A stretch of DNA of 64,000 nucleotides, taken from Eledone cirrhosa (lineage: Eukaryota). Shown here one piece after another: positions 1 through 64,000 of this stretch. The DNA lies in assembly GCA_964016885.1 (NCBI GenBank), contig OZ024741.1, positions 236,840,001 through 236,904,000 on the forward strand. Reading direction: 5' to 3'. The notes below the pieces were generated by a model. The model was given only the letters and a program-made list of their open reading frames with translations, was not told the origin of the DNA and did not search any database. A program made the translations under genes and the position numbers. Position 1 is the stretch's first letter, and every line of letters starts with the position of its first letter.

Positions 1-3000
1 TGAATCACTGCTATGTAGTCAATAGTATGACTGTTAACACACACACTTGATTCACTGCTATGTAGTCAATAGTATGACTGTTAACACACACACTTGGTTC
101 ACTGCTATATAGTCAATAGTATGACTGTTAACACACACACTTGATTCACTGCTATGTAGTCAATAGTATGACTGTTAACACGCAGACTTGATTCACTGCT
201 ATGTAGTCAATAGTATCACTGTTAACACAAACACTTGAATCACTGCTATGTAGTCAATAGTATGACTGTTAACACACACGCTCTTGATTAACTGCTATGT
301 AGTCAATAGTATGAGTGTTAACATACACACACTTGATTCACTGCTATGTAGTCAATAGTATGACTGTTAAAACTACACACTTGACTCACTGCTATGTAGT
401 AAATAGAATGACTGTTAACACACACACTCTTGATTCACTGCTATGTAGTCAATAGTATGACTATTAACTCTACACACGTGATTCACTGCTATGTAGTCAA
501 TAGTATGACTGTTAACTCCACACAATTGATTTACCGCTATGTAGTCAACAGTATGACTGTTAACACACACACACTTGATTCACTGCTATGTAGTCAATAG
601 TATGACTGTTAACACATACACACTTAATTCACTGCTATGTCGTCAATAGTATGACTGTTTACACACACATTTGATTCACTGTTATGTAGTCGATAGTATG
701 ACTGTTAACACATACACACTTGATTCACTGCTATGTAGTCAATAGTTTGACTGTTAACACACACACACTTGATTAACTGCTATGTATTCAAGAGTATGAC
801 TGTTAACACACACACACTCTATTCACTGCTATGTAGTCAATAGTATGATTGTTAACACATACACACTTAATTCCCTGCTATGTCGTCAATAGTATGACTG
901 TAAACTCTACACACTGCTATGCAGTCAATAGTACGACTGTAAACTCTACACACTTGATTCACTGCTATGTAGTCAATAGTATGACTGTTAACACATACAC
1001 ACTTGATTCACTTCTATGTAGTCAATAGTATGACTGTTAACACACACGCACTTGCTTAACTGCTATGTAGTCAATAGTATGACTGTTAACATACACACAC
1101 TTGATTCACTGCTATGCAGTCAATAGTATGACTGTAAACTCTACACACTGCTATGCAGTCAATAATACGACTGTAGACTCTACACACTTGATTCACTGCT
1201 ATGTAGTCAATAGTATGACTGTTAACACATACACACTTGATTCACTTCTATGTAGTCAATAGTATGACTGTTAACACACACGCACTTGATTAACTGCTGT
1301 GTCGTCAATAGTATGACTGTTAACATACACACACTTGATTCACTGCTATGTAGTCAATAGTATGACTCTTAACACACACACACTTGATTCACTGTTATGT
1401 AGTCAATAGTAAGACTGTTAACTCTACACCCTTGATTCACTGCTATGTAGTCAGTAGTATGACCGTTAACCCAAACACACTTGATTCACTGCTATGTAGT
1501 TAATAGTATGACTGTTAACTCTACACACTTGATACACTGCTATGTAGTCAATATTATGATTGTTAACTCTACACACGTGATTCACTGCTATGTAATCAAT
1601 AGTATGACTGTTACCTCTACACACTTGATTCACTGCTATGTAGTCAATAGTATGACTGTTAACTCTACACACTTGATTCACTGCTATGTAGTCAATAGCA
1701 TGACTGTTAACTCTACACACTTGATTCACTGCTATGTAGTCAATAGTATGACTGTTAACTCTACACACTTGATTCACTGCTATGTAGTCAATAGCATGAC
1801 TGTTAACACACACACTAGATTCACTGCTATGTAGTCAAGAGTATGACTATTAACACACACACTTGATTCACTGCTACGTAGTCAATAGTATGACTGTTAA
1901 GTCTACACACTTGATTCACTGCTATGTAGTCAATAGTATGACTGATAACACACACACTTGAATCCCTGCTATGTAGTCAATAGTATGACTGTTATCTCTA
2001 CACACTTGAATCACTGCTATGTAGTCAATAGTATGACTGTTAACACACACACTTGATTCACTGCTATGTAGTCAATAGTATGACTGTTAACACACACACT
2101 TGGTTCACTGCTATATAGTCAATAGTATGACTGTTAACACACACACTTGATTCACTGCTATGTAGTCAATAGTATGACTGTTAACACGCAGACTTGATTC
2201 ACTGCTATGTAGTCAATAGTATCACTGTTAACACAAACACTTGATTCCCTGCTATGTAGTCAATAGTATGACATTTAACTCTACACACTTGATTCACTGC
2301 TATGTAGTCAATTGTATGACTGTTAACACACACATTGATTCACTGCTATGTAGTCAATAGCATGACTGTTAACACACACACATGATTCACTGCTATGTAG
2401 TCAATAGTATGACTGTTAACACACACACTTGATTCACTGCTATGTAGTCAATAGTATGACTATTAACTCTACACAATTGATTCACTGCTATGTAGTCAAT
2501 AGTATGACTGATAACACAAACACTTGATTCACTGCTATGTAGTCAATAGTAAGACTGTTAACTCTACACACCTGATTCACTGCTATGCAGTCAATTGTAT
2601 GACTGTTAACACACACACACTTGATTCACTGCTATGTAGTCGAGAGTATAACTGTTAACACACACACACACTTGATTCACTGTTATGTAGTCAATAGTAT
2701 GACTGTTAACACACACACACTTGATTCACTGCTATGTATTAAATAGTATGACTGTTAACTCTACACACTTGATTCACTGCTATATAGTCAATAGTATAAC
2801 TGTTAACGCTACACTCTTGATTCACTGCTATGTAGTCAATAGTATGACCGTTAACTCACACACACTTCATTCACTGCTATGTAGTCAATAGTATGACTGT
2901 TAACACACACATTGATTCACTGCTATGTAGTCAATAGCATGACTGTTAACACACACACTTGATTTACTGCTACGTAGTCAATAGTATGACTGTTGACACA

Positions 3001-6000
3001 CACACTTGATTCCCTGCTATGTGGTCAATAGTATGACTGTTATCACACACATTTGATTCACTGCTATGTAGTCAATAGTATGACTGTTAAATCTACACAC
3101 TTGATTCACTGCTATGCAGTCAATAGTATGACTGTTAACACTACACACTTCGAACACTGCTATGTAGTCAATAGTATGACTATTAACTCTACACACTTGA
3201 TTCACTGCTATGTAGTCAAAGGAAAGACTGTTAACACACACACTTGATTCACTGCTATGAAGTCAATAGTATGACTGTTAACTCTACACACTTGGTTCAC
3301 TGCTATGTAGTCAATAGCATGACTGTTAACACACACACATGATTCACTGCTATGTAGTCAATAGTATGACTGTTAACACACACACTTGATTCCCTGCTAT
3401 GTAGTCAATAGTATGACTGTTAACACACACACTTGATTCACTGCTATGTAGTCAATAGCATGACTGTTAACACACACACATGATTCACTGCTATGTAGTC
3501 AATAGTATGACTGTTAACTCTACACATTTGATTCGCTGCTATGTAGTCAATGGTATAACTGTTAACACACACATTGATTCACTGCTATGTAGTCAATAGC
3601 ATGACTGTTAACTCTACACACTTGATTCACTGCTATGTAGACAATTGTATGACTGTTAACACACACGTTGATTCACTGCTATGTAGTCAATAGCATGACT
3701 GTTAACACACACACTTGATTCACTGCTATGTAGTCAATTGTATGACTGTTAACACACACATTGATTCACTGCTATGTAGTCAATAGCATGACTGTTAACA
3801 CTCACACTTGATTCACTGCTATGTAGTCAATAGTATGACTGTTAACACACACACTTGATTCTCAGCTATGTAGTCAATAGTATGACTATTAACTCTACAC
3901 AATTGATTAACTGCTATGTAGTCAATAGTATGACTGTTAACTCTACACACTTGCTTCACTGCTATATAGTCAATAGTATAACTGTTAACACTACACACTT
4001 GATTCACTGCTATGTAGTCAATAGTATGACTGTTAACACACACACTTGATTCACTGCTATGTAGTCAATAGTATGAGTGTTAACTCTACATACCTGATTC
4101 ACAGCTATGCAGTCAATTGTATGACTGTTAACACACACATTGATTCATTGTTATGTAGTCAATAGAATGACTGTTAAGTCTACACACTTGATTCACTGCT
4201 ATGTAATCAATAGGATGACTATTAACCATATACACTTGATTCATGCTATGTAGTCAATAGTATGACTATTAATTCTACACACTTGATTCACTGCTATGTA
4301 GTCAGTAGTATGTCTGTTAACACAGACATTTCATTCACTGCCATGTAGTCAATAGTATGACTGTTAACTCTACACACTTGATTCACTGCTATGTAGTCAA
4401 TAGTATGACTGTTAACAGACACACACTTGATTCACTGCTTTGTAGTCAATAGTATGACTGTTAACTATACACACTTGATTCACTGCTATGTATTCAATAG
4501 TATGACAGTTAACACACACACTTGATTCACTGCTATGTAGTCAATAATATGACTGTTAACTCTACACACTTGATTCACTGCTATATAGTCAATAGTATAA
4601 CTGTTAACACTACACACTTGATTCACTGCTATGTAGTCAATAGTATGACTGTTAAGTCTACACACTTGATTCACTGCTATGTAGTCAATAGTATGACTAT
4701 TAACTATACACACTTGATTCACTGCTATGTAGTCAATAGTATGACTGTTAATTCTAGACACTTGATTCACTACTATGTAGTCAGTAGCATGACAGTTAAC
4801 ACAGACATTTGATTCACTCCAATGTAGTCAATAGCATGTCTGTTAACTCTACACACTTGATTCACTGCTATGTAGTCAATAGTATGACTGTTAACACACA
4901 CACACTTGATTCACCTCTATGTAGTCAATAGTATGACTCTTAACTCTACATACACTTGATTTACTGCTATGTAGTCAATTCAATAGTATGACTGTTAACT
5001 CTACACACTTGGTTCACTGCTATGAAGTCAACAGTATGACTGTTAACTCTACACACTTGGTTCACTGCCATGTTGTCAATAGTATGACTGTTAACACACA
5101 CTTGATTCACTGCTATGTAGTCAATAGCATGACTGTTAACACACACACTTGATTCACTGCTATGTAGTCAATATTATGACTGTTTACTCTACACACGTTG
5201 TTCACTGCTATGTAGTCAGTTGTATGACTGTTAACACACACATTGATTCACTGCTATGTAGTCAATAGCATGACTGTTAACACACACACTTGATTCACTG
5301 CTATGTAGTCAATAGTATGACTGTTGACACACACACTTGATTCCCTGCTATGTGGTCAATAGTATGACTGTTAACACACACATTTGATTAACTGCTATGT
5401 AGTCAATAGTATGACTGTTAACTCTACACACTTGATTCACTGCTATGCAGTCAATAGTATGACTGTTACCTCTACACACTTCGTTCACTGCTATGTAGTC
5501 AATAGTATGACTATTAACTCTACACACTTGATTCACTGCTATTTAGTCAAAAGAAAGACTGTTAACACACACACTTGATTCACTGCTATGAAGTCAATAG
5601 TATGACTGTTAACTCTACACACTTGATTCACTGCTATGTAGTCAATAGTATAACTGTTAACTCTACACACTTGATTCACTGCTATGTAGTCAATAGTATC
5701 ACTGTTAACACACACACTTGATTCACTGCTATGTAGTCAATAGTATGACTGTTAACTCTACACACGTGATTCACTGCTATGTAGTCAGTTGTATGACTGT
5801 TAACACACATTGATTCACTGCTATGTAGTCAATAGCATGACTGTTAACACACACACTTGATTCACTGCTATGTAGTCAATAGTATGACTGTTAAATCTAC
5901 ACACTTGATTCACTGTTATGTAGTCAATAGTATGACTGTTAACACACACACTTGAATCACTGCTATGTAGTCGATAGTATGACTGTTATCTCTACACATT

Positions 6001-8599
6001 TATTCTCTGCTATGTAGTCAATAGTATGACTGTTAACTCTACACACTTGATTCACTGCTATGTAGTCAACAGTATGACTGTTTACACTCTTTTGATTTAC
6101 TGCTATGTAGTCAATAATATGACTGTTAACTCTACACACGTGATTCACTGCTATGTAGTCAGTTGTATGACTGTTAACACACATTGATTCACTGCTATGT
6201 AGTCAATAGCATGACTGTTAACACACACACTTGATTCACTGCTATGTAGTCAATAGTATGACTGTTATCACACACACTTGATTCACTTCTATGTTGTCAA
6301 TAGTATGGCTGTTAACACACACACTTGATTCACTGCTATGTAGTCAATATTATGACTGTTAACTCTACACACTTGATTCACTGCTATCTAGTTCATAGTA
6401 TGACTGTTAACCTTACACACTTGATTCACTGCTATGTACTCAATAGTATGACTGTTAACTCTACACACTTGATTCACTGCTATGTAGTCAATAGTATGAC
6501 TGTTAACTCTACACACTTGATTCATTGCTATGTAGTCAATAGTATCACTGTTAACACACACACTTGATTCACTGCTATGTAGTCAATAGTATGACTGTTA
6601 ACACACACACTTGATTTACTGCTATGTAGTCAATAGTAAGACTGTTAACACACACGCTTGATTCACTGCTATGTAGTCAATAGTATGACTGTTAACTCTA
6701 CACACGTGATTCAATGCTATGTAGTCAATAGTATGACTTTTAACACACACACTTGATTAACTGCTATGTAGTCAATAGCATGACTGTTAACTCTACACAC
6801 ACACTTGATTCACTGCTATGTAGTCAATAGTATGACTGTTAACTCTACACACACACTTGATTCACTGCTATGTAGTCAATAGTATAACTGTTAACACACA
6901 CACTTGATTCACTGCTATGGAGTCAATAGTATGACTGTTAACACACACACTTGGTTCACTGCTATGTAGTCCATAGTATGACTGTTAACACACACACTTG
7001 ATTCACTGCTATGTAGTCAATAGTATGACTGTTAACACACAGACTTGATTCACTGCTATGTAGTCAATAGTATGACTGTTAACACAAACACTTGATTCCC
7101 TGCTATGTAGTCAATAGTATGACTGTTAACACACACACTTGATTCACTGCTATGTAGTCAATAGTATGACTGTTAACTCTACACACCTTGTTCACTGCTA
7201 TGTAGTCAGTTGTATGACTGTTAACACACACATTTATTCACTGCTATGTAGTCAATAGCATGACTGTTAACACACACACTTGATTCACTGCTATGTAGTC
7301 AATAGTATGACTGTTAACACAAACACTTGATTCCCTGCTATGTAGTCAATAGTATGACTGTTAACACACACACTTGATTCACTGCTATGTAGTCAATAGT
7401 ATGACTGTTAACTCTACACACCTTGTTCACTGCTATGTAGTCAGTTGTATGACTGTTAACACACACATTTATTCACTGCTATGTAGTCAAAAGAAAGACT
7501 GTTAACACACACACTTGATTCACTGCTATGAAGTCAATAGTATGACTGTTAACTCTACACACTTGATTCACTGCTATCTAGTTCATGGTATGACTGTTAA
7601 CCTTACACACTTGATTCACTGCTATGTACTCAATAGTATGACTGTTAACTCTACACACTTGATTCACTACTATGTAGTCAATAGTATGACTGTTAACTCT
7701 AGACACTTGATTCACTGCTATGTAGTCAATAGTATCACTGTTAACACACACACTTGATTCACTGCTATGTAGTCAATAGTATCACTGTTAACACACACAC
7801 TTGATTTACTGCTATGTAGTCAATAGTAAGACTGTTAACACACACGCTTGATTCACTGCTATGTAGTCAATAGTATGACTGTTAACTCTACACACTTGGT
7901 TCACTGCTATGTAGGCAATAGTATGACTGGTAACACTCACTTGATTCACTGCTATGTACTCAATAGCATGACTGTTAACACACACACTTGATTCACTGCT
8001 ATGTAGTCAATAGTATGACTGTTAACACACACACTTGATTCACTTCTATGTTGTCAATAGTATGGCTGTTAACACACACACTTGATTCACTGCTATGTAG
8101 TCAATATTATGACTGTTAACTCTACACACTTGATTCACTGCTATCTAGTTCATAGTATGACTGTTAACCTTACACACTTGATTCACTGCTATGTAGTCAA
8201 TAGTATGACTGTTAACTCTACACACTTGATTCACTGCTATGTAGTCAATAGTATCACTGTTAACACACACACTTGATTCACTGCTATGTAGTCAATAGTA
8301 TGACTGTTAACACACACACTTGATTTACTGCTATGTAGTCAATAGTAAGACTGTTAACACACACGCTTGATTCACTGCTATGTAGTCAATAGAATGACTC
8401 TTAACTCTACACACGTGATTCAATGCTATGTAGTCAATAGTATGACTTTTAACACACACACTTGATTAACTGCTATGTAGTCAATAGCATGACTGTTAAC
8501 TCTACACACACACTTGATTCACTGTTGTGTAGTCAATAGTATGACTGTTAACTCTACACACACACTTGATTCACTGCTATGTAGTCAATAGTATGACTG

Positions 8600-11500
8600 T
8601 TGACACACACACTTGATTCCCTGCTATGTGGTCAATAGTATGACTGTTAACACACACATTTGATTAACTGCTATGTAGTCAATAGTATGACTGTTAACTC
8701 TACACACTTGATTCACTGCTATGCAGTCAATAGTATGACTGTTACCTCTACACACTTCGTTCACTGCTATGTAGTCAATAGTATGACTATTAACTCTACA
8801 CACTTGATTCACTGCTATGTAGTCAAAAGAAAGACTGTTAGCACACACACTTGATTCACTGCTATGAAGTCAATAGTATGACTGTTAACTCTACACACTT
8901 GATTCACTGCTATCTAGTTCATAGTATGACTGTTAACCTTACACACTTGATTCACTGCTAAGTACTCAATAGTATGACTGTTAACTCTACACACTTGCTT
9001 CACTGCTATGTAGTCAATAGTATGACTGTTAACTCTACACACTTGATTCACTGCTATGTAGTCAATAGTATCACTGTTAACACACACACTTGATTCACTG
9101 CTATGTAGTCAATAGTAAGACTGTTAACACACACGCTTGATTCACTGCTATGTAGTCAATAGAATGACTGTTAACTCTACACACGTGATTCAATGCTATG
9201 TAGTCAATAGTATGACTTTTAACACACACACTTGATTAACTGCTATGTAGTCAATAGCATGACTGTTAACTCTACACACACACTTGATTCACTGTTATGT
9301 AGTCAATAGTATGACTGTTAACTCTACACACACACTTGATTCACTGCTATGTAGTCAATAGTATAACTGTTAACACACACACTTGATTCACTGCTATGGA
9401 GTCAATAGTATGACTGTTAACACACACACTTGGTTCACTGCTATGTAGTCAATAGTATGACTGTTAACACACACACTTGATTCACTGCTATGTAGTCAAT
9501 AGTATGACTGTTAACACACAGACTTGATTCACTGCTATGTAGTCAATAGTATGACTGTTAACACACACACTTGATTCACTGCTATGTAGTCAATAGTATG
9601 ACTGTTAACTCTACACACAGACTTGATTCACTGCTATGTAGTCAATAGTATGACTGTTAACACACACACTTGGTTCACTGCTATGTAGTCAATAGTATGA
9701 CTGTTAACACACACACTTGATTCACTGCTATGTAGTCAATAGTATGACTGTTAACACACAGACTTGATTCACTGCTATGTAGTCAATAGTATGACTGTTA
9801 ACACAAACACTTGATTCCCTGCTATGTAGTCAATAGTATGACTGTTAACACACACACTTGATTCACTGCTATGTAGTCAATAGTATGACTGTTAACTCTA
9901 CACACCTTGTTCACTGCTATGTAGTCAGTTGTATGACTGTTAACACACACATTGATTCACTGCTATGTAGTCAATAGCATGACTGTTAACACACACACTT
10001 GATTCACTGCTATGTAGTCAATTGTATGACTGTTGACACACACACTTGATTCCCTGCTATGTGGTCAATAGTATGACTGTTAACACACACATTTGATTAA
10101 CTGCTATGTAGTCAATAGTATGACTGTTAACTCTACACACTTGATTCACTGCTATGCAGTCAATAGTATGACTGTTACCTCTACACACTTCGTTCACTGC
10201 TATGTAGTCAATAGTATGACTATTAACTCTACACACTTGATTCACTGCTATGTAGTCAAAAGAAAGACTGTTAGCACACACACTTGATTCACTGCTATGA
10301 AGTCAATAGTATGACTGTTAACTCTACACACTTGATTCACTGCTATCTAGTTCATAGTATGACTGTTAACCTTACACACTTGATTCACTGCTATGTACTC
10401 AATAGTATGACTGTTAACTCTACACACTTGATTCACTGCTATGTAGTCAATAGTATGACTGTTAAGTCTACACACTTGATTCACTGCTATGTAGTCAATA
10501 GTATGACTGTTAACTCTACACATTTGATTCACTGCTATGTAGTCAATAGTATCACTGTTAACACACACACTTGATTTACTGCTATGTAGTCAATAGTAAG
10601 ACTGTTAACACACATGCTTGATTCACTGCTATGTAGTCAATAGTATGACTGTTAACTCTACACACTTGGTTCACTGCTATCTAGGCAATAGTATGACTGG
10701 TAACACTCACTTGATTCACTGCTATGTACTCAATAGCATGACTGTTAACACACACACTTGATTCACTGCTATGTAGTCAATAGTATGACTGTTAACACAC
10801 ACACTTGATTCACTTCTATGTTGTCAATAGTATGGCTGTTAACACACACACTTGATTCACTGCTATGTAGTCAATATTATGACTGTTAACTCTACACACT
10901 TGATTCACTGCTATCTAGTTCATAGTATGACTGTTAACCTTACACACTTGATTCACTGCTATGTACTCAATAGTATGACTGTTAACTCTACACACTTGAT
11001 TCACTGCTATGTAGTCAATAGTATGACTGTTAACTCTACACACTTGATTCACTGCTATGTAGTCAATAGTATCACTGTTAACACACACACTTGATTCACT
11101 GCTATGTAGTCAATAGTATGACTGTTAACACACACACTTGATTTACTGCTATGTAGTCAATAGTAAGACTGTTAACACACACGCTTGATTCACTGCTATG
11201 TAGTCAATAGAATGACTGTTAACTCTACACACGTGATTCAATGCTATGTAGTCAATAGTATGACTTTTAACACACACACTTGATTAACTGCTATGTAGTC
11301 AATAGCATGACTGTTAACTCTACACACACACTTGATTCACTGTTATGTAGTCAATAGTATGACTGTTAACTCTACACACACACTTGATTCACTGCTATGT
11401 AGTCAATAGTATAACTGTTAACACACACACTTGATTCACTGCTATGGAGTCAATAGTATGACTGTTAACACACACACTTGGTTCACTGCTATGTAGTCCA

Positions 11501-14500
11501 TAGTATGACTGTTAACACACACACTTGATTCACTGCTATGTAGTCAATAGTATGACTGTTAACACACAGACTTGATTCACTGCTATGTAGTCAATAGTAT
11601 GACTGTTAACACAAACAATTGATTCCCTGCTATGTAGTCAATAGTATGACTGTTAACACACACACTTGATTCACTGCTATGTAGTCAATTGTATGACTGT
11701 TAACTCTACACACACACTTGATTCACTGCTATGTAGTCAATAGTATGACTGTTAACACACACACTTGGTTCACTGCTATGTAGTCAATAGTATGACTGTT
11801 AACACACACACTTGATTCACTGCTATGTAGTCAATAGTATGACTGTTAACACACAGACTTGATTCACTGCTATGTAGTCAATAGTATGACTGTTAACACA
11901 AACACTTGATTCCCTGCTATGTAGTCAATAGTATGACTGTTAACACACACACTTGATTCACTGCTATGTAGTCAATAGTATGACTGTTAACTCTACACAC
12001 CTTGTTCACTGCTATGTAGTCAGTTGTATGACTGTTAACACACACATTGATTCACTGCTATGTAGTCAATAGCATGACTGTTAACACACACACTTGATTC
12101 ACTGCTATGTAGTCAATAGTATGACTGTTGACACACACACTTGATTCCCTGCTATGTGGTCAATAGTATGACTGTTAACACACACATTTGATTAACTGCT
12201 ATGTAGTCAATAGTATGACTGTTAACTCTACACACTTGATTCACTGCTATGCAGTCAATAGTATGACTGTTACCTCTACACACTTCGTTCACTGCTATGT
12301 AGTCAATAGTATGACTATTAACTCTACACACTTGATTCACTGCTATGTAGTCAAAAGAAAGACTGTTAGCACACACACTTGATTCACTGCTATGAAGTCA
12401 ATAGTATGACTGTTAACTCTACACACTTGATTCACTGCTATCTAGTTCATAGTATGACTGTTAACCTTACACACTTGATTCACTGCTATGTACTCAATAG
12501 AATGACTGTTAACTCTACAAACTTGCTTCACTGCTATGTAGTCAATAGTATGACTGTTAACTCTACACACTTGATTCACTGCTATGTAGTCAATAGTATT
12601 ACTGTTAACACACACACTTGATTCACTGCTATGTAGTCAATAGTATGACTGTTAACACACACACTTGATTTACTGCTATGTAGTCAATAGTAAGACTGTT
12701 AACACACACGCTTGATTCACTGCTATGTAGTCAATAGAATGACTGTTAACTCTACACACGTGATTCAATGCTATGTAGTCAATAGTATGACTTTTAACAC
12801 ACACACTTGATTAACTGCTATGTAGTCAATAGCATGACTGTTAACTCTACACACACACTTGATTCACTGTTATGTAGTCAATAGTATGACTGTTAACTCT
12901 ACACACACACTTGATTCACTGCTATGTAGTCAATAGTATAACTGTTAACACACACACTTGATTCACTGCTATGGAGTCAATAGTATGACTGTTAACACAC
13001 ACACTTGGTTCACTGCTATGTAGTCAATAGTATGACTGTTAACACACACACTTGATTCACTGCTATGTAGTCAATAGTATGACTGTTAACACACAGACTT
13101 GATTCACTGCTATGTAGTCAATAGTATGACTGTTAACACAAACACTTGATTCCCTGCTATGTAGTCAATAGTATGACTGTTAACACACACACTTGATTCA
13201 CTGCTATGTAGTCAATAATATGACTGTTAACTCTACACACACACTTGATTCACTGCTATGTAGTCAATAGTATGACTGTTAACACACACACTTGGTTCAC
13301 TGTTATGTAGTCAATAGTATGACTGTTAACACACACACTTGATTCACTGCTATGTAGTCAATAGTATGACTGTTGACACACACACTTGATTCCCTGCTAT
13401 GTGGTCAATAGTATGACTGTTAACACACACATTTGATTAACTGCTATGTAGTCAATAGTATGACTGTTAACTCTACACACTTGATTCACTGCTATGCAGT
13501 CAATAGTATGACTGTTACCTCTACACACTTCGTTCACTGCTATGTAGTCAATAGTATGACTATTAACTCTACACACTTGATTCACTGCTATGTAGTCAAA
13601 AGAAAGACTGTTAGCACACACACTTGATTCACTGCTATGAAGTCAATAGTATGACTGTTAACTCTACACACTTGATTCACTGCTATCTAGTTCATAGTAT
13701 GACTGTTAACCTTACACACTTGATTCACTGCTATGTACTCAATAGTATGACTGTTAACTCTACACACTTGATTCACTGCTATGTAGTCAATAGTATGACT
13801 GTTAAGTCTACACACTTGATTCACTGCTATGTAGTCAATAGTATGACTGTTAACTCTACACATTTGATTCACTGCTATGTAGTCAATAGTATCACTGTTA
13901 ACACACACACTTGATTTACTGCTATGTAGTCAATAGTAAGACTGTTAACACACATGCTTGATTCACTGCTATGTAGTCAATAGTATGACTGTTAACTCTA
14001 CACACTTGGTTCACTGCTATGTAGGCAATAGTATGACTGGTAACACTCACTTGATTCACTGCTATGTACTCAATAGCATGACTGTTAACACACACACTTG
14101 ATTCACTGCTATGTAGTCAATAGTATGACTGTTAACACACACACTTGATTCACTTCTATGTTGTCAATAGTATGGCTGTTAACACACACACTTGATTCAC
14201 TGCTATGTAGTCAATATTATGACTGTTAACTCTACACACTTGATTCACTGCTATCTAGTTCATAGTATGACTGTTAACCTTACACACTTGATTCACTGCT
14301 ATGTACTCAATAGTATGACTGTTAACTCTACACACTTGATTCACTGCTATGTAGTCAATAGTATGACTGTTAACTCTACACACTTGATTCACTGTTATGT
14401 AGTCAATAGTATCACTGTTAACACACACACTTGATTCACTGCTATGTAGTCAATAGTATGACTGTTAACACACACACTTGATTTACTGCTATGTAGTCAA

Positions 14501-17500
14501 TAGTAAGACTGTTAACACACACGCTTGATTCACTGCTATGTAGTCAATAGAATGACTGTTAACTCTACACACGTGATTCAATGCTATGTAGTCAATAGTA
14601 TGACTTTTAACACACACACTTGATTAACTGCTATGTAGTCAATAGCATGACTGTTAACTCTACACACACACTTGATTCACTGTTATGTAGTCAATAGTAT
14701 GACTGTTAACTCTACACACACACTTGATTCACTGCTATGTAGTCAATAGTATAACTGTTAACACACACACTTGATTCACTGCTATGGAGTCAATAGTATG
14801 ACTGTTAACACACACACTTGGTTCACTGCTATGTAGTCCATAGTATGACTGTTAACACACACACTTGATTCACTGCTATGTAGTCAATAGTATGACTGTT
14901 AACACACAGACTTGATTCACTGCTATGTAGTCAATAGTATGACTGTTAACACAAACAATTGATTCCCTGCTATGTAGTCAATAGTATGACTGTTAACACA
15001 CACACTTGATTCACTGCTATGTAGTCAATTGTATGACTGTTAACTCTACACACACACTTGATTCACTGCTATGTAGTCAATAGTATGACTGTTAACACAC
15101 ACACTTGGTTCACTGCTATGTAGTCAATAGTATGACTGTTAACACACACACTTGATTCACTGCTATGTAGTCAATAGTATGACTGTTAACACACAGACTT
15201 GATTCACTGCTATGTAGTCAATAGTATGACTGTTAACACAAACACTTGATTCCCTGCTATGTAGTCAATAGTATGACTGTTAACACACACACTTGATTCA
15301 CTGCTATGTAGTCAATAGTATGACTGTTAACTCTACACACCTTGTTCACTGCTATGTAGTCAGTTGTATGACTGTTAACACACACATTGATTCACTGCTA
15401 TGTAGTCAATAGCATGACTGTTAACACACACACTTGATTCACTGCTATGTAGTCAATAGTATGACTGTTGACACACACACTTGATTCCCTGCTATGTGGT
15501 CAATAGTATGACTGTTAACACACACATTTGATTAACTGCTATGTGGTCAATAGTATGACTGTTAACTCTACACACTTGATTCACTGCTATGCAGTCAATA
15601 GTATGACTGTTACCTCTACACACTTCGTTCACTGCTATGTAGTCAATAGTATGACTATTAACTCTACACACTTGATTCACTGCTATGTAGTCAAAAGAAA
15701 GACTGTTAGCACACACACTTGATTCACTGCTATGAAGTCAATAGTATGACTGTTAACTCTACACACTTGATTCACTGCTATCTAGTTCATAGTATGACTG
15801 TTAACCTTACACACTTGATTCACTGCTATGTACTCAATAGTATGACTGTTAACTCTACACACTTGCTTCACTGCTATGTAGTCAATAGTATGACTGTTAA
15901 CTCTACACACTTGATTCACTGCTATGTAGTCAATAGTATTACTGTTAACACACACACTTGATTCACTGCTATGTAGTCAATAGTATGACTGTTAACACAC
16001 ACACTTGATTTACTGCTATGTAGTCAATAGTAAGACTGTTAACACACACGCTTGATTCACTGCTATGTAGTCAATAGAATGACTGTTAACTCTACACACG
16101 TGATTCAATGCTATGTAGTCAATAGTATGACTTTTAACACACACACTTGATTAACTGCTATGTAGTCAATAGCATGACTGTTAACTCTACACACACACTT
16201 GATTCACTGTTATGTAGTCAATAGTATGACTGTTAACTCTACACACACACTTGATTCACTGCTATGTAGTCAATAGTATAACTGTTAACACACACACTTG
16301 ATTCACTGCTATGGAGTCAATAGTATGACTGTTAACACACACACTTGGTTCACTGCTATGTAGTCAATAGTATGACTGTTAACACACACACTTGATTCAC
16401 TGCTATGTAGTCAATAGTATGACTGTTAACACACAGACTTGATTCACTGCTATGTAGTCAATAGTATGACTGTTAACACAAACACTTGATTCCCTGCTAT
16501 GTAGTCAATAGTATGACTGTTAACACACACACTTGATTCACTGCTATGTAGTCAATAATATGACTGTTAACTCTACACACACACTTGATTCACTGCTATG
16601 TAGTCAATAGTATGACTGTTAACACACACACTTGGTTCACTGTTATGTAGTCAATAGTATGACTGTTAACACACACACTTGATTCACTGCTATGTAGTCA
16701 ATAGTATGACTGTTAACACAAACACTTGATTCCCTGCTATGTAGTCAATAGTATGACTGTTAACACACACACTTGATTCACTGCTATGTAGTCAATAGTA
16801 TGACTGTTAACTCTACACACCTTGTTCACTGCTATGTAGTCAGTTGTATGACTGTTAACACACACATTGATTCACTGCTATGTAGTCAATAGTATGACTG
16901 TTGACACACACACTTGATTCCCTGCTATGTGGTCAATAGTATGACTGTTAACACACACATTTGATTAACTGCTATGTAGTCAATAGTATGACTGTTAACT
17001 CTACACACTTGATTCACTGCTATGCAGTCAATAGTATGACTGTTACCTCTACACACTTCGTTCACTGCTATGTAGTCAATAGTATGACTATTAACTCTAC
17101 ACACTTGATTCACTGCTATGTAGTCAAAAGAAAGACTGTTAGCACACACACTTGATTCACTGCTATGAAGTCAATAGTATGACTGTTAACTCTACACACT
17201 TGATTCACTGCTATCTAGTTCATAGTATGACTGTTAACCTTACACACTTGATTCACTGCTATGTACTCAATAGTATGACTGTTAACTCTACACACTTGAT
17301 TCACTGCTATGTAGTCAATAGTATGACTGTTAAGTCTACACACTTGATTCACTGCTATGTAGTCAATAGTATGACTGTTAACTCTACACACTTGATTCAC
17401 TGCTATGTAGTCAATAGTATCACTGTTAACACACACACTTGATTTACTGCTATGTAGTCAATAGTAAGACTTTAACACACACGCTTGATTCACTGCTATG

Positions 17501-18500
17501 TAGTCAATAGTATGACTGTTAACTCTACACACTTGGTTCACTGCTATGTAGGCAATAGTATGACTGGTAACACTCACTTGATTCACTGCTATGTACTCAA
17601 TAGCATGACTGTTAACACACACACTTGATTCACTGCTATGTAGTCAATAGTATGACTGTTAACACACACACTTGATTCACTTCTATGTTGTCAATAGTAT
17701 GGCTGTTAACACACACACTTGATTCACTGCTATGTAGTCAATATTATGACTGTTAACTCTACACACTTGATTCACTGCTATCTAGTTCATAGTATGACTG
17801 TTAACCTTACACACTTGATTCACTGCTATATACTCAATAGTATGACTGTTAACTCTACACACTTGATTCACTGCTATGTAGTCAATAGTATGACTGTTAA
17901 CTCTACACACTTGATTCACTGCTATGTAGTCAATAGTATCACTGTTAACACACACACTTGATTCACTGCTATGTAGTCAATAGTATGACTGTTAACACAC
18001 ACGCTTGATTAACTGCTATGTAGTCAATAGTATGACTGTTAACTCTACACACGTGATTCAATGCTATGTAGTCAATAGTGTGACTTTTAACACACACACT
18101 TGATTAACTGCTATGTAGTCAATAGCATGACTGTTAACTCTACACACACACTTGATTCACTGTTATGTAGTCAATAGTATGACTGTTAACTCTACACACA
18201 CACTTGATTCACTGCTATGTAGTCAATAGTATAACTGTTAACACACACACTTGATTCACTGCTATGGAGTCAATAGTATGACTGTTAACACACACACTTG
18301 GTTCACTGCTATGTAGTCCATAGTATGACTGTTAACACACACACTTGATTCACTGCTATGTAGTCAATAGTATGACTGTTAACACACAGACTTGATTCAC
18401 TGCTATGTAGTCAATAGTATGACTGTTAATACAAACACTTGATTCCCTGCTATGTAGTCAATAGTATGACTGTTAACACCCACACTTGATTCACTGCTAT
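8600..18500. repeat. Higher-order repeat domain of the satellite (unit 3340-3528 bp)
   Basis: Identical variant blocks recur at 10057/13397, 12152/15492, 10852/14192 and 11611/14951 (all 3340 apart) and at 8624/12152 and 13397/16925 (3528 apart). Confidence 0.9.
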
Positions 18501-19799
18501 GTAGTCAATAGTATGACTGTTAACTCTACACACCTTGTTCACTGCTATGTAGTCAGTTGTATGACTGTTAACACACACATTGATTCACTGCTATGTAGTC
18601 AATAGCATGACTGTTAACACACACACTTGATTCACTGCTATGTAGTCAATAGTATGACTGTTAACACACAGACTTGATTCACTGCTATGTAGTCAATAGT
18701 ATGACTGTTAACACAAACACTTGATTCCCTGCTATGTAGTCAATAGTATGACTGTTAACACACACACTTGATTCACTGCTATGTAGTCAATAGTATGACT
18801 GTTAACTCTACACACCTTGTTCACTGCTATGTAGTCAGTTGTATGACTGTTAACACACACATTGATTCACTGCTATGTAGTCAATAGCATGACTGTTAAC
18901 ACACACACTTGATTCACTGCTATGTAGTCAATAGTATGACTGTTGACACACACACTTGATTCCCTGCTATGTAGTCAATAGTATGACTGTTAACTCTACA
19001 CACACACTTGATTCACTGCTATGTAGTCAATAGTATGACTGTTAACACACACACTTGGTTCACTGCTATGTAGTCAATAGTATGACTGTTAACACACACA
19101 CTTGATTCACTGCTATGTAGTCAATAGTATGACTGTTAACACACAGACTTGATTCACTGCTATGTAGTCAATAGTATGACTGTTAACACAAACACTTGAT
19201 TCCCTGCTATGTAGTCAATAGTATGACTGTTAACACACACACTTGATTCACTGCTATGTAGTCAATAGTATGACTGTTAACTCTACACACCTTGTTCACT
19301 GCTATGTAGTCAGTTGTATGACTGTTAACACACACATTGATTCACTGCTATGTAGTCAATAGCATGACTGTTAACACACACACTTGATTCACTGCTATGT
19401 AGTCAATAGTATGACTGTTGACACACACACTTGATTCCCTGCTATGTGGTCAATAGTATGACTGTTAACACACACATTTGATTAACTGTTATGTAGTCAA
19501 TAGTATGACTGTTACCTCTACACACTTCGTTCACTGCTATGTACTACATAGTATGACTATTAACTCTACACACTTGATTCACTGCTATGTAGTCAAAAGA
19601 AAGACTGTTAACACACACACTTGATTCACTGCTATGAAGTCAATAGTATGACTGTTAACTCTACACACTTGATTCACTGCTATCTAGTTCATAGTATGAC
19701 TGTTAACCTTACACACTTGATTCACTGCTATGTACTCAATAGTATGACTGTTAACTCTACACACATGATTCACTGCTATGTAGTCAATAGTATGACTGT

Positions 19800-22700
19800 T
19801 AACACACAGACTTGATTCACTGCTATGTAGTCAATAGTATGACTGTTAACACAAACACTTGATTCCCTGCTATGTAGTCAATAGTATGACTGTTAACACA
19901 CACACTTGATTCACTGCTATGTAGTCAATAGTATGACTGCTAACACACACGCTTGATTCACTGCTATGTAGTCAATAGTATGACTGTTAACACACACACT
20001 TGATTCACTGCTATATAGTCAATAGTATGACTGTTAACTCTACACACTTGATTCACTGCTATGTAGTCAATAGTATGACTGTTAACACACACTTGATTCA
20101 CTGCTATGTAGTCAATAGCATGACTGTTAACACACACACTTGATTCACTGCTATGTAGTCAATAGTATGACTGTTAACTCTACACACGTTGTTCACTGCT
20201 ATGTAGTCAGTTGTATGACTGTTAACACACACACACTTGATTCACTGCTATGTAGTCAATAGTATGACTGTTAACACACACTTGATTCACTGCTATGTAG
20301 TCAATAGCATGACTGTTAACACACACACACTTGATTCACTGCTATGTAGTCAATAGTATGACTGTTGACACACACACTTGATTCCCTGCTATGTGGTCAA
20401 TAGTATGACTGTTACCTCTACACACTTCGTTCACTGCTATGTAGTCAATAGTATGACTATTAACTCTACACACTTGGTTCACTGCTATGTAGTCAATAGT
20501 ATAACTGTTAACTCTACACACTTGATTCACTGCTATGTAGTCAATAGTATGACTGTTAACACACACACTTGATTCACTGCTATGTAGTCAATAGTATGAC
20601 TGTTAACTCTACACACCTGATTTACTGCTATGCAGTCAATTGTATGACTGTTAACACACACATTGATTTACTGTTATGTAGTCAATAGAATGACTGTTAA
20701 GTCTACACACTTGATTCACTGCTATGTAGTCAATAGTATGACTATTAACTATACACACTTGATTCACTGCTATGTAGTCAATAGTATGACTGTTAACTCT
20801 ACACACGTGATTCACTGCTATGTAGTCAGTTGTATGACTGTTAACACACACATTGATTCACTGCTATGTAGTCAATAGCATGACTGTTAACACACACACT
20901 TGATTCACTGCTATGTAGTCAATAGTATGACTGTTAAATCTACACACTTGATTCACTGTTATGTAGTCAATAGTATGACTGTTAACACACACACTTGAAT
21001 CACTGCTATGTAGTCGATAGTATGACTGTTATCTCTACACATTTATTCACTGCTATGTAGTCAATAGTATGACTGTTAACTCTACACACTTGATTCACTG
21101 CTATGTAGTCAATAGTATGACTGTTAACACTCTCTTGATTTACTGCTATGTAGTCAATAATATGACTGTTAACACACACACTTGATTCACTGCTATGTAG
21201 TCAATAGTATGACTGTTAACACACACACTTGATTCACTGCTATGTAGTCAAAAGAATGACTGTTAACACACACACTTGATTCACTGCTATGAAATCAATA
21301 GTATGACTGTTAACTCTACACACTTGGTTCACTGCTATGTATTCAATAGTATGACTGGTAACGCTCACTTGAGTCACTGCTATGTACTTAATAGCATGAC
21401 TGTTAACACACACACTTGATTCACTTCTATGTTGTCAATAGTATGGCTGTTAACACACACACTTGATTCACTGCTATGTAGTCAATATTATGACTGTTAA
21501 CTCTACACACTTGATTCACTGCTATCTAGTTCATAGTATGACTGTTAACCTTACACACTTGATTCACTGCTATGTAGTCAATAGTATGACTGTTAACTCT
21601 ACACACTTGATTCACTGCTATGTAGTCAATAGTATCACTGTTAACACACACACTTGATTCACTGCTATGTAGTCAATAGTATGACTGTTAACACACACAC
21701 TTGATTTACTGCTATGTAGTCAATAGTAAGACTGTTAACACACACGCTTGATTCACTGCTATGTAGTCAATAGTATGACTGTTAACTCTACACACGTGAT
21801 TCAATGCTATGTAGTCAATAGTATGACTTTTAACACACACACTTGATTAACTGCTATGTAGTCATTAGCATGACTGTTAACTCTACACACAAACTTGATT
21901 CACTGCTATGTAGTCAATAGTATGACTGTCAACTCTACACACACACTTGATTCACTGCTATGTAGTCAATAGTATGACTGTTAACACACACACTTGATTC
22001 GCTGCTATGTAGTCAATAGTATGACTGTTAACACACACACTTGGTTCACTGCTATGTAGTCCATAGTATGACTGTTAACACACACACTTGATTCACTGCT
22101 ATGTAGTCAATAGTATGACTGTTAACACACAGACTTGATTCACTGCTATGTAGTCAATAGTATGACTGTTAACACAAACACTTGATTCCCTGTTATGTAG
22201 TCAATAGTATGACTGTTAACACACACACTTGATTCACTGCTATGTAGTCAATAGTATGACTGTTAACTCTACACACACACACTTGATTCACTGCTATGTA
22301 GTCAATAGTATGACTGTTAACACACACACTTGATTCACTGCTATGTAGTCAATAGTATGACTGTTAACACACACGCTTGATTCACTGCTATGTAGTCAAT
22401 AGTATGACTGTTAACTCTACACACTTGATTCACTGCTATGTAGTCAATAGTATGACTGTTAACACACACACTTGATTCACTGCTATATAGTCAATAGTAT
22501 GACTGTTAACTCTACACACTTGATTCACTGCTATGTAGTCACTAGTATGACTGTTAACACACACTTGATTCACTGCTGTGTAGTCAATAGTATGACTGTT
22601 AACTCTACACACTTGATTCACTGCTATGTAGTCAATAGTCTGACTGTTAACACACACACTTGATTCACTGCTATGTAGTCAATAGTATTACTATTAACAC

Positions 22701-25700
22701 ACACAGACTTGATTCACTGCTATGTAGACAATAGTATGACTGTTAACACAAACACTTGATTCCCTGCTATGTAGTCAATAGTATGACTGTTAACACACAC
22801 ACTTGATTCACTGCTATGTAGTCAATAGTATGACTGCTAACACACACGCTTGATTCACTGCTATGTAGTCAATAGTATGACTGTTAACACACACACTTGA
22901 TTCACTGCTATATAGTCAATAGTATGACTGTTAACTCTACACACTTGATTCACTGCTATGTAGTCAATAGTATGACTGTTAACACACACTTGATTCACTA
23001 TTATGTAGTCAATAGCATGACTGTTAACACACACACTTGATTCACTGCTATGTAGTCAATAGTATGACTGTTAACTCTACACACGTTGTTCACTGCTATG
23101 TAGTCAGTTGTATGACTGTTAACACACACACACTTGATTCACTGCTATGTAGTCAATAGTATGACTGTTAACACACACTTGATTCACTGCTATGTAGTCA
23201 ATAGCATGACTGTTAACACACACACACTTGATTCACTGCTATGTAGTCAATAGTATGACTGTTGACACACACACTTGATTCCCTGCTATGTGGTCAATAG
23301 TATGACTGTTACCTCTACACACTTCGTTCACTGCTATGTAGTCAATAGTATGACTATTAACTCTACACACTTGGTTCACTGCTATGTAGTCAATAGTATA
23401 ACTGTTAACTCAACACATTTGATTCACTGCTATGTAGTCAATAGTATGACTGTTAACACACACACTTGATTCACTGCTATGTAGTCAATAGTATGACTGT
23501 TAACTCTACACACCTGATTTACTGCTATGCAGTCAATTGTATGACTGTTAACACACACATTGATTTACTGTTATGTAGTCAATAGAATGACTGTTAAGTC
23601 TACACACTTGATTCACTGCTATGTAGTCAATAGTATGACTATTAACTATACACACTTGATTCACTGCTATGTAGTCAATAGAATGACTGTTAAGTCTACA
23701 CACTTCATTCACTACTATGTAGTCAATAGTATGACTATTAACTATACACACTTGATTCACTGCTATGTAGTCAATAGTATGACTGTTAACTCTACACACG
23801 TGATTCACTGCTATGTAGTCAGTTGTATGACTGTTAACACACACATTGATTCACTGCTATGTAGTCGATAGTATGACTGTTATCTCTACACATTTATTCA
23901 CTGCTATGTAGTCAATAGTATGACTGTTAACTCTACACACTTGATTCACTGCTATGTAGTCAATAGTATGACTGTTAACACTCTCTTGATTTACTGCTAT
24001 GTAGTCAATAATATGACTGTTAACACACACACTTGATTCACTGCTATGTAGTCAATAGTATGACTGTTAACACACACACTTGATTCACTGCTATGTAGTC
24101 AAAAGAATGACTGTTAACACACACACTTGATTCACTGCTATGAAATCAATAGTATGACTGTTAACTCTACACACTTGGTTCACTGCTATGTATTCAATAG
24201 TATGACTGGTAACACTCACTTGATTCACTGCTATGTACTTAATAGCATGACTGTTAACACACACACTTGATTCACTTCTATGTTGTCAATAGTATGGCTG
24301 TTAACACACACACTTGATTCACTGCTATGTAGTCAATATTATGACTGTTAACTCTACACACTTGATTCACTGCTATCTAGTTCATAGTATGACTGTTAAC
24401 CTTACACACTTGATTCACTGCTATGTAGTCAATAGTATGACTGTTAACTCTACACACTTGATTCACTGCTATGTAGTCAATAGTATCACTGTTAACACAC
24501 ACACTTGATTCACTGCTATGTAGTCAATAGTATGACTGTTAACACACACACTTGATTTACTGCTATGTAGTCAATAGTAAGACTGTTAACACACACGCTT
24601 GATTCACTGCTATGTAGTCAATAGTATGACTGTTAACTCTACACACGTGATTCAATGCTATGTAGTCAATAGTATGACTTTTAACACACACACTTGATTA
24701 ACTGCTATGTAGTCATTAGCATGACTGTTAACTCTACACACAAACTTGATTCACTGCTATGTAGTCAATAGTATGACTGTCAACTCTACACACACACTTG
24801 ATTCACTGCTATGTAGTCAATAGTATGACTGTTAACACACACACTTGATTCACTGCTATGTAGTCAATAGTATGACTGTTAACACACACACTTGGTTCAC
24901 TGCTATGTAGTCCATAGTATGACTGTTAACACACACACTTGATTCACTGCTATGTAGTCAATAGTATGACTGTTAACACACAGACTTGATTCACTGCTAT
25001 GTAGTCAATAGTATGACTGTTAACACAAACACTTGATTCCCTGCTATGTAGTCAATAGTATGACTGTTAACACACACACTTGATTCACTGCTATGTAGTC
25101 AATAGTATGACTGTTAACTCTACACACACTTGATTCACTGCTATGTAGTCAATAGTATGACTGTTAACACACACACTTGGTTCACTGCTATGTAGTCAAT
25201 AGTATGACTGTTAACACACACACTTGATTCACTGCTATGTAGTCAATAGTATGACTGTTAACACACACACTTGATTCACTGCTATGTAGTCATTAGTATG
25301 ACTGTTAACACACACGCTTGATTCACTGCTATGTAGTCAATAGTATGACTGTTAACTCTACACACTTGATTCACTGCTATGTAGTCAATAGTAAGACTGT
25401 TAACACACACACTTGATTCACTGCTATATAGTCAATAGTATGACTGTTAACTCTACACACTTGATTCACTGCTATGTAGTCAATAGTATGACTGTTAACA
25501 CACACTTGATTCACTGCTGTGTAGTCAATAGTATGACTGTTAACTCTACACACTTGATTCACTGCTATGTAGTCAATAGTCTGACTGTTAACACACACAC
25601 TTGATTCACTGCTATGTAGTCAATAGTATGACTATTAACACACACAGACTTGATTCACTGCTATGTAGACAATAGTATGACTGTTAACTCTACACACTTG
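19800..25700. repeat. Second higher-order duplication of the satellite (about 2.85-2.94 kb)
   Basis: Variant blocks recur at 20378/23275 and 20651/23548 (2897 apart), 21463/24314 (2851) and 22436/25377 (2941). Confidence 0.85.
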
Positions 25701-28700
25701 ATTCACTGCTATGTAGTCAATAGTATGACTGTTAACACACACACTTGATTCACTGCTATGTAGTCAAAAGAATGACTGTTAACACACCCACTTGATTCAC
25801 TGCTATGTAGTCAATAGTATGACTGTTAACTCTACACACTTGGTTCACTGCTATGTAGTCAATAGTATGACTGTTAACTCTACACAATTGATTAACTGCT
25901 ATGTAGTCAATATTATGACTGTTAACTCTACACACTTGATTCACTGCTATCTAGTTCATAGTATGACTGTTAACCCTACACACTTGATTCACTGCTATGT
26001 AGTCAATAGTATGACTGTTAACTCTACACACTTGATTCACTGCTATGTAGTCAATAGTATGACTGTTAACTCTACACACTTGATTCTCAGCTATGTAGTC
26101 AATAGTATGACTGTTAACACACACACTTGATTCACTGCTATGTAGTCGATAGTATGACTGTTAACACACAGACTTGATTCACTGCTATGTAGTCAATAGT
26201 ATGACTGCCATCACACACGCTTGATTCACTGCTATGTAGTCAATAGTATGACTGTTAACACACACACTTGGTTCACTGCTATGTAGTCAATAGTATGACT
26301 GTTAACACACACACTTGATTCACTGCTATGTAGTCAATAGTATCACTGTTAACACACAGACTTGATTCACTGCTATGTAGTCAATAGTATGACTGTTAAC
26401 ACAAACACTTGATTCCCTGCTATGTAGTCAATAGTATGACTGTTAACACACACACTTGATTTACTGCTATGTAGTCAATAGTATGACTGTTAACACACAC
26501 GCTTGATTCACTGCTATGTAGTCAATAGTATGACTGTTAACTCTACACACTTGATTCACTGCTATGTAGTCAATAGTATGACTGTTAACACACACACTTG
26601 ATTCACTGCTATATAGTCAATAGTATGACTGTTAACTCTACACACTTGATTCACTGCTATGTAGTCAATAGTATGACTGTTAACACACCCTTGATTCACT
26701 GCTGTGTAGTCAATAGTATGACTGTTAACTCTACACACTTGATTCACTGCTATGTAGTCAATAGTCTGACTGTTAACACACACACTTGATTCACTGCTAT
26801 GTAGTCAAAAGAATAACTGTTAACACACACACTTGATTCACTGCTACGTAGTCAATAGTATGACTGTTAACTCTACACACTTGGTTCACTGCTATGTAGT
26901 CAATAGTATGACTGGTAACACACACTTTATTCACTGCTATGTACTCAATAGCATGACTGTTAACACACAGACTTGATTCACTGCTATGTAGTCAATAGTA
27001 TCACTGTTAACACACACACTTGATTCACTTCTATGTTGTCAATATTATGACTGTTAACTCTACACACTTGATTCACTGCTATGTAGTCAATAGTATGACT
27101 GTTAACACACACACTTGATTCACTTCTATGTTGTCAATATTATGACTGTTAACTCTACACACTTGATTCACTGCTATGTAGTCAATAGTATGACTGTTAA
27201 TTCTACACACTTGATTCACTGCTATGTAGTCAATAGTATGACTGTTAACACACAGACTTGATTCACTGCTATGTAGTCAATAGTATGACTGTTAACACAC
27301 ACGCTTGATTCACTGCTATATAGTCAATAGTATGACTGTTAACTCTACACACTTGATTCACTGCTATGTAGTCAATAGTATTACTTTTAACACACAGACT
27401 TGATTCACTGCCATGTAGTCAATAGCATGACTGTTAACTCTACACACACACTTGATTCACTGCTATGTAGTCAATAGTATGACTGTTAACTCTACACACA
27501 GACTTGATTCACTGCTATGTAGTCAATAGTATGACTGTTAACACACACACTTGATTCACTGCTATGTAGTCAATAGTATGACTGTTAACTCTACACACAC
27601 AATTGATTCACTGCTATGTAGTCAATAGTATGACTGTTAACACACACACTTGGTTCACTGCTATGTAGTCAATAGTATGACTGTTAACACACACGCTTGA
27701 TTCACTGCTATGTAGTCAGTAGTATGACTGTTAACACACACACACTTGATTCACTGCTATGTAGTCAATAGTATGACTGTTAACTCTACACACTTGATTC
27801 TTTGCTATGTAGTCAATAGTATGACTTTTAACACACACACTTGATTCACTGCTATGTAGTCAATAGCATGACTGTTAACTCTACACACACACTTGATTCA
27901 CTGCTATGTAGTCAATCGTATGACTGTTAACTCTACACACACACTTGATTCACTGCTATGTAGTCAATAGTATGACTGTTAACACACACACTTGATTCAC
28001 TGCTATGTAGTCAATAGTATGACTGTTAACACACACTTTGTTCACTGCTATGTAGTTAATAGTATGACTGTTAACACACAGACTTGATTCACAGCTATGT
28101 CTTCAATAGTATGACTGTTAACACAAACACTTGATTCCCTGCTATGTAGTCAATAGTATGACTGTTAACACACACACTTGATTCACTGCTATGTAGTCAA
28201 TAGTATAACTGTTAACTCTACACACACACTTGATTCACTGCTATGTAGTCAATAGTATGACTGTTAACACACACACTTGATTCACTGCTATGTTGTCAAT
28301 AGTATGACTGTTAACACACACACTTGGTTCACTGCTATTTAGTCAATAGTATGACTGTTAACACACACACTTGATTCACTGCTATGTAGTCAATAGTATG
28401 ACTTTTAACACACAGACTTGATTCACTGCTCTGTAGTCAATAGTATGACTGTTAATACACACACTTGATTCCCTGCTATGTAGTCAATAGTATGACTGTT
28501 AACACACACACTTGATTCACTGCTATGTAGTCAATAGTATGACTGTTAACACACAGACTTGATTCACTGCTATGTAGTCAATAGTATGACTGTTAACATA
28601 CACACTTGATTCACTGCTATGTAGTCAATAGTATGACTGTTCACTCTACACACTTGATTCACTGCTATGTAGTCAATAGTATGACTGTTAACACACACAC

Positions 28701-28834
28701 TTGATTCACTGCTATGTAGTCAATAGTATGACTGTTAACACACACACTTGATTCACTGCTATGTAGTCCATAGTATGACTGTTAACTCTACACACACACT
28801 TGATTCACTGCTATGTAGTCAATAGTTTGACTAT

Positions 28835-28877
28835 TCTGACTCTGAAGAAGTCATGAAGGCTTTAAAACGTTAGCAGA
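28835..28877 (+). ncRNA. Degenerate type I minimal hammerhead ribozyme motif (Penelope pLTR-like) at the satellite edge
   Basis: TCTGACT-CTGAAGA-AGTCATGAAGGCTTT-AAAA-CG-TT-AGCAGA. Stem I tctg(a)ct/agcaga, stem II agtc/ggct, GAAA mutated to AAAA, AATAAA at 28917. Confidence 0.5.
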
Positions 28878-28935
28878 TTTAGGGACACTACTGTTCCAAA
28901 CTAAGCACAAAGAACTAATAAAGAAACACGAAAAA

Positions 28936-29090
28936 TCTTCTTCTTCTTCTTCTTCTTCTTCTTCTTCTTCTTCTTCTCCTTCTTCTTCTTCTTCTTCTTC
29001 TTCTTGTTCTGTTTCTTCTTCTTCTTCTTCTTCTTCTTCTTCTTCTTCTTCTTCTTCTTCTTCTTCTTCTTCGTCTCCTCCTCCTCCCTC
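28936..29090. repeat. (TTC)n microsatellite, the expanded (GAA)n 3' tail of the adjacent minus-strand RTE
   Basis: Nearly pure TTC run directly downstream of the RTE stop codon on the minus strand. Confidence 0.95.
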
Positions 29091-29665
29091 GCCCACTTAT
29101 TCCTGAGAGGCTCGTGGGAGCAGAGTCCTCAAATACTCCTTCCAACGAGTCCTGTCAAAACAACAGTCTCCAATTGATCCGGCTGGAACCCCAAATGTGA
29201 CCAGCCAAGCTCATGGATGTTATCCAACCATCTTGCTTGGGGTCTACCTTTGGGTCTCCTGCTGGTTGGTTTTGCCCGTCAAATCTGTCCAGTGATTCTT
29301 TCCTGAAACATTATAACCACATGCATATATTAACAGAGCTGTTGTCTCTTAATTCAGAGAAATAGCCGCTCTACCTGAAGTGACTCTCTGAACTCCCAGC
29401 TACGTACTCTATCGAGTACCGTTTCTCCGAAGACCTTTTCGAGGAACCCCATTTTGTTTGCTTGTATTCATGATCGTATTCTTTCGGTCACTACCCAAGA
29501 TTCATGACCCTAGGTAAGGGTCGGCACGAATACCGAATTGAAGATAACGATTTTGGCTTTTACGCCTTCCTCCTTTCTTCTGATTACTGACTGCTGAAGC
29601 TGGCGCATTACTGCCCCTGCTCCTGCAATTCTTGCAATTAATTCTGCCTCCTGGATTCCATCACA
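29091..29665 (-). mobile_element. RTE-clade LINE 3' fragment (degenerate ORF C-terminus)
   Basis: Minus-strand translation SVFVPTLT*GHESWVVTERIRS...RRPKGRPQARWLDNI...DRTRWKEYL matches the RTE C-terminal motifs (YGxExW, RPxGRPxxRW). Confidence 0.9.
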
Positions 29666-29689
29666 AAACCTCTATAATAAAATTTATAA

Positions 29690-30662
29690 AATTGGAGAAC
29701 AGTCGTGTTGTCTATATAAAATGTGAGCTTGTGGATGCTAGTGTGTGACGTTCTGGTCAGGGTGGTTTTGGCATGTGGTGGAGTGGACACTACATGGGTG
29801 ATGAGAGAAGGAGAGTTGAGTGAGTTAGGAGTGTTCGGGGGAGCTGGTATGACTTCCGCAAGCTCCATTGAGCAGAGACCATTGTAGTAGCGGTAAAAGG
29901 TACAAGAAGACAGTCTGGAGAATATCAGAGTGACTTTAAACCGATTAGACGTGAGGTTTTTTGTTTTAGTTTTTTTATGTGTGGTCTAGGATGCCAGTGT
30001 GAGCAAATAAAAGCACCGCTCCAGATATAGGAGCGATACTCCATTGTAGGTCTCACTTGAGATTTGTAAACGGTTATTAGTTGTTGGGGGTTGAAATATT
30101 TTCTTGTCCCGAAGAGAAGGGCCAGTCGTTGGGATGAGGTTCTAGTTATGTTACAGTTGTGTGTTCTCCATGAGAGATCCTCAGTGATCACGAGGGCTAG
30201 AGTCGTGAGCTGTTCATGTTTAAGAAGGATGAGGTGAAATGGTGTTTTCTTGAGATGAACAGTATTTGTTTTGTTGTTGTTTTTTATTTTATTTTATTAT
30301 TATTATAATTATTATTTTTGTTGTTGCTGCTGCTGAAAGAGATAATGTTGGCATAGTCTCATTGGAGGACGTTTTCCAGGCCAGGACTCTGCTCCTGGAA
30401 TCAGTGGTGGCTGAGTGTGAGGTGATGGCACTTGGTTTGGCAAGGTTATAAATGAAGGGAGGTCGTTGTAATCTACATAAGAGTGAGCTTTGTTGGACGT
30501 GATGGCTAGTTTGTAGGTCATTGATCATTGATGTAGAGAAAGAATAGTGCGAGGGATAGAACCGAACCCTGGGTCACAACAGAGTTGATAAGAGTGTGTT
30601 TGTAAAAGTGAAAGCACCGTCAACACAAACCACTATAGTGCGATCAGATAGAAGCTACTGAT
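29690..30662 (-). mobile_element. CR1/L2/Jockey-group LINE RT 3' fragment, degenerate
   Basis: Motifs QGSVLS, INDL, HSYVDY (YADD-like), LSWRTH and YKSQVRPTMEY. Interrupted by a simple repeat at about 30266-30335. Confidence 0.8.
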
Positions 30663-30679
30663 CCAAAACATGACAGACA

Positions 30680-32395
30680 GAGATATCTATTTGGTTTTGA
30701 TGAAACCCACTTGCAATACCCGAAAGTTTTTGTTTAATCGAGTAAAAATACACAACAAAAACAATTAACTATAAACATATATAAAAACATCTAAAAATAT
30801 AAAGTATATAAAAATTTAACAAAACAAATTCCCCAATAGGGGGCTAACCACACAGGCGCGACCCACGTACCCACCAATCCTGAACCACCCGACGCTTCGA
30901 GGGCACCCGGGAAGGGCATCCCTCTCCTTCTCAAATTAACCAGCCTGCAGGCGCATGCACAGAGTAGACTCATTCACACGAGCCATTTTCACCACATTCA
31001 CCCACCTTTTAGTAAATGAACTGGAGGCAGCACTTCTCTCTCCACATTCACCTTTCTTTGTAAGTGAAACTTGAAAAAGTCGATGAGGGATTGGCCGACG
31101 TGAAAAGTGTCTGTCTTCAGTCCTTTCAGCCTGGTCCTCCACACAACCTCTTGTGCTACCGTCACCAGACGGAGGGAAATTGTCTGTCCTTCCTGGCCAA
31201 AAGAGGGCGACGGGGCAATCTTCACTATGGACTCGGTCGATAGCCGAATCCGTTCTACACGCAACAACAGATGTCCGACATAACTCCACAAGTCAGTAAT
31301 GCACGGACACTGGACGAGTGCGTGCAGAACGGTTTCGTTGTTCTGTGCGCATCTCGAGCAGGTCCGTCTGACAGTCCCTCCGTGCCTGTAGAGTTTATCT
31401 CGAACTAGCAGTGAGTGCCCCAGGTAGCACTGCCAAGCGAGTGATTTCTGGAAGTTATCCATAATTCCCTGCTCGAAAGTCCTCCGAAACAGATTGGTCA
31501 GTTCGAATCTGTGAACGCCCAGAGCCTCTCCTAGTGTGTCATCGCAATTTCCCACCTAATCCTCTATAGAACTCGAGAGTGGAAGTTCCACATTGCTCGC
31601 TGGTAGAGGGCAGTGAGCGCCTGGCAACATTCCAGATGCAAGGCGCCCAGTCTCAGTCTTTTTTTTACCCAAGACTCCAGCTCAGTGAAAGAGATGAGCT
31701 GCAGAAAGCACTGTCTCACAAACGACGACCGCACTTGTTCACCGTGTAGGCAGAATATCTGGTGATGCCGCAGCCTCAGAGCATGTTTGTGCATCATTAG
31801 CCATGGCATGCCCACCCCTCCGCGTAGAGGGTGCTGACAGCAGATGAACCGCCTCACCAACGGAACATGTCCCTTCCACAAGAAGTTGAAGAGGAGCCGT
31901 TCCAATTTGGCGAGTCGCGAACGGGAGCAAGGCACGACGGTAGTAGATGACGGACGTGATGTATGCGTTCGCCACCTACTCCCAACCTTTCAGGGATAGT
32001 TTCCTATTTCTGGGTGAGAGTGGCTACCCTGATCGTAACCTCGCACCAATTCTTATCCGCCTGGCGAAGCTGCTGGACAGCATAAACATGCTTCTCCAGA
32101 TGCCGAGCTGCAAGCCCACCAACTTTTTTTGCTCTCGTTTTGCTCTCGTCAACCTTTCATATTCCTCCAAGGTGCCGACCATCTCGATTTCCGAGGTGTT
32201 CGACACTATCACGGTAATGTCGTCCGCATATGCCGACACAGCCTTTCCGCGTCCTGGTTCCTGCAGGATGCCCTGCAACAGCTGCAGCTTCCGCAGTAAA
32301 GGCTCGAGAGTCAATACTTACAGAAGGGAGAAGAGAGGGCACTCTTGACGGACAGATTGGGAGATCTGAAACGGTTCCGAAAGGTGGCCATTAAC
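30680..32395 (-). mobile_element. Tx1/L1-clade LINE (family B), 5'-truncated: RT end, C-terminal Cys/His domain and 3' UTR
   Basis: SAYADDITV, LERLLFNFLWKG, HPLRGGVGMP and CSRC...ETVLHALVQC, with frameshifts. Confidence 0.92.
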
Positions 32396-32477
32396 TTAAA
32401 ACACCTAGAAGATGCCGCCGTGCCTTGCAGGGATTCTCTGAAGAAGGAACCGAAGCCAGGTTTATGATATATCGCAT

Positions 32478-34560
32478 ATAGAATGGCTAGTTGGTTTTCG
32501 TCGACGCCCAGATTTTCCCCAATAATGCCGTCGCTTTTACTTATTACTAAACCTCTATAGAATGCCAAGGTAGAGTTTCCACCGATCGCAATGTCCGATT
32601 GGCAAAGGGCTGTGAGAGCTTGAAAACATTCCAGTTTCCAAGTGCTCCCTCTCGGTCTCTGCTTGACACGTCTAAGCGACGAGCTGGTGAAAAACGTGCC
32701 TAATGAAAGGTGACACCACCTGTTTTCCGTCAAGAAAAATCAGGAGATGTAATCTCAGCGTGTGTCTGCACATCATCAGCCACAGCATGTCCAGTCCTCC
32801 ACGCAGTGAGTGTTGACAGCAGACGGACCCCCTGACCATCGGAGCGCGTCCCTTCCACAAAAAGCGATATACGCGTTCACCACTTCTGCCTGATCTTTCA
32901 GGGATAGCTTCCTCTCGGCCCATTTCTGGGTGAGAGTGGTCACCCTACTTGTAACTTCGTCCCATTTTTTGTCCGTCTGGGGGTCCGGACCAAACCAGAC
33001 CTCGAGCAATTTAACCGGTGCATCCTGCGTCCAGTGACGCTGTAAGACTGCATGGACCTGCCTCTCCAGGTGCTGAGCCGCAGGCCCACCGACTTTTCCT
33101 GGTTAATCTTTGCTCCTGTCAACGCCTTATATTCTCTCAGAGCAGTGCCGATCACCTCGATATGTTTGGCGCTCGAGATCAATACGATGACGTCGCCGTC
33201 ATAATTTGACACAGCTCTCCTGCATCCTAGTTCGTGCATGATGCCCCCTCAACGGCTCCAGTTTGTGCAGTAATAGCTCTAGAGTCAATACATACATCAG
33301 GGACGAGAGGGGAGAACCTTGGCGAACTGAGCGCATGAGTTTCAACGGTTCTGAAAAGTGACCGTTCACTCTCACCACAGAGCAGATGTCACTGTGCATT
33401 GCAGCGATCCACCCCCTGAAAATGGGCCCAAAGCCGGCTGTCCTGAGGACCGCCGCCAGGTATCGATGGTCGAACCTTATCAAATGCTTTCGATAGATCT
33501 AAGTTGATCAGGTTCCTTAGCTACACTCTCCATGATATATCCATGAAGTGGGTCGGTCTGGAATGGCGCATGTATGCGCTTCTCCCACAAAACTTCCGGC
33601 GACAAGCGCCAACCTCGTCGCTAACATTGGCCAAAATTTTGAACTCTACTTTTATCAGAGTTATGGACCTGACATTATCTACGTTTTCCCCCTGTTCGGG
33701 TCCTTTCTCAGCAGCGCTACCACTCCTCGGCTCACAGAACTGGGAATTCTCCCGTTCTGTTGCCAGTTACAGTAGACGTCTGCCAAGAGGTCACCGAACA
33801 AGTCTGGCATGCGTACGTAAAGCTCATGGGGCAGATTATCCAAACCAGGCGATTTACCCCTCATACAGTCTGTCATTGCCTCCTGAATTTCAGCGCCTGT
33901 TATCGGCCTATCACAGCACTCCACCTCTGTCGCCGAAACCTGCGGTAGGCTGTCGAGGTAGGGACTGAAGTCAATTGCACGATTCGACCCGCCACTACTT
34001 TGATCGTCCTTTTCATGGCGAGCTACCATTAACTAATTCGTTAATCCGATCTCTGTAGGCTTTATGCACCAGGAGCGACGCGTTCAGCTTCCAGTAGTCG
34101 GATCCCTATCTATGTAAACTATCTAGGTTGACCACGCAGATCATAAATTTGTGGCCTGTGTAGCTGACCACATTGGAATGTGGACATCCTATGCTACACC
34201 TGTTTATATCCCTATAGAATACACTATCTAGATACGATCTGGATGACCCGATGTGGCTTGTCCATGTCCACTTAGGCACATTAGGGAAATCCAGATGGTA
34301 CCTGTCAGACAGTTGGAAACGTCTAAGCATGTTTTAGAGGCTTCTACACCTTCCTCCCGTATCCGCTAGTCCCACACAGTATCAGTGTGCATCCAAGATC
34401 CTGTTCCAGTCGCCCACTAACACTAAAGAACGCGACGTTCAAGAAACGTTTCCAGGCGCCGGTACAAATCAGGTCATCCTACCCCTGTCGGAGCGTAGGC
34501 GGCCACAAGCCTGAAAGCGTGCCCTTCTCCGTTGGTCACTTCCAGCACCACCAAGGATTT
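32478..34560 (-). mobile_element. Tx1/L1-clade LINE (family A) degenerate ORF2: endonuclease, RT and part of the C-terminus
   Basis: WTWTSHIGSSRSYLD, GKSPGLDNLP, AFDR..HRYL, VRQGSPLSSL and YDGDV. Homologous to the copies at 38.9 and 42.9 kb. Many indels. Confidence 0.92.
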
Positions 34561-34659
34561 ACATCAAGAAAACATTAGGATGACACAGGACGAAAGCATA
34601 GAGTGTGTGTATGTGTGGATGTATGTATGTGTGGGAGGGTGTATGTGCGGGTATGTGTA

Positions 34660-35265
34660 AACAGATTTAACAATAGTAAAAAGAAAGGTAACAATAAAAA
34701 AATTTAACATTAGGAATTCCTCAATAGGGAAGAGGCGTTCGAGGGCTGCTCATGAAAAACAACCCATAAAACCACAAGCGCTTTGATCTCTAGGGCAAGT
34801 GCCCTGTCTCAGTTGTCCTCCTCCAAACTACAAGCGGATACTCGGAGCGAGCCCATTCTCTCGGGCCATGCTCGCTTCCCTTACCCACCTCGCAACAAAC
34901 TGGCTGAAAGGCAACGAACGCTTCTTTCTCTACCTGATCTTACTTTTCAAATAAAACCTGAAAAAGTTAATTAGGGCTTCGTCGAATAGGAAAGTGCTTC
35001 TCTTCAACCCCTCAGACATGTCCACCATACAATCTTCGCCATGACCACCTAAAAGATAAAAGCAGCCTACGTTTCCTAGCTAAAAGAAGATGGTGGGGCG
35101 ATCATCAAAATGGACTCGACTGACAGCCGGATTCGTCCTACATGCGACAGCGGGTGTTCGACATAATCCAACAAATGAGCAATGCTCGGACACTAGACGA
35201 GTGCATGATGGACAGTTTCGTCGCCTTGCGCACATCTTAGACAGGTCCGGCCCGGATAACGGCAC
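34660..35265 (-). mobile_element. Tx1/L1 3' fragment (zinc-finger region and 3' UTR)
   Basis: Reverse complement aligns with 39800-40350 (GGCGACGAAACTGTCC, CAGGTAGAGAAAGAAG, AGGGCACTTGCCCT, CCCCTATTG). Confidence 0.85.
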
Positions 35266-35409
35266 TTCCATGTATGTATGTGTGCTATATATACATATAT
35301 ATGTGTGTGTATGCAGGTATATATATATATATATATATACATATAATTGTTTCTACATCTTCATATATATATATATATATATATAATAATAATAATATAT
35401 ATATATATA

Positions 35410-35945
35410 GATTGAACTCAACGTTTAAATATAAATATAAATTTTAATGTAGTATAATTAATTAAGAAATTTAATTAATATATGAAAACCTGGACGATAA
35501 ATCTTTTGATTCCTTCACCTTTTTCTTTTTAAACCTTCTTCATAATATAAACAAAGATGTAATTAAATTACTCTAAAATGTATATGCTCCCAATGTATTA
35601 AATAATTTTACGCAAGATAATTTTCTATATCAAATATAAGGGCATCCGTAGAATCACTGGGTCTTCTAAATCTTCTAAATAATTTTGTTAAATAATTTTT
35701 GTTTTTTTTATTTATTTGTTTTTTTACTCTGATTGCTTCTAAAGACTTTGCAATATATTGTCTGAAAAATTGGAGGATAGATTTCTGTGGTAAATAATAT
35801 GAAGCATATTGTTTTTGGCCTGAGATACTCTATAGTGTGTTGAAAATATTTTAGCGTTTTGATGTTTCTGTGCTGATATATTGATATTTGATTATCTCTA
35901 TACAAAGGCCATATGTGTATTAACATGCATATAGAAGGCTTATAG
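35410..35945 (-). mobile_element. Possible highly decayed Penelope-like 3' remnant between (TA)n tracts
   Basis: Weak GIY-YIG-like fragments (IYQHRN..FQHTI, SLEAIRV). No intact motif. Confidence 0.2.
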
Positions 35946-36599
35946 AGTTTATTTTATGTGTTCATGTGTCTGTATGTGTGCATAGAGATGCTGGAATACT
36001 CACGCAGATATCTTGTATATACATATATATATATATAGGTATAGTTCTGTATATGTTACGGATATGCATAATATTAAATACATGAACGGTAATCATATAT
36101 ATGAGGGCATGAATATTAATCGTTTATTTTTTTATGTATATATATAGTGAAATTTTTATAACACAAGAAATTCTTTTTATGACACAAGAAATTATAGAGT
36201 TGATCACGTAAAGTCATGTGTATGTCTATATTATTGACTAGAGCTAGACATAACTTTCTCTTTTTCTTTTTTCAGAAAGTACTTATACGTGTATATATAT
36301 ACATATATATTTCCGTATTTTTATAAATAGGGTAATTTTTTTTTAAGGTTTATCTCAGATTTTGGTACATTGGTACATTGACCTCAGAGTTTTAAACTAA
36401 ACATATGGTCATTATTGAACAAAGTTATTTTCTCATATTATATATCTATGTCTCATTCATGAATATTGATATTTACATTCTATTATCCATTTCATATGAA
36501 TTGATAATTCAAATTGATTTGACATGACGTAAAGATGTAACTGTATCCTTCTATCTCTATATATAGCTCTTTCTCCTCTCTCTTTATATATGATGAAGT

Positions 36600-37010
36600 A
36601 TTATGTATCTGTCGCTTTGGTTTTGCCTCTCATATTTCTCTCTTATTTCTCTCTTGTTTTTTCACTTCCCCCTATCTAGTTATATTTTCTCTCTCTCTCT
36701 CTCTCTCTTTCCTCCCCCTCTCTCTCTCCGTTTTCTCTTTATCTCCATTTTTTCTTTCCCTCCGTCTTTTCTCTAACTGTGCTTAACACTATAACTAAAT
36801 AATTACTGTACTCTCTCTATATATAGTACTCCCTCTCTTTGAATCTCTCTATTTGTATGGTGAATTATTATTTATTATTTATCTGTTGCTTTCTTTTTTC
36901 ACCTCCTCCTTCTTTCTCTCCCCCCCCCCTCTCTGTTTTTCTTTACCTCCGTTTCTTCTTTTTCTCCGTCTTTTTCTAACTGTGCTTAACACTATAACTA
37001 AATAATTATA
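36600..37010. repeat. Degenerate CT-rich direct duplication
   Basis: CTCCGTCTTTT..CTAACTGTGCTTAACACTATAACTAAATAATTA occurs at about 36760 and about 36963. Confidence 0.7.
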
Positions 37011-37098
37011 AACACATCACTACCAAGGCAGCCTCCTATTTTAATGGTCGCTTATATTATGGTACGTCAAAATTATTTATAAAACTGTTTATATATTG

Positions 37099-37164
37099 TA
37101 TTTTATATGACGAAGGCATGCCATATTTTTAATATGGTATCCCTGAAATATGTATAATGAAATA
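37099..37164 (+). ncRNA. Type I hammerhead ribozyme motif (C3 mutated), Penelope pLTR-like
   Basis: TATTTTAT-aTGACGA-[AGGcATGCCATATT ttt AATATGGTATcCCT]-GAAA-T atgt A-TA-ATGAAATA. 8-bp stem I, 13-bp stem II, overlapping AATAAA. Confidence 0.7.
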
Positions 37165-37204
37165 AATATGGTTTTATAAATATAGTTTCCATTTGTTTAA
37201 TATC

Positions 37205-37256
<52 letters not shown>

Positions 37257-37270
37257 GGTGTATGTGTAGA

Positions 37271-37719
<449 letters not shown>

Positions 37720-38183
37720 TCCTATCCGGGAAATGCCTCTCTAGTAACATTGTCTACAAGTGTAAGGTTGAAACACCCATGTCCCGTAGGTCCTACATAG
37801 GGTTAACTGCCAATAGATTCAAGCGGCGTCTTTACATGCATACCCATTCTTTTCTTAACCCTTTAAAAAGGAATATGACGTCACTTTCAGCTTATATCTG
37901 GAGTCTAAAAGGCAACCACACCCAATATAAGTTACACTGAGAGATCCTAGCTAAGGCTAGATCGTATAACGGAAATAAAAGACCATGTGACCTCTGCGCC
38001 GCTGAGGCCCTGGAAATACTCTACGCCAAAGACCACATCTTAAACAAAATGACGTATTATCTTCGTTTTTTTCCGTTCTTTGCCAGAGAACGTTTCCACG
38101 AACCAAAGTATCGTCTTCCTGTCTTCCTTCGGTTGCAACGTTTTTTGAAATATTTACTACTGCGTTCACAGATTGACTTTTTT

Positions 38184-38234
38184 AGTTTCAGAAGATCCCG
38201 TTAAGGGTGAAAGCAGCGATTATTTGCTTAAACT
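38184..38234 (+). ncRNA. Type I hammerhead ribozyme motif (U4 to A) in the pLTR of the Naiad-like fragment
   Basis: AGTTT-CaGAAGA-tCCC gttaa GGGt-GAAA-GCA gcgattatt TGC-TT-AAACT. All three stems can form. Confidence 0.75.
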
Positions 38235-38475
38235 TTAATCTGTTATTTTAATAAATATATATATGTATATATATATAAATAAACAAGTTTAAATGAGTTG
38301 ATAATATAACCATATAAAAGCAAAGCTCAATGTGATTTTGTAGTCCATGGCAAGATAGGTAAAAAAACAGTTCAAAGTTTAATCCAATCGGTAAATTTCC
38401 AACGAAGCATATACAGTATATATACAATATATATACAGTGTATAAAGATTAACAAGGATTGTAATTAAATCATTT

Positions 38476-38551
38476 CATTGATTTACGACCGTTTCGTTAG
38501 ACTAACAAGAGTATTCCATTCCTGTTAAGATAGGCTCATCAGAATCGATTA
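38476..38551 (-). ncRNA. Type I hammerhead ribozyme with intact catalytic core
   Basis: Minus strand GATT-CTGATGA-G..TTAACAGGA/TCTTGTTAG..C-GAAA-C ggtc G-TA-AATC. Core CUGAUGA/GAAA/GUA is intact with a minimal stem III. Confidence 0.8.
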
Positions 38552-38567
38552 AATACACACACATATA

Positions 38568-38760
38568 TTCGGGAGGTTGCGAGTTCGATTCCCGGATGCG
38601 TTATGTCCGTGAGCAAGACACTTCATGTTGCTCTTTCTGTGTTGATACTATCTTTCTGTCAGGAAGATAGTATCAACACAGCAATGGACAGCCCAATGGA
38701 AACATTGTTTCCTTAGTCCGATATGACGAGTTCCTCCTCGGTAAGCGTAGTGACATATTG
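38568..38760 (+). mobile_element. CORE-type SINE (5'-truncated) containing an internal hairpin
   Basis: B box GAGTTCGATTCC, GAGCAAGACACTT, and 3' part CAATGGAAA.ATTGTTTCCT..GTCCGAT.TGACGA shared with 49622-49820. Confidence 0.75.
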
Positions 38761-38889
38761 AAAAAATTGTAAGAAACCTAACCTACATAAAAATAAAGAA
38801 ATCATCATTATTTTATTTTTTTAGTAAAACCCCACTGTCCCCGTCCATTCTATTGTCGGCCCTTGTGGCAAATAAATGAGAGAATTATT

Positions 38890-40495
38890 CACCATAGTAG
38901 TGTCGAACGCCAAACACATCGAGGCGATCGGCACTACACTAAGAGAATACGAAGCGGTGACAGGAGCAATGATCAACCAGGAAAAGTCAGTGGGTCTGCA
39001 GCTCAGCACCTGGAGAGGCAGGTCCATGTCGTCCAACAGCGTCGTCGGGCGCTGGACGGACGGACCGGTTAAATTGCTAGGGGTCTGGTTCGGTCCGGAC
39101 CTCCAGACGGACAAAAACTGGGACGAGGTGACGAACAGGGTGGCTTCTCTCACCCAGAAATGGGCGGAGAGGAAGCTATCCCTGAAAGGTCGAGCGGAGG
39201 TGGCTAACGCGTACATCGCGTCTGTCATCTGCTACCGCCTGACCGTCGTACCTTGTCCTAAGCCTCGCCTGACTGCGCTGGAGCGTTTGCTCTTTCGCTT
39301 TTTGTGGAAGGGACGCGCTCCGATGGGCAAGCGGTCCATCTGCTGTCAACACCCGCTACGTGGAGGGCTGGGCATGCCGTGGCTGATGATGCGCAGACAC
39401 GCGCTCAGGCTACGACATCTCCACCTCTTCTTCGACGGTGATCAGGTGTGGTCGCGTCTTTCCCCAGCTCGTCTCCTTGACGGAGCTGCAGTCCTGGGTC
39501 AAGCGAAGACCGAGAGGGAGCGCTTGGAGACTGGAATGTCTTCAGGCGCTCACAGCCCTCGACCAATCGGGCAATGTGATCGGTGGAAACTCCACCTTGG
39601 CGTTCTATAGAGGATTAGTGGAGGGGAAGAGCGACGACGTACTTGGGGAAACTCTAGGCGTCGACGAAAATCAACTAGCCAATCTCTTCGGAAGAACTTT
39701 CGGGCCGGGGCCTATGGACAACTTCCAGAAATCCCTGGCCTGGCAGTGCTACCGAGGAGCTTTGCCAGTTCGGGATAAACTCTACAGGTATGGAGGTGCC
39801 GTCAGCCGGGAATGTCCGAGATGCGCGCAGGGCGACGAAACCGTCCTGCACGCACTCGTCCAGTGTCCGAGCATTGCTGACTTGTGGGTTTATGTCGAAC
39901 ACCTGCTGTCGCGTGTAGGACGGATCCAGCTATCAGCTGAGTCCATCGTGAGGATTGCCCCGCCCTCCTTCTTTAGCCGGGAAGGGCAGAGAGTTTTTAT
40001 CTGTCTGGTGGCCATGGCGAAAGAGATAGTATGGTGGACACGTTTGAAAGAGCTGAAGACGAGCACTTACCTCTTCGGTGATGTCCTGATTAACTTTTTC
40101 AAATTTCATTTGAAAAAGAAAATCAGGGTAGAGAGGGAAGTGCTCTCTTCCCAGCATTTTGTTGAAAGATGGGTGAGAGAGGCAAGAATGGCCCGAGTGA
40201 ATGGGCCTACTCTGAGTATGTGTCTGTAAATTAAAGGTGGAAAACTGTGAGAGGGTACTTGCCCTGGTGGTCAGGGTCACTGTGGGTTTTTAATGGGCTT
40301 TCTCCACGAACGTCCCTCAGAAGTCTCCCCCCTATTGGGGAATTTTTCATCGTTATTTTTTTTGTTACATCCTCTGTTTTTGTTTTTTACACGCAGAAAT
40401 GCCCATTTGTACCGTCCTGTATTGTCCTGCACTGTCCTTAATGTCTACTTTATGTAAACCCTTGTGGTTAATAAAGAAAGCATTATTATTATTAT
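38890..40495 (+). mobile_element. Tx1/L1 LINE family A, 5'-truncated just after the YADD motif, with 3' UTR and (ATT)n tail
   Basis: ORFs 38876-39610 and 39438-40229 (INQEKS, LLGVWF, LSLKGR, FLWKG, CPRC..ETVLHALVQC) joined by one frameshift. Ends AATAAAGAAAGC(ATT)n. Confidence 0.96.
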
Positions 40496-40559
40496 AAACA
40501 ACTGAAAAGAACAAACCTTTGCGGAGCTCACGATAATACGATTTACTACGTAGGTCGCC

Positions 40560-40596
<37 letters not shown>

Positions 40597-40658
40597 TTTT
40601 CTTTATTAACCACAAGGGTTTACATAAAGTAGACATTAAGGACAGTACAGGACAATGC
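40496..40658 (-). mobile_element. Inverted Tx1 tail-to-head junction fragment (3' UTR end - (ATT)n - 5' end)
   Basis: Reverse complement equals the last ~63 nt of the element, then (ATT)n, then the first ~64 nt (GGCGACCTACG...). Confidence 0.92.
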
Positions 40659-40696
40659 ACTGGGTAATTGCTGGCCTTGTGCCTAAAGTAGAAACA

Positions 40697-40732
<36 letters not shown>

Positions 40733-40932
40733 GGCGACCTACGTAGTAAATCGTATTATCGTGAGCTCCGCAAAGGTTTGTTATTTTCAGTTGTTTAAAA
40801 TTGCCATTTTTTGAAAATTTTTATTGTTAACTGTATATAAGTGCACATACATTGTTTTCTGAAAAGGACGCTCAAAATTTAAACTTTTATAATTATCAAA
40901 AAAAAAAAAAAAAAAAATTTCTTTGAATAATC

Positions 40933-42856
40933 ATGGCCGACTCACAGCTGAACCCAGTAGCTGAGAGCCTTCCTCACAAACTAACACCTCACACCGACAC
41001 CACCATTATAAATATTACTACGTTTGCCAACACTAAAAATATAAGCAGTAGCAATATTTTAAATTTGTCTCAGGCAGACATTCATTTCCCGCCATTACCA
41101 ATGACTGCAGGTGTTGAAGCCGCCACCCCCACCACCACCACAGCGACAACAGAAACAAAAGAAAAAATAAATTATCTCGTGATATCGAAACGAATTCAGC
41201 CAAAATGAACTCTTCCACACCGAACACCACTGACGCCACCACCACCACAACTGAAACTAAAATTAACAATAACAAAAATAACTATAACAACAACAGCAAC
41301 AATGAGAATAAGAAAACCCTGCTTTTGCCAGAGTAGCAAAAAAGTGCGAAGCATTCCAGGTAACTCAGGAGGAATTAGAAGAAGCCAAAAAAATGGTAAA
41401 GAAAGATGGGTACAGGGTCAGCTCCCCCCCACACACACACACACACACCTAATAAAATGGAGCATCGGCGCCTATGCACCGTGTCTTATCGGACGATTAA
41501 CATAAAATCGCGCCGAGTGGAACGGGCATTCGAGTCCCAAATCCAAAAAGCTTTGGGACATGTGTGGGCAAAAAAAACCCACATCAGACGTGGGTAGAAA
41601 TATGGAACGGTGGACGTGTTCTTTGAAACACCACAGGAGGCCAGAGAACACTCCATGGCCCCATTAAGAAGTGACGAATTCACACTCGTCCCAAGCTATT
41701 GTGGGCAGAGACTCGTGAAGATCAGGGTGACCCACGTTCCACCGGCCATCGAAATTCCCTGGCTAATGGCTGCCGTCCTCGCCGGCATCGAAGCCAACAC
41801 CAAGATAATTGAAATAGCGAAAGAAAAGCAGGAGAACTGGTCCGGATCTGGGATGGAGCTCCTGGTCCAAGCGGACCAAAAAAGCATTGAGGAGATCCCA
41901 GAGGTAATAGACCTCACTGACAGCAGCCACCTCACCGTAATCGTCGAGGGCAGAAGGCCTAGGTGTGGCGTTTGTGGTGAAGGAACCCACCTAAGGGCTT
42001 TCTGCCCTCAGGCTAAAACGTTGAGGCCACCTCTCTTACCCACCCCAGTGACTCAACCATCAACACCACCAGCAGCAGAAATGGCAGCAACAACTGTAGT
42101 AGCAACAACAGAAGCAACTGTAACAGCAACAACCCCAGCAACAGTAGCAAAACCAACACCACCACCACCCAACGCGCCAGAACTAGCACCAGCGCCTACA
42201 CCATCCACCACGCCACAACCAAAACCAACGCCTGTGGAGGATTTTCCACTCCCCGGCCTATCACAACTGGAGACAGATTGTGACGACGAGGAGTGGGAAA
42301 CGGTATCAGAAAAAAAGAAAAAAAGAAAAAGAAACCAAAAAAGAAAAAATCCCCTTCTTCCCCCGCCAAAAACAAAATACAGAGGGAAACAAATAAACTA
42401 TCAAACAAAAAAGTTAGGACAGCTATGCTACCATCCACACCAGCATCACCAACCCCATCACCACAAACACCAACACCACCATCACCAACACCACAAAAGT
42501 CACCAAAAAGCGAAACAGAAACAAACCCACAACAAACGTAAACAAAACAAAATAACCAAAACGATACACAATACACAGCAATAAATTTGAACAACAATCA
42601 ATTATTACACTACATCCAACACAACACCAGCATCACAGAAAAATACTACACAACAACCCAAAAGTTCACACCACCTCCACACATACAAATCACTCGCATC
42701 ACACAGAAAACTTACACGACACTAAAACAAAAATTCCCCAAAGACATCGGAGACTTCCGACAAGCACCTCCAGGAGGATTTATAAGGACATCCTTCCGGA
42801 GGAGGCCAGAAGCAGTGAAAAGGATGGAGAAACCATCCTTCCTCTACGAGAAGTAA
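40933..42856 (+). pseudogene. Tx1 ORF1 (gag-like), frameshifted in homopolymer and CA runs
   Basis: Zinc knuckle CGVCGEGTHLRAFC (CX2CX4HX4C), Pro/Thr-rich linker and EEWETVSEKKKK motif. Split across ORFs starting at 40933, 41610, 42293 and 42587. Confidence 0.85.
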
Positions 42857-42895
42857 GGTAAGTGGTCTTTCCCATCTTTTCCACTCCATTTCAAC

Positions 42896-44853
42896 ATGAC
42901 CTTACTCAGAATAGGCAGCATAAATGCGCGTGGCTGGGGGTCGTCATGGAAGCAGGGCCACCTGCTCAACGACCTCAGGTCACTAAACATAGATGTAGTG
43001 GCCATCAGCGAGACCAGAATCTCCGAAGCACGGGCCTTCGCACCGATCTTCGGCGGCTACGATGTGTACGCATCTCCCAGCCGTCCTGGATCGGGAGGAG
43101 GAGTTGCTGTGCTTTTTCGGAGAGGTTTGGATCTCGCCATACGGGCCATCTTCCTGGACCCAAAGGGTAAGTTGGTGGTGCTGGACGTGACCAGCGGAGA
43201 CGGGAAAGCTTTCAGGCTAGTGGCCGTCTATGCCCCGACAGGAGCTGGGCGGCCTAATATCTTCCGGCGTCTGGAGACCTTTCTTGGAACGTCCCGCTCT
43301 TTAGTGTTAGTGGGCGACTGGAACGGGATCTTAGATGCACGCTGGAACTGTGTGGCATTAGCGGATAGGGGAGGAGGGTGCAAGAGCCTCACCAACCTGC
43401 TCAGGCGTTTTGAACTGTCTGACAGGTACCGATTGGATTTCCCGAATGTGCCAATGTGGACTTGGACAAATCGCATAGGGTCATCCAGATCATATCTAAA
43501 TAGAGTATTTTGTAGGGAAATAGATATGTCTAGCATAGGCTGTCCACAATTCAAGATAGTCAGCTACACGGACCACAAATTCGTGATCTGTGTGCTTGAC
43601 TTAGATAGGCTTCATAGACGAGGATCCGGCTACTGGAAGCTAAACGGGTCCTTACCAGCGCGCAAGGCCTACAGAGACCGGATTAGCGAACTAGTTAAGC
43701 AGGCGTTGACGGGGGCCATCGTCAACAACAAGTGGTGGTTTGCTCTGAAAAGAGCGATTAGAATAGAGTCCATTAGGTTTAGTAAGGCTTTAGCAATAGA
43801 GAAAAATAGAGCAGAGGGAGAACTAGTTAGAAAATTAGACGAGGCGCTTAGCAAAGGCATCGCGACCGACGTACTTGCGGCGAAATTGGCCCTTGACCAA
43901 TTCTTCAATGCAAAGCACGAAGGCTGCGTTGTCAGAGCTAGGGTGCGTGCTCTCAGACACGAAGGGACGAAAGCCGTTCAATGGGCCCGAGTGGCGGAGG
44001 CGCGTCGTGGCAACAAGGCCACGATCCGGTCTTTGGTGGACCACGACGGGCGTATGCTACTCGATCCCGGGAAAATGTGAAGCTTTTCAGCGACACTTCG
44101 CACAGCTGTTCGGGGGCAGCGGCGGACCGGATCGAGGGATGGACTTCAGTGTCTACCTCGACGGACTGCCGCTCACAGCCCTCGACCAATCGAGCAATGT
44201 GATCGGTGGAAACTCCACCTTGGCGTTCTATAGAGAATTAGTGGAGGGGAAGAGCGACGACGTACTTGGGGAAACTCTAGGCGTCGACGAAAATCAACTA
44301 GCCAATCTCTTCGGAAGAACTTTCGAGCCGGGGCCTATGGACAACTTCCAGAAATCCCTGGCCTGGCAGTGCTACCGAGGAGCTTTGCCAGTTCGGGATA
44401 AACTCTACAGGCATGGAGGTGCTGTCAGCCGGGAATGTCCGAGATGCGCGCAGGGCGACGAAACCGTCCTGCACGCACTCGTCCAGTGTCCGAGCATTGC
44501 TGACTTGTGGGTTTATGTCGAACACCTGCTGTCGCGTGTAAGACGGATCCAGCTATCAGCTGAGTCCATCGTGAGGATTCCCCCCCCCCCTCTTCCTTTA
44601 GCCGGGAAGGGCAGGCAGTTTTTATCTGTCTGGTGGCCATGGCGAAAGAGATAGTATGGTGGACACGTTTGAAAGGGCTGAAGACGAGAATTTACCTCTT
44701 CGGTGATGTCCTGATTAATTTTTTCAAATTTCATTTGAAAAAGAAAATCAGGGTAGAGAGGGAAGTGCTCTCTTCCCAGCATTTTGTTGAAAGATGAGTA
44801 AGAGAGGCAAGAATGGCCCGAGTGAATGGGCCTACTCTGAGTATGTGTCTGTA
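42896..44853 (+). pseudogene. Tx1 ORF2 remnant: APE endonuclease fused to C-terminal zinc-finger region, RT deleted
   Basis: SINARG, SETR, GGGVAVL, VYAP, GDWN, YLNR and TDH, then a frameshift near 44078, junction DGLP|LTALDQ at about 44171, and a further frameshift in poly-C at 44580. Confidence 0.92.
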
Positions 44854-45335
44854 AATTAAAAGTGGAAAACTGGGAGAGGGCACTTGCCCTGGTGGTCAGG
44901 GTCACAGTGGGTTTTTAATGGGCTTTCTCCACGAATGTCCCTCGGAAGTCTCCCCCCTATTGGGGAATTTTTTCATTGTTCTATTATTACATCCTCTGTT
45001 TTTTGTTTTTTTACACGCAGAAATGCCCTTTTGTACCGTCCTGTATTGTCCTGAATGTCTACTTTGTGTAAACCCTTGTGGTTAATAAAGAAAGCATTAT
45101 TATTATTATTATTATTATTATTTTCATTATTATTTAAATAATTATTTCTTTATTGGCCACAAGGGCTTAATGATTATGGATAATAATTAATAAATGATAA
45201 TACAAGAATAAGAAAAACGAGTCAACTTAAACGTTAGATATTTTCTCGTAGTTAGTCATTGAATGGGATAGTTGGGTGAATGCATATACAGAGAAAGAAA
45301 GAAGGATATATCAGCAAATAGATATGTAGATAGAA

Positions 45336-45336
<1 letters not shown>

Positions 45337-45386
<50 letters not shown>

Positions 45387-45397
45387 TAGATAGATAA

Positions 45398-45458
<61 letters not shown>

Positions 45459-45465
45459 GAGAGAG
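45337..45465. repeat. (GACA)n(GATA)n microsatellite
   Basis: Read directly. Confidence 0.97.
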
Positions 45466-45929
45466 ATTAAATAGAGAGATGGAATAGATTACTATGATGA
45501 CAAATAGATAATTAGACAGATACGTAGTTTTAAGTTGGCAATACGATATTTTATAGGCGAATGGAAATAATTATATATTTGTTTGAAGGTGGAACATAAA
45601 AATAAACAAATATATTTCGTTATACTTTGACTCATCATCATTAACACCATTATAACCACCACTACTATCATCATCATCCCCATCATTATTAACATCAATA
45701 TAATCACCGCCGCCGCCATCACCACCATCACCATCATAATCATGACGTTAGCTCTCCCCTCTAGCTCAAGTCCATTTTCAACGAAATATGCTGATATGAG
45801 GCTACTTTATCTTGATACAAAGTCTAGTAAAATGTTTTAATAATATAACCCGAAGAATTGTGTGTATTATATTTATGTGTGTGCATACACACACACACAC
45901 ACATATCATACATATACACCCACTTAATA

Positions 45930-46405
45930 CTTGTAAGGCCCCTGTTCAGCCCAAATAAAATACATCTATGATAAAAGACATTCCATCCATAATCATCCCG
46001 TCTTTCTTCCAGTTTATTTAATGCCTCCTTCCATTTTTAGATAGTAAGATGAGATTTAAGGGATATTTAGCTACCGTGTCTAGCAAGTCGAACGGCTGTG
46101 TGAGGCTCCTCCCTTGTTGGCTCCTATACATGTGAGTAGAACGAGAACGTAAACATTTATATGAAATGAGTAATAGCAATTAACTCGTTTGAAAATAACC
46201 ATTGTAAATATTGTTGTGACGGAGTTGTTATTTGGCCCCATGTCAGCTCTAATCTAGTAGGCATATGATCAAAGCTTTTCCTGTCGTGACTCTCCCGCCT
46301 TTTCAGAAATAGTTCATTTCAGACTACAATATGTCCTTCCCTTTTTTAAGGCGGTGGGGGTATGTTTAGAAAAGGATTTTGTAGCTATTTCTAACAAGTT
46401 GGACG
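45930..46405 (+). mobile_element. Two copies of a ~190-bp dispersed repeat (other copies near 48500-48690, 48700-48860, 50020-50210 and on the minus strand at 58140-58270)
   Basis: Shared motifs TATGATCAAAG..TTCCAG.C.TGACCATCCC and GTGTGATTT..G..GA..TT.GC.G.TATTTCTAGCA.GT. Confidence 0.7.
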
Positions 46406-46859
46406 AGAAAAAGTCGTTTGCGATTTCTTAAAAGAAAATTCATACCCATCTATTTGATTTCAAAAAGGAATGAATGAAAAAGAAAAAGAAAGAAACAATT
46501 AAACCTCGGTCGTGCTCGAACTCAGCACGATGAATTTACTTTCCACTTGGCTGCACTACTAAATTGTGATGAGTCAATTGCCAAAGGATAGATGGGGAGG
46601 GCATATAAACAAAGGGGAGGTAAACCATGCCGTCTAAATATTTAGCACAGTTTTCACAGATTTCGTTTAAACAAATAAAAAGCAGTGTTGACTCGGAAAT
46701 GAAAACAAGAAGGCAACATTAATAATAATTGAGTTTTAGAATGTGTGATTAATTTAGAGTATGGTAGCAATTAAAAAAAAACATGTTAACGAGAAATTAC
46801 GATTTATATCAACATACAATTAAGTAAAAGGCATTAAAAAAAACAGTGCTTTTATCAAA

Positions 46860-46993
46860 GTAGGGACTAGTGACTTTACGACACCGCCTTCATTGTCCCG
46901 CGGTCGAAAAAAAATTCTGTGCCTGAAGGTTTGTTTCCAAAAACATTCTCAATTGGTTCCGATTTGCTGGGCTCACACATTGAAAGGTAAGTG
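46860..46993 (+). other. Candidate first exon ending at a consensus splice donor
   Basis: CpG-containing unique stretch ending GAAAG|GTAAGT at 46987/46988. No other support. Confidence 0.25.
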
Positions 46994-47689
46994 TTATGCA
47001 TATTGTAGGATGTAGAAAAGTGCAGCAATAATTGTGCAAGGGACATCTAGATATTCTACCAACATTACTAGAATGTTTTTTCTTTTTTTATTTTTGGTAT
47101 ATGTGTGATATGGAGGGGATACTTGACCCCCCTCCAAATCTGGATTGTCTTATTTGTATTTTGAGATTACTATTTTCTTCAATGTTCTCCATTTTTTACT
47201 GTAGTTGCCATCCCCTCCTCCCCCCTTTTTAGATATTACCCTCATATAACACTCCCTCCCCCTTTCCTTCATACATTCATACATACACACCCACACTCCT
47301 CTCATGCATTATCGCACATTACATACATATATGTATATATATATATATGTGTATGTATATATATACACACAGACTCATTTACATACACACCCTCACTTTT
47401 ACACGCACACACACATACCATACTCAGTACCCCCTCTCCCCCTGTATTATCTACTCTACCAAGTCTCATTTCATGTCTTGCTGTGTCGTCTTATTAAATC
47501 TTAAGTCTTCTACGCATATATATATCCTCCTGTTGTATATATTTCAATATTTAGATTATCTTTATATCCGAATATAGATTTTTACTTCAAAACATTGGAA
47601 AACCCTCTTCATGATACACACAAACACACACACGCTCTCTCTCTATATATATATATAGAGAGAGAGAGAGCGAGAGGGGGGGGGGGAGA

Positions 47690-47850
47690 TACGGCCCACA
47701 AATTTTTAACGAAATTAAATCAATCGGCCTAGAACTGAACTCGGGGAAAGTAGGACTCACTTTTATACACGTATTTAAAATAAACTAGTAAACATGGGCA
47801 TAGGAAAATGCATGAACCTCACGGAATCACTGTCGCCCCCCCCCCCTTAA
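47690..47850 (-). mobile_element. Possible DNA-transposon end (TTAA followed by G-rich terminus, Kolobok-like)
   Basis: Minus strand begins TTAAGGGGGGGGGGGCGACAGTG. No partner terminus found. Confidence 0.25.
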
Positions 47851-49059
47851 TAACTATGTTATTAATCATCGTATCTATTGTTTGTATTGTTATAGGGAGG
47901 TGGTGGTAAGGAAGGTAGCTATCTCTTTTGAAGTGAGGAGAGGGAGGGTAGCTAACATAGAAGGTCGGCGGAGATGGGGAGAAAGAGACGGAGGAGGCGG
48001 GTTGTCGTTTCAGAAGATGAAGCAAGGGGAGAGGGGGAAGGAATATCAAACAAGATGATTGTGGTGGTGGTGGTTGGAGAAGTTAACTATCAAATATGAA
48101 GTAGGGAAGTGGGAGGTGGGAAGGAAAAAGGAATTATCTCACTGGAAGTTGGTGGTAGTGGTGGGAGCTATATCACTTTAGAAGGTGGTAGTGAGGGAGG
48201 TGGGAAGTGGTAGCTTAACTGATCGTAGTGTTTGTGCCGTAAGTCAATGCACCTTACTCCACTCCACCCAACCCTCACTCACGTTTGAGTGCCTCTTCTC
48301 CGTAAGGCTGAAAACTATCAAGATTCGAACTGTTATTATAGTTTTCTCTTCCCCTGTTATGGAGATCGATAATACCAGTTATGTACTGAGGTCGATCAGT
48401 CATCGGTAATTTTGTACTAATGTCAGGATTCTTTTTCTTTCTCAGCAAGACGGTTGAGACGATGGAGTGTCTGATTTGTAGTAATGTCTAAGTGTTGATG
48501 AGCCTCTTTAGTTCAACACTGATCCAACAAAAAGACATATGATCAAAAGCCTTCCAGTCGTTACCATCCAGTCATTTTTTTTTTAATACTTTGAACTACT
48601 TTGTTCAAAATAATATTTATTTAATACGGTAAGATGTGATTTCAACATTTAGCTGCTATTTCTAGCATTTTGAGCGACTGCATTCCCTTGTAGTGTTTGC
48701 GTGTTGTTGTTTAACCCCGGGACGGCCTTGATTGAGCATCCAGCTGTCACACCCCGTTTTCTTTTTGCTTTTTGTTTTTTTATTATCCAATGTGTTCTTT
48801 TTTTTTTAAGATGTTAGGGTTTGGTTTGGGACAGAGCATGTAGAAGCTCCCTCATATAGCGTCAGTGTCGCTCGCCATTGATCCTTAAACTAAACACTAA
48901 TTATTTACTGGGGGAATGTTGGATGTCGATACAAAAGAAGTGAACTTCAAACCTAGTGGGATAAAAGTACTAAAAGACAAAAAGTACGTGGTTCCACTGC
49001 TTTCATCACTATCTACCACCGCCTTTGTAACAACACTTAAGATAATTTATAGTATTGCC

Positions 49060-49610
49060 ACTTGTTTTTGCCTGGCCTCACTGCTTGAATGGTACTTTAT
49101 TTTATCGACCCCGGAAGGCTGAAAAGCAACTTTGACCTCAAAAGGTAAAGTGCACTAACTCAAACGTTTCTTCCAATCCAACAACAACGATAATCATAAT
49201 TGTTTCTACTTTTTGCTTAAGCCCAGAAATTTGAAAGGAAGGGGGAAATCGATTATATCGAAGGATGAAAGGCAAAGCTAACATCGGCGGAATTTGAACT
49301 TAGAACGTAAAGGGTCATAACTATATGCTACAAAGCATATTGTCCGGTGCCCTACCGTTAATGCCAATCCACTGTCAAAAATAATTCTTTCTAACATTGG
49401 CACAGTGACCAGCAATTTTTTAGGCAAGAGAAAATCGATTATATCGACCCCGAAAAGAAGAAAGACAAAGTTGACCTCGGAGGAACTTGGTCTTAGAATT
49501 TAAAGGGCCGTTAACTAAAATGCCGCAAAGCATTTTATCCGACGTCTACCGATAGTGCCAATCCGCTATCAATAGGGGGAAGGGGGAACAGTTGATTATA
49601 TCGGCCCTTA
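49060..49610 (-). mobile_element. Cluster of three to four tandem tRNA-derived SINE copies (GCCTTTCATCCTTTCGGGGTCGATAA family)
   Basis: Repeated TTATCGACCCC..AAGG.TGAAAGGCAAAG...GGAATTTGAACT motifs. Confidence 0.8.
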
Positions 49611-49621
49611 TCCGACGAAGT

Positions 49622-49820
49622 GAAGGCGTGTGGCTGAGTGGTTAGAGAATTGGATTCACAATCTTGAGGTTGTGAGTTCAATTCCTGGACCGGGCGATGC
49701 GTTGTGCAAGACACTTTATTTCACGTTGTTCCTTCTACCTGGAGTTGCGACCGATAGATAGTATTAGCAACTGGAAAGACCAATGGAAATATTGTTTCCT
49801 CGGTCCGATTTGACGAAAGT
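49622..49820 (+). mobile_element. CORE-type tRNA SINE
   Basis: A box TGGCTGAGTGG, B box GAGTTCAATTCC, GCAAGACACTTTATTTCACGTTG. Confidence 0.85.
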
Positions 49821-50449
49821 CGATCGATCCTTTTTTATCCGACGAAAAAAAAAAAAAAAATTAAGACGTTTATGGTGGTGGTGGTGATTTGCTTACACCA
49901 ACAACAGTCGATTATTTTTCTATTAGTTCATCGGAGGGTCAGCGCCTATGACCCCTAAAGCCCCCACCCCGTCGCTTATCTTCAGTACCTTTGCTGAAGT
50001 TTCACACAAGACCTCGTGTTCTTTAGCCCTGACCGAGCAGACCAATAATCAGAATCATTCCAACCATGACCATCCCACATTATTTCCTATGTGCACTGAG
50101 CTCAAGGCCACTATCCAACGTGTCCCTTTTTCATAATGCAGGGTGTGTGATTTGGAGGAAGTTTGGCCGTTATTTCTTGCAGGTCTAGCGACCACGTATA
50201 AATTCCTGTATCTGTATTGAATCCTCGTTCTTTATCCTATCCATAAAAGTATGAAAAGGAAAAGGTGAACCTGGCAATATTTAAAGATTTAACTTGAATT
50301 TTTTTCCTTGTAACTTTTTTGGGGGAAGGGGGCTATTATTATAGAACATCCCTATCGATTTCAGTGGGAAATGATTATTTTTGCTCTCTTTTTGTGCTAT
50401 CAACTAAACTTTACTCCGAATATGCTTCAAAAGACTTTTTCTCGGGGGG

Positions 50450-50710
50450 GGGGGGGGTCAAGGAGGGAGACAAGTCCGAGGGTCCGCCTTCCCTCTCCGT
50501 TTTCCGAGGGAAAATGTCCTATGCAGCATGTTCGAAGGTAAGATTAGTTACTAACACGAAAAAAACCGAGAGGGGGAATTGTAAAGAAAACTCCGGGGGA
50601 AGTGGGGGAGTTAGAGTCCCCCTCCCCCTCTCCGTTTTCCAATTGGGAAAATCATTTACAGTATATTCGGAGTTAAGTTTAGTTGATGATACACGAAAAA
50701 CAGGACAAGT
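50450..50710. repeat. Degenerate ~135-bp direct duplication
   Basis: CCCTCTCCGTTTTCC...GGGAAAAT...TAAG.TTAGTT...ACACGAAAAA occurs twice. Confidence 0.7.
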
Positions 50711-50894
50711 AATTATTTCCCAAAGAAATCGATGGGAGTGTTCTATAAATTTACCCTCTTTTTAGGTCTTATTGTTTATTTAATTTATTTTTGTTAAAAT
50801 GGACTTTCAATTTCTATGAACATAAGAGATTCGGAATCTGCAAAAAAAAATTTTTTTTCTTTTCCTTTTAATAAAAATTTATTATAATTTCGAA

Positions 50895-51115
50895 AGGCTG
50901 TAAATTGGCAGTATATTTAGAGCGTCGAACAAATGCTTTGCAATATTTGTTACAGTTCTTTACGTTCTGAGTTCGATTTCAACTGAGGTCAACTTTGCCT
51001 TTTATCCTTTTGAGGACGATAAAATAAAATACCAGTAAAGTACTGAGGTCGATATAATCGACTTTCCACTGGTCCAAAATTGCAAGCCTTTCGCCTAAAT
51101 TTGAAACAATTCTTA
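50895..51115 (+). mobile_element. tRNA-derived SINE (GCCTTT.ATCCTTT family)
   Basis: GAGTTCGATTTC..GAGGTCAACTTTGCCTTTTATCCTTTTGAGGACGATAAAATAAAATACCAG. Confidence 0.8.
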
Positions 51116-51237
51116 TTCTAAAAGCACAATAGATGGACACTGGTTCCAAGAAATATTCACGAATTGTTAGTATGAAAGGATATAATCCAAAAATTTCATA
51201 TCTTCATTATGGAAATGATGAAACTTAAAAAAAACAA

Positions 51238-51458
51238 GACGCTGGCCAGGCAAAAACGAAACTGCTTTGGAAAAAAAAAAGTGCGCTAGTCAAGTTAATA
51301 GTGATACATTTCGTATATGAAACTATATTCGATAAATAGGAATCGAATATAGTTTCATTATCAAATATCTGCTGTTTCAATATGAAATGTATCACTATTA
51401 ACTTGACTAGCGCACTTTTTTTTTCCAAAGCAGTTTCGTTTTTGCTTGGCCAGCGTCC
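51238..51458. mobile_element. MITE or fold-back element with ~85-bp inverted arms
   Basis: GACGCTGGCCA...GATACATTTC.TAT.TGAAAC pairs with GTTTCAATATGAAATGTATC...TGGCCAGCGTC. Confidence 0.88.
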
Positions 51459-51599
51459 TAATTGTAATGTGTGCCAAAGAGAAAAATGATGGCGATATTT
51501 GGTTTTTAATAAGGGTTTTTTTTTTTTTTTTATTAATTATTTTTCTTCATCAATGAAGTTATTTATTCGATTGTGTCTCTGATAACTTTCCATACTTAC

Positions 51600-51652
51600 A
51601 AATCATGAAAGTCAGTTTTGGAGGAATTAGTGTTCGTAGAGTTTTACCATAC
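51600..51652 (-). other. Candidate 53-nt internal exon
   Basis: Minus strand has acceptor TTTCTGTTTGTTTTAAAACAG and donor GTAAGTAT. One open frame, YGKTLRTLIPPKLTFMI, which I do not recognise. Confidence 0.4.
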
Positions 51653-51837
51653 CTGTTTTAAAACAAACAGAAACGGAATAAACACGTTTATTAACAAACA
51701 TGAGATTTATCATATCTAAATTTATATCTTGGTAAGTCTTGTGAAAGAGGAAATTTCTAGATTCAAATTATAAACGTTTTATTAGTATATTTTTTACCGA
51801 AGTGATAAACACTCTTTTTACTTGGATAGATACATAA

Positions 51838-52084
51838 TCATCATCATCATTTAATGTCCATTTTTCGAAGCTAGCATGGGTTAGACGAGTTGTTCCGTTG
51901 TGGGACAAGTCAAATCAGGTGACCATGTCTTGCTCATACAGAACTGGTTCTGGCTTGGTTTCTACAACTGGATTCCCTTCCTAACGCCAACCACATTTAC
52001 TGGGTGCTTTTTGCTGACACCTACATAACCACTTTACAGTGTGGGCTGGGTGCTTTTTGCTGTGACACCTACACAACCACTTTA
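51838..52084 (-). mobile_element. Non-autonomous element with RTE-type 3' end and (GAT)n tail (further copies near 53155-53290, 53641-53860, 55715-55845, 56790-57140, 60120-60240, 60415-60535, 61850-62005)
   Basis: Shared CTGGATGCCCTTCCTAA.GCCAACCAC and CATCATCATTTAA.GTCCA...GCTAGCATGGGTTAGA. The latter matches the RTE 3' end at 53075-53118. Confidence 0.8.
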
Positions 52085-52164
52085 TGTATATATATATATA
52101 TAAAGTGGTTGTGTAGGTGTCACAGCAAAAAGCACCCAGCCCACACTGTAAAGTGGTCATGTAG
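52021..52164. repeat. Near-perfect palindrome (arms about 60 bp) centred on (TA)n
   Basis: ACCACTTTACAGTGTGGGCTGGGTGCTTTTTGCTGTGACACCTACACAACCACTTTA is mirrored exactly after the TA run. Confidence 0.95.
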
Positions 52165-52403
52165 ATGTATATATATATATAAATATAAATTCAGCGAGAG
52201 CCGCATTTCGGCAGGTAGAAAAAGCGAAACGTAACGCAAATTCCGAGTCATGCTGGCAAGCGCTCCATGGGCTAAAAAAGACCAGAGCAATAAACATAGG
52301 TTATAAAGGCCATACAAACTGAGAAGGCGGTCAAGAAGCCATTCACCACCTAAGCCAAAAAACAAGTCAAGCTAAACAGGTCAGACAAAATAAATGACAT
52401 ATT

Positions 52404-52589
52404 CATATATATATATATATACATATATATATGTGTAACAAACAAATATATATATATATATATATTCAAATATATATATATATATATATATATATACAAA
52501 TATATATATACAAATATATATATACAAATATATATATACACAAATATATATATACACAAATATATATATATATACAACTATATATATAT

Positions 52590-52631
<42 letters not shown>
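52404..52631. repeat. (TA)n / CAAATATATA compound microsatellite
   Basis: Read directly. Confidence 0.95.
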
Positions 52632-52633
<2 letters not shown>

Positions 52634-52757
52634 GATAACAAGTTATCGTTAGAGGTTGTGAGTACTTGAGATAAAGCCCCTTATTGTACAGCCAACCATG
52701 TTACTCTTCATTCTTTCACTATATATATATATATATATACATACATATATATATACA

Positions 52758-53118
52758 AATGAAGCAAGCATGCTCCGTTGGATGTGTAATGTCAATGTGC
52801 GTGAATGACCAAGCATAGACGAGTTGAGACAGAAACTGGGTATAAGAGGGATAAGTTGTGGTGTGCAGGAGAGAAGACTGAGATGGTATGGACATGACAT
52901 GTGATGCGCATGGAGAATGACCGCTGGGTAAAGAAGTGCAAGAAATCCCAGTAGAGGAAGACCACGAAAACATGGCCGGAAGTGGTGAGAGCAGACCTCA
53001 GATTGCTGAAACTCACTGAGGAGATGACGAAGGACTGTGACAAGTGGAGAGAGACTGTGCTGAATAGGACCCGTCCCACCCTTGCAAGCAGCGAAAGGCG
53101 GACGTAAAATGATGATGA
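52758..53118 (+). mobile_element. RTE LINE 3' end with (GAT)n tail
   Basis: NEASMLRWMC, ELRQKLGI, ERRLRWYGH, GRPRKTW.EVVRADL. Confidence 0.9.
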
Positions 53119-53511
53119 TATATATATGTAAAGATACATCTATATATATATAATCATCATCATCTTTACGTCAACTCTTCTGTGTCGGCATTGGGTTGAA
53201 CTGGATTTTTGAAGCAATGTTTTGTAGTTAAATGCCCTTTCTGAGACCAACATTTTTAGTCACTTCTTACGATATACAGGGGTACAGTATATATATATAT
53301 GACACACAATTATGGAGTGTGTCAATGCTGGATGTGTATCAACTATATTTTTTGTTATGGACTTTCATACATAATTATTTGTAACTATCTCATCATGTCT
53401 TACCTGTTGTAGTTGCATAACAGGTGTTACTGAAATGCACATAATAATAAATATAACTAATTATGTAATTACACAAACCAGTCTTAATGTTTATTTGTAT
53501 ATGTGTATAAC

Positions 53512-55715
53512 TTCAGAGCTACAACCATTAATGTAAGCACAATGAGAGGAAGATCAGGAGAGATTGTAGAGATGTTAGATCAAAAGAGAGTAGATGTGTG
53601 TTGCGTATAAGAGACTAGGTGGAGAGGAGGATCAGCTTGACTCATCATCATCATCATCATTTAACGTCCATCTTCCTCGCTTGCATGGGTAGGATGGGCT
53701 GTCCCTTTGTGAGGGATCAGGTCGGGGGACTGTGAATTGCTCACAGAGAACTGATTTTGGCTTGGTTTCTATGGCTGGATGCCCTTCCTAATGTCAACCA
53801 CATTTACAGTGTGTGCTGGGTGCTTTTTGCTGTGTCGCCTACACAACCACTTTACAGCATGGACTTGGTGCTTGTTGATAAAGAACGATGCTACAAATTT
53901 TTCTGCATGGGAAATAATTACGGGCTAAATGGAGTAAGTATTTTGTTAGCAGAAAAATAGGTGAATAATGTTATCGCAGTCAACAGGGTAAATGACAGAA
54001 TCATTAAACTGAGGATAGTCCAAGATAAAACAACTGTAACAATTATATCTACAATATGCACCATATTCGGGACTTCCAAACATACTAAAAGACAACTTTC
54101 TTCATTCCTAATACAGACTACTTCTCTAATAGGTGACAAGGCACTATTAATCATAGCAAATGACTTTAATGGACATGTTGGGTAACACAGTGATGGCTTC
54201 TATGGGACACTCGGTGGGTACAGGTTTGGTGTGAGAAATCAGGAGGTATCCTTGAATTCTGTGACATAAATGAACTGATGATCTGTAACACTGACTTCAA
54301 AAAACCTGACAACCCCTTGATCACCTATAGATCAGGTGAGCACACCAGCCAAAAAGATTTTATCCTCACCAGAAAGCAAGATAGAACAATGGTCGTAACA
54401 CAAAGGCCCTCCGGGGTGAGGAATGTACCTCCCAGCATAACCTAGTAGTCAGTGACTTGTTAATTAGAGCTAGACGAACTTGGAGACAAGGGCCAACCTG
54501 GATGAGGAGAAGGATATGGAAATTGAAGGAGCCTGTAACAAATTTAAGGATGCCTTACTTGACGCTTTTGATAATAAAGAAGAAATAGTGACAAACAATA
54601 TAGAGGAGCAGTGGGAGTTCTTGAGAGACAATCTACTGAAGGCCACAAATGAGGTATATGGATAGAGCAGAGGTCCAGGGAGTAGGAGAGAGACTTGATG
54701 GTGGAATAGTAGGGTGGATGAAATAATTGAAGCCAAGAAACTGTCATAGAAGGAAGGGCAAAATTGAGGTAGCAGAGAGCTTTACCAAGTGGCCAGGTAA
54801 GAGATGAGGTGACAAGTACACTTTGCAAAGAGAAAAGCAGAAAGTAAAAAATATTTATGCATGTTATGCAATGTGATGACCAAAGACGTGAGGTGCTCAG
54901 ACTCGTAAGGCGAAAATAGTGATGTTGTGGGAGAGAAGTGTGTTTGAAATGACAATGGTGCATTTTCCCTCACTGAAACCGAAAAGAAGGTCTGGAAGCA
55001 TGACCTGAAATCAAAAGGTCTTAAAGTAAACTTGGCAAAGATCAAAGTTCTAATAAGTAGCAAGGAAAACAATGCCCTGATCCCTTCTGGGAAATGACCC
55101 TGCTCAGTGTGTAGGAAAGGGGTGGGTAGAAATTCCATCCTCTGTCCCAAATGCAAGAGATGTAGTGGGATCTCAGGTAGATTAGCTAAGAACATAGGTT
55201 TTATTTGTGGCCATTGCACAGGAACAAAAAGTAACAAACACTCACAGGAAACAAGTGCTATGAAATTCTTGGAAGATTCTGTAGAAGCTGTTAACAGCTG
55301 TTACCTCGGTGACCAAATTAGCAGTGGAGGTGTGTGTGCTAAAAGTACAGTAACCAGAGGGAGAACGGGATGGAAAAAGTTTAGGGAGCTACTACCATTG
55401 CTAGCTACAAAAGGCTTTTCCCTTAAAATGTCGAACAGATTGTATGATGCGTCTATAGAAACAGCTATGTTACATGGTAGTGAGACCTGGGCACTCTGTG
55501 CAGAGAAACTGCAAAGATTGGAAAGAAATAAAGCTGGTGTGCTTCAATGGATGTGTAATAGTAGTATAAATGAACTGAGAGAGAAACTGGGTATAAGAGG
55601 GATCAGATGCAGTGTGCAGGAAAGGAGATTGCGTTGGTATGGACATGTAATGCATATGAAGGGTGACAGCTGTATAAAAAGGTGCAGAGTGCTCAAAGTT
55701 GATGGAATCAATGGA
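53512..55715 (+). mobile_element. Degenerate RTE LINE: endonuclease, RT core deleted, PHD-like insert, C-terminus; interrupted by a SINE-like insert at 53641-53860
   Basis: TINVSTM, ETRWRGG, NGVSILL, DFNGHVG, then junction KVWKH|DLKSKGLKVN at about 55001, then CSVC..CPKC..C..CGHC, YLGD, HGSETW, RLRWYGHV. Confidence 0.9.
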
Positions 55716-55853
55716 GTAGGGCATCCAGCTGTAGAAACCATACCGAAATCAGTTCTGTATGAGCAAGAAAAAGTCACCTGATCTAGCTTCTCTCACAACA
55801 TGGAAAAATGGATGTTAAACGGTGATGATAAGGATGATGATGAATATATATAT

Positions 55854-55957
55854 AATTAGAAAAAGAAGCTGTTGCCATATTTTTTTACTAAATAAATTTT
55901 AGCCTGATAGTGGGGTTTAGAACCCTCAAAAATACGGCGAAGCTTCTATTTCTAATT
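55854..55957. mobile_element. Small MITE-like inverted repeat (arms about 30 bp)
   Basis: AATTAGAAAAAGAAGCTGTTGCCATATTTT versus AAAATACGGCGAAGCTTCTATTTCTAATT. Confidence 0.6.
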
Positions 55958-56024
55958 TCAAACTCACTCGCTGTTTCAAAAACATACTTACTGTCATATA
56001 TATATACACACACGCACATATACA

Positions 56025-56177
56025 CAATGTGCTTCTGCACAGTTTATGTCTACCAATTTTCACTCACACGGTACATGTCAACCTGAGACCAGTAGTAGAC
56101 ATTTGTGCAAGGAATGGAATATATAAATACATGGTTGTAAAACAAACTTGTTAATCATAGGGCAATGCCTGCGCCTA
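56025..56177 (-). mobile_element. Degenerate SINE copy
   Basis: GCTTC.GCACAGTTT..GTCTACCAA.TTTCACTCACA..G...AGTAG.AGACA.TTG..CAAGG pattern recalled from octopus SINEs. Confidence 0.5.
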
Positions 56178-56235
56178 CACTCCTGTTTCTAAATGTGTCA
56201 ATTTGGGAAAAAATATCTTTTACCATAGCTTCAGG

Positions 56236-56658
56236 TTAACCCTTTAGCATTCACATTACTCTATATATACTATTGTATTTTCATGGTAAAAGCTTTACCT
56301 CACATAATTATCTCACATAATATCAAATCTATGAGGGCGGAGGATTGACAGTATCGGTAGAGGGTTGGACGCCATGCTTTGACGCATAGAGTTACGGTCC
56401 TTGCCATTCTGAATTCAAATCCCGCCGAGGTTAACTTTGCCTTTCATCCTTTCGGGGTCGATAAAATAAAGTACCAGTAATACACTGGATAATTGCTGGC
56501 CTTGTGCCAAATGTAGAAACAATAATATCGAATCTATGAGATTTTGAAAGTATTTATTTTGAGAACAATACCTTAACATTAGTTTGAGCGACCAATTACA
56601 GCCAGTTTCAACAGAAAGAGGTAGAGAATTCTGGCCGGTTTGAACATTAAAAGGTTAA
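56236..56658 (+). mobile_element. piggyBac-like MITE (TTAA / CCCTTT termini) carrying a SINE insertion; second partial copy inverted at about 57140-57347
   Basis: TTAACCCTTTAGCATTCA...TGAACATTAAAAGGTTAA. The internal sequence matches the reverse complement of 57140-57347. Confidence 0.8.
56336..56521 (+). mobile_element. Full-length tRNA-derived SINE with 19-bp target-site duplication
   Basis: ATAATATC(A/G)AATCTATGAG at 56317-56335 and 56522-56540. B box GAATTCAAATCC, central GCCTTTCATCCTTTCGGGGTCGATAA. Confidence 0.92.
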
Positions 56659-57689
56659 CCCAAGCTTTGAGCAGACCCAGGCAAGATGTGAAATCTAGGT
56701 ACACTAAGTATTTTAGTAATCAGTGCTAAATACATATGATTTATGGATAAGTTACAAGTGTATATATGTACATGTAGTGTACATGATGACATCATCACCA
56801 TTTAAGATCTATTTTCCATGCTTGCATGAGTTAAAGGGCTATCACATTCTGAGGCTAGATAGATCAGATAACTAAGTCTTGTTCATACGCCCTGGTTTGG
56901 GCTTTTTCTACATCTAGATGCTTTTCCTAACACTAACCACTTTATAGTGTGTACTCAGAGTATGTTTCATAGCACCAGCACTAGCAACTTACAGAGTGGA
57001 CTGGGTGCTTTTTATTGTGACATCAATATGACCACCTTACAGAGTAGACTGGGTGATTTTTGTCATGGCACCTACACTAACACTTTACAGGATTGACTGG
57101 GTACATTTTGTTGTGGCACCAGTACAACCACCTTACAGGGTAGTTCTTTAAACCTGCCATATCTGGCCAGAATTCTCTCAACTTTTTCTGTTCAAACCGT
57201 CTGTAACCGTCTGCTCATACTTATGTTAAGCTATTGTTCTCAAAATAAATAATATCAAAATCTCATAGATTCGATATTATGTGAAATAAAGTGTTTACTG
57301 TGAAGATATGATAGTAAATATAGAGTAATGTAAATGCTAAAGGGTTATGGTAACGGAACAGAATAAAAGATTTTGAACTTAAGGGGAGTAGGCTCTCCAC
57401 AATCACAAGTTCATTCCAACTGACAATCCTGACCCCCCACCATCCCACCCCTCTGTTCTAACTTACTTATGTGTGAAATTGGGCAGATGGAAACTAGAAC
57501 GTCTATTGGCTGCACTATTTGTAATTTAAATGACCAACCCAGTCATACATGCAGTTTTCCTGCTGATTCTACACAATGATTACACACAAAGGACGGCGCC
57601 ATCCTATCCTGATGTGGAGAAACGAAAGGTAGCTTCAGCAACAGATTATTTTGTTCTGTTACTAGAGCTTTCGATACCGTTAATACAGT

Positions 57690-57838
57690 AAAAAGGGATG
57701 ATAAGTCCTCAGGCTACTGAAGCAATGTGAAATAAAGCATCTTGCTCAAAGACACATGCCACCTGGTGTGGGCCGGAATCAAACTCATGACCTTACAATC
57801 GTGAAGCAAACAACCTAACCACTAAGCCACATGCCTCC
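57690..57838 (-). mobile_element. CORE-type tRNA SINE
   Basis: Minus strand TGGCTTAGTGG, GAGTTTGATTCC, CTTTGAGCAAGATGCTTTATTTCAC. Confidence 0.8.
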
Positions 57839-59091
57839 ATTACATTAAGAGTAGAAACGTCTGTTGGAGATCCATTGATCAAATAACTGGAACAGTCATT
57901 GTTGAAACTGGCGGACATGCATTTACTAGATAGTTCCATTGATCAAACAGTTGAAATACTCATTATTGAAACTGATGGAGATCCATTTATATTTTTCTTT
58001 ATGGGTGTGGCAATTGAAGATATATCTCTCTGACATGTGTGGGTGTGGAGAGAGAGAGAGAGAGAGACAGACAGCTTACTTTTCTCTCCACTTAATATAA
58101 GTCAAGTGGTTCTTGAACTATGAAGAGGCCTATATATGGTCAATCAACCTGTTAGAAATAGCAACCAAACCTACTTAAAATCACACTCTTCCATCTTAAA
58201 AAAATGATACATTAAATAATATAGTCTTGGATATAGTATGTCCCAATAAAAGACATGATGGTCATGGCTAGTATGTTTTTGATTGTAGGCGAGCTCAATC
58301 AAGAAACTAAAGATAAAATAAGCAACAAGAACAGCACTAAGATTTTGTCTCTGAAAACAAGACAGGATGATCATGACTGGATTGTTTTTAATAATGTCTG
58401 CTGAATCAGAGCTGATATGGAACTAAGCAACACTGCTGATGGATAATGTATTCCTAGATACACTTTCTGAATAGAATGCAAGATGATCATGGGAAGAATG
58501 CTAGATGAGGGGTGAACTACATTAACATTAGCATTAGATAATGTAAGCTTAAGATACACTGTCAGCTGAATGGGTACTGACCTGAGGTTGTACAACAGGT
58601 GAAACTGGTGACATTTGACCAACCATTTACCCTACAATCTCCAATTCTACTGTTATTTCCTATGATTCAGAATATGTCAATGATATGCCATATATCTTAT
58701 TTAGTTCCTTTTGTTCCTTATGAAACATTGGGCATCTTTTGTCATTTCAGTAGCTACTTTGATTAATTGAAATAAGGCTGTTAACCTCATATTTCGTCCC
58801 TCCCCCTCCTCCTCCTTTCTCAATTTAAATATTAATCTACGATAAGAAAAAGGCAACGAGAAAAAAAACAAAAACGACTTATGTATATCAGTTACGTTAT
58901 ATACATTCAAATCTTAGTGTTATAGCTACATAACACAAATATTTTTATACAGAAATTTCTTTTAAATATTAATCTATGATAAAATAAAGCAACAAAAAAA
59001 AAAGAAAACAACTTATCTTATGTCCCAGTTTAACATGATATAATACAACACAACATACATGAACTAATTCTCTATAATAAAAATAATAATA

Positions 59092-59282
59092 ATTGTTTCT
59101 ATTTTTGGCACAAGGCCAGCAATTATTCCAGTGTATTACTGGTATTTTATTTTATCGACCCCATGAGGATGAAAGGTAAAGTTAACCTCAGTGGGATTTG
59201 AACTCAGATCATAAAGGGCCGTAACTATGCGTCAAAGCATGGCGTCCGACTCTCTACCAATATTGCCAATCCACTGCCCTTA
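59092..59282 (-). mobile_element. Full-length SINE, same subfamily as 56336-56521
   Basis: Reverse complement aligns over its whole length with 56336-56521. Confidence 0.9.
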
Positions 59283-59663
59283 ATAATAATAATAATAATA
59301 ATATTTAATAGACTTATCTGCTCTGATTTCTTCTATTTTGCTAATTTCCTTTGCTATGTAAATATTCAAATGTTAACGATATGTCTAGCTGCAAGTTGAG
59401 AATAGGTTCACCTATAAGATATACCATAATATATTTGTGTATAAGCCTGACTTTTTCACATGAAAATACATGAAAAGTTAGCATGTAGCTTATCTATTGG
59501 ACCTACAAAACCTAATAAGTGAGTCATGTACTGAGCCAAGTATATTGAATCTACCAGTGCAACATATACACAAATATTTACAGCATATATGTATGTGAGT
59601 ATATATTGATCCCAGTGTAAATATCTGTAATGATATATCATGTCTCAGATGTGAGACATAACG

Positions 59664-60060
59664 CTACCAGATGTAATATATCAGACAACTGAGTCCTATA
59701 TCAGATGTGATATACCTGATAAACAGGTTCTCTACCAGATGTGATAAACCAGATAACCGAGTCCTCTGCCAGACTTGATATTTCTGATAAACAGGACCTT
59801 TACTAGATGTGATTTACCTGACAACTGAGTTATATAGCAGATCTAATATACCTCACAACTGGGTCCTCTACCAGATGTGATAGACCTGATAACCAGGTCC
59901 TCAACCAGACCTGATATACCTGACAACTGAGTTGTCTACCATACCTGATATATCTGACAAACAGGTCCTCTACAAGATTTGATATACCTGATAATTGAGT
60001 CCTCTATGAGATGTGAAATACCTGACAACTGGATCCTCTACCAAACTTGATTTACTTGAG
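59664..60060. repeat. 34-bp minisatellite, about 12 diverged copies (CAGATGTGATATACCTGATAAACAGGTCCTCTAC)
   Basis: Unit starts at 59702, 59736 and 59770 (period 34). Confidence 0.9.
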
Positions 60061-60554
60061 GACAAAGACCCCTATTTAAAAAATAAGATTGAGGGGGAAA
60101 ATAACTCCTTAGGAATCTGCCGCTGACTTTTCCATGCTGGCATGGATTGGATGGGACTTTTTGAAGCAATGTTTTACACCCAGATACCTTTCCTGACACC
60201 AATCCTTTTAGTTGCCCCTTGCGACATGCAGGGATACAGTGTGACTATTCTAAACTGGATACACATATATATATGAGAGTGGTAGGGGTGCTGAGAACTT
60301 TTCAGCCAACTAAAATGAGAGTATATGCATATGTATGTATGTGTGTGTATGTGTAAATGTATTTATATATAAATCTATATATGTGTATGTATGTATATAT
60401 ATATACATATATATAGCAAAATCAGTTCTGTATGAGCAAGACATAATCACCTGACCTGGCATTGCCTACAACAGGACAACTCATCTAACCCATGCTAGCA
60501 TGGAAAAATGGACATTAAATGGTGATGATGATGTATATATATATGTATGTAGTT

Positions 60555-61845
60555 TACTCAAGGAATTTTTTGAATTTAAATACAATAGTATCTGCCAACC
60601 TATTCCTGACTTTCTTATCTGCCAGCGCTTCCCACTTTATCCTGTAAGTTGAGCTGGACCTGCAAGTTTTATGGACTCTCTTGGCTTTAGGTAGTCTCAG
60701 GTTGAAGATAACTAGATGGAGCTCAGCCCCTCTCTTAATACAAATATCTAGCACAGAATTGAAGAAATCAGAGACAATAACAAAGTCAATTATTGATCTC
60801 TGTCCCTGATTCTCCTTATACCATGTGTATTTGTGGATGTCTTTGTGCTGAAAAAAGGTATTAATAATGGAGAGCCCATTACTAGCACAGAAGTCTAATA
60901 AGGCTTCTCCATTCAGTTTAGATTGGCATCACCATTCCTTCGAATCACTCCTTTCCATGTCAGGTAGTCAGTGCAAACATGTGCATTGAAGTCCCCCATA
61001 GGATATAATACTCAGTCTTAACTAAATCTAATGCTGTAGTGACTTCAAGGAAGGATCTGTATTTGGACTCTTTGTTTGGCACATAAACTTGCACCACTCA
61101 CAGAGACCTTTCTTTCAGTTTAGGCTTCATGAGGCAAATCCTCCCTTCCAACCAGATCCAGTCCATAACACATTCTGGCCTGACAATGAGTATCCCCACT
61201 TCTGCGTGTGCAGTCTTTTCTGGAACCACACTTGAATAGTGGATTTTCCATCCTGCATCCAAATCTGTAGTACCAGAGCCACGGAACTTTTTTCCCCGAC
61301 TATATCTAGCTAATAGCATCTGGCCTATTGCACAAGTTCCTGTTCTTTGCCTATAAGGGTTGTAATGTTCCAGTTACTAATTGTCATGGTTTGCTCCCTT
61401 CCGAGCCCTCTCTGGCCCACTTCTTGCTGTATTTGGTGGAGACCGCAATATATTTTTTTAACATGCCTCTTTAACTAACCCCTGAATGCGCCCTTTGTTA
61501 TCCCATGTGAAGGACGATGCAGTATGGATGGCTTTACTGTTTCTAGCCATATGGCAGAGTTTTGTTAGTTTCATTTGTGTCAGTCAGCATTTTGATAATT
61601 TTCTCAGACCTGTGGCCTTTACTTGTATCATCGTAGCTACATCACTGGGTTGTGAGAGTTTTCTTGGGAGCCAACAGTGTCACCTATTTCTCCATCTCCC
61701 TTCGTAGTTTACCGGTGATGGTCCAGAGTTGTATATTTGTGCGGCAGGAACCCACTTATATCGCAAGTAACCATCATATCTGGTGGCCATATCACTATCT
61801 ACTACCTGCAACCCGTTCCTTAGCAGAACAACCCTGCCTAGAAAT
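60555..61845 (-). mobile_element. RTE LINE 5' part (5' region and endonuclease), degenerate
   Basis: NWNITTL.GKEQEL, GSGT..LD.GW, VQVYVP, GDFNAHV, INTFFQHKDIHKYTW, SIIDF. The 5' limit is uncertain. Confidence 0.85.
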
Positions 61846-61946
61846 AATCATCATCATCATCATCATTTAACGCTAGCATGCGTTAGACAGTTTTGTTCCA
61901 TTTGATGCAGGATTGGTCGGGAGACTGTCTCACTTGTACAGAAGTG

Positions 61947-62016
61947 TCTCCGGCAGGTTTTCTACAGCTGGATGCCCTTCTTAACACCAACCACTTTTAC
62001 AGTGTATATAAATATG

Positions 62017-62047
<31 letters not shown>

Positions 62048-62258
62048 TTTAAGATGCCAGTCATAGTTACAGCCATTTATATATCTACGTGCACTCACGC
62101 ATCTCTGGCAGGTTTTCTACGGCTGGATGCCCTTCTTAACACCAACCACTTTTACAGTGTATATACATATGTATATGTATATATATACACACACACACAC
62201 ACTTTAAGATGCCACTCATAGTTACAGCCATTTATATATCTATGTGCTCTCACGCATG
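61947..62258. repeat. 155-bp direct tandem duplication spanning a SINE end, microsatellite and flank
   Basis: GGCAGGTTTTCTAC.GCTGGATGCCC...CTCACGCAT occurs twice, with CAGG at 61954 and 62109. Confidence 0.9.
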
Positions 62259-62639
62259 TTCTCTTGGCATCTGTTATATTCACTGTAAACAACAATACTT
62301 TCTCTAATATGTATTGCTGCTGATGAAAAACATTTAAGTAATTTTTTTAAAAAGAGCTATTTCCATATCTTTGTATCATCATGGTTCTACTTTATATTTG
62401 CCTTAGCCTGCAAGAAATACAACCATTTCCAATCTGGCCCATCTCCAAAAATGTTTTTCCAACCCCTGTTATAAAATACTCTCACTAAAATGTAATAGTG
62501 TGTTTGTATTATCATAAATTTTTTCGTTATAGTCTGTATTTGTGTTGTAATTATTGTAATATAAAATGAAATAATTGTAAGCAAAATTTAGAAAGAAAAA
62601 AGTCAAAATATATTGTTGGTCACCTATTTGAACATTGAA

Positions 62640-64000
62640 TTCCTCATTTATTACCTCGTCTTACTTTACTGACAGCGATGTGTACATGACTTGCACTGCT
62701 CTCACAAGCTACTCATCTACACTCAGTTTCCTGAAAAACCACCAGATAACAGATCGTGGTACTCTGTCAAAGGCCTTTTCCAGATTTACAAAAGCTAGAT
62801 AAAGCAGCTTGCAGTTAATGAAGAACTTCTCTTGTCATTGTCTCACTAAGAAGAGAGCATCTGTGGTGCTCCTCCCTGTCACAAAACCAAACAGCATCTC
62901 ATCTAATTTGACTCTTTCTCTAATTAGTTGCACTAACACTGTCTGTTACTTTCACACAGATTACCTATCAGTTTTATGCTTCTGTAGTTGCTCCTTTCTC
63001 AAGCATTTCCTTTTCCCGAGTAACAATAATTATACTACTACACCGGTCATTGGATATGACATCATCAAATATTACCTTATTGATTATGTGAGTGACTAGC
63101 TCAACTTCTATATATTCAGATGATTTCAGTATTTCAGCATCTATTCCCTTCTAGTCCAGTAGCTTTTCCATTTTTCATCTCTGTTTTGATCCTGTAATTG
63201 TCAACTTCAATAGCTGGTCCCTCTGTTGAATACACTGAGTGTTGTCCCTCTTTCAATTCATTCTCCTTGTTCGCCAACCTCTCAAAATATTTCCAGGCTC
63301 CTTTCTTCTAAATGTCAGTGAGGCTGGCTAAGTGTGTTAGTGCCAACATCCTGATTCAGACTGACACACTGTTTCACAATACAGAACACCTCATGCTTCA
63401 CATTGCAGAAAATTGGCAAACCTTTGGCATTCAGTTTCTCTATGTGCTATGTAAACCTATCATCTAGCTTCTCTTTTAGCTACTTGATATTGTTCTTTGT
63501 TGCCCATATTTTTTTAATTTCCCATGCCTGTCTTATTGGCTTTAATAGCTCTATCAACAATGCTACTCTACCACCAGATCACTCTTCCTCTAGCTGATAC
63601 CTTGTCAGTAGCCTGTAGTAGGTTGTCATGTAGAAACTTCCAATTGTCCTCTATGTCATGCGTCTGTCTTCTCCCCACTCTCATTGTGTGCCATATAGAG
63701 CTTTTTTTAATCAATATTTAACAGCAAGGTCCTTTAGCTTCCATACCCTCTTCCAGATTTTCATGCATTTCTGATTTTTGTCTAGTTTTTATACTAACAT
63801 CACTAGTATCTAAGTAATGTTGGGTGGTGCATTCTTCTCTGTGAAAAGACTCAGCATTCATCTGGTGATCCCATTTTCTAGTGAGTATGAAGCCAATCTG
63901 GCTTGTGTGTTTACTTGATTGGTAGGTGATCATGTAGCTAGCTGGTTTCCTGATATAAATAGTTAAATCATTTGCATCAAAGAATTCTGATCCCTCTTCA
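62640..64000 (-). mobile_element. RTE LINE fragment (endonuclease end to start of RT), degenerate
   Basis: ITYQS..HTSQI.FILTRK, AWKYFERL, FGFVTGRSTTDA, FVNLEKAFDRVP. Confidence 0.88.

Follow-up and report, generated by a model that had tools for sequence, protein, structure and literature searches.

The window analyzed here is a 64,000-nucleotide stretch of the Eledone cirrhosa genome (contig OZ024741.1). It carries Tx1-type LINE copies and copies of a SINE whose 3′ ends contain a small hairpin with a CTTGT loop:

38824..38883, plus strand: 5′-truncated Tx1 3′ end, hairpin GGCC-CTTGT-GGCA at 38858-38870
38894..40481, plus strand: 5′-truncated Tx1 of the AACC/GGTT subfamily, hairpin AACC-CTTGT-GGTT at 40457-40469, AATAAA, end 12 nt past the stem
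40495..40653, minus strand: inverted piece, defined by self-comparison, in which (ATT)12 separates a Tx1 3′ end from the initial ~65 nt of a Tx1 5′ end
40654..40696, plus strand: 5′-truncated SINE 3′ end, hairpin TGGC-CTTGT-GCCT at 40672-40684, then (ATT)12 at 40697-40732
40733..45095, plus strand: Tx1 element including the 5′ end, broken ORF1, ORF2 endonuclease part at 42896-44080, hairpin AACC-CTTGT-GGTT at 45071-45083
45143..45172, minus strand: ~30-nt Tx1 subfamily 3′ end with an AGCC/GGCC stem, hairpin AGCC-CTTGT-GGCC at 45167-45155
56336..56521, plus strand: full-length SINE with A-box/B-box-like motifs, conserved body and short tail, hairpin TGGC-CTTGT-GCCA at 56497-56509
59094..59281, minus strand: full-length SINE, hairpin TGGC-CTTGT-GCCA at 59118-59106, (ATT)n on both sides

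All seven hairpins of the original prediction are present, at most one base from where it placed them, and an eighth that it missed (AACC/GGTT, minus strand, 40620-40608) belongs to the inverted piece. A Watson-Crick stem of at least 3 pairs flanks 11 of the 86 CTTGT occurrences in the window, and 8 of these 11 are the element ends listed above; since these belong to three repeat families, they do not count as independent events. Two tails that had been called unknown belong to a second Tx1 subfamily, whose 3′ terminus they represent; they match ends downstream of Tx1 ORF2. The first (38824..38883), in which the subfamily stem GGCC/GGCC has decayed to GGCC/GGCA, recurs downstream of Tx1 ORF2 in locus L252 and also in L004 and L057. 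The second (45143..45172) lies tail-to-tail with the Tx1 element at 40733..45095 and recurs in loci L019 and L003, in L003 downstream of Tx1 ORF2.

The Tx1 copy at 38894..40481 was inserted directly behind the ATTATT that trails the first of these tails. It encodes the C-terminal part of ORF2 with a zinc knuckle (Pfam zf-RVT, E = 1.8e-08) and has 40 scored genome matches at 95-100%. The element at 40733..45095 has a large internal deletion near 44170, a Pfam Exo_endo_phos match (E = 3.3e-13) and LINE-1 ORF2p as its nearest solved structure; it is flanked by (ATT)n on both sides (40697-40732 and 45096-45134), and its 5′ end also directly follows (ATT)n in loci L071, L193, L023 and L027. The inverted piece is a tail-to-head junction from Tx1 elements arrayed in tandem and probably arrived together with the adjoining SINE fragment (40654..40696), which matches the SINE copies at 56479 and 59137 at 90% in self-comparison. 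The SINE at 56336..56521 is bounded by a 19-bp target duplication with 1 mismatch (56317-56335 and 56522-56540), so the ATT/AAT stretch previously taken for its tail is largely that duplication, and mostly target DNA.

ORF2 carries Pfam Exo_endo_phos, RVT_1 and zf-RVT (APE endonuclease, reverse transcriptase [RT] and C-terminal zinc knuckle), which places the LINE in the L1/Tx1 clade. An intact 1152-aa ORF2 lies behind an upstream ORF region in locus L185, with LINE-1 ORF2p as its best solved structure (E = 1e-52). The RT scored 275 bits against an alligator protein named TX1 versus 161 bits against human L1 RT over a similar region. The RT tree contains no L1 reference and has an open base. 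Target-sequence preference, common in Tx1 (PMC4494074), was evident as (ATT)n, satellite and (TA)/(TATC) subfamilies. The SINE copies of 186-188 nt, with target duplications and motifs resembling A and B boxes, have the features of a tRNA-derived SINE. ARAGORN and Rfam found no tRNA in the SINE; such matches are commonly missing for diverged SINE heads.

Over 25 nt the SINE and Tx1 ends can be aligned gap-free, and in both the hairpin sits 12 nt upstream of the terminus. Among 4 SINE and 10 Tx1 ends, the stem-closing C-G pair, the loop C-U-x-G-U and the following AA were invariant; one of the rows, the atypical SINE copy L290, has a spacer resembling that of the LINE, which alters the spacer columns and leaves the pair counts untouched. 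End-anchored scores of the SINE against seven Tx1 ends gave background p values of 0.0007-0.013 in 28 of 28 comparisons, versus 0.024-0.67 in 32 of 32 comparisons with eight other LINE ends. The SINE tail did not fit another LINE clade better, the others having been sampled in 1.19 Mb out of 3.0 Gb and at the 30 top RT loci, with a Pfam scan of 90 of the 292 ORFs from the first 600 kb. The age-matched AACC/GGTT Tx1 subfamily was among the weakest matches (score 8-16). Dong-R4 was rejected as the SINE partner on a (TAA)n tail, which is the opposite strand, and an end that does not align; RTE families were rejected on unaligned ends in (GAT)n, (GAA)n or ATAT, with one exception (p = 0.024, 1 of 4 queries). 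A duplication scan at RTE and Dong ends was uninformative.

The 12-nt spacing between hairpin and end was found in 81/83 SINE copies and in 64/69 Tx1 ends, for which the search pattern admitted only 12 or 13. Identity between two Tx1 clades (16 pairs) was 0.83 in the terminal segment, 0.70 at the ORF2 end and 0.55-0.60 in the 3′ UTR; the last 25 nt are conserved despite diverged 3′ UTRs. Within them, the AAUAAA-bearing spacer reached 0.95 versus 0.73 for the hairpin, partly by selection. The youngest SINE subfamily has lost ~25 nt of its tail and retained the hairpin-bearing end, so that a Pol III SINE lacking AAUAAA has nevertheless kept hairpin and spacing through the deletion. No similarity extends upstream of the shared stretch for 5/6 Tx1 ends, and at 25 nt the common end is shorter than most published LINE-SINE cases.

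Genome-wide, the LINE-form hairpin had 27,886 matches (11 for a reversed-pattern control) and the SINE form 200,690 (control, 0); its occurrence is not due to chance. Hand counts of the first 100 matches listed per form gave a middle loop base of T in 57, A in 19, G in 18 and C in 6 LINE matches; the loop, originally predicted to be invariant, is CUNGU. The outer stem pair was broken in 19 of these LINE matches and 45 of the SINE matches. A genome-wide search for a LINE carrying the stem of the SINE gave only SINE copies (all 5 matches, as well as all 3 of an earlier search), and there were 0 matches for a SINE with the LINE's stem. When the 5′ neighbor of a hairpin looked non-SINE, 29 of 30 inspected cases were SINE copies anyway, and 0 of 111 SINE-type hairpins in a random sample lay downstream of LINE sequence (profile search and eye). 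Searches of metagenomes with the LINE motif gave 3 matches, none adjoining Tx1 coding sequence, which we took as chance; contigs of runs X1, X5 and X6 held no hairpin variants among the matches listed, and the X5 and X6 contigs, near-identical in sequence and of low depth, yield no cross-species covariation.

Three of the four stem pairs (pairs 2, 3 and 4) change on both sides between subfamilies with pairing restored. The covariation score was 0.374 versus 0.131, with 0 of 500 shuffles reaching 0.374 and slid controls at 0.00-0.08, over related, hand-picked rows that represent 3-4 independent compensatory events. The predicted compensatory swaps, and their significance, hold only in part, with an outer pair that is often broken. 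The stem of 3-4 bp appeared in the minimum-energy fold of 8/9 terminal 53-mers; folding z-scores were weak (below −2 in 2/8 correctly oriented 59-mers), and one old SINE type folds preferentially in another register.

ATTAT directly follows 71/83 SINE ends. It is also found in the left flank of 45/83 SINE copies and 19/47 ATT-clade Tx1 copies, versus 5.3% at random; all 47 Tx1 rows were counted by hand because the automatic flank filter was noisy, and about 11 are internal deletions, which lower the fraction. SINE target duplications measure 7-21 bp and reach at least 10 bp in 35/83 copies (median 16, mode 18). Published ranges are 7-18 bp for the L1 clade and 7-15 bp for RTE (PMC6007223). Tx1 duplications were 11-21 bp in the few readable copies, most being unreadable because both flanks are pure ATT, so the proposed comparison of targets stands for ATTAT and for the SINE lengths, and only partly for Tx1. 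(ATT)n lies at both ends of full-length and truncated Tx1 copies, with runs after the 3′ end of median 5 units (30 loci) versus 2 after SINE ends (83 copies), and sister Tx1 subfamilies target a 55-bp satellite or (TA)n/(TATC)n. Pairwise divergence was 0.091 for the young SINE (n = 64) and 0.101 for AACC/GGTT Tx1 (n = 28); the ages of SINE and ATT-clade Tx1 match. The 3′ poly(A) tail of relaxed, Alu/SINEU-type elements is absent after the SINE and Tx1 ends listed; as in stringent pairs, the 3′ end is shared (the exact SINE stem occurring in no LINE), together with an insertion signature and overlapping activity.

The shared hairpin, its distance from the end and the ATTAT sites indicate that the SINE likely borrows the Tx1 copying enzyme. 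In agreement with the original prediction, 3′ end, spacing, ATTAT target, duplication length and age all fit Tx1, and the SINE, with more than 200,000 copies, was very probably mobilized by a Tx1/L1-type LINE. That the LINE protein itself recognizes the hairpin is probable.

It is unlikely, but conceivable, that Tx1 copies the SINE by selecting it solely through pairing of AUUAU with the nicked target, the hairpin being a relic or serving 3′ processing or stability. The stem of just 3-4 bp with its weak folding scores, the free outer pair and middle loop base, a spacer better conserved between Tx1 clades than the hairpin and a flipped SINE pair found in no LINE would all suit this explanation. 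However, the Pol III SINE kept its hairpin and spacing without AAUAAA, stem changes between subfamilies restored pairing at pairs 2, 3 and 4, and the 3′ stem-loop of zebrafish L2 elements is bound and required (PMC4176376). A chance likeness produced by short GC stems next to A/T-rich microsatellites is very improbable and already largely refuted: the shared stretch is just ~25 nt and mostly lacks similarity upstream, but the background p is near 0.001, the sole higher background scores are likely SINE copies, and spacing, target and age agree independently.

Copying by another LINE, with the Tx1 likeness secondary, we regard as improbable. Among molluscan CORE/V SINEs, those whose partner has been identified rely on L2 or CR1 (PMC4758252, PMC4824008), a young CR1-type LINE represented by at least 8,271 ends terminates in TTTC(ATT)n, and the survey of other LINEs was a sample, which leaves room for an unsampled or extinct family. 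Against this, SINE and CR1 ends cannot be aligned with each other (p = 0.10-0.37), 29 of the 30 hairpins inspected for a non-SINE neighbor traced to the SINE, and none of the 111 sampled lay behind LINE sequence. Left-flank ATTAT was present in 0/23 CR1 versus 45/83 SINE copies (Fisher p = 4e-7) and duplications of at least 10 bp in 1/23 versus 35/83 (p = 4e-4), in a control of truncated CR1 copies, reduced from 28 rows by the 5 that carried an internal repeat (unfiltered, 5/28 and 6/28; p = 9e-4 and 0.07).

We consider it likely that ATT-targeting Tx1 subfamilies supply the ORF2 protein that copies the SINE; this protein is predicted to select RNA via the hairpin. The steps are modeled on how stringent LINEs carry out target-primed reverse transcription. 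First, the endonuclease would nick the strand opposite a (C)ATTAT already present in the target, and AUUAU just beyond the element end would pair with the freed DNA end. The common signal, a 3-4-bp stem, CUNGU loop and 12-nt A-rich spacer within the gap-free 25-nt end, would be bound by ORF2p through the hairpin 12 nt upstream, fixing the start of copying; a second nick 7-21 bp away would create the target duplication. AAUAAA is kept in the LINE, likely for Pol II 3′ processing, and was lost in the Pol III SINE. A template switch involving an ancestral Tx1 likely gave the SINE this end, in which one pair would have flipped later (C-G to G-C).

Among 58 surveyed SINE/LINE pairs, only three SINEs have L1-clade tails, all of them precedents from plants or algae (PMC3472496): ZmSINE2 and ZmSINE3 with LINE1-1_ZM in maize/sorghum and SINEX-3_CR with L1-1_CR in Chlamydomonas (PMC3472496, PMC3747384). 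Like the present pair, these join a tRNA SINE to an L1-clade LINE by a short common 3′ end, and the maize hairpin has a conserved loop and a variable stem with compensatory changes. They belong to the L1 branch and share ~50-80 nt, whereas the present case is animal, of Tx1 type, 25 nt long, target-specific and without poly(A). The Tx1 case found in print, crocodilian SINEU/Tx1-Mar, also shows tandem stacking at the target; its pairing was deduced from a common target preference and from matching ages. The heads of SINEU derive from snRNA and its tails are poly(A), and that study found no LINE that shares the SINEU-1 3′ end (PMC4494074), whereas the present SINE has a tRNA-like head and has the 3′ end in common with its LINE. 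Kibi, Koshi and the crocodilian (TTCC)n/(TTTC)n Tx1 likewise insert into microsatellites, with no partner SINE mentioned in those parts (PMC4494074); in the present genome, sister subfamilies insert at (ATT)n, (TA)n/(TATC)n or a 55-bp satellite. ZfL2-1, ZfL2-2 and UnaL2 have a 3′ stem-loop just ahead of a short repeat and provide the mechanistic model, but belong to the L2 clade, with experimental binding and requirement (PMC4176376), where the hairpin role here is predicted. The octopus CORE-SINEs OR1 and OR2 are likewise abundant and tRNA-derived, their partner LINE being unstated in the parts cited (PMC4758252, PMC4824008). The terms octopus, OR1 and OR2 have 0 occurrences in the review of 58 pairs. 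The portion of PMC3812793 used adds nothing further on Tx1. Pairing through a shared 3′ hairpin is rarely described for Tx1 in animals; octopus consensus sequences or Tx1 3′ ends relevant to how new the pairing is may already be deposited in Repbase or in the supplements of PMC4494074 and PMC13282606. The SINE here may be OR1 or OR2.

On balance, we favor a Tx1 radiation in which a minimal stringent signal was fixed while the endonuclease target changed, a signal that the dominant octopod SINE exploits. In that reading, the signal consists of a hairpin with a CUNGU loop that stands exactly 12 nt ahead of the priming site, without poly(A), and it persisted as the target shifted between (ATT)n, (TA)n/(TATC)n and a satellite. 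A short cis signal combined with endonucleases of differing target preference is of interest for site-preferring insertion tools. If true, stringent RNA recognition, so far an L1 trait of plants and algae, would extend to the Tx1 branch in animals, and the proposal that ancestral L1 read its own RNA stringently (PMC3472496) would become testable in animals, where a 25-nt signal occurs in naturally varying stem and loop forms. SINEs make up ~12% of an octopus genome (PMC13282606), and the likely engine of octopod SINE expansion would have been named.

The window lies at 236.84–236.90 Mb of C2 in an animal genome of 3.0 Gb, and its repeat classes agree with those described for octopuses in two published accounts (PMC13282606, PMC8967140). 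Its main features are as follows.

1–28832: 47-bp satellite, about 606 copies, 89% matches
30800–35280, minus strand: several older, rearranged Tx1 copies, 70–84% to the young ones, with hairpin ends decayed or missing
37272–37719: long inverted duplication enclosing microsatellites
38824–45172: nested block of insertions
40495–40732: inverted tail-to-head piece of Tx1, joined to the end of a SINE
51238–51457 and 52017–52168: long inverted duplications
51826–51952 and 60417–60544: matches to a very abundant young RTE-type LINE

The RTE-type LINE was also met at four other loci (L087, L094, L105, and L113); it has a PHD finger directly after the reverse transcriptase (RT) and a (GAT)n tail, and a second short repeat appears to have its last 30–40 nt in common with it.

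All seven CTTGT-loop hairpins of the original prediction were found, each within one base of its expected position, and an eighth lies on the minus strand at 40620–40608. CTTGT occurs 86 times in the window; 11 copies have a stem of at least three pairs, and 8 of these 11 are element ends. Genome-wide, exact pattern counts put LINE-type ends at 27,886 and SINE-type ends at 200,690, with 11 and 0 in the respective controls. An unbiased sample of 119 evenly spaced 10-kb stretches (1.19 Mb in total) was also searched. In its first 600 kb, CTTGT was the most frequent 5-nt loop ahead of an ATT run (10 cases; next loop, 4), and all 10 cases were SINEs.

The LINE has APE endonuclease, RT, and zinc knuckle domains, and the nearest named relative of its protein is from Argonauta (68% identity); with the repeat classes, this makes an octopod host likely. 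An intact ORF2 of 1152 amino acids (locus L185) had LINE-1 ORF2p as its best match among solved structures, and a protein named TX1 gave it a higher score than human L1 did; its placement on the Tx1 rather than the L1 branch is provisional. Seventeen ORF2 ends formed two clades (support 100/100), one targeting (ATT)n with stems GGCC/GGCC, AGCC/GGCC, and AACC/GGTT, the other targeting (TA)n, (TATC)n, or a 55-bp satellite with stem TGCC/GGCA. The strict hairpin pattern was absent from 5 of the 17 loci, where decayed versions were present. Two tails first taken as unknown (38858 and minus strand 45167) proved to be truncated 3′ ends of sister Tx1 subfamilies, and no poly(A) followed any of the ends listed. 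L185 (G000:C1:4229002–4237000; C1:4.229–4.259 Mb with its neighbors) belongs to a young subfamily (pairwise divergence 0.019) inserted at one fixed site of the 55-bp satellite, in six copies approximately 6–7 kb apart; among the matches listed, this subfamily crowds near chromosome ends. Tx1 copies of the (ATT)n-targeting clade often lie antisense within (TAA)n tails of Dong-R4 and CR1-type LINE tails (L007, L132, L140, and L258).

The SINE is approximately 190 nt long with box-like motifs, and its older type carries about 25 extra tail bases that are deleted in the young type. The hairpin was present in 62 of 93 SINE bodies; the remaining 31 were cut short, decayed, or from a sister family with another tail. 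That sister family has the same body and a longer, pyrimidine-rich tail without the CTTGT hairpin (L062:6144, L116:3711, L117, L072, and L090:1257). At L140 (minus strand), L057, and L110:6999–7066, pieces of the SINE and Tx1 3′ ends form short chimeras, possibly template switches, and one of these is joined to another SINE family via a 5-base microhomology.

The shared hairpin is real. An alignment of 14 hand-picked rows had 91% of its cells paired, and RNAalifold predicted the inner three pairs. The proposed covariation held in part: three of the four pairs change on both sides and 0 of 500 shuffles reached the score, but the rows are related as well as hand-picked and represent only three to four events (among LINEs, two at pair 4, the outermost, and one at pair 3; between LINE and SINE, one at pair 2). 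The loop had been called invariant; hand counting of the first 100 LINE genome matches gave a middle base of T in 57, A in 19, G in 18, and C in 6, with pair 3 formed in 96 and pair 4 in only 81. Because of this variation, the loop consensus is CUNGU and the outer pair is dispensable; in the SINE, that pair is U-U in 45 of 100 matches. The minimum-energy fold contained the hairpin for 8/9 terminal 53-mers, but among 8 valid 59-mers only 2 had a folding z-score below −2.

Resemblance extends past the hairpin. Four SINE ends and 10 Tx1 ends aligned without gaps, and relative to the TGCC/GGCA clade the SINE has one flipped pair and about three changed spacer bases. The spacing from hairpin to end is 12 nt for 81/83 SINE copies and 64/69 Tx1 ends, the search pattern for Tx1 admitting only 12 or 13. 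End-anchored comparison of four SINE with seven Tx1 ends yielded background p values of 0.0007–0.013 in 28/28 cases. The SINE tail did not align better with other LINE clades (p 0.024–0.67 in 32/32), represented by eight LINE ends with putative clade names from domain layout: three RTE, two CR1-like, and one each of Dong-R4, I/Nimb-like, and unassigned type. Identity between the Tx1 clades is 0.83 in the terminal segment, 0.70 in coding sequence, and 0.55–0.60 in the UTR. Upstream of the hairpin, the old SINE tail was similar to only one of six Tx1 ends (p 0.006, uncorrected).

ATTAT follows the SINE end in 71 of 83 copies. Target duplications of 7–21 bp were found in 50/83 and of at least 10 bp in 35/83 (median 16, mode 18); the literature gives 7–18 bp for L1 and 7–15 bp for RTE (PMC6007223). 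ATTAT also occupies the left flank of 45/83 SINEs and, by hand count, 19/47 truncated Tx1 copies of the (ATT)n-targeting clade (random, 5.3%), and five independent loci have full-length Tx1 5′ ends preceded by (ATT)n. Since SINE duplications mostly begin at the ATTAT past the element end and the motif recurs in the left flank, the ATT "tail" of the original prediction is mainly target DNA. Pairwise divergence is similar in the young SINE (0.091) and in AACC/GGTT Tx1 (0.101).

The SINE is very probably mobilized by Tx1-type LINEs, and probably via the hairpin. The strongest rival is copying by a young CR1-type LINE, which has at least 8,271 ends and likewise terminates in C(ATT)n. Its insertions differ: from 35 ends (7 open, 28 truncated), 5 of the truncated ones were dropped because the junction fell inside an internal 3′-end repeat, and the other 23 had left-flank ATTAT in none (Fisher p against the SINE = 4e-7; unfiltered, 9e-4) and a duplication of at least 10 bp in one (p = 4e-4; unfiltered, 0.07). 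This LINE (L293–L352) is young, with an ORF of approximately 945 amino acids and a true (ATT)n tail, and in one subfamily the 3′ end is duplicated in tandem.

Against Tx1 stand the absence of the SINE's exact stem from any LINE, the place of the age-matched AACC/GGTT subfamily among the weakest sequence matches to the SINE end, the longer ATT runs at Tx1 than at SINE ends, and duplication lengths legible in few Tx1 copies. A low-copy LINE with the entire SINE tail in common may instead copy the SINE, but genome pattern and sample searches for a LINE with its stem returned SINEs alone.

By analogy with stringent L2 elements (PMC4176376), the hairpin would be the binding site of ORF2p, which would nick the strand opposite (C)ATTAT. 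AUUAU from beyond the element end would then pair at the nicked site, and the position where copying starts would be set by the 12-nt spacer. The nested block at 38824–45172 arose because the target is shared, every insertion leaving or extending an ATT run used by the next.

L1-clade pairs with a hairpin in maize and sorghum, and one with a common 3′ end in Chlamydomonas, are described in PMC3472496, and in PMC4494074 the crocodilian Tx1-SINE link rests on the target. No published account of the present pair was found in searches of openly accessible article texts. The pair would be a further form of the already known stringent LINE-SINE partnership. The fusion at 40495–40732 may be a single co-insertion, although two separate events are possible; if it is one co-insertion, SINE and Tx1 RNAs would have been in one complex.
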